Origin: Mustelus asterias
Lineage: Eukaryota
DNA length: 64,000 nt
Reading direction: 5' to 3'
Assembly: GCF_964213995.1 (NCBI RefSeq)
Contig: NC_135817.1
Location: forward strand, 64,914,001-64,978,000
Of this stretch, positions 1-64,000 are shown one piece after another; within the stretch, counting starts at the first letter, position 1, and each line of letters starts with the position of its first letter. The position numbers and the translations under genes were made by a program. The notes beneath the pieces are model-generated. The model saw only the letters and a list, made by a program, of their open reading frames with translations, did no database searches and had not been told where the DNA came from.

Positions 1-470
1 CAGTCCAGAATGATTTTATACCAATTCCGAATTGAAAGAGGCCGATCACTAATCCATGAGCAAAGGATATTCTTCCGTGCTGCCAGTGTGAGGATATTGT
101 ACATTTTCCCATTCGCATTATTGACCTTTTTTCTGTCTGCGAGATCCAGCATCGGATGCAAGGGATCAAATTCTAAGGCCGTATCAAAGATCTTCTCAAG
201 CTCTTTTAGAACATTAAACCAACAGGCCTTAATCTTGACACAGGACCAAAAAAACAATGCAGATGATCTCCCACATTCACCCGGCACTCCTGGCACAACA
301 AGGATATGGTGGGGTCAAACCTGTGCCACAAGCTTGGAGAAATATGCAGACTGTGCAATTTCTTGAGCTGAGTTTCTTTTGTTCTATTGCAAACTGAAAT
401 ATCATTGGCATATTCCCAAACATCACCCCATGTCTCCTCATTGATATTTACCACGAGTCCAATGTATTAT
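1..470 (-). mobile_element. L1/Tx1-like LINE, ORF2 C-terminal (Cys-rich) fragment, frameshifted
   Basis: Minus-strand translation WEYANDISVCNRTKETQL...LCQECRVNVGDHLHCF resembles the CCHC C-terminal domain of fish L1 ORF2; broken reading frame; runs off the window edge. Confidence 0.65.
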
Positions 471-562
471 CACCAGAGTGGATCACCTTTCTGTTGTGAA
501 TATTTGGCTTCCAGGGTGGTGGTTGTGTCGGGTTAGGGGAAAGAGGGGCAAAGGGAGACGGT

Positions 563-772
563 GGGCGAAATTCTCCAGCCTCCCAGCCTCATGCTTCCTG
601 CCGGAAGGAGGTGGCGCATTGTTTGCTAGTGGCGGGATTCTCCAGTCCCGCCGCTGTCAATGGGAATTCCCATTGACATCACCCTACGCCAGCTGGAAAC
701 CTGTGTCCGGGAGGCGCGCTGCCAGTGAGACCGGAAACTGCCTCCGGCGTGAATGGCCGGAGAATTCCAGTC
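563..772. mobile_element. Short MITE-like element with GGG-start terminal inverted repeats
   Basis: Begins gggcgaaattctcc and ends ggagaattccagtc; same end architecture as elements at 3859, 13954, 32262, 36364 and 49171. Confidence 0.55.
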
Positions 773-2177
773 AATATCTAGCTTGGTTTGTTATCACAGC
801 ATTTCACTTTGCTGCACTTGTCACATTCATCCTGAGAATCCCAGGACAAAATTGGACGTATTTATTCGCAAATCCGTAGAGGATCAAGGAACCATCTTAA
901 TCTGTGTTTCTAAAAGGAGGATGTACTCAAAAGGAAGCAGCAGTGGAAAGAACTTCAAAAGCTAAAATCATTTTCAAATGTGTTTTTAAAAACTAAATGT
1001 GATCAGTACAGGTTGATTTGGACGTAGCAAACAGTGTTAAACAGGTCTTTCCTGTTCAACTGCCTAATCGTGACAAAAATCTTTACCACGAAAAGCCCTT
1101 TACGATCAACACCTGTCAGCTTGGTTACCTAAAACACACACTGATTGTTGTCATCTTGATTTCTGAACTTTTAAAAATGGATGATTTCATCATGAGCAAC
1201 GGAAGCTTTTCTCTAATTTGCTAGTGTTTCATATCAAATAGTCATGTTTATGACCAACTTGAATAAACAAAAGCAGTGAAACTCGACCTTTAAAGCAAAA
1301 AGATTCTTTCTCTGGTGGAGGGGAAGAGTCAATGTGAACTAAAGCTTTTGTCAAAATAACTTTTGCTTTTGCTAGTATACATATTAGTCAGTTGCCATTT
1401 GTTTTGCACTTGGGTGCAAAAGGACTCAAAGCTACCAAAGGGTGGGACTTCTGTTGCCTCCTCCAACCTAAAGTTGTTGAGAGGTTTGCACTGTTGTCTG
1501 AGTGTGGGGCCAGGAGTAGCAACACTATGGGAAGGGGATTTTCAAGACTCTGAAGATTCACATAGGTGCTGACTTCTATGCTGTATGCTGTGGTGGGCTA
1601 AAAATCAAAATGGTGGCTATTTCTTTTAAGATGGTCTGATTGGTGAAAATTGCACCCTTTCAAAAGAAATGTTTTTTTTTGGTGGGGGCTTTCAGGCGGG
1701 ATGATAAAGTAGCTTATTTCTATGAATAAGAAAAGTATGACACTTGACCATTGCTATTCATAGATTTAATATATGATTTACTAAGTGCAAAACTTGTATT
1801 GATAGTTACACGGTAATGAATATGGATTATTACTAGTCGAAGTTTAATACTGATACTTCACAGTTTTATTTTCTCCACTATGATATTGTATTTTGTTTTA
1901 AAACGTAATTTAATTGCAAAGGTTTTTTTACAAAATGTTACATGGCTATGTTTAGTTCCAGTTGGGAAACTGGTAGAACAAAGAAAATTACAGCACAGGA
2001 ACAGATCCTTCGGCCCTCCAAGCCTGCACCGACCATGCTGCCCGACTGAACTAAAACCCCCTACTCTTCCAGGGACCATAACTCTCTATTCCCATCCTAT
2101 TCATGTATTTGTCAAGACGCCCCTTAAAAGTCACTATCAAAGAACAAAGAAAATTAAAGAAAATTAAAACCCTAATC

Positions 2178-2405
2178 GCCACACTCAAGCAGCTGTTCAG
2201 GTACACTGAAGGATAATTTAGCATGGCAAATTCACCTAACCGACACGGATTTCAGACTATAGGAGACAACAGGAGAACTCAGAGGAAAACCACGTCGGAA
2301 CGGGGAGAGCGTGCAAACTCCACACATACAGTGACCCAACCCGGGAGTCGAACGAGGGTCCCTGACGCTGGGAGGCAGCTGTGCTTACGACTGTGCCAAA
2401 GTGAT
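2178..2405 (-). mobile_element. HE1/V-SINE-type tRNA-derived SINE, degenerate
   Basis: Reverse complement of the head ggcacagtcgtaagcacagctgcctcccagcgtcagggacc and core ggagtttgcacgctctcccc. Confidence 0.75.
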
Positions 2406-2980
2406 GCCCATTGGATTTAACACATTGTTGCTTCACACATCTGGAAACTAGCAAACCAGACTTGAAGGAAAGGTTCTCTTCCAAATTCAGCTGCAGAATG
2501 GATGGTGAAGAAGTCATAAAATTCACACAAGAGGTGTTCTTCTAAGGTTAGCTTAACAGATACTGATGGGACAGAGTGGAAAAAGCTTTTGCTCTGCATT
2601 TATCCATACTCCATCTCGAAGGGAATGCTTTATTCTGACTATATTGTATTGTGCGTGGCCATTGTGGAATGGTGTTCCATTTCTCAGCACTCCCATTCCC
2701 TCATCAAAAGCAAGATGTTCTACATAACACATGAAATAGGAAAAGGAGAAGGCTGTTGGGCCCCTCAAGTTTGATCTGCCATTCGATGAGATCACAGCTG
2801 ATTTGATTGTGGCCTTAACTCCACCTTCCTGCTGATCCCCTGTATCAATGTGTAAATAATGAATGAGTGACGGTGGTGTCAGTGCTGAGCTGCAAACGGA
2901 GGCCCCCTTGATCAATCATAGTTTGTGTTTCCTGTTTGCTCTTGCGAGAAACATACCTTCTGGGTCCTCAAAGAACCCTA

Positions 2981-3511
2981 GGGGTGGCACGGTGGCACAG
3001 AGGTTAGCACTGCTGCCTCACAGCTCCAGGGATCTGGATTCAATTCCCGGCCCGGGTCACTGTCATAGAAACCCTACAGTGCAGAAAGAGGCCATTTGGC
3101 CCATCGAGTCTGCACCGACCACAATCCCACCCAGGCCCTACCCCCATATCCCTACATATTTTACCCACTGATCTCTCTAATCTACGCATCTCAGGACACT
3201 AAGGGACAATTTTAGCATGGTCAATCAACCTAACCCGCACATCTTTGGACTGTGTGGAGTTTGCATGTTCTCCCCGTGCCTGCGTGGGTTTCCTCCGGGT
3301 GCTCTGGTTTCCTCCCACAATCCAAAGATGTGCGTGCTAGATGTGCATTGGCCAATGCTAAATTGCCCCTTAGTGTCACGGGATGCATAGGTTAGAGGGA
3401 TTGGCGGGGTAAATATGTGGGGTTGTGGGATATGGCCTGGTTGGGATTGTTGTCGGTGCAGACTCAGTGGGCTGAATGGCCTCCTTCTGCACTGTAGGGA
3501 TTCAATTATTC
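2981..3511 (+). mobile_element. HE1-type SINE with CR1-like tail, interrupted by an antisense 3' half of the same family (3064-3249)
   Basis: Head ggtggcacggtggcacagaggttagcactgctgcctcacag, core tgtgtggagtttgcatgttctcccc, tail gggctgaatggcctccttctgcactgtagggattc; 3064-3249 is the reverse complement of the tail half. Confidence 0.85.
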
Positions 3512-3858
3512 CTTCAAATACAGATTTCCAAGTGGATAACAGGGAAAGAAAAATGGACATGGAACAAAGCTTGGAGTAGGCCATATAGCCACTCTAGGCT
3601 GCTCCACCATTCAGTAAGATTTTAGCTGGTCTTCTACATTAACTACTCTTTCCTGCCTGAGCTCCATGTTACATGATATCCATTCACGGAGCTTTTAGGT
3701 TCAAAGTTTTTCTTTCAAAAACTAATGGGTCTAATGAGCAGAGGGGAGGGGCGAAGGATAAGGAAATAGCTAAGGCGTTAATACTTATAGAGAAGCACTT
3801 GAGAATTTTAATGCCTTTGTGCCTTCCACAGCAGAGAGGCAGGTGAAACTGAATTCAT

Positions 3859-3981
3859 GTGGGGGAATTTTCCCATCCTGCTCTCCACAGGAATTTGTAG
3901 GGAGTGGCGGGGGCGGAGGCGGACCATGCAAAGGTCAGGACTTTCCTGTTTTGGGGCAAGTGTGGCTGGGAAATCCTGCCC
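3859..3981. mobile_element. Short MITE-like element
   Basis: Imperfect terminal inverted repeats gggggaattttccca ... tgggaaatcctgccc. Confidence 0.5.
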
Positions 3982-4100
3982 ATTGTTTTTAAGCAGCAAT
4001 GTTACGATAACGTTTGAATTGTTATATGCTGTTCGGATTATTAAACGTCCCTATATCAGATATTCTTCATCTTTTGCTGATTGATCTTTGCTTAACCTAG

Positions 4101-4268
4101 AAAAAGATGCAGCAGTTGAGATGGCCAAAGATTTGACAGCCAGGAAATTTTTAAGTCCTTTGAGTGGAAAAGGATTTGAAAACAGCGATGCTCTATACAG
4201 ATTGGTAGAGCACGAATCCACTGCATCGTTAAACACTGGAGCCACAGCAGAATATAATACACTTTCTG
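4101..4268 (+). CDS. DEP + DUF547 protein, internal exon (C-terminal half of DEP domain and linker); upstream exons not found in window
   Basis: Acceptor ctttgcttaacctag|, donor G|gtacgt, phase 1/1; peptide KDAAVEMAKDLTARKFLSPLSGKGFENSDALYRLVEHESTASLNTG fits the DEP pattern A..LG..L....F....F.D...LYR; joins in frame to the 7477 exon. Confidence 0.8.
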
Positions 4269-4710
4269 GTACGTAATGGCTTGTTCCTCTTCTACTAATG
4301 TCTCATGCAAGTTTCAACATCAGGAGTTAATAGCCAAGGTGGATAATGTTTAAAATACGTTTGTTCCTGTTTGCAGCAAATTTGAGCATCCCCTTCCATA
4401 TAGAAACGAAGAAGCCCTACTCTCAGATGTTGCAGACATGTTTCTAACTTTCTTGCTTCAAGCATTCCCACCAGGCCGAACCAATTTTCTAAATTTGGGG
4501 ATGAAACCAAATTGAGGGTGGGAGATTTTCAGTACCGAGGAAGACAACAAATAAATACAGGAGGATGTTAATAAAGTTGCAGAATAGGCAAATGAAGTTC
4601 AACACAATCAAATGTGAGGTGATGAGTTCTGGCAGGAAGAATAGGGTTATTGCTTATTATTTGGAAAGTGCAAATCTAGGTGGGGTAGAGGAACACAGGG
4701 ATCTCAGAGA

Positions 4711-6780
4711 AGGAACACAGGGTCAGGTGTAGGCCATTCAGCCTCTTGAGCCAGTTCCACCATTCAGCTGAATCGTGGCTGATCCTTTACCTCAATGGCA
4801 TTTTTCTGCGATATTCCTAAATCTGTTGATGTCATTTGTGTCTAGAAATCTTGCGATCTCTGTCTCAAACATACCCACTGAGCTTCCACAGTCCACTGGG
4901 GTAGAGAAACACAAAGATTCACAACCCTCTGAGTGAAGAAATTCCTCATCAACTTAGCCCTAAAAAGCTTGTCCTTATTCTGAGACTGTATCCCTTCATT
5001 CCAGACAGCCGGAGAAACATCCTTTCTGCATTTACCCTGTCTAGCCCCTTAAGAATTTTCTAAGTTTCAATTAGGTCATTCTTCCAAATTCTAGAGAACA
5101 CAGGCTCAGTCTTCTCAATCTGTCCTCATAGGAAGGGCAGTCCCGCCATCCCAGGAATTAGTCTGATGAACGTCCAACGCGCACTCCCACTATGGTAAGT
5201 ATATCCTTCCTTAGGTAAGGAAACAAAAACTGTACAAAATACTCCAGGTGTGGTCTCACCAATGTTCTGTACAGCTGAATTAAGATACAAGATATTGCTA
5301 CTCCTCAACTCACATCCTCTTGCGATAAAAGCCAAGGTACAATTTGCCCTCCTAATTGCTTACTGCATCTGCATGTTGGCTTGCAGTAACTTATGAACTA
5401 GGAAATCAAAGTCCCTTTGGACATCAACAAGCCCCAATCTCTCACCATTCAAGAAGTACTCTGCATCCCCTTTCCACCTACCAAAGTAGATAGCTCACAC
5501 TTATATTCATCTGTCATGGTCCTGCCCACACTATAAGCCTGTCAAAATCCTCCTAAAACCTCTTTGCATCATCCCTACAAAACACATTCCCACCTAGTTT
5601 TATGTCACCAGCAGTCTTGGAAACATTTCATTTGATCCCTACATCCAAAGCATAGATATAGATTGGGAACAGCTGGGGCTGAAGTACTGATCCCTATGAT
5701 ACACCATTATTACAGCCTCTGAACCCAAGAATGACCCATTTACTCCTACTCCCTGTTCTCTGTCTGTTAACCATGCCAATATATTATCCCTGATCTCATG
5801 TGCTCTAATTTTGTTGACTAACCTCCTGTGTGGGATTATATTGAAAGTCTTTGGAAAATCCAAATACACCATATCCAATGGTTCTCCTTTATCTACCCTG
5901 CTGGTAACATCCTCAAAAAAACTCCCAACAGGTTTGTCAAACAGGATTACTCATTCATAAATCTATACTGCCTCTGCCCAATCCTACCATTATTTTCTAA
6001 GTACTCAGATATCACATTCTTTATAACGGAGTGGAACATTTCCCCTACTACTGACATCAGGCTAAAAGGTCAGTAGTTCTCCATTCTCTCTCACTCCTTT
6101 CTTAATTAGTGGGGTTACATTTGCAACTTTCCAATCAGCAGGTGCTATTCCAGAATCTGTAGAATTTTGAAAGGTGATTACCAGTGCACCCACTATTTCT
6201 ACGGCCACCTCTTTCAACACTCTGGGACGTACATCATCGGTTTCTGGGAATCAACTTTCAGTCCCATTAATTTCCCCAGTATGACATTTTTACTGATACT
6301 AATTTCTTTCCACTCCTCATCCTTGCTTGTCCCTTGGCTCTTTATTATATCTGAGAGGTTTCTTGTATGGTTCTCTGTGAAGACAGATCTAAATTAATTA
6401 TTTAGACTCTTTCTGTCTTTCCTTATTCCCCATTATAAATTCTGCCTGTAATGGAGATTTATCTTTGCTAAATTTTCCCTTTTTACATGCCTATAGAATA
6501 TTTTACAGTTCGTTTTTATATATTTCCTAGTTTATATTCTTATCCTAGTCTCCCTTTTTTTCTCACTTTCTTGGTTCTCTTTTGCTGAATTCTAAAATGG
6601 TCCCAATCCTCTGAATTACTACTATTTTTGGCAACTTTAGAAGTCTCATTCTTTGACCCTTGACATTCTTTAACTTCCTTTGTTAGCCACGGTTGACTCA
6701 TTTTTCCTGTTGAGCTTTTGCACCTTAGTGCAGCGTATATTTGTTGTAAACCATGCATTAATTCTTTACAGATAAATTCT
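4711..6780 (-). mobile_element. CR1 LINE, degenerate ORF2 (RT) and 3' end, inserted into a plus-strand CR1 fragment (about 4550-4710 and 6785-6890)
   Basis: ORF track MDMVYLDFPKTFNIIPHRRLVNKI and QPWLTKEVKE; CR1 3' tail motif near 4711-4760; many stops and frameshifts. Confidence 0.85.
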
Positions 6781-7144
6781 ATAAATACACCAATCTTTAA
6801 AAGTTGTACCACAGCCTGACTAGGCCATTAAAAAAAGCAAACCAAGCACTAGACTTTATTTCTAGAGGGATAGAATTGAAAAGTTACATTACATCGGGAA
6901 GTTACATTAGACAGATATCAAGTCTTAATCAGATCAGATTTAAGAATACTGCACGGGGTGGAGGCGGAGGAAGAGAGCAAAACACCAAAGCGTCAAGGGG
7001 TGAAGAATAAGTTACCAAAAATTTATGATTGTTATGTAAATCTAAAGAATGTAGCAAGGTGCAGACCATTTTTAATGACCCTGGAGCAGTCTGATTGATT
7101 TCAGCCTGTGGGTCCATTGAGAGATTTGAGCATAAAGTCCATCT

Positions 7145-7408
7145 ACGGCACAGTGGTTAGCACTAATGCCTCACAGTGCCAGGGACCCGGGTTCGATCCC
7201 GGCTTGGGTCACTATCTGTGCGGAGTCTGCACATTCTCCCTGTGTCTGCGTGGGTTTCCTCCCACAGTCTGAAAGACGTGCTGGTTAGGTTCACTGGCCA
7301 TGCTAAATTCTTCTTCAGTGTACTCAAACAGGCGATTAGGGGATTTTCGCAGTAACTTAATTGCAACGTTAATGTAAACCTACTTGTGACACTAATAAAT
7401 AAACTTTA
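7145..7408 (+). mobile_element. HE1-type SINE, tail variant B
   Basis: Same head and core as 2981 but tail ...gtaaacctacttgtgacactaataaataaacttt. Confidence 0.85.
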
Positions 7409-7476
7409 AATAAAGATTGACAATTGCAAACATTCATTTGTAATATTACATTGTTCAATAATCTGTTATATTTCAG

Positions 7477-7550
7477 CTTCTAAACATTCTGAAGCTATGA
7501 GAGACTTAACACTGCAGCTCTTCTCCGAACACATTACACCCGATGGCAAG
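7477..7550 (+). CDS. DEP + DUF547 protein, exon
   Basis: Acceptor ttatatttcag|, donor AAG|gttagt; encodes (A)SKHSEAMRDLTLQLFSEHITPDGK, in frame with both neighbours. Confidence 0.85.
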
Positions 7551-7560
7551 GTTAGTCAGA

Positions 7561-8332
7561 TTTTCTTTTAATTCATTCATGGGACATGGGCGTCACTGGC
7601 TGGCCAGTATTTATTGCCCATCCTTAGTTGCCCTTGACATAATGGTCGTGAGCTGCCTTCCTGAGCAATTAATACAATTGAGTAGCTTGCTAGGCCATTT
7701 CAGAGGGCATTTTAGAGTCAACCACATTGCTGTGGCCCTGGAGTCACATGTAGGATCACAGAACAGAATCATAGAATCCCTACAGTGCAGAAGGAGGCCA
7801 TTGGCCCATTGAGACTGCACCAACCACAATCCCACCCAGGCCCTATTCCCGCAACCCCACATATTTACCCTGCTAATCCCCCTGACACTAGGGTCGATTT
7901 AGCATGGCCAATCAACCTAACCCACGCATGCTTGGACTGTGGGAGGAAACCAGAGCACCCAGAGGAAACCCATGCAGACACGGGGAGAACGTGCAAACTC
8001 CACACAGACAGTGACCCGAGGCCGGAATTGAACCCGAGTCCCTGGCACTATGAGGCAGCAGCACTAACCACTGTGCCACCATGCCACCCCAAATATAGGC
8101 CAGACCAAGTAAGGACAGATTTCCTTCCCCAAAGGACAGTAGTGAACCAGATGCGTTTTTCTGACAATTGCCAATGGCTTCATGGTCATCAGTAGATTCT
8201 TAATTTCAGTTTTTTTTAATTGATTTTAAATTCCACCAACGGCCCTGGTAGGATTCGAACCAAGGTTCCCAGAACATTAGCTGAGTTTCTGGATTAATAG
8301 TCTAGCGATAATACCACTAGGCCATGCCTCCC
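7561..8332 (-). mobile_element. Second tRNA-derived SINE family, interrupted by an HE1-type SINE (7755-8090, minus strand, CR1-like tail)
   Basis: Minus-strand head with A-box TGGCCTAGTGG and B-box GGTTCGAATCC; its tail matches the LINE 3' end at about 18870-19133; related heads near 10580, 12820 and 25670. Confidence 0.75.
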
Positions 8333-8595
8333 TAATCTTTTGTATATTTACTATTCACCTTTTTCAATCGACTCTTAAATGTTCAATCTCCATTCTAGTT
8401 ATGCTCACATCAATTTTAAAAAGTGAAATGCCTATTTGGGTTTCACTACTTCAGTATTTCTCATTGTTATCTCAAGAAAAGCTTTAATTTGATCTGAGAG
8501 GCGACTACTAAACAAAGGTTTCTTTGCCAAGATGTGATCTCATGTCGCTGAAGTATAGTTGGATTAATCTATAATAATTTCACTTTTATTTGCAG

Positions 8596-8793
8596 CTCGT
8601 AGATTACAAATCCATGATGAAGAATCCAATTTTTGATAAGTATTGTGAACTTGCAACACAACTACAGCGTTTGAACATTGAAGGTCTGAGTAGAGAAGAG
8701 AAGCTAGCATTCTTCATCAACGTGTATAACGCATTAGTGATTCATGGAACTATTAAACAAGGACCGCCAAAAAACATGTGGCAGAGATATAAA
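8596..8793 (+). CDS. DEP + DUF547 protein, exon (start of DUF547)
   Basis: Acceptor cttttatttgcag|, donor AAA|gtaaga; LVDYKSM...LQRLNIEGLSREEKLAFFINVYNALVIHG carries the DUF547 EKLAF.IN.YNAL motif. Confidence 0.93.
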
Positions 8794-9440
8794 GTAAGAT
8801 GTCCAATGTGCAATTCTTGCCCTTATTATTTCACGAGAGTTAACAACTTGCATTTATGTGCTTGGGTGTTTCATAAAGTAGCATTCATGTCTGAGCAGGG
8901 TTAGGAAGTTGAGCAAAAGTGTCTCATGTCCACATCTGAAGAGGTTAGTTTTTACATAGTATTGTCATAGAATAACACAGCACAGGGGGAGACTGGTCAC
9001 CCAAGTCGATAGTACTCTTTGGAAGAGCAAATCAGTTTGTGCCACTCCCCACTTATTATCTATACCCTTGCATTGTTTTTTTCCTTTTGAGGATTTACCC
9101 AATTTCTTTTTGATAACTACTACTGAATGTGCCATCAGGCAATGCATTTCACTCTTTGTACAGAAAAGGTTTTTTTTCCTTTGTTGCCTCTGATTCTTTT
9201 AACCACCTACAATCTAGTTCCCCCCCCCCCTAACCTTTAGCCATTGGAAACAGTTTCACCCTGCTTACTCCATCTACACCCTGTGTGGTTTTAGACACCT
9301 CTATCAAAGCTGTTCTTGCCTTTCTCCAGTCCACGTAGCTGGAATCCATCCACAAGAGTTTGAGTGGGGGGGCATGAGTTTTTGCAATGATAGGAGATAG
9401 CAGTTTGGTAAAGAAAACTAATATTTTGGAATCTTTTCCA

Positions 9441-9567
9441 ATTCACCTGATGAAGGAGCAGCGCTCCAAAAGCTTGTGATTCCAAATAAACCTGTTGGAC
9501 TTTAACCTGGTGTTGTGAGACTTCTTACTGTGCCCATCCCAGTCCAACACCGGCACCTCCACATCAT
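9441..9567 (+). mobile_element. Penelope-type pLTR fragment with a hammerhead ribozyme carrying a core mutation (GAAA to AAAA)
   Basis: TCAC CTGATGA A GGAGC AGC GCTCC AAAA GCTT GTGA, then ttccaaataaacctgttggactttaacctggtg...ccacatca. Confidence 0.75.
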
Positions 9568-10060
9568 GCTTCTTGTTAGACACCGATTTCCTATCCCTAT
9601 TATTATGTTACCCTCTACACCGTGAGCTTTTAATTTCCACAGTAACCTTTGCTGTGGCACTTTACTAGACACCTTTTAAAACATTTTAAAGAATAGAATA
9701 TCTATGTATCAATATAAACATCTCAGAATTAGAGTGAGATTACAGTCAACAGACACAAGAGATTTTAATCCAGCCTTTGGACCTGGATTCCAATCATGGC
9801 CATGACATTGAAAGACTGGTATCTACATTTCTTGAATGTTCACATGTGTGATTTGTTTGGGGAAAAGGACACATTTTCCAACAGTGTAAATCTAACATTT
9901 CTCATGCCTTTCATGTATGGTTTTTGAATGAAATTGATGCACTGATCTAGCAGAATGTGGTAAATATTGGAATTGTCATTTATTTTTAAGTACAGTTCTA
10001 AGTGATTTATTTGTGATGAGGAAACCAGCTTCTGAACTCCATTTCTGCACCTTTTTTCAG

Positions 10061-10198
10061 TTCTTTAATGTTGTAAGTTACATGATTGGTGGAGAAGTCT
10101 TTTCGCTGCAAGACATTGAAAATGGTGTTCTTCGTGGGAACCGCAAAGGCATCGCTCAGATGTCGAAACCATTCTCAAAGGGTGATCCACGTCTTAAG
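10061..10198 (+). CDS. DEP + DUF547 protein, exon
   Basis: Acceptor caccttttttcag|, donor AAG|gtcaat; FFNVVSYMIGGEVFSLQDIENGVLRGNRK...PFSKGDPRLK contains the DUF547 Y.IGG..FSL.DIE.G.LR motif. Confidence 0.93.
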
Positions 10199-10789
10199 GT
10201 CAATTGTTGATTGTCTCTGTGTACTGCTGGGTGGATATAAATGAGAGGGTTCTGTGGGAAATTTCTTCTGTAGATAATTACCTATAGATCTGTAATCCTT
10301 CTTGTTCTTCCTTCAGTGTGTTAACCTCAAACTGAAACAGATTGTCAAGATTTCTTAACATGTGCCTTTACCCTGTCTGAGATGCAACTGTTTCAGTTTC
10401 ATCAAATCCCAGTAGCAAAGCGGTGTTTCAAACTATAAAATCAAAATAACCTAGCAACCTTCGAAAGCTTAGCTATACCTGTCCATCACAGCTAAATGAT
10501 TTAAATGTTTAAAATGAGAATTTGGTTGGTGTTGAGGTTAATCTCGTTTGGAAACATCAGGCTGATCCTAATGGTGGGATTCAAAACCAGGTCCTCATCA
10601 CCCTGGGTCTCTGGATTACTAGCTGAGTGACAATATCACTGCACCACTGCATCCCCATGACAAATGCATGTTTTAAATGTTACACTAAAGAAGCTGACAA
10701 TAATTTTTTCAAATGATCTAAAAAAGAAATTGATCTTAATCTTTGAGCCATTGTCTACTATATTTACATGTAACCCAACTGCGCCTAGG

Positions 10790-11513
10790 TAGAGGGATCT
10801 GGATGGCTGTGTTCATGAATCACCAAAAGTCAGTATGCAGGTGCAGCATGTAATAAAAAAGGCAAATGGGATGTTGGCATTTATTGCAAAGGTACTGGAG
10901 TATAAAAGTGGAGAGGTGTTGTTGCTAATTGTATAGGGCGTTGGTGAGACTACATCTGGAGTATTGTGTCCAAATTTGGTCTCCTTACTTGAGGAAGGAT
11001 GTGGTGGCATTGGAGGCACTTCAGAGGCCGTTCACCAGATTGATTCTGGGGATGAAAGGGTTGGCGTATGAGGACAGATTAAACAAAATGTGCTTGAACT
11101 CACTGGAATTTAGAAGGATGAGGGGGGATCTGGTCAAGGTATATAAAATACTAAAGGGATTGATAAAGTAAATGTAGACCAAATGTTTCCTCTTAGGGGC
11201 AATCTAAAACAAGAGGTCACAGGTATAGGTTGAGAGCGGTAGATTTAAAACTGAGATGAGGAGGAACAACTACTCGCAGAGGATGGTGAATTTGTGGAAC
11301 TCGCTGTCCTATAGCGCGATGGAGTCTGAATCATTAAATAGTTTCAGGAAGGAGATAGATAGATTTCTGATGTTTTAAAAAGGGATAAGGGCATATGGAA
11401 ACAGGTAGAGAGGTGGATTTGAGACCAAGGAGCGATCAGCCATGATCTGATTGAATGGCAGGGCAGGCTCGAAGGGCTGAATTTGCCCACTTCTGCTCCT
11501 AGTTCCTATGTTC
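10790..11513 (+). mobile_element. CR1 LINE 3' fragment
   Basis: ORF YRALVRLHLEYCVQIWSPY...RRMRGDL; ends in the CR1 tail cctagttcctatgttcc. Confidence 0.85.
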
Positions 11514-11549
11514 CAACTGCTCCCCCACATTCTAGTGCAAAATCAAGTA

Positions 11550-12110
11550 AATCAGGGTATTCTGTAAACTGTGGTCCTCCCATTGACTCCAGAGGATATG
11601 GCAGAGGCATCCCTGCATGCAATTTGTCTAGTGCTCTTAAATGTCAATGACACTGAATCCAGGTTGCACTGCAGTACAGAAACATGGATGGCAAAAACAA
11701 CTGCACTGTACTTTTGTTGACTTGAAGAGGTCTCTGTTGTCAAACACTCAGTGTAGTTTGTAGAATTGGCCTAGCTGATCTGGCACTGGACCTCCTTGTC
11801 AATAGTGGCCTTTTGAGAAAGATGATTGTCAAGGTATACCGAGTGCTCAACATAGTCCAGGATCTCTCCTTCAACATATGTGGGAGGTGGAATATTTGGC
11901 TGACTCAGTGTGGGTCAATACAGGTTTTATTTTGGCAACATTCAAGGACATAGGCCAAGTTTCTTGAATGCAGAATTAGAGGAATCAAGAGCGGCTTGCA
12001 AATCCGATGCTCAGCAAGCATTGCAGTCATCGACAAACTGTAAACCATGTATATCTTTAGTGGCCAGTACTGTTTTGGCATGGAGGTGATTGAGGTTAAC
12101 GAGTATTCCA
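11550..12110 (-). mobile_element. RTE-clade LINE fragment, highly degenerate
   Basis: Minus-strand remnants VEHSVYLDNHLSQKATIDKEV...CLCHILWSQWED resemble the RTE post-RT region. Confidence 0.5.
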
Positions 12111-12113
12111 CCT

Positions 12114-12322
12114 ATGATGTGGAGATGCCGGCGTTGAACTGGGGTGGGCACAGTAAGAAGTCTCTCAGCACCAGTTTAAAATCCAACAGGTTATTTGGAA
12201 TCACGAGCTTTCGGAGTGCTGCTCCTTCCTGGCCACTCACCTGAGGAAGGAGCAGTGCTCCGAAAGCTCGTGATTCCAAATAACCTGTTGGACTTTAACC
12301 TGGTGTTGGTGAGACTTCTTAC
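12114..12322. mobile_element. Penelope-type inverted pLTR pair with a hammerhead ribozyme on + (12237-12273)
   Basis: Arms 12153-12230 and 12244-12322 are imperfect reverse complements; TCAC CTGAGGA A GGAGC AGT GCTCC GAAA GCTC GTGA. Confidence 0.8.
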
Positions 12323-12923
12323 AATATTCCATGTAGCCAGTATTAATACTGACACCAGAGAGCAATTGATCTTTGAGATGAATAGCCAGGTCAATTGTAA
12401 ATAGACTGGAAATTATCACAGCCTTGCTTGGTCCTAGTCTGAATTTTGAAAGCATGTGTTTTAGATTTCCCATTTAAGACCATTACAGTTATATTATCAT
12501 GAAGCATTTTCAGGATTGCGAAGTTACTTGGACATCTTAATCATTGGAACACAAACCAATGAAGCCTCATGATTTAGTTAACCAAATGCTTTTGTCAGGT
12601 CAATGGATGCAGTGAAGAGTGTTTAATTCTGTTCAAGATTTTTCTTGGATTTGTCTGGCAACTAAGAGCATGCTGGAAATCCTCTGGAAGGCCTAAAGCC
12701 ATCATGTTTCTGGGAGGATTTCATCAGTCACAGGAAGTAAGTGGAAAAAAGTCCATTAGAAAATGGCTTCTGGAATACCATCGGGGCTGGTGGTATTGGT
12801 TTTTTTTCTGCTCAATTGACAGGTAGTGGCCTATTGGTATTGTCAGTAGACGAGTAATCCAGAAATTCCCTCTGGGGACCCAGGTTCAAATTCCACCATG
12901 GTGGATGGTGAAGTTTGAATTTA

Positions 12924-13190
12924 GGGCAGCATAGTGGCACAGTGGTTAGCACTGCTGCATCACAGAGCCAAGGCTCGGGTTCAATTCCAGCTTTGGGTGA
13001 CTGTCTGTGTGGAGTTTGCAAGTTCTTCCAGTGTCTGCGTGGGTTTCCTCTGGGTACTCCAGTTTCGTCCCATAGTCCAAAGATGTGCAGGTTAGGTGGA
13101 TTGGCCATGCTAAATTGCCCCTTAGTGTCCCAAGATGTGTAGGTTAGAGGGATTAGCAGGGTAAATGCATGGGGTTACAGGGATAGGGGG
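12924..13190 (+). mobile_element. HE1-type SINE, 3' truncated, preceded by a family-2 SINE head (about 12820-12920)
   Basis: gggcagcatagtggcacagtggttagcactgctgc head followed by the V-SINE-like core. Confidence 0.8.
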
Positions 13191-13329
13191 TGGAGGGGGA
13201 GGATTTGCAGCAGGAAGATAGAACAGGTTTTGAGCGAGTATAGAAACCAGGAAGAAGGCACGTTCTGTGAGAGGCTGGAGAGATTAAATTACACAAAGAA
13301 TGATCATGCAAAACATGAGGTCTGTATAT

Positions 13330-13750
13330 TCATAGAATCTCTACAGTATGGAAAGAGGCCATTCAACCCAGCGAACCTGTACCGATCACACTCCCACCCA
13401 GGCCCTATTCCCGTAACCCCACACATTTACCCTGCTAATTCCCCGAACACTTGACAAAGGGCCATCTGGACTCCAAACGTCAGCTCTTTTCTCTCCTTAC
13501 AGATGCTGCCAGGCCTGCTGAGATTTTCCAGCGTTTTCTCTTTTGGTTTCAGAACACTAGGGTTAATTTAGCATGGCCAATCAACCTAACACGCACGTAC
13601 ATCTTTGGACTGTGGGATGAAACCCATGCAGACATGGGGAGAACGTACAAACTCCACACAGACAGTGACCTGAGGCCGGAATTGAACCCCCCCCCCCCGC
13701 CCCGGGTTCCTGGTGCTGTGGGACAGCTGTGCTTAACCACTGTGCCACCC
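13330..13750 (-). mobile_element. HE1-type SINE (CR1-like tail) interrupted by a second-family Penelope-type fragment (13452-13551)
   Basis: Insert flanked by 7-bp TSD GAACACT (13445-13451 and 13552-13558); it starts with a decayed hammerhead TTGACAA AGGGCC ATCTG GACTC CAAA CGTC. Confidence 0.75.
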
Positions 13751-13953
13751 CGGGGTTGGGTAATGGGATAAGTAAAGGAACAGAAGATGGCTTCAGAGAA
13801 GGTGGAGTAGGATCATTACCAACAGCTGTGTCCAAGAAAATAAGAGCAGAGGTTTTGATTTAGAAGTATTAAATTTTTGAGTGATTGTAAACTGCCTAAA
13901 GATTAAGCTGTTCCTCGCACTTCATCAGAATGGTGTCGGTGGCCAAGGACAGA

Positions 13954-15022
13954 GGGCACGATTTACAGGCTGTGTTCACTGTCGGATAAGAACAGCGACC
14001 TGGACGGAAAATCTGGAGAGAATCGGGAAGCGCAATCCTCTCCAGACGGATTACATTTCCCAATTGTTCCCTTGCTGGTGACATCACAGGATTTACACTC
14101 ACAAAGGGCGAGAACCTCACTTTAATAGATTTAAATCCATTTTAATATCAGTCTGACCTCCCCCCCACTCACTGAATATTCAAAACACATTTGCGAGGTT
14201 TACAACAGCTTTTTAAAAATGAGATTCAATTAAGGGGATTCCCCCCCCCCTTCCACCCCCATGGATACAAAGTTGCCCAGGCAATGCCCTGGCAGTGCCA
14301 AGGGGAAATGCCAGGGTGCAGTGCCAAAGCAGGCCCTCATCATTTATTTATTAGTGTCACAAGTAGGTTTACATTAACCCTGCAATGAAGTTACTGTGAA
14401 AATCCCCTAGTCGCCACACTCCGGTGCCTGTTTGGGTACATGGAGGGAGAATTTAGCATGGCCAATGCACCTAACCAGCACGTCTTTCGGACTGTGGGAG
14501 GAAACCGGAGCACCCGGAGGAAACCCACGCAGATACAGGGAGAATGTGCAAACTCCACACAGACAGTGACCCGAGCGGGGAATTGAACCTGGGTCCCTGG
14601 CACTGAGGCAACAGTGCTAGCCACTGTGCCACCCCATTGGAGCCCCATGGGGGGGGAATGCAGGTGGTGAGGGGGGGGGGGGGAGAAGAAAAGGAGAACA
14701 GGCAGTGGGGGTGGGGGGAACTTGCAGGCATAAGTGGGCATTGAGGGGGAAAGAAATGGGTTGGGGTTCCCCCAAAGATTGTGCCAAGAGATAGGCAGGT
14801 GGGAAGAGCCCCTGAAGCTAGTGCCAGGGGAGTCTCAATTTCCTCCATGGGGGGGGGGGGGGGGGGATGGGAGGTTTAATTCAATGGTTAAACACCACCC
14901 ACTTTTTTTTAGTCTAGGAGGCTCAAGATCTGGAGAGAAACCTGGGCTGTGCAGCTGAAGAGCAGCACACTGGTTTTCAGTCAGAGCCTGACACTTTGAA
15001 CAAATATAGTATGATTCCGCCC
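13954..15022. mobile_element. About 1-kb GC-rich MITE-like element containing a tail-B SINE (14341-14635, minus)
   Basis: Ends gggcacgattta ... atgattccgccc; internal motifs such as gggcagtgcc recur at 32262-33280 and 38430-39059. Confidence 0.55.
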
Positions 15023-15326
15023 AGCTCCAAAATCCCAAACATGCTTCCCAGTTAAAACACTGATTAACTTGTACCACTTTCCCCGAGCTTCCTCACCTAT
15101 CATTTTTATTCCCTGCCCCACTCTGTCCTCCGCCTCCTATACACTGGATTTTAAAAGTGACCTGCAAGTTATGGGAACAGCTTTACTTTGTCTACCTAAT
15201 CCAAACTTGTAATCGTGTACATCCCAGGCTCAATCTCCCCTGAATGCTCTTTGCTGCAAGGGGATCAAGCCCACCTTCTCCTAGCTCACCTTGTTTTAAA
15301 AGTGACTCACGCTTTTGATTTTTCAG

Positions 15327-15416
15327 ATTGCCCTGGAGGAAGCAGAGCCACTTATTCATTTTGCTCTAAACTGCGGAGTCCTAAGTTGCCCTCCAATCAA
15401 GACCTACTCTGCTGAG
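15327..15416 (+). CDS. DEP + DUF547 protein, exon with conserved Cys pair
   Basis: Acceptor ttttgatttttcag|, donor GAG|gtttgt; IALEEAEPLIHFALNCGVLSCPPIKTYSAE matches the DUF547 hallmark P.IHFAL.C...SCP. Confidence 0.93.
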
Positions 15417-15599
15417 GTTTGTCGTTAATCTCGGAACATTGTTTTAAAATGATTATTCGTGTTACTTGTTCCCACCATCTCCCCTCTCCTTCATTAAGGA
15501 GGAGGGTTCAGAATGACTTTGTCTGCACTAGAACTTTGATTTCTAAATGCCTATGCTTTTCAGTAGTTCATTTTTCCCCCCCATCATTTTGCCGAGTGA

Positions 15600-16325
15600 A
15601 GTGTGTGTGTAAGGATAGACTTCAAGAGGACATCGACAGAATAGTGGAATGGACAAACAAATGGTAGAAGAAATTTAATGCAGAAAAGTGCAAAATGATA
15701 CATCAGGCAAAATAAAATGAAAGATACTATTTTAAAGGGGATCTAGGAATGTGGAGACTTTGGGCAACATGTGCACTTGAGCAATGAAAAGGCTCATAGG
15801 AAGCCAGGCAATTTAATTAATCACAGGCATACAGTACAGAACCTTTATAAAACACTGGTTTGGCCTAAACTGGCCTTTTAGCTCCAATTCTAGGCACCAC
15901 ATTACATTACACCACCACATTACAGTGAGGGCATTAGAGAGGATGCAGAAAAGATTTACGTGAATGGACCCAGAATGAAGGACTTCAGCTGTGTGGAGAA
16001 GCTGAGGTTGTTTTCCTGGGAGAAGAGAGGGTTGAGAGTAGATTTCACTGAAGTGTTCAAAATCACAAAAGGCAACGTGAGGAAAAAGATTTTTTGATGT
16101 GACGAGTGATTGGGGCGCAGAATGTGTTACCCAAAAGTGATTGAGGCAGCTTCAATTGTGGTTTCCTGAAGTGGGATTGGGTAAATGTGTGAACAGAAAA
16201 AAATTCCAGAGCTATGGGGAAGGGCTTGTGGGGGTGGAGGCACGGTGGTATGGAAGGTGACAGGACTAGAGTAATTCCACTTGCAGGGAGACCTGACTGC
16301 ACTCCTCCTGCACTGCGATTCCACC
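15600..16325 (+). mobile_element. CR1 LINE 3' fragment, old and degenerate
   Basis: CKDRLQEDIDRIVEWTNKW, then tataaaacactggtttggcct...tggcattagagaggatgcagaaaagattt-type RT C-terminal sequence. Confidence 0.7.
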
Positions 16326-16761
16326 ATGTGATATTAGAATCATGATCTCATATTTCACATACCTTGTCCGAATGGAAAGCTGCCATTAACGGATGTAGAA
16401 AGGTAAACTGAACAGTCATTATGACCATCTTGAATCAGAAAGTTCACAAACATAAAACAACAGAATTAAAGCACAATTCTCTTAAGAGTTTGAGGGTTGC
16501 TCACAATGTTCAAGTCTAGGCCCACCTTTAAATGGCATAACAGAAATGCACAATCTACCAGAATTTTACACATTTTAATTTCTGGTCCATACCAAGTCAA
16601 CTAACCTCAGCTGGGAAACAGTGGGGTGCACTACAATTTGTCTTTCTGCCTGGGTATAGGATCAACCAGGACTATTGAGTGATCCCTGCAGACTGTGTAT
16701 ATACAGTGAGGAGTCTAACAACACCAGGTTAAAGTCCAACAGGTTTATTTGGTAGCAAACG

Positions 16762-16798
16762 CCACGAGCTTTCGGAGCGCTACTCCTTCGTCAGATGG
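16762..16798 (-). ncRNA. Minimal type-I hammerhead ribozyme
   Basis: CCAT CTGACGA A GGAGT AGC GCTCC GAAA GCTC GTGG; core intact, stem II with one U-G pair. Confidence 0.65.
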
Positions 16799-16807
16799 CG
16801 AAGGATT

Positions 16808-16844
16808 CCATCTGACGAAGGAGCAGCGCTCCGAAAGCTAGTGG
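16808..16844 (+). ncRNA. Minimal type-I hammerhead ribozyme
   Basis: CCAT CTGACGA A GGAGC AGC GCTCC GAAA GCTA GTGG; core intact. Confidence 0.7.
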
Positions 16845-17003
16845 CGTTTGCTACAAAATAAACCTGTTGGACTTTAACCTGGTGTTGTTAGACTCCTTAC
16901 TGTGTTTACCCCAGTCCAACGCCGGCATTTCCACATCACGACTGTGTATATATCCAGGCATTCATTGTGAGTAGAACTAGACTTGGCTGTTTTCCTCTGA
17001 ATG

Positions 17004-17230
17004 TGTAGTATAAGGGTCTGGCGCATACAGGGTTAATGTGGGACTGGGTACAGTACCACCCACAGAGTGATGTAAGAAGGCACACAACCCAGAATCAGTG
17101 ATGTTGAGCAGAGACATGTAAAGACCTAAACACGGAGGCAGCCCCAAGCCTTAACATATGTAAAAGGTTCCTGCAGTTAATAAAGACTTGGTTTACAGAA
17201 AACTCAAGAATCACCATTCTGTTGGTTACA
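17004..17230 (+). mobile_element. Possible short solo LTR
   Basis: TGTAGTA ... TTACA ends with an internal AATAAA; flanks gaatg and gcaatg give only an imperfect TSD. Confidence 0.4.
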
Positions 17231-17326
17231 GCAATGCCCTCCCAACAGAATGCACATACCGACCACGAGTAAGATGTTGAAGGGTTTCTGGAACCTTGCC
17301 AAAACAAAGTATTTTTCATAGTATCC

Positions 17327-17663
17327 AATCATAGAATCCCTATAGTGCAGGAGGAGACCATTTGGTCCATCGAGCCTGCACGGACTCTCCAACAGAGCAT
17401 CTTACCCAGGCCCCTTCCCCCACCCTATCCCCGTAACCCTACATATTTACCATGGCTAATCCACCTAACCTATACATTTTGGGACACCAAGGGGCAATTT
17501 AGCATGGCCAGTCCACTTAACCCACACATCTTTAGAGTTTTGGGAGGAGACTCACGCAGACACGGGGAGAATGTGCAACTTCCACACAGACAGTCACCCA
17601 AGGCCAGAATCAAATCCAAGTCCCTGGCATTGTGAGGCAGCAGTGCTAACCACTGTGCCACCC
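17327..17663 (-). mobile_element. HE1-type SINE, CR1-like tail
   Basis: aatcatagaatcc tail and reverse-complement head gcagtgctaaccactgtgccaccc. Confidence 0.85.
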
Positions 17664-17706
17664 ATGATGTAGTTAATTTACAAATTTTTGAATTGTTCAA
17701 TTCCAG

Positions 17707-17850
17707 GAAATTGACAAACAGCTGAAGATTTCAGCTGCAGCTTTTCTTGACAGTTCCGACGGCTGCCATGTTGACGTGTCCAAAAAGGAAGTCCGCGTAA
17801 GCCAACTTTTCAAATGGTACAAGGCTGATTTTGGTGGAACAGATGAAAAG
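17707..17850 (+). CDS. DEP + DUF547 protein, exon
   Basis: Acceptor ttgttcaattccag|, donor AAG|gtaact; EIDKQLKISAAAFLDSSDGCHVDVSKKEVRVSQLFKWYKADFGGTDEK has the S.IFKWY..DFG motif typical downstream of DUF547. Confidence 0.92.
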
Positions 17851-18452
17851 GTAACTGAATTAACTTGTCAATTTTCACTCTTGTTCTTGAACACAAGTGC
17901 AAGTAAACTGATAACGGAGTACATTTCTAACACTAAATTTTGAGACATTGGCTGAATTTTTGAGACGTGGGAGGAAGCTGTTTGAATGAGAAAATCCAGA
18001 AGAGAAATCCCTCAGACTCTGCTGAATTTTACCGCAAGTCTCGATTAACCATTTTTTAAAAAACCCTTCCAGTGACAGCCAGCCAGTTTGAGGGGTTGGC
18101 TAACTGTCAGGCTGGGAGCAGCCAGGGTACAGAGTGGGAGGGAGGAGTTGTGAGATCAGAAGTCTCGTGAGGGAGGTTAATCGGATTGCCTCATTCCGAT
18201 GGGCGAGTGAAGCAGAATGTTGAATCCAATAGAAAAGGGGAAAGGCATTTAACTCAGAACAACCCTGCCATTGTAGTTGTCAGGTTTCTCCAAGGCCCAG
18301 GAAACCAGACTGGCTAGAGTTAAATTTGAAATGCACCTCATTATAACAGTTAAATTGTGAAACTGCCTCCTAGAACTGAGTCGGTTGCCCACTCTATCCA
18401 TTCTTGAACCCGTCCTGTTTGAGACTCCACAACTACATAAACAATACCAGCT

Positions 18453-18732
18453 GGGCAGTACGGCGGCACAGTGGTTAGCATTGTTGCCTCACAGCGCCAG
18501 GGACCCGGGTTCAATTTCTGGCTTGGGTGACTGTACGAGTCTGCACGTCTCTTCGTGTGCGTGTGGGTTTCCTCCCACAGTCCGAAAGACGTGCTGGTTA
18601 GATGCATTGGCTGTGCTAAATTCTCGCTCAGTGTACCTGAACAGGCACCAGAGTGTGGCGACTAAGGGATTTTTGCAGTAACTTCATTGCAGTGTTAATG
18701 TATCCCTACTCATGACACTAATAAATAAACTT
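18453..18732 (+). mobile_element. HE1-type SINE, tail variant B
   Basis: Head plus tail cagtaacttcattgcagtgttaatg...gacactaataaataaacttt. Confidence 0.85.
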
Positions 18733-18869
18733 TACCTCACCCACCACCACCACCTCTCAACAAGTCTATTGTCTCTAATTTGTCACATCAATTATCCAAC
18801 ACCCAGTACTGGATGTGTAGAAAGCTATTGCCTTTGGTCTTTGCCTTGAAATTCATTCAAGGGCAATAG

Positions 18870-19133
18870 ATACATGGGAACACCACCACTTGCAAGTTCT
18901 CCTCCAAGCCACTCACCATCCTATCTTGGAAATACATCGTTGTTCCTTCACAGGCCTCACTTCGCAGTCACTGGGTCAAAATCCTGGAGTCCCCTCCCTA
19001 ATGGCATTGTGGGTCAAACCAAGACCCACAAGTTTCAAGAGGGCAACTCACCACCACCTTCTCAAGGGCAACTAGGAATGGACAATAAATGCTGGCCATC
19101 CAACGATGCCCATGTCCCATGAGAGAATTAAAA
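18870..19133 (+). mobile_element. 3' end of a non-LTR retrotransposon (CR1/L2 group); related pieces at about 27290-28035 and 57000-58180
   Basis: caccaccaccttctcaagggcaactaggaatggacaataaatgctggcc...cccatgagagaattaaaaa recurs in the window in both orientations. Confidence 0.6.
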
Positions 19134-19261
19134 ACCATCTTTCTTACAGATTTGTATCTCACCTCATATTCTTCAATCCATTTTCACCATAATAGGTATG
19201 TAATTTTATAAAATTTGAAGAAATATTTAGTTTAACAAGTGCACTTTTTTCTCCTGCATAG

Positions 19262-19390
19262 TTGCTGAGCTGGTTGCTAGAGCATCTAGGAGATTCACCA
19301 AAGAAAGCAGCATTAAAAGAACTCCTGGATCACGGGGAAATCAAAATTGCCACCCTTCCATACGACTGGTCAACAAATTCTACAGAGTGA
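19262..19390 (+). CDS. DEP + DUF547 protein, last coding exon
   Basis: Acceptor ttttttctcctgcatag|; LLSWLLEHLGDSPKKAALKELLDHGEIKIATLPYDWSTNSTE* has the typical terminal YDWS.N motif; stop TGA at 19388-19390. Confidence 0.92.
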   Translation: MLSWLLEHLGDSPKKAALKELLDHGEIKIATLPYDWSTNSTE

Positions 19391-19918
19391 TGCCTGGTAA
19401 AAGTGGAAGTTATTGACTGCCTGCAATGAATATTCCAAACAATCCACTGCTCTTATTGCACACCTTCCGAAATAGTAACCAAATCTGTTTTGAACAGAAA
19501 ATTCAATATAAATTTCTCTCTGGAAATTATTTTGATTATGCTGTTTTTTTTAACCATTACTTCAAGCCCAGGTTCAAGCTTCATCATCAAGCAATACAAT
19601 TTTTTTGCACAATTTGTATTTTCAACAATTACTTTTCAAGTCTGTCAGTACAATTGAAAGGGACCCTTCTTTTCACCCTCTTAGACAGAGGTCTGAAATG
19701 TTTTCTCCCTCTTAGAGATCTGAAATTGCATTTTCTCCAGGCATTCTTTAAAGAAGTGTAAAACTCATTGTTTTTCCTCATTATCACCATTCTCTTCAAA
19801 GAACGTGTCTGAAAATATAGTAACTGTTAATTGTCCTTTTGTAAACGTTCATCAGTGACCAAAGATTTTAAGGGATGTACTATAATTTCTAAATTTTGTT
19901 TTCCACATGTTGAGCCAC

Positions 19919-19924
19919 AATAAA
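19919..19924 (+). promoter_or_regulatory. Candidate poly(A) signal of the DUF547 gene
   Basis: AATAAA about 530 nt after the stop, in AT-rich repeat-free sequence. Confidence 0.5.
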
Positions 19925-20219
19925 GTTGATGCAAAACACATCCTGACCATTTCATTTCAGATTTTATTGGTTGAAAAGCCACCCAGGGCTAACTGGAACG
20001 CCTGCCCAAGTCAGGGCAAACTTTGTACAGCCACCTGTATTGCTACTGGGTGTTATGGGACATTTGCCTTGGTGATTGGCAGGCAGTGTTGGTCAAATGT
20101 TTATACCTTGATTGTGTTTATAGTTCCTTTGATATATGGTCCCAACTCACTTTGCAGAACAATGCGGAGAAAAGTGGACTCTGAGTCAAAGAAGAAAATA
20201 TTGATGGGGTGGGGAGAGG

Positions 20220-20510
20220 GGTTCGCACTACTGCCTCACAGCGCCCAAGTACCCGGGTTCAATTCCTGGCTTGGGTTATTGTCTGTGCAGTCTGCACGCT
20301 CTCCCCGTGTCCATGTGGGTTTCCTTTGGGTGCACTGGTTTCCACCCATAGTCTGAAAGACGTACTGGTTAGGTGCATTGGCCATACTAAATTCTCTCTC
20401 GGTGTACCCAAACAGGTGCCGGAGTGTGATGACTAGGGGATTTTCGCAGGAACGTCATTGCAGTATTAATGTAAGCCTATTTGTGACACTAATAAATACA
20501 CGTAAACTTT
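20220..20510 (+). mobile_element. HE1-type SINE, tail variant B
   Basis: Core plus tail gtaagcctatttgtgacactaataaatac. Confidence 0.8.
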
Positions 20511-20697
20511 GATCTATTTTTTGTTTAAAGAATTGATTTTATGAAAGACTTCAAGGAGAATTGGGAGCCAGAGGAATTACGGCAGAGAATTGCAATGCAT
20601 GACACAGCTCTCAATGGGGGAAAGAGAATCTTATGTGAGGAGGAAATAAGGTTTTGGATTGATTTAATCATGTCGGCATCTTAAACATGTGGGTATT

Positions 20698-23600
20698 TTA
20701 GTCCCGATAGCATCCTAGTAAATCTTTTCTACACTTTCTAGTTTTAACAGTATCCTTTCTATAATAGGATGACCAGAACTGTACACAGTGTTCCAAATGT
20801 GGCATTATCAATGTCTTGTACAACTTCAACAGGACATCCCACCTCCTGTATTCAATGTTCTGACCAATGAAACCAAGCATGTCGAATGCTTTCTTCACCA
20901 CCCTGTCCACCTGTGATTTCACTTTCAAGGAGCTATGATCTGTACTCCTGGATCTCTTTGTTTTATAACTCTCCCCAACACCCTACCATTAACTGAATAG
21001 GTCCTGCCCCGATTCGATCTATCAAAATGCATCACCTCACATTTATCTAAATTAAACTTCATCTGTCATTCATCGGCCCACTGGCCTAATTGATCAAGAT
21101 CCCGTTGTAATCCTAGATAAACTTCTTCACTGAGCACTGTGCCACCAAACTTGGTGTTATCTGCAAACTTACTAACCATACCCCATAAATTCTCATCCAC
21201 ATCCTTAATATAAATAACAAATAACAATGAACCCAGCACCAATCCCTGAGGCATACCACTGGTCACAGGCCTCCTGTTTGAAAAACAATCTTCTACAACC
21301 ACTTCTATCTTCTGTCATCAAGCCAATTTTGTATCCAATTGGCGACCTCACCCTGGATCCCATGAGATTTAACCTTATGCAACAATCACAGTGCGGTACC
21401 CTGTCAAAGCCCTTGCTAAAGTCCATGTGAACAATGTTGACTGCACTGCCCTCATCTACCTTCCTGGTTACCCCATCAAAACAACGCAATCAAATTCGAG
21501 AGACATGACTTTCCCCTCACAAAGCCATGCTGACTGTTCCTAATCAGTCCTTGCCTCTCTAAATGCCTACTGATCCTGTCTCTCAGAATATCTTCTAACA
21601 ACTTATTTCACTACAGATGTTAGGCTCACCGGCTTTTGTTCCCAGCGTTTTCCTTGCAGCCCTTCATAAACAAAGGCACAACATTTGGTACCCTCCAATC
21701 TTCAGGCACCTCACCTGTGGCTGTCGATAATTCAAATACCTCTGCTAGGGGACCCGCAATTTCCTCCCTAGCCTCCCACAATGTCCTGGGATACATTTAA
21801 TCACATCCCGGGGATTTATCCACCTTGATGCGCTTTAAGACTCCCAGCACCTCCTCCTCTCTAATGTGTATACTCCTCAAGTAACTACTTATTTCTCCAA
21901 GTTCTCTAACATCTATGCCTTTCTCAACAGTAAACACCAGTAAGAAACATTCATTTAGGATCTCACCCATCTCTTGTGGATCTGCACATAGATCCGCACA
22001 TCAACCTTGTTAATCCTTGAGAGGCCTTACTCTCTCCCTAGTTACTCTTTTGCCCTTTATGTATTTGTAGAAGCTCTTTATATTCTCCTTTGCCTTATCT
22101 GCTAAAGTGATCTCATGTCCCCTTTTTGCTCTCCTGATTTCGCTCTTAACTCTACTCTGACAATCTTCAAGGGATCCACTTGATCCCAGCTGCCTATGCA
22201 TGTCATATGCCTCCTCCTCCTTGACAAGGTACCGCATGGTAGGTTGTTGCATAAAGTTAAATCTCACGGGATCCAGGGTGAGGTATCTAATTGTATACAA
22301 AATTGACTTCTTGACAGAAGTCAGAGGGTGGTTGTAGAGAGCTGTTTTTCAAACTGGAGGCCTGTGACCAGCGGTGTGTCTCAGGGATCAGTGCTGGGCC
22401 CACTGTTATTTGTCATTTATATTAATGATTTGGATAAGAATATAGGGGGCATGGTTAGTAAGTTTGCAGATGACACCAAGATTGGTGGCATAGTGGACAG
22501 TGAAGAAAGTTATCTCCAATTGCAACGGGATCTTGATCAATTGGGCCAGTGGGCTGACGAATGGCAGATGGAGTTTAATTTAGACAAATTCGAGGTGATG
22601 CATTTTGGTAGATTGAACCAGGGCAGGACTTACTCAGTTAATGGTAGGGCGTTGGGGAGAGTTACAGAACAAAGAACAAAGGCATGTTCATAGTTCCTTG
22701 AAAGTGGAGTCACAGGTGGACAGAGTGGTGAAGAAGGCATTCGGCATGTTTGGTTTCATCGGTCAGAACATTGAATACAGGAGTTGGGATGTCTTGTTGA
22801 AGTTGTACAAGACATTGGTAAGGCCACACTTGGAATACTGTGTGCAATTCTGGTCACCCTATTATAGAAAGGATATTATTAAACTAGAAAGAATGCAGAA
22901 AAGATTTACTAGGATGCTTCCGGGACTTGATGGATTGAGTTATAAGGAGGCTGAATAGACTGGGACTTTTTTCTCTGGAGCGTAGGAGGCTGAGGGGTGA
23001 CCTTATAGAGGTCTATAAAATAATGAGGGGCATAGACAAGGTAGATAGTCAATACCTTTTCCCAAAGGAAGGAGAGTCTAAAACTAGAGGGCATAGGTTT
23101 AAGGTGAGAGGGGAGAGATACAAGTGTCCAGAGGGGCAATTTTTTCACACACAGTGGAACAAGCTGCCAGAAGTAGTAGTAGAGGCAGGTACAATTTTGT
23201 CTTTTAAAAAGCATTTAGAAAGTTACATGGGTATGATGGGTATAGAGGGATATGGGCCAAATGCGGTCAATTGGGATTAGTTTAAGGATTTTTAAAAAAA
23301 GGGCAGCATAGACAAGTTGGGCCGAAGGGCCTGTTTCCATGCTGTGAACCTCTATGACTCTGTGACCAGGGCCTCAATATCTTGAGTCACCCAGGGTTCC
23401 CTGCTCTTTACTCAAAGGAATGTGCTTACCCTGAACCTTGGTTAACACACTTTTGAAAGCCTCCCACTTACCAGACGTCCCTTTGCCTGCTAGATTCCCC
23501 CAAACAACTTTTGAAAGTTCCTGTCTAATACCATCAAAATTGGCCTTACCCCAAATTAGAAATTTAACTTTTGGGCCAGATCTATCACTCTCCATAACCT

Positions 23601-23990
23601 ACTGTCTAACTCTCTGAATTCTTGATGCAAGACCTCATCTCTCTTTCTATCTATGTCATTGGTACCTTCATGTACCATGACCTCTGCCTTATCACTCTCC
23701 CCCTTCAGAATGCCCTGCAGCTGTTCAGTGACATCCCAGACTAGCACCAGGGAGGCAACATACCTTCCTAAAGTCATGTTGACGGCCACAGTAGCGCCCA
23801 TCTATGCCCCTGACAATTGAATCCCCTATTACTATTGCCCTGCCTTGCTCCCCCCGCCCCACCACCCAGTCTCCTGTCCAGACAGACTGCTTGCCCCCCA
23901 TCTCCCTCCCCACTCCTGTCCAGACAGGCTGCTTATGATGCCAGAAGCTTGGCTCTGTCTGCACTCCCTGGAGGAACCAGCACACTCATC
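20698..23990 (-). mobile_element. CR1 LINE with ORF1 SGNH-esterase remnant and degenerate ORF2, interrupted by a plus-strand CR1 (22222-23362)
   Basis: ORF1 motifs AIVIGDSIVRG and VMVHEGTNDI (23600-23990); ORF2 motifs W.KANFDGIRQEL, MDFSKGFDRVPH, SKFADNTK, PHLEHCVQFW. Confidence 0.85.
22222..23362 (+). mobile_element. CR1 LINE, 5'-truncated (RT and 3' end)
   Basis: SGVSQGSVLGPLLF, KFADDTK, RPHLEYCVQFWSP; tail ctctatgactctg; flanks tgacaagg and tgaccagg. Confidence 0.9.
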
Positions 23991-24384
23991 AGCCTCCAAA
24001 ATGGAATACCAATTTCAGGTCGTGATCACAACAGGTCATCAACTTGGAACATTAACTTTTTCCCCCTCTCCACCTGCTAAATGTTTTCCAAGCGTATTCT
24101 TTCTATATTTTCTGAATTCCAGCATCTATGGTGTTTGTATGTACATCTGCTTGTATTTTTCACTTAAAAGTCCAATAAATCCCTCCCCAAGTAGGGGTTA
24201 TACATAGGAACTTTACAGATGAAAATCAAAAAAAGCAACACCTACAATTCTGGAAGATAATGTTGTAAAACAAAGAAACCTATGAATCTTGGGCATTAGC
24301 AGTGAGTCATTCCTGTTGGGTTAAATGTGACTTATTACGGATGCTGCTGTGCTTACACACTGCTTCAGATATTGAATATGACAA

Positions 24385-25145
24385 TCCACTTTTTTTTGGT
24401 AGAAATAATGTAGGGAGGAGCTATACGATAAATGGCAGAACCATAAAGGGTGTAGATACGCAGAGGGACCTGGGTGTGCAAGTCCACAGATCCTTGAAGG
24501 TGACGTCACAGGTGGAGAAGGAGGCATATGGCATGCTTGCCTTTATCGGACGGGGCATAGAATATAAAAGTTGGGGTCTGATGTTGCAGATGTATAGAAC
24601 GTTGGTTCGGCCGCATTTGGAATACTGCGTCCAGTTCTGGTCGCCACACTACCAGAAGGACGTGGAGGCTTTGGAGAGAGTACAGAGGAGGTTTACCAGG
24701 ATGTTGCCTGGTATGGAGGGGCTTAGTTATGAGGAGAGATTGGGTAAATTGGGGTTTGTTCTCCCTGGAAAGACGGAGGATGAGGGGAGACTTAATAGAG
24801 GTGTATAAAATTATGAAAGGCATAGATAGGGTGAACGGTGGGAAGCTTTTCCCCAGGTCGGTGGTGACGTTCACGAGGGGTCATAGGTTCAAGGTGAAGG
24901 GGGGAAGGTTTAACACAGATATCAGAGGGACATATTTTACACAGAGGGTGGTGGGGGCCTGGAATGCGCTGCCAGGCAAGGTGGTGGAGGCGGACACACT
25001 GGGAACGTTTAAGACTTATCTAGATAGCCATATGAACGGAGTGGGAATGGAGGGATATAAAAGAATGGTCTAGTTTGGACCAGGGAGCGGCACGGGCTTG
25101 GAGGGCCAAAGGGCCTGTTCCTGTGCTGTATTGTTCTTTGTTCTC
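24385..25145 (+). mobile_element. CR1 LINE 3' fragment, relatively young
   Basis: Two overlapping ORFs separated by one frameshift (RDLGVQVHRSLK...RPHLEYCVQFWSP, then RGHRFK..FTQRVV..WNALP); CpGs retained; tail tgttctttgttct. Confidence 0.9.
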
Positions 25146-26182
25146 TCCTGGATTTTAAACCTGGCATCTATCATTGCTCTGAATCCTTTCGGACTGCTTA
25201 TTCCTTGCCAGCAGAGCGGCCCAATCACGAGCGGACCAACGTGCTGGACACCAGACACCAAGTTGGTTTCTCCACTCCTGATCTCGAGCATCGGTGTCAA
25301 ACTGTTCCACCCATCCAAGCCCTTGCTGAGGCATGATTCACATACCCCCTTACCTGTTTGGTTAAGAGCTGTGATGGGCTCCAGTGCCACTGACATAATA
25401 CATGCAGTACATTCAGGTGACAAACGTGAACATTAGTGACACTACTTTATCACTTTGCATGTGTGGCCAGGCCTAGCAGACAGTAGCTGAAAGGTAATAC
25501 AAAAACAAAACGGCTGTGCCAGAAGTGGGGGACGATGGAAGTGACAGCATACATCTCAAAACTTGTCACAGGTTGAGAATGTGATCAATTTCTTACAACA
25601 TGCTAAGAGTTTCATGGTCCCTTGCTTATTAGTTTTTTTTTGTTCCAAAAGCAAATTTAAAATTCCCCAGCCGCTGTGGTGTAATTTGAACTCATATTGG
25701 GAGCATTAATCCAGGCCTCTGGATTACCAGTTCAATAACATAACCACTCAGCTACTATACCATCCCCTGGTGGTGGAAATGGTGATGTTAATTGGGTGAA
25801 TGTGGATACTGATTTGAGTGGAAGGTGAGGATAGCGTTCAGCCATTAGTCAGAGCAGCAGCCTGGGAAATGAGACACACCTCAGGAAAGATCCTACCGAC
25901 CACAATGGGCAGGAATCCTCAGTTGATGACACAAGAACATTTCAGAGGCTTTGGTGAAAGACGACGTCATCAGAAACAATGACAGAGAAACTAGAAAGAA
26001 CATAGTCCTTACAGATTAGTCATGACTTGAAATAATTGCAATGTTGAGTATTGACTGCCTTTTTATCAAGCTAATATAATTAATACATTAATCTCCTAGC
26101 AGTTCTAGTTGCAAAACTACAGGCTCCAGTTAAACTACAACAGTGATCAACATCAACTCCCAGTCAGGCTAAACTCCACTTC

Positions 26183-26457
26183 AGTGGCACAGTGGTTAGC
26201 ACTGCTGCCTCTCAGCGCCAGGGACCCGGGTTCAATTCCTGGCTGGGGTCACTGTCTGTGCAGAGTCTGCACATTCTGTGTCTGCGGGGATTTCCTCCCA
26301 CAGTCCGAAAGACGGTCTGGTTAGGCGCATCGGCTATGCTAAATTTTCCCTCAGTGTACCTGAACAGGTGCCGGAGTGTGGCGACTTGGGGATTTTCACA
26401 ATAACTTCATTGCAGTGTCGATGTAAGCCTACTTGTGATACTAATAAACTTTAAACT
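26183..26457 (+). mobile_element. HE1-type SINE, tail variant B
   Basis: Head gtggcacagtggttagcactgctgcctc; tail gtaagcctacttgtgatactaataaacttt. Confidence 0.85.
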
Positions 26458-28635
26458 TGCTTTCAGTTCCTTAATCCAACTCTTACAGATCAAGTCTTAA
26501 AAAGTGAGCTACTATATAGAAAACACACTACTTCACAGGAGGCTTTGGGATAAATAAGTTGCTTTGATTAATTTAGAAAAGCAAATGATGGTCGGCATGT
26601 TTTGTAAACCCTGTGTAGAGCACTTACTTGAATTTGGATCCGACAGATGGATCTTACTTTGTCATCTCAATTAGATATCCAGTGAACTTGGCAGTGACTA
26701 GATTCGCCATATTGATAAAGGTTTTGGCAAATAGATTTGTCAGATCCAGATTGCTCCTGCCATAAATCAGGGTTGTGCACGAAAAAAGTGTGTTTTTACA
26801 GGAAGGAACCTGCAAATAATTGCAATTGCTCTGATGAAATCCGTGGTTTGTGGCGTTTCGAGTGAAGGCCATCGCTGCTAACCAGTGTCAGGATGGTCTT
26901 GCCTTGTGGCCTCGAATCTGCAGTGACATGCAGAAATCCAGAACAGGGGGTCAGGAAAGGTGAGGTTCAGTTCTTGCACAGTTACATGGAGTCAGGCCTG
27001 GGCACTGGTCCTGCTTGCCAAGCTGTTTGCATCCACAAGTCGCGGGTCCTGTTGGAAGCCCAACCTCTCAGTGGCCTGACTTCACCATTTGGAACCAGCA
27101 AATGTTTCGGTCAAAGGACAGAACCAGCTGTTACTGGGTTTCACAGCCTCTGGAAGAGTGTGAAGCTCATGTGACACCAGCCAGCACAAAAAGCAGCCCA
27201 AGACTAAACTGGAGACGATGACTATGTTGGAGAGGAGGTTATGACAGAGGTGAAAAAGTATTTTGGGAGCAATTGTAACATTTATGCTTAGGCAATTGGG
27301 GATGCTCAAGAGTGCTGGCCTAGCCAGCGAAGCACACATCCTTTGAATGAATATAAAAATGAATATTTAATAATGACATAGCCCTTGTGATTATCCAATC
27401 ACAATCCTGGAACTCCCTCCCTAACAGCGCCATGGATGTACCTACACCACCCATGGGAGATTGTTTTTATTCCTGTGAAATGTGAGCATCACCAGCAAGG
27501 GCAGCATTTGTTACTCATCCCTTATTGACCTTGAGGTGGTGGTAGTGGAGCAATCATCTTGAACCACCAGAGTACATCAGAGTAGGCACACCTGCAGTTA
27601 AAGGAGTTTAACCCAGCCATGTGAAAAAATGGTGATATAATTCCAAGTCAACATTCTGTGTAGTTGGGAGGGGAACTTGCAGCTGGTAGTGCTCCCGTGC
27701 ATCTTAAGGTAGTAAGAGGTTGCAGGTTTGGAGGGTGCTGTTGAAAGAACCTTGTTGAGTTGCACAATGCATCTTACACATATTGCTGACACTAAATGTG
27801 TATGCGTGGGGTGCTGGGGGGGGTGCGGGGAGGTGCCTAGGGTTCTGATCAAGTAGGTTGCTGTCCTGGATTGTGCAACGCTCGGGTGTTGTTGGAGCTG
27901 CAATTGGAGTGTATCCCATCACACCACCAGATGCTAGTGTTGTTGCTGCATTGTAACAGCTTGGCTAGGGGCTCAACTGGTTCTGGGGTACAAGTCTTCA
28001 GTACCACAGCCAAGACATTGTTAGAGTTCATAGCCTTTAAAATGTTTTATTTAATGAACCCTGTCAGAGTATAAAGTTCTTCTCTTTATTGTTCTACAAG
28101 GAAGCTTTGAGGACCAGAGCGAATTGACTGTCACCTTAATTCCACATTAAATTACTGGTAAAATCTATAGAATCAAGTTTGAACACAGAAGATTTTGTTC
28201 TTGGGGGGGAAAAAATCAGTTTGGTCTTGAATTCTTTCATAATTTTGAACACATTTTTATCTCCTTAAACTTGCGTTGGTAAAAAGCCGACTTTACCTTT
28301 TCACTCCTATCTTGTGGCAGGACTTCCAAAAAGTTCATGATTGCAACAACCCTGTTCCCGATTCAAATCAGCTTATTCTTCAGGACTACAACATCTTTAT
28401 CAAAATGAAATACACGATGATCTAATTTATGCCATTAGTACTCCCATGTGTAGTGATTTCTTCATCTCAACCACATTATATGTGCAGCAGGATGAAAAGA
28501 AAAGCAACAATCTTCAGTTTGGGCTGCTTTCATGGGTAGACAGTGATGGGAGAGAAGCACAAGAGAAGGTCACCGTCCATCACATTGAAGGGTGGAAAAG
28601 AGAGGTTTTTTCTTATGTTAGGTCATCCACAAACA

Positions 28636-28908
28636 GGCAGCACAGTGGTCAACACTGCTGCCTCACAGCGCCAGGGACCTGGGTTCGATTCCCGGCTTGG
28701 CTCACTGTCTGTGCAGTTTGCACGTTCTCCCCGTGTTTGCGTGGGTTTCCTCCGGATGCTCCGGTTTCCTCCCACAGTCCGAAGGACATGCTGGTTAGGT
28801 GCATTGACCCGAACAGGCGCTGGAGTGTGGCGACTAGGGGAATTTCACAGTAACTTCATTGCAGTGTTAATATAAGCCTTACTTGTGACTAATAAATAAA
28901 TTTTAAAT
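28636..28908 (+). mobile_element. HE1-type SINE, tail variant B
   Basis: Head ggcagcacagtgg, core ggtttcctccggatgctccggtttcctcccac, tail cttgtgactaataaataaatttt. Confidence 0.85.
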
Positions 28909-28984
28909 TATTCACAAGCCACAATACAATGTACTTACCATACATCGAGTTGCGTTGGAACGTGGGAAAATATAATAAGCACAA

Positions 28985-31900
28985 ATAGAGACAACAGTGA
29001 TTTTTAATCAATAAATTCAGGCAATGTACAAAAAACCTAATTTTTCAAATCATATTTTCAGAACTGCATCAGAATTAAACTTTCCAGGCCATATCCACCA
29101 GAATGACTGCTGTTCAATTATGGCTCAGCTTAATATCAACAAGCACAAGAGTAGAATAATGTACAAATGTTCAACAAGCAGCACAAAATGTAAAACTTGC
29201 TAAACCAAATTTTAAATAGTTCCATTACAAATAATTGATAGAGAAAAGTGCAAAAGTTAACATTTCAAAGTGTATTTCATCTTGTGTGGAAATTTTTTCA
29301 ATCTCAGTTTAAAAAGAATACAAGAAAACATTGATACCACAATAAGGCTTTCCTCCCTTAGTTGTCAGTGCCTTTTTTTTTAGAAAGGAAAATAAATATT
29401 CTTTAAATGAGCTTACTTTCAAATCATCGCAAGACTTAAGAAAATAATGCTGTGATGGAAAATCCCAGAAAAATGACCTGAGAATGACAAATGCACTTTA
29501 AAGTGCCTTGAATGAAGAACTGAACTGCTACTTGTATAATGCACAGACGGGCAAATTTATTACCATCAGTAATTGTTTGCATTCTCCCAAGCAATGCTGC
29601 CTGCACACAAGGTATCTGCATTTAACCCATCTAAATTTTAGAAGGCTGCTTGTTCATAATCTTTACTTCCCCTTAAGGGCAGGAAGTTTTGTGTAGGAAA
29701 CTTTACATTATTAATAAAACAGATTGCAAAAATTAAAAATATTTTCTAATGTACACCTTTCCTACTTAAAACAGTAGCTGTATATTATTTTATTACAGGA
29801 CATAACAGTAACTGTCAACAGATACAGCATATCCTCAAATAGTGTAGTTCACTACTCGGGAACTTGTACTTTGCTTCTGTGCACCTTTACGCACTGGCCA
29901 TTTACCCACCACATCCAAGACATAGCTACTATATTCTCTATTGGCAATTAACGTCAATAGGAAGTGTTTTCTAGCTTCTTTGAATGCACAGATGTTAAAC
30001 TTTGACAACATTAAGACTGTTCTCAATGCGATAATAAGAAAAGGCCCAAGTACAGAATTTAGATGCATGGACATAATGCATCAAGATTTAGAGCAGTTAG
30101 GTTTTAATGGGATCTGTGACCTTTCCACAAGCTATTACAACTCCAACTGGGCTCAAGCGTGCTTCCAATTTCATTACAGCCATTGATCTTTCTTACTCAG
30201 CTTTTGTTACAACTTCCTGGACAACGTTCAACTACCAAACTGAATAAATTGCTGCTGCTACCTAGGAGTCAGTCATCAGAAATGAATTCCCGAAATGAAA
30301 TTCTGAAATTCTCCACTTGCAATGCTTTATTTGCCTTACATGGGGAAAGGTCTTTGATTTTTTTAAAAAGAGGCAAAAACACTGCTAAAGACCAGACCTC
30401 AACGGGTCAAACTGGCCTTTGTTCATACCTGATTTTCATACAAGTTATCATTTTAGTGTTGATACAAAAATAGTTTATCAAGTAGTACAGATTGCAGACA
30501 ATATTGACTGATGTGAAAACAATCACAGTACTGATGGATGCTACCACTCCAAAACGTTGAAATGTTGGGAAGAATTTAACAATAATTGGATTGCATGCAG
30601 TTTGTCAGACAGTAGGCCTGTTCAAGATGAATGCAAAACAAACTACAAATGTTGACTGACATAAGCTTCATAATAAGAAGCCAGTAGAAAACAAAGTTGC
30701 ACTGTGCTGCAATACATTACATACAATTGTATGTCTATGCAACAGAGAATAATTTAAAATAAAAGGTGTATTCTCAGATTAAATTGTCACAACGATCATC
30801 TTTTCAAATAGTAACTTTATAACGCTCCCAAAATTTATGATCACATGTATACTTGTCCAGCACTTAATGTGCACAAACGATTATTCCTCTGTTCCCATTC
30901 AAATCACCAACCATGTATATAGCAATGGTATTCAGTAACAGACTGTAATTGACAAAACACTGATCTTGGTCCTGAATTTGACCTTTGCTGAGACAAGGAA
31001 CTTTCCAGCATGGATAGAACACCAACCTTCACCTTTTTTGCTCTGCATCCACAGTGATTGATACCTACTACCTTAGAACGGAGAGAACAAACTCATCAAA
31101 ATGATCCCAATCAACATTCTGAAGAGTTTGGTTCAGTTAGCCCTTTGCTTGCATTTTCCAACGACAAATACAAATTTTTGGACAAGTTAGCACAGAGCAA
31201 TGCCAGAGATGTATTAGTTGATGAAATGTCATTATAGATACTTTGTTGTTAGGTTTGCAGATCAGAGATCATTGAATGTAACGCAAAGCAAAGTTGCACA
31301 TTTCAAATGGGTTAATTTAAAATAAAATCCTGCACTCTTCAGCAGTAAAGGATCTCCCTGCACTCAACGTAAGGCATTTGAACTGAGGGCCTGTTTGCCC
31401 AAGAAGTGAGTTTTCTGTGTAAATTGAAGAAACTTGATTTTTGCATATCACCTTCAGATGTGTCATTATTGCTTTTTTTTTCAATTCTTGGAATGCACTG
31501 ACCAGGAACATCTTTATCATTTTAGTTTTGCAGCAGTTTACTCATTTTCCTTCAAACCTGTAGCATTGATTGATTTGACAAATCTCTCATTTTGGCTGTT
31601 GTCTGATTATTATCTTTTCATTGTCATGTTGGAAGCAAATATCAAGTAGGAATAGGATATTTGTAATTTCCTACTTAAACATGTCAGACTAATTCCACTT
31701 TGGGAGTTTTCTCTAAGATGAACAAAATGCTCAGATTTGAAAAGCCTTTTCAAGAGCTATTTTAGTACATTAGGACTAACGGTTTAGCACATAGTTTGAG
31801 GTAAACGAAAACTTCTGAAATTACCCTACATCCTTAATGCAGCAGTCTTTAGGAACCAAGCATTTTGCATGCTATACCGAGTGCATGCTATGCCAAATGC

Positions 31901-34225
31901 CTCATAAAAGTAACATTAAAACCTAATGTCGAAAAAACTGGGAGTCAAAGTCCAGTGTTTAACTAATATAACAGCCTTAACAATCATAATTTGTCCAGAG
32001 ACTTAATATTCTCATTGCATTATGTCAGAAGATAATGCAACATGAAAGAAGAACATTTATTAAGCTAGTCAACTTTGAACTTTTTGTTCATCTCTCATTT
32101 CTGCAGCTCATGCAGAAGAGCAAAGATTCTTTAGCATTGTGTTGTTTTGGAAGACAACAAGGCATACACATAATAAATTCACTTCAGCTGTTATATTCAG
32201 TAGCTTTAAGCTCTTCAACCGTACTTAAATAGCTGCGCCTGTGCTTAACAGCATTTACACTGGGCTAAATTTTCAAGGGAAGATAATGGTGAGTTTAGGA
32301 TGCGTGGCGTTATTAATCTGTAAATTGACCAGCATGTCCAGGAGAGGAAGAGATACATTGGAGGCGATTTTACCATCACGTTGCGCCTGCTTTTGGGCGC
32401 AACATGGTGGCACAGTGGGCCGTAACTCGTCGAGTGCAACCGGTGGCTGTTTTCACAGGTGGCGCCATTTTAGGAGTGTCGGATATCCGGTGCGGTCAGC
32501 TTCTTGCCGAAAATGGGTGACAGGCAGGTTAATATATTTAAATCTATTGAAATGACCATTTGCATCTGCTCACCCAACCCGGCGCTCAATTGTCCAGGCT
32601 CAGCCCCCTCTTTGTGATCTGTCCAGGAAAGGTTCGCGGCAGCAAGGAATAGACATGCTCCCTCCCCATGAACAGGGAGCAATCGACTTGGTCTCACCAA
32701 TGGAACTGGAGGTCACTGAGGCCCTGTGGGGAGATCGATGGCAAGGGGGTGCCTCTTGGGCAGTGCCAGACTGAGTGCCACCCTAGCACCTGGGCAATGC
32801 CTACTGGGCAGTGCCAGGGGGTGGGGCTAATGGCAGAGAGGCCAGTAGGGGGATGGACCCACTGCCACTCTGCAGCAATTGGTGGGGTGGAGGGAGGGAG
32901 AGGGGGCCCGCTGCCACTCTGCGGTCCGCGATCGGTAGGGGTGGGGTTCTACGATTGATCTGGGTGGCACAAGGTGGTTAGCAGGGGCTGCATCTTGGGC
33001 CTCGGGGCCCCCAGCAGCTTGCAGTAGCAGGGGCCTGACAGCTCTCTATTTTCTGTCAGACCCCTGCTCCTGCTAATGTGCAGCATCAGTAGCCTGCACA
33101 TACGTACTACCTCCCTCTGCAGTCTTTCAGATGAGTTAAGCCGCCCCACCAGCTTCTGCAACACGAATCTGACAAGAGAGGAGAGAGGAGAGAACGGGAC
33201 GGACGGACTAAAACAGGCCTAAAAGTCTCTCAGTTTCAAGTCTGCCCACCACTTAGAATGAAAATGGTAAAATCACCCCCATCACTAAGTTATGAATTTA
33301 CAGAATCTTCTGGTCAATTTACTGTTTGCCTCATACCAAACATCTCACCCATGATCTTCTTAAGAACCTGTTGGATTTGTACATTAATTGCCCATTAAAC
33401 CTGCTATTGAGTTAGGTTTCATGAAGTACCTTATTAAAGATGTCAATGCAATGTCAATCTCTCGGGCCAGAAAGTAAATAATTTAAATGGCTGAGTTTCA
33501 ATCCTGCTTGCGGCAATTTTTCATAAAGACAGTTCAAGTTTGAATTATTTTCCTTTACTTTAACTTTCTTTTTCTCTCTCAATCAATCCAGTCTTTCTTT
33601 CTGTACCTGATTTGACTCAAATTCACATACTCTCCTTTTCAGTTGTAACTCTTTATTTCTCAGTCCTTCAATTTCATTGATTGATATACACTGTTGTTTA
33701 CCAAGGTCCTACCCAGATGCCCTGTCACTAGCTCACATTTCCAGCAAGTTACTGCACAAATTGTATTGAAACTGAAGGATGTGGAGAAATACTAACAGTG
33801 TAGACCACAAGATGCTCCAATAAGATACCGGCCAAACAAGTGTTCTGGTTCTCTCCTTGTGCTGTTAGACCACTGCCCTACTTGTACTGCACTAAATTTC
33901 CAATTTGACGTGGCAAAGACAAAAGTTCATGTTGGTTTTTGAAGGTAGTACACCTCTCATCCATTTCTACAATGCATCTCAGGTTTATCCACACTTCATG
34001 ACTCTTCAGTGTAGGAGCACTTGGTGAATAAGTGCTACTGCTTTTAAATTTGGTGTCCTTCTCAAACATGTACGTTTGATATTTTGTCTTCTTTGACCTT
34101 TTTCTGTGCTGAGCCTATTAACCTTACATGGCACTTTGATTAAGCTGAGATGAAATCTGTACAGTACTGTAAATTGATTTCCTAGCTCGACTATGGCCAC
34201 TCTCTCGCAAGGCATCCCTAGTCAC
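28985..34225 (-). other. ZNF654: ZNF654 inferred terminal non-coding exon (long 3'UTR); 3' end approximate
   Basis: Minus-strand acceptor ccatttctgccttccag|GTGAC at 34226/34225; AT-rich with no recognisable SINE or LINE; minus-strand poly(A) signals AATAAA (29789-29794) and ATTAAA (29003-29008). Confidence 0.6.
32262..33280. mobile_element. About 1-kb GC-rich MITE-like element within the putative ZNF654 3'UTR
   Basis: Ends gggctaaattttc ... gtaaaatcaccccc; sharp GC/CpG contrast with the flanks; motifs shared with 13954-15022 and 36364-39059. Confidence 0.6.
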
Positions 34226-35129
34226 CTGGAAGGCAGAAATGGATCACAATTATTCATTCACATTTATTTCACTTAATGAAGAAAATCTTAATGGCATACA
34301 TTTAAGGTATAACCTACAACCAGGATTAGGAGCCCGTAGGCCAAAAAAACTTGCTTATCCAATTATAATAGCTTAGTTTAATATGCATGCAAATACTCAA
34401 TTTCCAAATTTTCCCCACAAAGATAAATGTTCAAAAAAAGTAAAGGAATACTGCAAGCAAGTAAAGTGAAATCAGTACGAGAAGCTACATGAAATCAGGA
34501 AACGGTTTAAAAATGGCAGCAAGGCTCATTTTGTACAGCAGGTCTAATTTCTAGAGAGATCACTGAAAACTACATAGGAAGATATTTATTTTGTTTTCTA
34601 CAGTCAACTCAAGCACTCATTGCTACAAATTTTAGATTGGTCAATGACTAAATCACACCGCTAAACTTTAAACTATATAATGTATGAATATCTGTGCTAA
34701 AAGTGTTGCCTCAGAATGTCATGCAACTTTCCTGCACTTGCACAGAACAAATCTAGGAATGTAGACGCACAAAGTCACTCAAATCTGTTATGAAAACAAA
34801 TGTAGTTTTAAGGGATTTATATTAGTATTGGTAAACATTACAAATACGGTACAGTTTTAAGTGGGTTTAATTTAATGTTTGTGTGCCTATAATTAGATTC
34901 ATGCTGGAGAAAGGCGTTTGTATGCATGGGGGTTGGTTTCAATTCCAACTATTGCGCTGAGAGGGGGTTATGGCATGAAAAGTAAATAGAGACCGGCAGA
35001 AGTAGCAGTAGTTGTTTAGCAACGGACTTGTATGGTAAAATGGCTTTTGAATTTTTAGTTGAATTTGTTTGCGGTTGGAGACAGGACACTGGGGAGTGAA
35101 CATCTCTCAACTCTGCCCAGAGAAGCTGG

Positions 35130-35252
35130 GTAAGAAGTCTCACAACACCAGGTTAAAGTCCAACAGGTTTATTTGGTAGCAAATACCATAAGCTTTCGGA
35201 GCACTGCTCCTTCGTCAGATGGAGTGGTCTCTGTTCTCAAACAGGGCACAGA
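35130..35252 (-). mobile_element. Penelope-type pLTR fragment
   Basis: 14-bp TSD CCCAGAGAAGCTGG (35116-35129 and 35253-35266). Confidence 0.85.
35186..35222 (-). ncRNA. Minimal type-I hammerhead ribozyme, sense to ZNF654 pre-mRNA
   Basis: CCAT CTGACGA A GGAGC AGT GCTCC GAAA GCTT ATGG; stem I CCAT/ATGG, stem II GGAGC/GCTCC, AGCU palindrome. Confidence 0.72.
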
Positions 35253-35515
35253 CCCAGAGAAGCTGGACAGGACAAGGGAACTACAAAGACACAGACAGCC
35301 CAAATAACCTAATACAGTCCAGATAACAAAGGAATTGGAACAGAAAACCTCAGTCTTAATATATTCTCAGAGAACAGACACCAAGGTATCGTTCAAGGGG
35401 AATTCAAAAGGGAGAAGCAGAAAAAGTGTTGCGAGTTAAAGAGACAGTTGCACTAACCAGATTTAAAGTGGGGAAGCAGAATTCAGAGATAAATGAAAAG
35501 TTTGATGCTACTTTA

Positions 35516-35821
35516 ATAGAATCGCTACAGTGCAGGAAGAGGCAATTCGGCCCATTGAGCTTGCACCAACAACAGTCCCACTCAGGCCCTATCTCTGCAA
35601 CCCCATGCGTTTACCCTGCTAATTTCACTGACACTAAAGGGCAATTTAGCATGGCAATCAACCTAATCCACTCATCTTTGGACAGTGGGAGGGTACTGGA
35701 ACACACACAGACATGGGGAGAGATGCAAACTCCACACAGACAGTTACCCAAGGTCGGAATTGAATCTGTGTCCTTGGTGCTGAGAGGCAGCAATGCCAAC
35801 AACTGTGCCACCATGCAGCCC
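35516..35821 (-). mobile_element. HE1-type SINE, CR1-like tail
   Basis: atagaatcgctacagtgcagg tail and reverse-complement head ctgtgccaccatgcagccc. Confidence 0.8.
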
Positions 35822-36613
35822 AGAGTCTGGGAATTGAGAGTTAAGGCAAATATGAACTGTCTGTACAGCAGCTAAGACAAAAAAATCCTATAGGAATAGT
35901 TGTAAACCCTGGATAAATTGTTAAAAGTGGAAGCTTCATTTAAAGGAGCCATTTAGAAAACATGGATTGGATTTCAGAATTTAAACCGCTGATGGAAAGC
36001 AGTGTTGTGAAGGAGGATTTTAAAGTATGTTTTCTGGGAGTGGAGTTTAGAAACTCTCATGTGACAATCATCTGGGGGAATTTTGAGGTAAAATCCACAG
36101 ACACTAACTTGGGCTTAGAGCACAGGATGTGTTTTAACATAGCCAGTGTGTTTAAAGGGACCTGCATTACTGAGACCATTGTAGCTTATGATATACTTTG
36201 TAATCCATGTTAACCTTAAACTCAGTGTGTATTTGTTAAGAAAAGGTGGAGTAAAAGAGTATCGCATCATTATCCAATTTTTCATGCTTAATAGCTGCTT
36301 TTTTTCTTGTTAAAACCAATAAACAGTCCAGTGACACTGTTCACCAACATTTTGTAAAGTTACGGGCGGAATTTTACGAGAATAATTCTGAGTGCCCAGC
36401 TAGGTGAAAATGGGAGAGTTCCTAATCCGTTTTTTGGGCAAGTTTTCATGCCAAATCTTATAGACTTAGACATTGAAAAAATGGTCTAGACCATTTCTAG
36501 CTGCTACAGGCAGTGGGCTGGGCTTAATTCGCCAGCCAGCCTGCAGAGGGAGCTATTGCGCATGCACAGACCTCTAATTACGCACATGCGCAATTTCAAC
36601 AGCAGAGGTCTGA

Positions 36614-38428
36614 GAGAACATAGAACAGTACAGCACAGAACAGGCCCTTCGGCCCACGATGTTGTGCCGAGCTTTATCTGAAACCAAGATCAAGCTATCC
36701 CACTCCCTATCATCCTGGTGTGCTCCATGTGCCTATCCAATAACCGCTTAAATGTTCCTAAAGTGTCTGACTCCACTATCACTGCAGGCAGTCCATTCCA
36801 CACCCCAACCACTCTCTGCGTAAAGAACCTACCTCTGATATCCTTCCTATATCTCCCACCACGAACCCTATAGTTATGCCCCCTTGTAATAGCTCCATCC
36901 ACCCGAGGAAATAGTCTTTGAACGTTCACTCTATCTATCCCCTTCATCATTTTATAAACCTCTATTAAGTCTCCCCTCAGCCTCCTCCGCTCCAGAGAGA
37001 ACGGCCCTAGCTCCCTCAACCTTTCCTCATAAGACCTACCCTCCAAACCAGGCAGCATCCTGGTAAATCTCCTCTGCACTCTTTCCAGCGCTTCCACATC
37101 CTTCTTATAGTGAGGTGACCAGAACTGCACACAATATTCCAAATGTGGTCTCACCAAGGTCCTGTGCAGTTGCAGCATAACCCCACGGCTCTTAAACTCC
37201 AACCCCCTGTTAATAAAAGCTAAGTAAGAAGTCTCACAACACCAGGTTTAAGTCCAACAGGTTTATTTGGTAGCAAATACCATAAGCTTTCAAATAAACC
37301 TGTTGGACTTTAACCTGGTGTTGTGAGACTTCTTACTGTGCTTACCCCAGTCCAACGCCGGCATCTCCACATCATGAATAAAAGCTAACACACTATAGGC
37401 CTTCTTCACAGCTCTATCCACTTGAGTGGCAACCTTTAGAGATCTGTGGATATGGACCCCAAGATCTCTCTGTTCCTCCACAGTCTTCAGAACCCTACCT
37501 TTGACCCTGTAATCCACATTTAAATTAGTCCTACCAAAATGAATCACCTCACATTTATCAGGGTTAAACTCCATTTGCCATTTGTCAGCCCAGCTTTGCA
37601 TCCTATCTATGTCTCTTTGCAGCCTACAACAGCCCTCCACCTCATCCACTACTCCACCAATCTTGGTGTCATCAGCAAATTTACTGATCCACCCTTCAGC
37701 CCCCTCCTCTAAGTCATTAATAAAAATCACAAAGAGCAGAGGACCAAGCACTGATCCCTGTGGCACTCCGCTAGCAACCTGCCTCCAGTCCGAAAATTTT
37801 CCATCCACCACCACCCTCTGTCTTCGATCAGACAGCCAGTTACCTATCCAATCGGCCAACTTTCCCTCTATCCCAGACCTCCTCACTTTCATCATAAGCC
37901 AACCATGGGGGACCTTATCAAACGCCTTACTAAAATCCATGTATATGACATCAACTGCCCTACCTTCATCAACACACTTAGTTACCTCCTCAAAAAATTC
38001 CATCAAATTTGTGAGGCACGACTTGCCCTTCACGAATCCGTGCTGACTATCCCGGATTAATCCGCATCTTTCTAAATGGTCGTAAATCCCATCCCCAAGG
38101 ACCTTTTCCATCAATTTACCAACCACCGAAGTAAGACTAACCGGTCTATTACCAGGGTCATTTCTATTCCCTTTCTTAAACAGAGGAACAACATTCGCCA
38201 CTCTCCAGTCCTCTGGCACCATCCCCGTGGACAGCCAGGACCCAAAGATCAAAGCCAAAGGTTCTGCAATCTCATCCCTTGCCTCCCAAAGAATCCTAGG
38301 ATATATTTCATCAGGCCCAGGGGACTTATCGACCTTCAGTTTATTCAAAACTGCCAGGACATCCTCCCTCCGAACATCTATTTCCTCCAGCCTATTAGCC
38401 TGTAACACCTTCTCTTCCTCAAAAACAA
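36614..38428 (-). mobile_element. CR1 LINE, young 5'-truncated copy with essentially intact RT domain
   Basis: ORFs 37290..38495 and 36690..37202 (KSPGPD, YMDFSKAFDKVPH, GVPQGSVLGP, FADDTK, PHLEYCVQFW) rejoin as VLAFINRGLEFKS once the 37224-37376 insert and one TSD copy are removed; tail gttctatgttct. Confidence 0.95.
37224..37376. mobile_element. Penelope-type inverted pLTR insertion, ribozyme core deleted
   Basis: 12-bp TSD AATAAAAGCTAA (37212-37223 and 37377-37388); inverted arms gtaagaagtctcacaacaccagg... and ...cctggtgttgtgagacttcttac. Confidence 0.85.
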
Positions 38429-39071
38429 AGAGAGAGCGCTGACAGGCCACGACTGGTTGAGACAGCCTGAACCAGCTCCCACCCAACCCCCGCAATCATA
38501 AGGCCTATGGCTAATTGTGAGCCCCACACAGCACGGAGCTTGATACCAGCCCCTGCTGCCTTCCAGACCGATTGCGCCCCTCCCCCCCAATCCAATCGCG
38601 ATGCAGAGCGGCAGCGGGCTCCCCTCCTTCCCCAATCGGGCTGCCCCTTTTGGCCCCACCCGCTGGCACTGCCAGGCTGACAGTGCCAAGGTGCTAGGCT
38701 GACAGTGCCAAGGAACATCCCCCCTTGCCTTCTGCCTCCCTGGGAGGGGGGTTGGCGGGGGCGGGGGGGGGGGGGGGGACACACCTCAATAGTCTCTGGT
38801 TCCACCAGCAAGGCAAACACAACTGTTCCCCTGACCAGAGAGAACCTCTCCCGGCAAGTCCACAAAGGTAACTGAGCCTGGACGATTCAGCGCCGGACTC
38901 GCTAATGCCATGTAAAGTAGCACTACAATAAATTAATTTACTCAGCCTCCCACCCACTTCCGGCACGAGGTGACCGCGCCGGAAATCTGGCTCTTGCACA
39001 CAATTTTACCAGTTTGATCCGCCCATCGATAGGTGGGGTGAGCCGGTAAAATCCTGGCCATGGTCTTTTCA

Positions 39072-39188
39072 CAGTAAGAGTTTTAACAACACCAGGTTAA
39101 AGTCTAACAGGTTTATTTGGTAGTAAATGCCATTAGCTTTCGGAGCGCTGCTCCTTCGTCAGATGGAGTGGAAATCTGCTCTCAAACA
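39072..39188 (-). mobile_element. Penelope-type pLTR fragment
   Basis: 12-bp TSD ATGGTCTTTTCA (39060-39071 and 39189-39200). Confidence 0.85.
39130..39166 (-). ncRNA. Minimal type-I hammerhead ribozyme, sense to ZNF654 pre-mRNA
   Basis: CCAT CTGACGA A GGAGC AGC GCTCC GAAA GCTA ATGG; core and stems intact. Confidence 0.72.
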
Positions 39189-39813
39189 ATGGTCTTTTCA
39201 GCCAGGGTTACATACTGGGAACTTCCCGTTCAGTTATATCAACTGTGAACATGAATCGGTGTAACAGATTTCCGGAGTTTGATACAATTTCCATTGATTT
39301 TTTTTTTCAGACTACGCTGCATTATACTTAACCACACTCCCACCAGTTTTGTTGCCTAAACCTTTTCAGATCTCTACCTTCCATCAAATTGTCTGACTTA
39401 TTCAGAAGGACGGAGGAGGAGAAATAACCTTTTATTGGGCATGCCCCTAGAACGGAAGAGGAATGAGAGACAGGCACCGGGAGTGAGACATCTTAACAAA
39501 AAGCAGGTCTTCTATTACCTCCATTGGTAGCCCTGCATTTATGCTCGCTTTACACCAGTTTTATGTTCCAGAGTAAGCAAATGAGCTCTGCAAGAAATTT
39601 CAGCACATATTCCCATCAGTTAAAATCATCAGAGTCTTATTAATATTGTTACCTATATAGACCTATGCCAAGTCGTCTTTTAAGCCCTTTGTAAGAATCT
39701 TATTTCATACTGGGCATTTCATAAAGTGCAGAAACTGCTAAATTTAGTCACATTGAAATTATCAGCTTAGTTATTTACAGCCCATTTCAAACAGTACAAG
39801 GTTGTAAATTTGG

Positions 39814-39819
39814 TTTATT
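39814..39819 (-). promoter_or_regulatory. Candidate intronic/proximal poly(A) signal of ZNF654
   Basis: AATAAA on the minus strand about 52 nt after the stop codon. Confidence 0.35.
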
Positions 39820-39871
39820 CAGAGTCACTTACTTATACTTTGAGAACTTAGTTTAAATCATGGAACTTACC

Positions 39872-42337
39872 CTAGTCACTGTCTGATTCCATTACAAACA
39901 GCGGCCTACAACTGTCTTGCGTGTTGTGCCTTTCTAATGCTTCAATGCTGTTGAAGATCATGAAACATTTCCGACATATGTGCCGTTCATTTTTCACATT
40001 AACTGCATTCGTATGTGAACTGGGAGGGTGATTTGAATCTGTGGCTAACTTCCTTCGTTTTGGCATACTGATATATCGTTCATCTAGGTAGCTTGGTGGC
40101 TGTGGTCTGTAGTACTTTTGTAGTCTGCCATAGGTCTTACGTTCTTCCCCATCATTACTACTCTTCTGTTCTTGGCTAGAGGATGGCTGCAAAGCTGAAG
40201 GAACCTTACTCTGCTGTGGTGGACTGCTGCTATTCTGTGACACTGTTGCAGCTTCTTCCCTCGCAACACCTTTTGAAACATCATTATGCAACACTGCTGA
40301 TGTAGACCCTGAGCTTGAAGCATCCGTAGAAAGACTGGTCTTATCAGAATCAGCAATCCCATCGCTTGACGCATCACCTGAGAAAAATTGATCTGTATTC
40401 GACTCACTCAAAGTTTCTTTCAGTTTACTGTGCCCATTTACTATTTGTTTATTATTAATGCAACCATTTATGTTGTCTGATTCAACAATCAAGGTTTGCT
40501 GATCTGATTCAATGGAAATATGCAGAGTATCACTCAGCGTGCCATTTTCATCTTGATTTCCACTTTGCTTGCTAACCATACTATGAAGGTAGGTCTTTGG
40601 TTCTGAAAACTCTTTTCGGGACTTCCACAATGGAACCAACAATTCCACAGCATTCTGCTCATGTTTCAAGCATTTACCTTCACCTGCCTTTGCTCGGTGG
40701 CTCAGTGCTTTGCTTGCCTGAAAGTTTATTTTATCACATTCAGTGAACCGGATGGATTTGTTGCTTAAGTAATGTTGTGCCTCATGCTCGTAAAGCATAT
40801 CGAGTTCATCAAACAACCTGTCACAATCATGAAAGCTGCACTGTGCTTGAAAAGCTTCATGACCCTTGGTATGAGTCGCAAGTTCTGAAGCAGATTTAAA
40901 CGTCTGGTTGCAGCCGCATTGTAAACAGAAGTGTAATTTAGGATACTGATGCTTTTTTAGGTGGTCAATTAAATGCTGGGAATACATGAATTTTCTTTGG
41001 CAATACCGGCACTTGCCCTTATACCACTTCATTAGGTAATCTTGCACATTTTCATCAGAGGAGTGAAATTTCCGTGCGTGCTTAGTCAGAAACTGTATCT
41101 TAGTGAAGACCTTTGAGCACCCATGGCCTGGACAAGAGAGGAAACCTTCAGTTCCACTCTCATTTACCTTTGTGTCTTTTGATACAGCACCATCTTGCAC
41201 CTGTTCTGGACTGCATAGAGCTCCATTATTTTTGTGCCTCGTGAAATTTTGTTTAGTAAGAACACAGTTCTTCATTTTCTTTTTGGTCCGAACAGCAGCT
41301 GCATCTGAACTAAATACTTCTTTTGTCATTTGATCGACCGCATCATCATTTGCTTGAGGAGCAACATCTTGGTTAGGATCTTCCTGAGTTCTCAGATGCT
41401 TGTTCTGTGCTCCATCCAGACCAGTTGAACAATGTGGCTCATCTGGAACATCAGCAACACTAACTTTAACATCCTCAGCTCCTGGTAACTTTTCGAAGTT
41501 ACTCTGTTCTTCTACGTTTGCAGATTCTGAAGTAGTTGATTGGTTTCCATTATCAAGAATTCCATTTACGAGCTCGCATGTTTCCTGCAGACCAGCAGTA
41601 ACACTGGAAGATTTTTGAGTTTTTGTGTGAGCAGCAAGTTCTTGTTTTTGAAGTTTCCTCACATGAGTCTTTAAATGCTTCAACATCTGTCCCCTCAATC
41701 TGAACTTTCTTGCACAAATTAGGCAAGAAAAGGCACCTTTTTGCTGATGAACCTGTGCATGACGTACAATGTGCCCACCAAGAAGCTCCTTTTTACACAA
41801 CAAACAGCGGTGCAGTGACGCACCGTGGCCATTTGCCCTGGATGCGTGTGGGTTTAGCGGCAACATCTTAGTAGGTTTTTCCTTGGTCTTGACTTCCTTA
41901 TTTCCATTAGACGAGCTGTCTCCATGCTTCGCAGTTAGGTCACATCCACGTGCGTTAAGTAAGGCCACTTTGTCACGCATTAGAGCGAGACAATTTTTCT
42001 TCAAAATGCGCCAGTCCCAAAATTCTGGATCAAAAGGCCAGGTGGTTTTTAAAACAAGCAGCAGCTCGCAGCGTAGAAAACTTGGAACCGAGCTAATAGC
42101 TTCAGTGTATAGCTGATCTGGCTGACTGTACAGATTTTCAACAGCATGAAAAGATTCTGATGTACACTCAGAGAAAAAAACAGAAATAGTGCAAGCTCTA
42201 CAGAAATCCAAATCATTTGGCAGCAGATACGAGAGTGTTTTACACACCAAAATTTTAGTATTTGGTTCATCTTGATAATCTATCCGTAGAGCACGTGCAC
42301 AGAGCTCCACGCAGAATTGCAAGCCTTCAGTTCCAAC
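39872..42337 (-). CDS. ZNF654: Zinc finger protein 654 (RLF/ZNF292 family), large last coding exon
   Basis: Acceptor gaatgttatag|GTT; VGTEGLQFCVELCARAL...LPNDL...FDPEFW is the RLF/ZNF292/ZNF654 conserved block; six C2H2 fingers, a terminal C2HC finger, PKRRK NLS-like motif and acidic end fit the ZNF654 layout; stop TAG 39874-39872. Confidence 0.92.
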   Translation of the reverse strand, partial: VGTEGLQFCVELCARALRIDYQDEPNTKILVCKTLSYLLPNDLDFCRACTISVFFSECTSESFHAVENLYSQPDQLYTEAISSVPSFLRCELLLVLKTTWPFDPEFWDWRILKKNCLALMRDKVALLNARGCDLTAKHGDSSSNGNKEVKTKEKPTKMLPLNPHASRANGHGASLHRCLLCKKELLGGHIVRHAQVHQQKGAFSCLICARKFRLRGQMLKHLKTHVRKLQKQELAAHTKTQKSSSVTAGLQETCELVNGILDNGNQSTTSESANVEEQSNFEKLPGAEDVKVSVADVPDEPHCSTGLDGAQNKHLRTQEDPNQDVAPQANDDAVDQMTKEVFSSDAAAVRTKKKMKNCVLTKQNFTRHKNNGALCSPEQVQDGAVSKDTKVNESGTEGFLSCPGHGCSKVFTKIQFLTKHARKFHSSDENVQDYLMKWYKGKCRYCQRKFMYSQHLIDHLKKHQYPKLHFCLQCGCNQTFKSASELATHTKGHEAFQAQCSFHDCDRLFDELDMLYEHEAQHYLSNKSIRFTECDKINFQASKALSHRAKAGEGKCLKHEQNAVELLVPLWKSRKEFSEPKTYLHSMVSKQSGNQDENGTLSDTLHISIESDQQTLIVESDNINGCINNKQIVNGHSKLKETLSESNTDQFFSGDASSDGIADSDKTSLSTDASSSGSTSAVLHNDVSKGVAREEAATVSQNSSSPPQQSKVPSALQPSSSQEQKSSNDGEERKTYGRLQKYYRPQPPSYLDERYISMPKRRKLATDSNHPPSSHTNAVNVKNERHICRKCFMIFNSIEALERHNTQDSCRPLFVMESDSD

Positions 42338-42799
42338 CTATAACATTCAAAAAACACATATTCAAAGTTATTTGATATTTGTATTACAAACTAGAGCGCA
42401 AAAACTTACTGAGTAACAAAAATACGTTGCTAAAGCCACAATGGAATATTTTGATTTGCATCGCTGTACAAAAAACAGAATGAGGACCAATACTAAATGG
42501 ATTATAGAAAAAAAAAAGCATTTTTGTAGAGAGTGTGCATCAGAAAAACAGTATGATTGTAGCTCCCTCACCACATCCCAGTAAAATAATAATGTATAAC
42601 CACCAGCAAAATATTATGCATACCTACAAACAAGGAAGCAAATATTCCTTTTTTAAAAAACGATACACATTTGGCTGCACAGAATTTTTGTCCAAATAAC
42701 GAACTCAAAAAGCTTGAAACATGAACATTGCCAGAAAAGATAGTTAAAAAGTGAATAGAAAAAAAATTAAAAATACAAACATGCTGCCTATCAATAAAC

Positions 42800-43460
42800 C
42801 AAACTGAAATCTCTAAAGGATAGATTTCTAGGAGTGAGCCACTGAAGTTCTTTGAGCCCTTTCTGGCCTTCACCAAGAGCACTGCTTATCTGCAAGTTAA
42901 GTCCATGGACTCACCTTCAAACCCCTCAAAACCCTTAGTTAAACAAATGTCCTCACCTCAGATTTCAAATTAACAGCTGAACTATCAATTGCCATTTGCT
43001 GAAAGGGAGCTCTAAACTTATAACATTATTTCCATGTAAAAAAGGTTCCCCAGCTTTCCCCAGAAAGGGGCCTAGGTTCTAATTTTTAGATTATGTCCCA
43101 TAATCTGAGCCTCCACAACCAACGGAAATAGAATGGTTAGAGATAAACTATCATAAAAATCCAATAAAATCCACCTCATAAGCCTAAATTCCAGGGTACA
43201 CAACCCTAATTTATGTAATCTCACCTCTTAATTTAACCCAATGCAGTGCAGGCGTCAGTCTGGTAAATCTATACTGCATTCTTTCCATGGCCAATGTATC
43301 TTTCCTAAGGTGTGGCCTTGAACACAGGTTTGGTCTATCAGGGCTTTATATCACTGCAGCATAACCTCTACATCCATTGTATTTTGGTCCTCTCGATCGG
43401 TAGCCCAGCACCCCATTAGTCTTTCTGTACCTGCCCATAACATTTTAATGATCGATGCAC
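42800..43460 (-). mobile_element. CR1 LINE 3' fragment, old
   Basis: ctggtaaatctatactgcattctttccatggccaatgtatctttcctaaggtgtgg is the reverse complement of the CR1 ORF2 C-terminus. Confidence 0.6.
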
Positions 43461-43590
43461 ATGGAGCATTATTCTTATATACAACACTATTCACTTGGAA
43501 TAGTAAATGCCGAAAGTTCAAGAATGACTATGGAAAGTAAAGGAAACAGAATACGCTGTTATTCACTTGCACAGCAGCAAGCTAACTTAC

Positions 43591-43732
43591 CTCATTCTGA
43601 ATAACCCTAATAAAGAGGAAGATATGATTGACATTTCTGGATGTTAGCAAAAGGTGATGACATTTCTCCAGGAAGTGTTGCTTGGATGCATCAAGTTTCA
43701 GCTGCAGCTTGCTCCAAACCAATATCAATTCC
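43591..43732 (-). CDS. ZNF654: ZNF654 exon
   Basis: Acceptor aatttacatag|, donor GAG|gtaagt; ELILVWSKLQLKLDASKQHFLEKCHHLLLTSRNVNHIFLFIRVIQNE. Confidence 0.92.
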
Positions 43733-44418
43733 CTATGTAAATTCAAAAGGAGTTGACAGCGATATGTTAAAAGCAGTGTTATCCAAAAAAAACACTGGAT
43801 GATAATTAGATGCTTATGCTCAATGAACTCTGCCATTTAGTTGTCTCTAGTCTGGCTCACCCAAGTAATTTTTGTATGAAGCATAAAGATAAAACTGCCA
43901 AGAAAGAGATTTTAAAAACTTCTAATTTGTTATCTTACACTTAATCCTACTGATAATACTCATATATATTTAAATCTAATGTTGCTAACAACCTGCAAAC
44001 CAATATTTAGGAAACACCACATTGCAGTGCCTTTATGAATGACTAACAAATTATTTAGCCCAATTACGATAGCTTGCATCAATGGAATAACTAAGTACAT
44101 TTTGAATAGTCAAAGGCAGGAAAACTGAGCAAAGGAGGGGAAAGAAAAGAAACCAGAGTTTAAAAAAAACACATCGGACCCATCATTCTTGTCAATAGCA
44201 CCCACATTTTTTAAAAACTTAATTTACAAAATAAGATTCATGCAATGTTTTGCAATTAATTACTCCCCAAGAATATTTTTTAAATAAGCAGAACTTGAAA
44301 CACAAATAGATTTCTGCACCATAATTAGAAAACAAAATCAAAATTAATAAATATAAATCACGGAACTAACACTATAAAAAACCCAAATCTGTCTCTGCAG
44401 AATAAACTATATTTTTCG

Positions 44419-44578
44419 ACTAAAAAAAAATCTTAAGGTTCTACATTTTTCAGAACAGTTGATCAACAGAATTTTTTTAATGGAATATAGCAATTACTAA
44501 AAAAACACCTTCGGGTTCTACATTTTTCAGAACAGTTGACCAGTAGAATTTTAAAAATTGAATATAGCAATTAATAAA
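44419..44578. repeat. Two-copy tandem duplication, period 77 bp
   Basis: ggttctacatttttcagaacagttga...gaatatagcaatta occurs at 44437 and 44514. Confidence 0.85.
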
Positions 44579-44822
44579 CATAGAAAATACTATAACTTGG
44601 AGAAAATTAGATGCAATTTTTAAGTTTATTTGATTTCTTCAGTATTGTAAGGTAAAAGCAAATGGAGGATGTAGATTCTGCCATTATAAAATATATATTA
44701 ACAATTGAATTAATTTCTGTCCAATACCCAGTATGGCGTTTTCAAATTTTTGTTCAAACAGTGCAAGTAATTTTATACCCACAACTGAATGACCAAAACC
44801 TCATAAGTAGTAAAATATTTAC

Positions 44823-44959
44823 CTAGTACAGTACATGTCTCCATTTCTGAGCTGCTGAGTAAGGAATGCCACACACAAAATCCAAGCTAATTCCACCTGC
44901 CCTTCTGAATCCAGTCTGCAAATAACATCAAGGGCTTCCTGACAGTCAATTTTGGCAAT
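44823..44959 (-). CDS. ZNF654: ZNF654 exon
   Basis: Acceptor cctatttgacag|, donor AG|gtaaat; IAKIDCQEALDVICRLDSEGQVELAWILCVAFLTQQLRNGDMYCT. Confidence 0.92.
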
Positions 44960-45279
44960 CTGTCAAATAGGAAAACAAGTGGGGAAAAAAAAAATCAACC
45001 GGAGTTCCTGGTCCTTTGATACTTTTCAAATGCTTGACATTGTGGTTATCCAAGAGAAATGTACTAATACCACTGTCAGGTTTGCCTTTCCTTTCAATGT
45101 GAAAAGTGCCTGCTCTCATTCACATCTTGGTCACTTTTACAAATGTCAGCTTTTTACTTCCTGAATCATTACACTAATTTCAAATTCATAGTGGAATTGA
45201 AAGATTCTGTAGTCAAACACAACAGTAAAAATGCAAAACTATTGTATGTCAGAAATTCAACAAATAAATTATTTTAAAT

Positions 45280-45990
45280 AAAAATAGAAAAATACTGGAA
45301 ATGCTCAGCAGGTCAGGCGACATCTATGGAGACAGAGCTGAGTTAGTGTTTCAGGTCAATGACCTTTCATCAGCACTGGAAAAGGTTAGAGACACAACAG
45401 GTTTGACACAAATGAAAGGGGAAGGTGGGAAAAAGAACATCTGTGATAGCTGGGGGGCGGTGGAGGGGGAAAAAAAGGTTAAACAATAAAAGCATGTCCT
45501 GGGACAACTAAAGGAAAAAATAGTCTAGAAGGGGTGTGAATGGCAGAATTGAGAAAAACAAGGTTCAAAGCAAAACCAGCAAAGAAAGAAACTAGATGGA
45601 CTAGAGGTTACAATCTAAAATGTTGACTTGAAGTTCATAAGGCTGTAAAGTGCTCAGTCAAAATATTTTTTTCTGAACTTGCATTGAGCTTCATTGCTCA
45701 GGCAGGTGGTGATGGGTTGTGGTGGATGGGGATTGGTTGGGCCTCTGTTCGAGGAAAAGGCAGAGAGTCCTCATGGTGGGAGGTGGAGGTATGGAGAAAT
45801 TGAATGCCCATGGTAAAGGAGGAACTTAAATTAGGCATCAGAAAAATAACAGAACATGCTGGAAAACTTCAGCAGGTCTGACAGCATCTGTGGAGAGAAT
45901 GTTTTGTGTCTGAATGCCCCGTTGTCAGAGATTTTCCAGCATTTTCTGCTTCTGTTTCATATTCCAGCATGTGCAGTAATTTGCTTTGAT
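45280..45990 (-). mobile_element. Second Penelope-type family, degenerate, with a decayed hammerhead at 45341-45377
   Basis: Minus strand AGTG CTGATGA A AGGTCA T TGACCT GAAA CACT AACT, then ...agatg..gcctgacctgctgagcatttccag as in 13452-13551; an inverted pair at about 45845-45985. Confidence 0.6.
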
Positions 45991-46092
45991 CATCAGAAAA
46001 GCTATTTTAGTCTACTTGTTACCACTATATAAAAGTCCTCTAGAACATTCAAATCAAAATGTCTACAAATGAGGCACATCACATGACATTAC

Positions 46093-46295
46093 CTCCTGCA
46101 GCAGGATTTCCTCTGGTGAAGAGCGGCATAGCCATGTTAAGAATAAGTGGAGAAAGTACTTGTTTGTGCCAGTTTGAGGATGATTTACACAGTATTTGGT
46201 CAACGTCATTGCTTCTCCAATATGCTTGTATTTCATCAAGTATTTCACTCTATATTCAAAGAACACTGGCGATTCTGATCCCAAGTATTCATTTA
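46093..46295 (-). CDS. ZNF654: ZNF654 exon
   Basis: Acceptor ttgtgctttaacag|, donor GAG|gtaatg; (V)NEYLGSESPVFFEYRVKYLMK...CVNHPQ...FLTWLCRSSPEEILLQE. Confidence 0.92.
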
Positions 46296-49170
46296 CTGTT
46301 AAAGCACAAAATCGATAAGAAAACATAGTGAAATAAAGTCTACCAGATTGAAGTACTTTTTGTAAATTAAGGATTATTCTGCGAATAACAAAATCAGTTA
46401 CAATCAGACAATGAGTATAAAAACATTAAGCAGTTTTTGTCCAGTTAATAGACAAACAACTGAGGTACAAGGACAAAACAAATGATTCCATTTCCAAATT
46501 TATCAGTTTTATTTTCTTTGCTATTTGAGATGGCCAATCATTCTTGAAAAATAAAAGTCTTTCAGACGACATATTGAATGAATTTTTCTCTACAGTAATT
46601 ATGCCATCTTTTTAAAACAAGGTAACACGATGAAAATTAAGAGAATTTTCCAGGCAATCCTACCTCCATCTACCCTATCCTTGCTCGTCAAAGGATTAAA
46701 TCAATCATTACCCTACAGTTGACTGAAAAGAGTAAAGCTGTAGATGGGTAGGAATGCTTAGTTGCAGTTTTCTTGGTCTATTTGGTGAAATGACACTTGT
46801 ACAGCAAGAGGCTGATATTTGGTGCTTAAGTCACAAACAATTTTTCTAATTTTTCCATGCATTCAGCATTAACTGCACTGAAAAAAAATCAATTCCAAGT
46901 GCACTGTTTTGAGCTGATATTGTACAGATAGGGATTGTTAGAAATACTGGTAATGTACAAGTGAGCAAGCTGCACATTTTAAAAAGAGCATTTGTTTAAA
47001 TCAACTTTAAAAAAGCAACCTTTTACTTGTACTTAAGATTATACTGAAGAACCACTGGTTATTTGAATTTATTAGCTGTGGAGTGCAAGTTAAACTAATG
47101 TAACAGCATATCAAAATGATATTAGCCTGGACACAGAAGGATCTGAATCAATAAATGATCTGCATTGTATTATGCCCAAGTACTAAGTGGCTTTGTAATT
47201 AAAACAAAATAGTTAATTAGGTAATTCCCTTTGCTCCTTTAACCATGACTGCTTACATGTTCAGGGAAATTCCAATCTCCATGGGTTAGTTGTTTTTCGA
47301 GTTTTCAGCTTGCATGCTGGTGATGTTGAAATGAAACACTATAGGTACTCAAATGTCTGGCAAAGCTTTGTATTTATTAACTCTTCAAACACTTTAAATA
47401 AATTTAAATGACCCATTAACAGTCTAGCAAGTATAAACATAGCCAAGCAAGGTCCCAGGCTTTATTTCCATTTTGTATCGAGTTAGTTGAGCTGCGATTG
47501 TGGTGACAACGGCCTCAGTGCCCTCAGGCTGCTAGGAAGGAGTGCAGAAAACAGGTCAGCCCGGGTTCTGACTTCAATTTAATACTCAATGGCCTTTGCT
47601 AGAAAATGCAATTGCATGGACATCAACCTACATTGTTCAAAGGCTTATTGAACCTCAGCATCAAGGATCACACAGGAAGATTGGACACTGACAAGATACC
47701 GGGAGACTATTAGTATTCAGGTGGTAGTCCAGAAAGAAAGGATAAATTGGAGGAATTTTAAGACAATTTCACTGTTCAACTCATCTCTTTGCCACCCTCT
47801 TTTGCTGTTAGTTTCAACAATACATTTAATTCCTTCTATTTTCAACATGTCTTTAAAAAGTAATTTATAATCTTTTACTCAATTGCCTCACTTGATTTAT
47901 TGAATGGACGGAAAACTGTTCACCGAACCATAATTAGTTATTTAAATGTTGAGAACTCAAAATACTTGGATAACCATAGCTTGCTCTTTTTGCTGACATA
48001 TTTGAATAGTTATACATACTGCTGTACATCCAGGTTAATTTAAACTTTCCATTGTACATTTAAGTAATCAATACTGGGTGCATCAATCTTTTACCAGAGA
48101 CTTCACTTTGGAACCTGGCAATTGTTTTACCTGTTTATTATTAAGACAAGGGCAAATTTACACTGTGCTGCCCCTTCTTTTTCCATCTCTCCTTGTTAGT
48201 TTCTGGATTCTCCAATTCAATGTAATGTTATATCTGACAACCATCAGTAACAATAACTGGATTTTTAAAATATGGATGACTTGTTGCATTCAAAATTATT
48301 CAAACATTTGCGCAATTTGAGTGATCAGATTATCATGATGTAAAATAAATACATCCAAATATGAATGGCATGGATGAAATAATTACAGGAGTTTGAACAT
48401 ATGAAAACGATTGTGGTATATTAAACAATCCCCTCTTTGATATAATTCAGGAATGGATCAATTGATTTTGGAAAATGAAATAAGATTAGCTTTTTTTTTT
48501 ATAAAGTGAGACGTCACCCACTTACTGACCCAATCAGCACAAACATTTAGTTCTCATAACAGTCAAGTCCATTTGGACCATTATTTTTCAGTTGAAGCGG
48601 CATGAAAACAGGCACTGAAATCCGTTATCAAAGCAAAGTGCTGGAAGTACAGTTTTTCTCTTTCTATAGATGCTGCCAGATGAACTGAGTATGTCCAGCA
48701 CTTTGTTAGAAATCTGAAATAAAAACATTCACAGTATTTTGCTTTTATTAAATCAAACAATTTAGCGCTTGCTGCTAAGCATAATGATGAGGTGAAGCAA
48801 TAAGGGACCTTCATCGACCTAGGTAAAACTATTGGCAGAACAGCAATTAATGTACCACCGTACTGTGATGCAACACAACATGCTGACTTCATTTTTTCCT
48901 GAAACTTCCACATTTAACTAATGGTGTACGCAATCAATGTATCATTACTATGATAGAAGTTTCAATAAAATTTGAACTCAAAATTTTAAAATTCAATCAC
49001 GAAACTAGCACTGAGTACATGAGAGGAAAGCTACTTCAGCATTAACAGCGCACAGGGCTGTAAGTTACAGGAACAGCAGGCACATGGAAAAATGCTGGAT
49101 GAAATAGTAGCAGCTTTGTCACAACATTCTGCCAAATTTCAGCTATGGAGATGGAAGGCCTAAAAACAAA

Positions 49171-49614
49171 GGGGCCGATTTTACCAAATCGGGACTAAGT
49201 GCCGGGTCCAGTCGTCAAACGGATCCGCGCCCGGCAGCCGCGCTCCAGCACGTCCATACGCCTTTTTTCGGCGCCGGTCTATTGGGCGGGGCTTAGGTCT
49301 GCCAGCAGGGCCTGCCTCCCAGGGGAGTCCGAATGGTCGGGGGGGATTGGCTTCGGCGGTTCCCCTGCTGAATTGGAGTCCCATTCGGACTTTTATTTAG
49401 CAGGTCGTTTAATGCGCGGACGCGAAATGGGACGCAACCTGGTAAAGTCGGATTCGTCGGTAAAGTTGGGCGCGAGCTTCATTAAGTCGATTTAAATGCC
49501 CGACCCGCGCCCGGATCGGGGCTTGGTAAAGACACGATCTGCCATGAGTCGGGTGCAGATCGCGTTTTAGGCCCAACGCCCAACTTCACCGCGATTTTGC
49601 GCCAAATCGGGCCC
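49171..49614. mobile_element. CpG-rich, apparently young MITE (PIF/Harbinger-like by inference)
   Basis: TIRs GGGGCCGATTT and AAATCGGGCCC flanked by AAA on both sides; very high CpG content in an AT-rich intron. Confidence 0.7.
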
Positions 49615-49730
49615 AAAGTTTATAGCGATACAATACCAAAAGCTCCAGTAAAAACATTTCAAATTAGGTTTTGGGAAGAAAATGCTATTATTTAAGAAAC
49701 TATGCAAAATCAGGATACCAATAACAGTAC

Positions 49731-49866
49731 CTAATTCCTGAGTTACTAACTCTTGGTTAAGGATGGACATCAGTACTGGACTTTGCCATGGACCTCCATT
49801 TCTACTCATCCTGATTAGGACATCAAATTCTGCATTTAAGTCATTCTGTAAAACATTGTGACATTC
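49731..49866 (-). CDS. ZNF654: ZNF654 exon
   Basis: Acceptor ttctttccccgcag|, donor G|gtactg; ECHNVLQNDLNAEFDVLIRMSRNGGPWQSPVLMSILNQELVTQEL. Confidence 0.9.
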
Positions 49867-50086
49867 CTGCGGGGAAAGAAATGTACAATGTTAACGGAAA
49901 TTAGGAAATAGCATCACTATTACATTGCTTTAATATAAAAAGTGATGCCACAAAATACAGGAAACAAAGTAAGCATTCTATGAAACAGCAAGTATAAATT
50001 ATAATGTGTATATTTTGTGTATAAAACTAATTTACATCATTAACAGTGAAGACATCAGGACAGAAGTGCAAAATGACAAATAGTAC

Positions 50087-50168
50087 CTGAATAGTTTTTA
50101 AAAATTCTTCCCAGAACTCTTTCGATGAGTCATCCTCCCTACAGTATAACAATACTTCAAAGCAGCTC
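50087..50168 (-). CDS. ZNF654: ZNF654 exon, the most 5' one found; earlier exons presumably beyond 64000
   Basis: Acceptor ttctctcttttctttctag|, donor CAG|gtacta; SCFEVLLYCREDDSSKEFWEEFLKTIQ, in frame with the next exon. Confidence 0.88.
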
Positions 50169-50977
50169 CTAGAAAGAAAAGAGAGAAGTTGAAAGTAGAA
50201 TTATCGGTACAACTATTCCAGTGGTTTGGAGAGAGGAACAACAAAAATTAATCCACTTCTTTGCATTTAAACAAAGGTCTCCGAAGCCATTAATGTAGAA
50301 ATCACCAGCTCGAGCCAAGCTACACACAAGGTCCCGATTAAAAATAATGAAAAAGAAAATGCTGGAAATCAGGCTGTGAAGAGGGAAACAGAATTAAATG
50401 CTTCAGAGTGAGTTTGGATTGTTTCCTGCAGAAAGTGAAACTCAATGAAGGACATGCTGTAAAGTATATTCATGCAGTATAGAGTTAGTGGTTACATTGA
50501 GACATTAATAAGGATCACCTTTTCTGCAGTTTAGCATATTAGTTGCCTACTAAGTAATGTTTTGTCGATGTTGATTAATTTTATTTGATGCAGTAAAAAT
50601 CTTAAAACTTGAAACCTTGTTGTGGGATTTCTTTAAGTTGGTTACCAGCAATTCAGATCTATTTTTTTTATAAATATGTTATCAGTCTCTACAGGGACTG
50701 TAACAAATACATTCTGCAATCAACCAAGGAAAACACCTTTTATAAGACCTGGTAATGTGTAATGAAATTGAATTAATTAATGAGCTCATCGTAAAGGATC
50801 ATCCACGATACAATTTCACATTCAGTTTGATGGTGAGAAATGTGGGTCTGAATACTAGAATCTTAAATTTAAGTAATGGCTTACAAGGGCATGAAGACAG
50901 GAGCCTCAACTCTACAATTTAAAGCAACAATTTGGATGAGTGGACCGATGGTTGCTAAATTTGCTACTGACACAATG

Positions 50978-51930
50978 ATAGAACATAGAAAAAATACAGC
51001 ACACACAGGCCCTTCGGCCCACAAGCTGCGCCGGTCATGTCCCTACCTACCTAGGCTTATATATAGGCTTACCTATAACCCTCAATCCTATCAAGTCCCA
51101 TGTACTCATCCAGAAGTCTCTTAAAAGACCCTATCAAGTTTACCTCCACCACCACTGATGGCAGCCGATTCCAATCACCCACCACCCTCAATGAAAAACT
51201 TACCCCTGACATCTCCTCTGTACCTACTCCCCAGCACCTTAAACCTGTGTCCTCTCGTAGCAGCTATTTCAGCCCTGGGAAAAAGCCACCCGATCTATAC
51301 CTCTCACCACCTTGTACACCTCTATCAGGTCACCTCTCATCCTTCGTCTCTCCAAGGAGAAAAGATCGAGCTCCCTCAGCCTATCCTCATAAGGCATGCC
51401 AACCAATCCAGGCAACATCCTTGTAAATCTTCTCTGCACCCTTTCAATCATTTCCACAAGCCTCCTGTAATGAGGCGACCAGAACTGAGCACAGTATTCC
51501 AAGTGGGGTCTGACGAGGGTCTTGTAAAACTGCATCATTATCTCCCGACTCCTAAACTCAATCCCTCGATTGATGAAGGCCAGCACACCATACGCCTTCT
51601 TAACCTCCTCCTCTACCTGCGAGGCCAATTTAAGAGTCCTATGGACCCGGACCCCAAGGTCCTTCTGATCCTCTACACTGCTAAGAGTCTTTTCCTTGAT
51701 ATTGTACTCCTTCATCCCATTTGACCTGCCAAAATGGACCACTACACATTTATCCGGGTTGAAGTCCATCTGCCACTTCTCCGCCCAGTCTTGCATCCTA
51801 TCTATGTTATGCTGTAGCTTCTGACATCCCTCCAACCTATCCACTACACCACCAACCTTCGTGTCGTCGGCAAACTTACCAGCCCATCCCTCCACTTCCT
51901 CATCCAGGTCATTTATGAAAATGACAAACA
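50978..51930 (-). mobile_element. CR1 LINE 5'-truncated copy inserted in an older plus-strand CR1 (about 50865-50975 and 51940-53130)
   Basis: ORF 51269..51988 LFVIFINDLDEE...FADDTK...RPHLEYCAQFWSP; 3' tail ttctatgttctat. Confidence 0.9.
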
Positions 51931-52281
51931 GTAGGAAAGTAGGATAAGTAGGAAAGTAAGGTGTGAAGTGGACTGCAGGCAGCTCCAAAAGAATATAGAT
52001 ACATTAGGTGAGTGGGTAAAGATCTGATAAATGGAGTATAGTATGGAAAAATGTGGAATTGTCCATTTGGTATAATGAATAAAAGCAGCATATTATGTAA
52101 ATGGTGAGATTGCAGAACTCAGATGCAGAGGCATCTGTGTCTCTTTATGTATGAATTATAAAAAAAATTAGTATGCAGGTGCAGCAAGTAATTAGCAAAG
52201 CTAATAGAATGTTATTTATTGCAAGGGGAATTGAATACAAGAGTATGGAGGTTATGCTTCAGTGAGTGGCATGGTGACACA

Positions 52282-52578
52282 GGGATGGCATGGTGGCACA
52301 GCGGTTAGCACTGCTGCCTCGGCGCCAGGGACCTGGGTTTGATTCCCAGCTTGAGTCACTGTCTGTGCAGAGTCTGCACGTTCTCCCTTTGTCTGCTTGG
52401 GTTTCCTGCAGGTGCTCGGTTTCTCCCCTCAGTCCAAAAGACGTGCTGGTTAGGTGCATTGGCCATGCTAAATTCTCCTTCAGTGTATCCAAACAGGTGC
52501 CGGAGTATGGCGACTAGGGGATTTTCACAGTAAGTTCATGTAAGCCTGCTTGTGACACTATCAAATAACCTTTAAACT
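52282..52578 (+). mobile_element. HE1-type SINE, tail variant B
   Basis: Head ggcatggtggcacagcggttagcactgctgcc; tail gtaagcctgcttgtgacacta. Confidence 0.85.
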
Positions 52579-53497
52579 TATACAGAGTACTGGCGAGAAC
52601 AAATATGGAGTACTATGTATAGGCCTGGTCTTATTGAAGGAAAGATGTAAGTGCATTGGAAGCAGTTCAGAGAAGGCGAACTGGAATGGGCGGTTGTCTT
52701 ATGAAGAATGGCTGGACAGGCTGGGCTTGTATCTGCTGGAGTTTAGGAGAGTAAGAGGCAACTTGATTGAAACATAAAATCCTGAGGGGATTTGACAAGG
52801 TGGATGTGGGAAGGATGTTTCCTCTTGTGTGGTAACCTAGAACTAGGGCCCATAGTTTAAAAATAACAGGTTGCCCATTTAGGACAGATGAGGGAAGTGT
52901 TTTCTCTCTTGTGGGGTTGAGACACCTTGGAACTCTCTTTCACAAAAGGTGATTGAAGCAGAGTCTTTGAATATCTTTAAGACAACATTTGTAAGATTCT
53001 TGACAAAAGGGGGAAGGTTATCCTGGGGTAGGCATAATGTGAAGTTGAGGTTAAAATTAAAACTGCCATGATCTTATTGAATGGCGGAGCAGGCTTAAGG
53101 AGTTGAGTGGCCTCCTCCTACTCCTCATTCATATGTATGTACAGTGTTGGCTCAAGTGACTGGGAAAATGGATAAAATGTACGATGCTGGAGATGCAGTG
53201 GCAGACATTTAAGGGGCATTTCATAACTCCTGAAGATATACACCATTGAGAAAGACTCAATGAGTAGATGCACCATCCATGGCAAAAGCAGGGAGTTATG
53301 GAAGGCCGTACAATGCTACCAAGATTAATGGTAGAACAGAAGATTGGAAACATTTTAGAAATCAGCAAAAGATGGCCAAAAATTGAACAGGAAATATCGA
53401 TGAGAGAAAAATTATAAAAATGGACATACAAAGCTTCTGTAAGTACATACAAAAATATAGTCAAAGTAAACATTGGTCCATTAAAGGGTGAGCCTGG

Positions 53498-53997
53498 TGT
53501 GACAGAACAGCCTCTAACACTGATTTTACATAAATATATCCGCATTGCTATTTCTTAATTTTAAACTGGACCTTTTAGCTGAACAAAGACTGACCCCTCC
53601 AACTGCGAGTTACGGTTTCAGTCAAATTCCTCGTGGGACTTTGATTCTGGACCTCACGTGAAACAATATTTATTTCCTCTCTGGTCTCTATTGTAAAACC
53701 CTCGTTTCTCTATCCCTCTCTTTCCTGTATGTGTGGGGAGGTGGGCATTGTGGGCCATCCCCATCATGGTTTTTGAACGCATGCAATAAACTAACATTTT
53801 GAGTTTGTCCGACCTCGATCTTGCTGTGGGGTTTTTAAAGCAGAAATTGGATCACACAAAAGCTGAGGGGATTGGAAATACGCCGCTGCTTATTAAAAAG
53901 GAAACAAATCAAAACACCATTTAAGGACCGGGAAGGAGAGGGTGGGAGAGTGAGGGGAAAAATAGTGCTATTTGAATGGACTCTCCTGTTCATAATA
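53498..53997 (+). mobile_element. Solo LTR (500 bp) inserted in a CR1 fragment (about 53150-54200)
   Basis: Starts TGTGACAGAACAG, ends CTGTTCATAATA; 4-bp TSD CTGG (53494-53497 and 53998-54001); internal AATAAA near 53785; host CR1 resumes on both sides. Confidence 0.7.
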
Positions 53998-54479
53998 CTG
54001 GGAAATTAATTATAGGAAACAAGGAATTGGCAGAGTTTTTGAACAAGTATCTGTCATAGAACACAATAAAATTAGGAGATTAAAGGGAACAAGAACTCAA
54101 AACAGTTATTACGACAGAAAAAATATTGGGAAAACTAATTGGGACTAATCGCTGACAAGTCCCCCGGACCCAATGGCCTGTATCCTGAACTCCAACAAGT
54201 CCTAAATTGTAAAAATTAAACTATGGAATCTTGTGGCTTCATCCTTTCAGTAAATAATTGGGTTTCAGATTGCTTCTTTTTTAATGAAATTACTGGTCTT
54301 GACTGAGATCATAAACACATAGAACAGCTGGATATTGAGGCCAGCATGGTACAGCACAAGAAGACCACTCCGCCAGTGGTAAAACCCCAGGCAATGACGG
54401 CATTTCACATGACATCAAAGCTGGAAAACTGGTACTGCTGCATCATCTCCACAAACTTGTCTCTCTGTTGGAAGGAGAT

Positions 54480-56040
54480 ATGCGCAAAGGGGGCTACAGT
54501 AATTCTTAACAAATCTCCTTGCTAAGTTTTGAGAGGAAGATCTTTGCTCACATTGCTCTGACCAGATCGCAGACCCTGGCGTCATGCATCTATCCTGTGT
54601 GGCTTCAGAGTTGGCAGATCGACAGTTATGATTTTTCTCACACCCGTTGTTATGGGAGTTGTGCCTCAAAAGCGCAGACCATTCTACACAGCCTTCACTG
54701 GCCTCAACAGGCCTTTAATTTTGTCAGCAGAGATGGACTTTCAAACTGCTGTTGAAAATAGGCTGCTCTCCTGGATCATTTCCTCTTTCAAGAAGAATGT
54801 GCAGTACCAGTTACAATGGAACAGCATCAGATACTTTAAAGATACGGAGTGACTCAGTGGTTAGCACTGCTGCCTCACAGCGCTAGGAACCATGGTTCGA
54901 TTCCTGGCTTGGGTCATTGGCCGTGCAAAGTCTGCATGGGTTTCCTCTGGGTGCTCACGTTTCCTCCCACAGTCCAAAAGATGTGCTGGTTAGGTGCATT
55001 AGCCATGCTAAATTCTCCCTCAATGTACCTGAACAGGAGTGTGGCGACCAGAGGATTTTCACAGCAACTCATTGCAGTGTTAATGTAAGCCTACTTGTAA
55101 CACTAATAAATAAACTTTAAAAACTAGATGAGCAAGGGTAAAGCAGCACTGTATCCTGGCGCAACTCTCTTTGGTATACTCTTCCCCATGCTGCTATTGT
55201 ACAGTTTCGGTGATTCAAATGAGGGTGTCCACTTGCATAACAGATGACACTAAGCTGTGCAACTTAGCAAGACTGCATACCAAAACAAAAGTGATTGAAG
55301 TCCTAGTCTGAGTGTTACTGTTTGTGGTGATGCAGTGCTGACATCCCAAATGAAGTTCACTTGTAGCAGCTTGTGATCAGATCCAGATTTTCACGGGACT
55401 GACAATTAGTGTCAGGAAGACCATAGCTAGTTATGGGCCAGAATTAAGAGACTCCAACTTCCACCAACATCAACCACTGGAGGTCGTTGACAACTCGCAA
55501 AGATTGAATCAACAATCACCCATCCCTGGATATGGAAATCAGCACAACTTAGTCAAGCCACAAAAAACAGCTAAAGACTTTCCACCTCTGCAGCCTCAGA
55601 TGTATAACGAGCATCAACTGGCAAGACAGAATGCTGAATATGAAAGTACACCAACGTGGAGGGATCCCTAGCATGTTTGCCCTCTTGAGGCAATGGTGGC
55701 TGCATCATGTGCACCTAATGCATGACTGCTACATGTCCTAAGATACACCCTATAGAAAGCTTGCAATCAGCACAACAGCAGCAGATCACTCACATCTGTA
55801 ATACAACCCCAAGTTGACCAGAATGAAAGTCCATGTATGGAAATCCTTGCTGCTGACCAGAGTGCCTAGAGGCAAGCAGCCAGGAACGGCATGGAAAAAG
55901 CAGTGAATGATCAGATGAAAAAAAGAGAGCAGCAGGAAAGAACATCAGTCGACACATTCTACTCATCTGTGTTAGCTGTGGAAGGGACTGCCACTTATGA
56001 TTCAGCCTCTACAGCTACAACAGATGGTGTTCAATATAGG
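54480..56040 (+). mobile_element. RTE-clade LINE, degenerate, interrupted by a tail-B SINE (54843-55119)
   Basis: Remnants CGFR..D.IF, PFYTAFTGLNR.F..VSRDGL of the RTE RT. Confidence 0.55.
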
Positions 56041-56089
56041 AGTAACATGCATCCTGAGCACAGTGGCATCACCTCCCGAAACAAGCCAA

Positions 56090-56602
56090 TATCCACTTAC
56101 TTGCAGTGGAAGCAGTTCAGAGAAGACTCACTAGATTGATTCCTAGGATTAAGGGGTCTTCTATGAGGCAGGGTTGAAAAGATTGGGCTTATATGCATTG
56201 GAATTTAAAAGACACAGTGGTGACCTTATGGAAACATAAAAGATTTTGAGGGGGTATAACAGGGCAGGTGTGAGAACTTTTCCCCTCATGGAAGAATCTA
56301 GACCTACAGTGTACAGTTTCAGAATAAAAGGGTCACCTCTTTAAGCTGGCGATGAGGAGGCACTTATTCTGTGAGAATTGTGAATCTTGGAATTTTCTAT
56401 CCCAGAGAGCTGTGGAGGCCAAGTAACTGAATATATTCAAGACTCAAATAAGGGGATTCTTGAACTAAAGAGGAGACAAGGATTAATGCAGAACAGGCAA
56501 GAAAGTGGAGTTAGGCCAAGACCAGATCAGCCATGATCGTATTGAATGGCAGAGATGACTCGAGGAGCCATATGACCTACTCCTGCTTCTATTTATGTTC
56601 TA
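56090..56602 (+). mobile_element. CR1 LINE 3' fragment
   Basis: ggaagcagttcagagaagactcactag... ending gatcagccatgatcgtattgaatggc...tttatgttct. Confidence 0.8.
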
Positions 56603-58189
56603 TTGTTAACTACTCTGAGATTTTAGCAAAGTTTACCTGAGCTTATCAAAAAATGCTCATTTTAATCACTTCTCCTTGAAGGATACTTTAACGATGAAGA
56701 TGTATTGTTAACGCGAGAGTGCAAGAGAGCGACCATCATCGAGATCAAGTCTACGCATCTCTTCATTGGATAAATTTGCTGAGCTACTGAAGGAGCCTCG
56801 AAATGAAACAAACCTAGTTTTCTTATATGTATTTTTGATAATGCTCTTGAAGTTCTTTGGGATGTTTAGCTATATTTCAAAGGTGCTATACAAAGCCAAG
56901 TTGATGTTGTTGACAAAATTAAGACTAAGGCCATATTTATGAAATGACAGTGAAATAAGATTTTCATATTTCAAATAAGAAAACAACTGAGCATTGCATT
57001 GTCAGCTTTATTGTCAATCCCCAAATGCTCTTGAAGGGTGGTGGAGAGCTCTGCAGTCCATATGGTGAAAATGCTGCCCAAGTACTTCAATATTGCTAAG
57101 GCTCCCCAATTCCACACCAAGTCAAATGCTGCCTTGATGTTCAAGGATATTTTTGTTTCACCTCTAGAAGTCAGTTCATGCTTGGGCCAAGACTGGACCA
57201 TGGTCTGGAGCCAAACAGTCCTGGCAGAAAAAGTTATTAGAAAAAGTGTGGCTTAACAAAGTCGCCATAGTCCCAGATCACTATAGGCTGCTCTCCCTTT
57301 TGAGGGGAGGTGATTTAAATTGAGGTTCACCACATCTTAAGCGAGCTACAAGGTTGAGAAGGCGGGGCATTCATGAATAACCTCAATCAGTACAGGAACA
57401 GAAACCAGGCAGTTAGCATCATCCGCATCATGAACCTGCTGTCCAGTCAACTGAGCTAACTGACTCCCCAGTTGACAGCACTGTCAATGACACCTTGCAT
57501 CATTTTGCTGATGACTTACAGTAGCTCAAAAGGTGCAGTTTCAATTTGTCCTCTTTTTATGGCAAGGACATAATTGGTAACAATTTCCCACACTGTCAGG
57601 TAGATACCAGTGCCGAGTCTGTACTAGAACAACTTGGCTAGGGGCACAGCTAGTTCTGGAGCACAAATCTTCAGCATGGGAACATAACCTTTGCTGTATC
57701 CAGAGCACACATGTAATTTCAAGATATCATGTCGGGTGAACTGAATTGGCTAAAGAATCTGGCTTCTGTAATGATAGGCACCTCAGGAGGAAACCAAGAT
57801 TGGTCATCTACCTCGCACTTATGACAGAAGGTGGCTACAAATGTTTCACCCCATCTTTTGCAAACATGCTGCATTCCATCTTTACTGAATGGGGACATTC
57901 ACTGAGCCTCACCTTTTCCATTCAGTTCTTTAATTGTCCATTGTCAATTATGACTAGAAGCAGTAGGACTGTAGAGTTTTGATACAATTCATTAGTTATC
58001 ATTTGCTTACTTTTGTCTCTATCATGCTGCTTCTCATGTTTGGCATGCATGTATTCCTGCATTGCAACTTCACCAGATTGGCACCTTATTTTTAGGTGCA
58101 CTTGGTGCTCCTCCTGGCATGCTCTTTTACACTAATTGAACCAGGGTTTGTCCCCTGGCTTCATGGCAATGGTAGAGTGAGGGGTTGCA

Positions 58190-60835
58190 GAACTTTCAAC
58201 TCCTTTATTCAAAAAGAGACACAAAAACAGGTAACTATGGCCAGTTAGCTTATCTATCATTGGGAAAATGTTAAGTGTCCATGATAAAGGATGCAATAGC
58301 AGAGCATTTATAAAGGCATAATAAATCAAGCCTGACAAATTTATTAGAAGTCTTTGAGGTGGTAACATGCAGGATAGATAAAGGGCAACCAATCGATGTA
58401 ATGTACTCGGATTTCCAAAAAGCACCTGGTCAGGTGCCGCACAAAAGACTACATTATAAGAGCCCATCATGTTGGGGGTAGTATATTAGCATAGAAAGGG
58501 GATTAGCTAACTAACTAAGAAAACAGTGAGTTGGAATAGGAGGGGCGTTTTCAGAAAGGCAACCTGTAACTAGTGGTGTACCACAGGTATCAGTGCTGGG
58601 GACCACAATTATTTACAACATACAATGACTAAGTCGAGGGAAGTGAACTATACTATTGTCAAGTTTGTGGCTGACACAAAAATAGGTGGGAAGGCAAGTG
58701 ATGAGGATGACACTCTAGAGAGGGTATAGACAGGTTGAGCGGACAAAAACTTGGCAGATGGAATATAATATTAGAAAATGTAAAGCTGTTCGCTTTGGTA
58801 GGAGGAATAAGGGGGCTGAATATTATTTAAATATAGAAAGACTGCAGAAACTTGCAGAGGGATTTGGGGACTCTTGCGCATAAATCACAAGCAGCTAGTA
58901 TGCATGTTCAGCAGGTAACAGGGGTAGCAAATGGAATGTTAGCCTTTATTTTAAAGGGAATGGAGTATAAAAGCAGGGAAGTCTTGGAAAACTGAACAGG
59001 TTTGGTCCCCTTATTTAAGGAAAAATATACTGGCTTTGGAGGCAGTCCAGAGAAAGTTCACTAGGTTGATCTCAGGTATGGAGGGCTTTTCTTTTGAGTA
59101 CAGGTTAAGGAGGTTCGGCCTGTACTCATCAGCGTTTTGAAGAATGAGGCGCAACTTTATTGAGACATGTAGGATTCTCAGGGTTCTTGACAGGGTAGAT
59201 GCTGAAAATTTGTTTCCCTTTGTGGGAGAGTCTAGGACCAGAGGGTATAATCTCAGAATAAGAGATCATCCATTTAAGACAGAGAATGAAAATAAATTTC
59301 TTCTCAGAGTGTAGTGAATCTGTGGAATTTGATTTGTTTTATTGTCACATTTTTAGTACACAATGAAAATAACTTATTGCATGCTATACAAAGTATACCG
59401 TACATAGAGAAGGAAAGGAGAGGGTGTAGAATGCAGTGTTACAGTCATAGCTAGGATGTAGAGAAACATCAACTTAATAGGAGGTAGGTCCATTCAAAAG
59501 TCTGATGGCAGCAGGGAAGAAGCTGTTCTTGAATGGGTTGGTACGTGAACTCAGACTTTTGTATCATTTTCCCGATGGAAGGAGGTGTGTTCAGGGTGTG
59601 TGAGGTCCTTGATTATGCTGGCTGCTCGAGGCACTGGGAAGTGTAGACAGAGTCAATGGATGGGAGGCTGGTTTGCGTGATGAACTGGGTTTCATTCATG
59701 ACCCTTTGTAGTTTCTTGCGGTCTTGGACAGAACAGGAGCCAGACCAAGCTGTGATACAACCAGAAAGAATGCATTCTATGGTGGACCTGTAAAATTGGT
59801 GAGTCGTAGCTGACATGCCAAATTTCCTTAGCCTCCTGAGAATGTAGCGGCGTCGGTGGGCTTTCTTAACTATAGCGTCTACATAGAGGGACCAGGATAG
59901 ATTGTTGGTGATCTGGACACCTAGAAACTTGAAGCTCTCGACTATTTCTACTTCATCCCCATCGATGTAGACAGGGGCACATCCTCCACTGCTTTCTGAA
60001 GTCGATGACTAGCTCCTTCATTTTGTTGACATTGAAGAAGAGATTATTGTTGTCGCAACAGTTCACCAGGTTCTCTTTCTTTCCTGTACTCCGTCTCATC
60101 ATTGTCTGAGAGGCGACCCAGTACAGTGACGTCATCAGCAAACTTGAAATTCAAGTTGGTGGGTATTTGGTCTCACAGTCATAGGAGTATAAGGACCAAG
60201 TATAATGAAGGATGAAGGACACAGCTTTGTGGGACACCGGTGCCTATCCTTACTGATTGCGGTCTAAGAGTTAGGAAGTCTAGCATCCAGTTGCAGATGG
60301 AGAAGCTGAGCCCCAGGCCACAGAGTTTGGAGATGAGTTTTGTAGGAATAATGGTGTTGAAGGCTGAGCTGTAGTCAATAAACAGGAGTCTGACATAGGT
60401 GTCTTTGTTATCTAGGTGTTCCGGGTTTGAGTGTAGAGCCAGGGAGATGCCATCTGCTGTGGTGGACCTGTCGCGGCGACAGGGGAACTGTAGTGGATTT
60501 AGGCAATCTGGAAGGCTGGAACTGATTCGTGCCATGACTAACGTTTCGAAGCACTTGATACTGATGATGTCAGAGCCACCAAATGAGTCATTAAGGCTGA
60601 CTTTTCTTTGGTAGCGGAATGATGGTCATCTTCTTGAAGTAGATAGGGGCCTCAGATTAGTGTAAAGAGATATTAAGGATATCTTCTCTACCAGAGGGCT
60701 GTGGAGGGTAGGTCGCTGGGTATGTTAAAGGGTGAAGGAATCAAGGGTTATGGGGAAAAGGCAGGAAAGTGGAGTTGAGGATTATCATTACAGATCAATC
60801 ATGGTCTCACTGAATGGCGGAGCAGACTTGATAAG
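58190..60835 (+). mobile_element. CR1 LINE, degenerate RT and 3' end, interrupted by Rex1 (59329-60680)
   Basis: ggtgtaccacaggtatcagtgctgggg, aagtttgtggctgacacaaa; gaatctgtggaatt at 59328 continues as tctctaccagagggctgtggag near 60685. Confidence 0.8.
59329..60680 (-). mobile_element. Rex1/Babar LINE, 5'-truncated and degenerate
   Basis: LNPLQF...[28 protein letters not shown] and FYRSTIECILSGCITAW; 3' end tgtgacaataaaacaaatcaaa. Confidence 0.88.
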
Positions 60836-61647
60836 AATAGAAATAGGCCATTCGGCCTATGTCTCATGGTGATTATCTCACTTCAATCAGCTACCTCTTA
60901 ACTTAAAAAACTTAATCCCTGCCTGTGCTATGAAAAGAAACAATGCAAAACCAATTACTAACATGAAAGTTGTACTGGCAACAGTAACCAGACAATTCAG
61001 ACGTCTCCTAATCACCTTTTAGGGCTAGCATCAGAAATTCCCTTTGAAGCTGTTTCAGAAATCAGCAGACTGATTTCCTGATAAAACTGAAGACTCGGGC
61101 TAGATAGCCTCTTTGTGGCTCAACATCTATTAGATGAGATATCTTAATTTACACAGAGCATTTGAGCTGGGGAAAGCTGTGGAGCACATTCTCGTTCTTC
61201 ACTGTATTCTTGCTTCAGTGAACCTTCAAATAATTTATCTTCAGGTCCAAAACTATGCAACCGGAAGCACTGGCTGACATGAAGTTGTCCTTCTGTTTCT
61301 TATTAACAAGTACATCTTCCGTTGTATTTGCTAATTGTGGTTGGCAGCACATTGCTCAGTGAACAGGATCCCAAAACATAGCAGTTGCAATTTGCGTCTT
61401 GTAGCAAACAAAATATTTTATACATTTTCTGGAAAGTAGCATTTTCAATATGATTATGGAAGGGAACTAACAAGAGTATCATCACAATATACCGGCTTTA
61501 ATTATGCAGCTTTAATGACAGCAAAACCCGTTATTTTTTGCTGTCATTACAATCATGAAACATAGAAAATAGGCCCCATGAGCCTGCTCTGCCATTCATT
61601 ATGATCATAGCTGATCTTCCAACTCAATAACCTGATCCCGCTTTGCC

Positions 61648-61997
61648 CCCTCCCCAATATTTCAAATAAAGATGGCGCCAGAGCTAGGCAACTTCCTGCG
61701 AGCTGTCCGCAGCACACCCTCTAGCTTCATCTTTTACTTCTGTTCTGTGCTTTTAAAACTGAACTCTAACTCTCCTAAACTTTCTAATTATGCCCTTTTG
61801 AAGACTCTTCATCAGACTTTTGAATGGTCCTATCATACATCAAGCTGATCTTTCTCCTCACTCTACCTATAACTGCAACTCTATATTCTGCACCCTATCC
61901 TTTCCTCCTCCCCTATGTACTTTTTGCCTGTTTAGTGCGCAAGAAACAATACTTTTCACTGCATCCCAGTACACGTAACACGAATAAATTAAATATC
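61648..61997 (+). mobile_element. Short internally deleted Rex1-like element inside a minus-strand CR1 fragment (about 61555-62292)
   Basis: 5' aagatggcgcc start and a Rex1-type 3' end cttttcactgcatcccagtacacgtaacacgaataaatt. Confidence 0.55.
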
Positions 61998-62679
61998 ATT
62001 TTCACCCCATGACCTATATCTACGTCCTTCTTGAAAACATACAATATTTTGGCCTCAACTGCTTTCTGTGGTAGCGAATTCCACAGACTCATTACTCTGG
62101 CTGAAGAAATCTCTCCTCATCTCAATCCCAAAAGATTTACCCCATATCTTTAGACTATGACCATTGATTCTGGATACCCCCACTATTGGGAACGTCCTTC
62201 CTGCATCTGCTCTGTCTAGTCCGGTTAGAATTTTATAGGTTTCTATGAGATCTCCCCTCATTTTTATGAACTCCAGTGAATATAATCCTAATTCAGGTTC
62301 TCAAACAGCAAGTTTATATGTCACTATGACAAAGAATTGATACGTCACCAAAGACAGAAAAGAACGAAGTAAAAAGAAATAATGCAACCAGATCACAACT
62401 CCTACTCACCTCCACATAGACAATGAAAAACAGCACAGAGGTTGAGCAAACAACAGTCCTCACTATCAGACATGATACGTGCCAAAGCAATTGCTTGGGG
62501 ATGTATGTTAAACACTAGTACCAAAAAGACCTGTGCAAATTTAACTGACCAACAGATCACTGAATACACTCCAACACAGGTTCACGGACTGCTTTTGTGA
62601 AATCAATCCACAAAATTATGCTCAACACATACAATAAAATGGCTGCATTTGTCGATAGCAGTTTTAATAAGATCATAAG

Positions 62680-63070
62680 AAATCCCTCAATTCAGCCCCT
62701 TGTGCCTGTTCTGACATTCATAAAGATCAGGGCCTTAAGTCTGCTTCTTTGTGAATCAAAAATCCATCTAACTCAGCCTTGAATATATTCAATACTCAGC
62801 CTCCATTGTGCTCTGGAAAAGAGAATTCCAACGATTCACAAACCCCAGAGAGGAAATTCCTCCTCATCACTGTCTAAACAGGAGATCCCTTATTTTTAAA
62901 CTATGCTCCTATTTCTAGATTAACCCATGAAGGGAACATTCTCTCAGCATCTCCTCTGTAAAGCCCCCTTCGAATCTTATACATTTCCATAAGATTACCT
63001 CCCATTCTTTGAAACTGCAATGAATATAGCCCCAACCTGCACAAGGCAATCCCTTCATCTCAGGAATCAG
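62680..63070 (-). mobile_element. CR1 LINE 3' fragment
   Basis: gaatatattcaat...gaggaaattcctcctcatc...aatcccttcatctcaggaatcag is the reverse complement of the CR1 ORF2 end. Confidence 0.75.
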
Positions 63071-63074
63071 CTGT

Positions 63075-64000
63075 GCTCCTGCTCCCAGCTTACAAACAAA
63101 AACTGAAACAGGAGAATCCGTCGGAAAGTCAGACAATGTTGGTCTGAGGAATCGAATTATCTCCTACGGGATTGCTTGGAGTCAGTGGACTGGTCAATAT
63201 TTTAAAAGTATTTAAGAACTTTCATTAGTGTGTAGAAGACTGTGCCAAAGAAGCAAATCCACGTATTTCGCAACCGGAAACCATGGATGAGCAGGGATAT
63301 CCACTGCCTGCTGAAGTCTAGGTCTGAGGCGTCCAAGTCAGGTGACCCTGACCTATACAAGAAAGCCAGACATGATCTACAAAGATCCATCAAAAATGCC
63401 AAAAGACAGTACCAGACCAAGCTAGAATCCCAGGCTAGCCTCACGGACTTCCGCCGACTATGGCAAGGTTTGCAAGACATAACAGGCTACAAGACGAAGG
63501 TAGGTAATATCTCTGGCTCCAATACACCCCTTCCCGATGTGCTCAATGCATTCTAGACCCGTTTTGAGCAAGAGGTCAGCAAGAGCATGCCCTAAATCCC
63601 AGAAGCCTCGGATGAACCTGTATCCGAGGTCACCATTGCCGACATCAGAGCAGCCTTCTCAAATGTCAACCCATGGAAAGCAACTAGCCCAGAAGGGGTA
63701 CCCAGATGAGCACTCAGGTCCTGCACGGACCAGCTGGGGGGGGTATTCACAGACATCTTCAACCTCTCTTTATACCAATCTGAGGTCCCTACCTGCTTCA
63801 AGAAGATGACCATCATCCCGGTAGCAAAGAAAAGCCAGGCAGTGTACCTTAATGACTATCATCCAGTGGCTCTGACAGCCATCATTATTAAGTGCTTTGA
63901 AAGGTTAGTCATGGTACAAATCAATTCCTGCCTCCCAGGTGGCCTGGATCCACTACAGTTCACCCATCACTGCAACAGGTCCACAGCAGACTCCAACTCC
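63075..64000 (+). mobile_element. Rex1/Babar LINE ORF fragment with in-frame stops, running off the window
   Basis: NRKPWMSRDIHCLLKSR..A.KSGD..LYKKARHDL..IKNAKRQY; [30 protein letters not shown]. Confidence 0.88.

Follow-up and report, generated by a model that had tools for sequence, protein, structure and literature searches.

What are the short, hammerhead-bearing repeats scattered through introns of Mustelus asterias, and can they cut RNA where they now lie? The window analyzed here, 64,000 nucleotides of contig NC_135817.1 (positions 64,914,001 to 64,978,000), contains six insertions of one repeat family, c1 to c6, all present at the positions given in an initial annotation. Very probably, these copies are short pLTR/5′-leader insertions of a shark Penelope-like retrotransposon (Penelope-like element, PLE), likely of the Neptune type, with a ribozyme that the source element likely maintains and that is likely carried as a passenger in these copies.

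Three of the six insertions (c2, c3, and c5) each consist of two arms inverted head to head, a point absent from the initial annotation, and the family is therefore represented by nine arms in total. The features are as follows.

9443 to 9568, plus strand: c1, single arm, subfamily A, no TSD (9441 is an alternative start; the 5′ edge is uncertain by a few bases)
9447 to 9475, plus strand: c1 hammerhead core, carrying G12A
9529 to 9568, plus strand: c1 tail, its last triplet being the element's ATG (9566 to 9568)
12114 to 12230, minus strand: c2 minus arm, subfamily A, tailed, beginning within the hammerhead core (no CUG)
12233 to 12322, plus strand: c2 plus arm, tail-less, intact core at 12241 to 12269, stem I UCAC/GUGA
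16704 to 16939: c3 as a whole, with a 13-bp TSD (left, 16691 to 16703; right, 16940 to 16952)
16704 to 16798, minus strand: c3 minus arm, subfamily B, tail-less, core at 16794 to 16766, stem I CCAU/GUGG
16807 to 16939, plus strand: c3 plus arm, tailed, core at 16812 to 16840
35130 to 35252, minus strand: c4, single arm, tail-less, intact core at 35218 to 35190, stem I CCAU/AUGG, preceded by 30 nt of element sequence
35116 to 35129 and 35253 to 35266: c4 TSD, 14 bp
37224 to 37376: c5, inverted pair of a tail-less minus arm (37224 to 37291) and a tailed plus arm ending in ATG (37291 to 37376), located within a LINE RT frame and lacking a whole hammerhead
37212 to 37223 and 37377 to 37388: c5 TSD, 12 bp
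39072 to 39188, minus strand: c6, single arm, tail-less, intact core at 39162 to 39134, stem I CCAU/AUGG, with 22 nt upstream of stem I
39060 to 39071 and 39189 to 39200: c6 TSD, 12 bp

Insertion sizes span 117 to 236 bp. Exact TSDs of 13, 14, 12, and 12 bp bound c3 to c6, as annotated, and the longest repeat among 2,000 random position pairs was 9 bp; c2 is flanked by nothing beyond an offset 7-bp repeat. A tail of 38 to 40 nt ends four arms and is missing from five, and every inverted pair (3/3) has precisely one tailed arm. The anatomy directly visible in the copies thus consists of TSDs, two fixed 3′ ends 38 to 40 nt apart, and one-tailed inverted pairs. Both 3′ ends recur genome-wide in sequencing run X1, where 209 loose ends carried the tail consensus and 116 heterogeneous junction ends fell at the tail-less end.

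The motif pattern matched six times in the window and 0 times in 100 shuffles. An independent structure descriptor, which misses the copy with AAAA in place of GAAA, gave five matches, with none in 30 of 30 Markov controls. The annotated count of six hammerhead motifs was borne out. Five of the six cores are intact and the sixth is the G12A copy, c1. The stem I sequences, the AGCU palindrome, and the restriction of H17 to A, C, or U (U, C, C, A, U, and A across the motifs, never G) are as annotated. All six motifs have the base between positions 9 and 10.1, the G10.1-C11.1 pair, and the palindromic stem III. Rfam, which the initial annotation had named as a check, returned no hammerhead family for the window at E ≤ 1 or for c6 alone at E ≤ 10; its matches were chance hairpins. 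The motif has no monomeric helix III.

Predicted exon-intron structures placed all six insertions in introns of two genes, which supports the annotated location in shark gene introns.

8794 to 17706, plus strand: three predicted introns of a DEP/DUF547 gene, at 8794 to 10060 (holding c1, sense), 10199 to 15326 (c2), and 15417 to 17706 (c3), delimited by an exon ending at 8793, exons at 10061 to 10198 and 15327 to 15416, and an exon starting at 17707
34226 to 39870, minus strand: predicted last intron of ZNF654, with donor GTAAGT at 39870 and an acceptor before 34225, holding c4, c5, and c6

The Pfam exon search took in 150 of the 352 candidate frames lying below 39,800, plus 4 window frames, and at this coverage additional small genes may be present at 27 to 34 kb. 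Placement of c6 in the ZNF654 3′ untranslated region was considered and rejected: a donor lies after the stop codon, and this is where a contig of run X17 (an RNA run only by guess) exits the window.

What ties these fragments to a PLE is the end of the tail, whose last ATG is, in database proteins, the start of a PLE reading frame. Through three partial or chimeric gene models, the tail peptide continues into an N terminus common with protein P0122 (P0123, a Heptranchias model, and P0152) or is joined to that same PLE open reading frame (P0121, in which 20 of 21 residues are identical to c5). The annotated PLE origin is supported by this connection, and because the tail ATG opens a PLE frame in relatives, the copies are read as solo pLTR/5′-leader insertions. 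No open reading frame remnant besides the tail peptide was found in the window by tblastn with six PLE proteins. A further relative, P0126 (881 aa), is 54% identical to P0122 over 332 aa and carries RVT_1 (E value, 3.8e-10), DKG, YIDD, a CX4CxxC linker (residue 743), and a GIY-YIG-like VYLI-C-C-YVGET endonuclease motif; Pfam did not match a GIY-YIG domain on P0126. A CX2-5CxxC zinc finger between RT and EN is the marker of the Neptune clade (PMC8557442), and the linker sequence of P0126 suggests that the source element is likely Neptune-type; whale-shark model P0124 has only the CxxC half. An assignment to Poseidon was dropped, since the linker motif points to Neptune.

How such short pieces could be inserted is suggested by work on PAc, a Poseidon element of the green anole (Frangieh et al. 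2024, PMC11167929). By analogy, an RT-endonuclease protein would nick both strands 12 to 14 bp apart, and cDNA would start on uncut RNA at the ATG or 38 to 40 nt before it. Priming on one strand would give a single arm; priming on both would give two short cDNAs joined at their 5′-leader ends, an inverted pair. After insertion, copies would mutate neutrally, as in the CpG change G12A, or form long hairpins. PAc likewise has two internal RT start sites that define a tail, nicking and extension of both strands, an uncut RNA template, and a hammerhead upstream of the start sites. Eight of the nine arms span the scissile bond and none begins at it, in agreement with uncut RNA as the template (PMC11167929). 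The two systems differ in that the PAc open reading frame begins in stem II with the RT start inside it, whereas here the hammerhead lies ~90 to 100 nt upstream of the ATG, and PAc is a Poseidon while relatives of the window family carry the Neptune-type linker. EN+ PLE insertion units have an adjacent inverted 5′-truncated copy and an optional 30- to 40-bp tail (Arkhipova et al. 2013, PMC3846280; Craig et al. 2021, PMC8557442). They share head-to-head arms, a one-end tail, variable TSDs, and solo pLTRs with the window copies, in which, by contrast, the entire insertion is just 117 to 236 bp and the tail stops at the start codon; in Adineta Pen2a, pLTR plus tail spans the first 22 codons. Inverted pairs may also form by fold-back self-priming (PMC3846280), and the data here fit either route.

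A more specific version of this origin is possible, though well short of probable: each tiny copy would be a full-length run-off cDNA made from the 5′ leader of the transcript, not the end of a long template truncated at the 5′ side. The RNA would begin at the stem I edge, RT would start at the start codon or 38 to 40 nt before it, and the tail would straddle a 3′ splice site. Four of nine arms have their start no more than about 6 nt from the stem I edge, the tail finishes at the ATG, and in the Heptranchias gene model the match to the tail peptide begins only at a CAG within the tail. The short end was also considered as a splice branch point; at 14 nt upstream of the G of CAG it is close for a branch site, and the idea has no direct support.

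The short units might instead be a nonautonomous family, a MITE-like fold-back element or a retrozyme, that copies itself as a unit. Abundance would suit such a family (in run X1, 24,876 contigs aligned to 1,151 bases, nearly all of the depth being over c6), as would small, TSD-bounded units. We regard it as unlikely, since the three palindromes differ in center and arm length and come from two subfamilies, and the ends match PLE tail sites and the ATG of the open reading frame. Non-LTR retrozymes (bioRxiv 10.64898/2026.07.22.740005) resemble the copies in having a type I hammerhead, being pLTR related, and occurring in the one chondrichthyan sampled, but they are defined by at least two head-to-tail units, each with a hammerhead, and the window contains no head-to-tail tandem units. 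The conserved 28-base pattern was found at 0 loci in viral, metagenome, and prokaryote collections. Recent activity of the PLE-derived family, as initially proposed, is weakly supported: the four exact TSDs stand in its favor, but arms differ by about 4 to 15%, and run X1 listed no joint skipping c6 and no empty allele.

The initial annotation further proposed that the insertions seed self-cleaving motifs, a proposal that is not supported. Besides the G12A motif, three of the six have a predicted stem probability of 0.0 in long hairpins, the c2 and c3 plus-arm cores being predicted to be buried in the hairpin of their own pair. For the remaining two motifs, c4 and c6, the computed energy of a double hammerhead is −18.6 kcal/mol, whereas two separate monomers reach −21.6 and the best co-fold, 11 kcal/mol lower than the double hammerhead, reaches −29.8; these energies exclude tertiary and Mg terms. 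Most copies are therefore likely unable to cut RNA, and in these models only the ZNF654 pair c4/c6 could pair in principle. That c6 and c4 do pair through AGCU and cut ZNF654 pre-mRNA, as active intronic ribozymes, is highly doubtful. Their cores are intact, sense, 3.9 kb apart, and have matching stems (CCAU/AUGG); every intercopy pair of the double hammerhead is canonical, and the spacing is comparable to the roughly 3 kb that separates the pLTRs of a full element in PMC4209133. All three single-arm copies (c1, c4, and c6) are sense to their host gene, but this has a chance of 1 in 8, the double hammerhead is energetically disfavored, and in the minimum free energy fold of the 4.1-kb segment, c6 adopts a local misfold with no pairing to c4. 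Cleavage was seen in 1/9 Xenopus dimers. Minimal PLE hammerheads are described in PMC4209133 as cleaving poorly, even as dimers, and PLE hammerhead cleavage requires protein (PMC11167929). The intronic hammerheads of RECK and CTCL, domesticated in amniotes (PMC6155905), are also type I, but the window copies are minimal, TSD flanked, and high copy, with no evidence of conservation at orthologous sites; contigs of run X7 covered the repeat but left its unique flanks uncovered.

Bases pair in 54 of 54 helix cells, and the innermost stem I pair takes three states, C-G, U-G, and U-A. The annotated stem I covariation is real, with fewer independent events than implied: one subfamily split plus the C-G/U-G/U-A series. 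Across four sequencing runs, with shares computed as depth sums across contigs, variants of at least 4% were listed at both positions outside stem I, the sole such variant inside its 3′ strand was a wobble-keeping A>G, and H17 varied by A>U only (11 to 47%), with G never listed. Contigs of subfamily A were clipped, and core conservation is therefore partly an alignment effect. On this sequence evidence, the hammerhead structure is likely maintained by selection in the source element. That the stem I pattern is instead a by-product of two diverging subfamilies with an unselected ribozyme is barely credible: both two-sided stem I changes largely follow the A/B split, the outer-pair change can be read as small indels flanking the stem on both sides, and pairs changed on both sides are not above shuffles (104/500), but divergence alone would have to accommodate the complete pairing, the three inner-pair states, variation that halts at the stem edge, the unlisted G17, and a core that is kept across PLEs (PMC4209133).

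The hammerhead-bearing PLE class is already published, and the window copies belong to it. As described in PMC4209133, published minimal hammerheads share the intact core, the extra base at 9/10.1, G10.1-C11.1, a 4-bp helix I, palindromic stem III positions, mostly dispersed single motifs, some opposite-strand pairs, and covarying consensus families; helix II is 5 bp here versus 7 to 8 in the Schistosoma families covered there. Sharks are unnamed in the text and two supplements of that survey. Because the class is known, the direct value of these copies is annotation. Beyond that, several shark genomes carry this family in very high abundance, and its two fixed 3′ ends are linked to the start codon, which makes it a large natural sample for two questions of PLE biology, where the template RNA starts and what a conserved but weak hammerhead does. 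The c6/c4 pair lends itself to asking whether a host pre-mRNA is ever cleaved by dispersed copies. If the run-off leader proposal is true, the hammerhead would sit in a leader intron and only unspliced RNA would serve as template, and one model would explain why solo pLTRs are so numerous, why tandem copies are needed, and why PLEs retain introns.

All six insertions assigned to one family by the initial annotation were found at their positions, and self-BLAST of the window revealed no further copies. Three are inverted pairs, giving nine arms in total.

9443-9568, c1, single long arm without a target site duplication (TSD)
12114-12322, c2, head-to-head inverted pair
16704-16939, c3, head-to-head inverted pair
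35130-35252, c4, single short arm with TSD
37224-37376, c5, head-to-head inverted pair
39072-39188, c6, single short arm with TSD

The hammerhead motif pattern matched 6 times in the window versus 0 times in 100 shuffles. A generic descriptor (CUGANGA, stem II, GAAA, UH, and a 4-bp stem I) retrieved exactly the 5 intact motifs, with 0 matches in each of 30 Markov controls. The four exact TSDs were likewise confirmed (c3, 13 bp; c4, 14 bp; c5, 12 bp; c6, 12 bp), against a longest chance repeat of 9 among 2,000 random position pairs; c2 had only an offset 7-mer repeat, and none was found at c1. In Rfam, no hammerhead family matched the window or c6 alone.

Short arms (5/9) end at TTAC or TTACTG, while long arms (4/9) extend 38 to 40 nt further, two of them ending in CATCATG, and every inverted pair combines one long and one short arm (3/3). 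Both 3' ends occur genome-wide: among contigs from sequencing run X1 aligned on c6, 209 loose ends carried the tail consensus and 116 had heterogeneous flanks. The family is abundant, as judged by the 24,876 contigs from X1 and 13,686 from X7 (a run with another organism code) that aligned, nearly all of the depth falling on c6, where depth does not equal copy number. An inverted copy and a 30- to 40-bp tail are described features of Penelope-like elements (PLEs), as in these insertions (PMC8557442, PMC3846280). Recent activity was weakly supported, in that the insertions are young enough to retain TSDs, but they are not brand new, since arms within a pair already differ at 4/92 (c3) and 6/78 (c2) positions. 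At pair centers, the CGAAGGA in c3 (16799-16806) repeats 7 nt of the hammerhead itself, c2 (12229-12234) is the palindrome TGGCCA, and the c5 arms overlap by one common base; these are possible traces of template jumps.

The tail connects the family to a PLE reading frame. When translated, the tailed arms yielded a frame of 21 residues that closes with the ATG of the tail. Searching 221 candidate proteins with a profile built from these frames identified a single one, P0121 (E 6e-6), an ORF fragment joined to a tail peptide identical to that of c5 at 20/21 residues. In its 630-bp contig, PLE ORF sequence abuts the final portion of the pLTR, as expected of an element with an internal deletion or of an insertion of one copy into another. 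The first 92 residues of P0121 retrieved P0122 (Mustelus XP_078061335.1), P0123 (Heptranchias XP_067863884.1), P0124 (a whale shark model), P0125, and P0126. The HLHIM peptide was present in 3 of 105 scanned proteins (P0121, P0123, and P0152), and both P0123 and P0152 show it continuing, as part of the tail peptide, directly into the N-terminus that begins P0122, so the tail's ATG is very likely the PLE start codon. At 881 aa, P0126 shares 54% identity with P0122 across 332 aa and contains RVT_1 (E 3.8e-10), DKG, YIDD, a CX4CxxC linker, and VYLIRC...C...YVGET, but no GIY-YIG match in Pfam; P0161, a more distant relative, matched a group I intron endonuclease model (E 7.8e-4). PMC8557442 gives the linker finger as a marker of Neptune and Nematis that Penelope/Poseidon lack, and its presence in the relative P0126 makes the shark element likely Neptune-like. 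No published description of the family by sequence was found in the searched text of the literature; the family may well be catalogued already, for instance in Repbase or Dfam. One chondrichthyan was sampled in bioRxiv 10.64898/2026.07.22.740005.

The view that these copies seed self-cleaving motifs fared poorly. The c1 hammerhead carries G12A, which abolishes hammerhead cleavage. In predicted folds with at least 30 nt of flank, both stems had a probability of 0.0 in c2p, c3m, and c3p (m and p being minus and plus arms of pairs), since long hairpins take up these insertions (−134 to −182 kcal/mol); stems I and II reached about 0.5 to 0.7 in c4 and 0.01 to 0.39 in c6. Stem III could not be closed in a monomer, having one pair on a 2-nt loop. 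A c4-c6 double hammerhead, built of canonical pairs only, would be disfavored: its −18.6 kcal/mol compares with −21.6 for a pair of monomers and with −29.8 for the most stable co-fold, energies that leave out tertiary contacts, Mg, and protein. The MFE structure predicted for the 4.1-kb segment did not contain it. The scissile bond is spanned by 8/9 arms and begins none (0/9), so these eight were copied from RNA uncut at that bond. This agrees with the report in PMC11167929 that uncut RNA is the template and that cleavage requires protein. Copying from uncut RNA also fits accounts of minimal PLE hammerheads with no monomer and low dimer cleavage (PMC4209133) and of cutting by 1/9 dimers (bioRxiv 10.64898/2026.07.22.740005).

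Arm anatomy, the two 3' ends, the tail-to-ATG link in relatives, and intronic position (by homology) were shown; for nicking and priming, we infer a model. An RT-endonuclease protein would nick both strands 12 to 14 bp apart, and cDNA would begin at either of two internal sites; priming on one strand would yield a single arm, and on both strands an inverted pair in which one arm is tailed. The inverted pairs may also have arisen by fold-back self-priming (PMC3846280). Four of nine arms (c3m, c3p, c2p, and c1) begin at the stem I edge or up to about 6 nt upstream of it, c4 and c6 begin further upstream (by 30 and 22 nt), and the starts of c2m, c5m, and c5p fall within the motif or past it. Agreement with a start at the stem I edge is modest, and palindrome centers hold three of the four nearby starts. 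Together with the ATG link, the edge starts suggest that copies are run-off cDNAs of a transcript 5' leader. The match of P0123 to the tail peptide begins only at a CAG inside the tail, which would fit a 3' splice site there. In D. virilis Penelope, a start site and leader intron lie within the pLTR (PMC2377424, PMC8557442) and the intron ends at helix I (PMC4209133); for the shark element, both would be features proposed by likeness. The whole run-off and leader-intron reading is tentative, and we consider it rather unlikely.

Insertion into shark gene introns was supported for all six copies, as predicted from homology and splice signals rather than M. asterias RNA for both host genes.

about 4085-19390, +, DEP + DUF547 gene, convergent with ZNF654; 5 exons (DUF547/downstream motifs) and 1 weak DEP match mapped
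42337-39875, −, ZNF654, 821-aa frame (best matches, 87% Carcharodon and 85% Scyliorhinus proteins); upstream exons reach 50188
36690-38495, −, LINE RT frame, 401 aa (RVT_1 E 9e-31), presumably CR1-like, interrupted by c5
7147-7411, 12924-13188, 18462-18734, 26184-26455, 28640-28908, 52292-52576, 54849-55121, abundant repeat of ~270 bp, probably a tRNA-derived SINE (weak Rfam tRNA match at 26178-26250, E 0.42, overlapping one copy)
44419-44578, tandem duplication of ~80 bp within a ZNF654 intron (86% identity)

Three successive introns predicted for the DUF547 gene hold copies c1, c2, and c3, and the tail's candidate splice acceptor in c1 (9539-9544, +) is in sense and possibly a cryptic acceptor. 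Copies c4, c5, and c6 are placed in the predicted last ZNF654 intron, c4 and c6 in sense, because a donor (GTAAGT) follows the stop codon, an X17 contig (RNA by guess only) matches to 39869 and then continues with 440 nt from elsewhere, and the sole strict acceptor candidate, at 34225, would yield the EGD ending known in other sharks. The stop codon lies 1 nt before this donor (39874-39870, minus strand, acceptor 34225). Heptranchias and Mobula proteins continue as EGD, whereas those of Carcharodon, Scyliorhinus, and others stop there, and the last exon appears to have turned noncoding in some sharks. Copy c5 is younger than the LINE copy it interrupts.

Covariation of stem I stood in part. 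All 54 base-pairing cells across the six motifs pair, and the covariation score was matched or exceeded in only 8/500 shuffles, but the count of two-sided changes was not unusual (reached in 104/500), kinship of copies inflates such scores, and the copies split into subfamilies A (c1 and c2; 7 nt shorter, stem I UCAC/GUGA) and B (c3 to c6; CCAU/RUGG). Small indels on either flank of the stem could account for the outer pair change; at the inner pair, C-G, U-G, and U-A all occur and complete a wobble path. Across four runs, both positions just outside stem I had variants of at least 4% (one at 32 to 51%), only A>G was listed within the stem I 3' strand (22 to 39%), which keeps a U-G pair, and only A>U at H17, the base 5' of the scissile bond (11 to 47%). 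G12A (3 to 7%) and C11.1U (2 to 8%) both fall within a CpG. Subfamily A contigs are clipped in the c6 alignment, which weakens the 5'-core part of the conservation argument. We interpret these patterns as selection for the fold in the source lineages, and the AAAA of c1 as neutral CpG decay.
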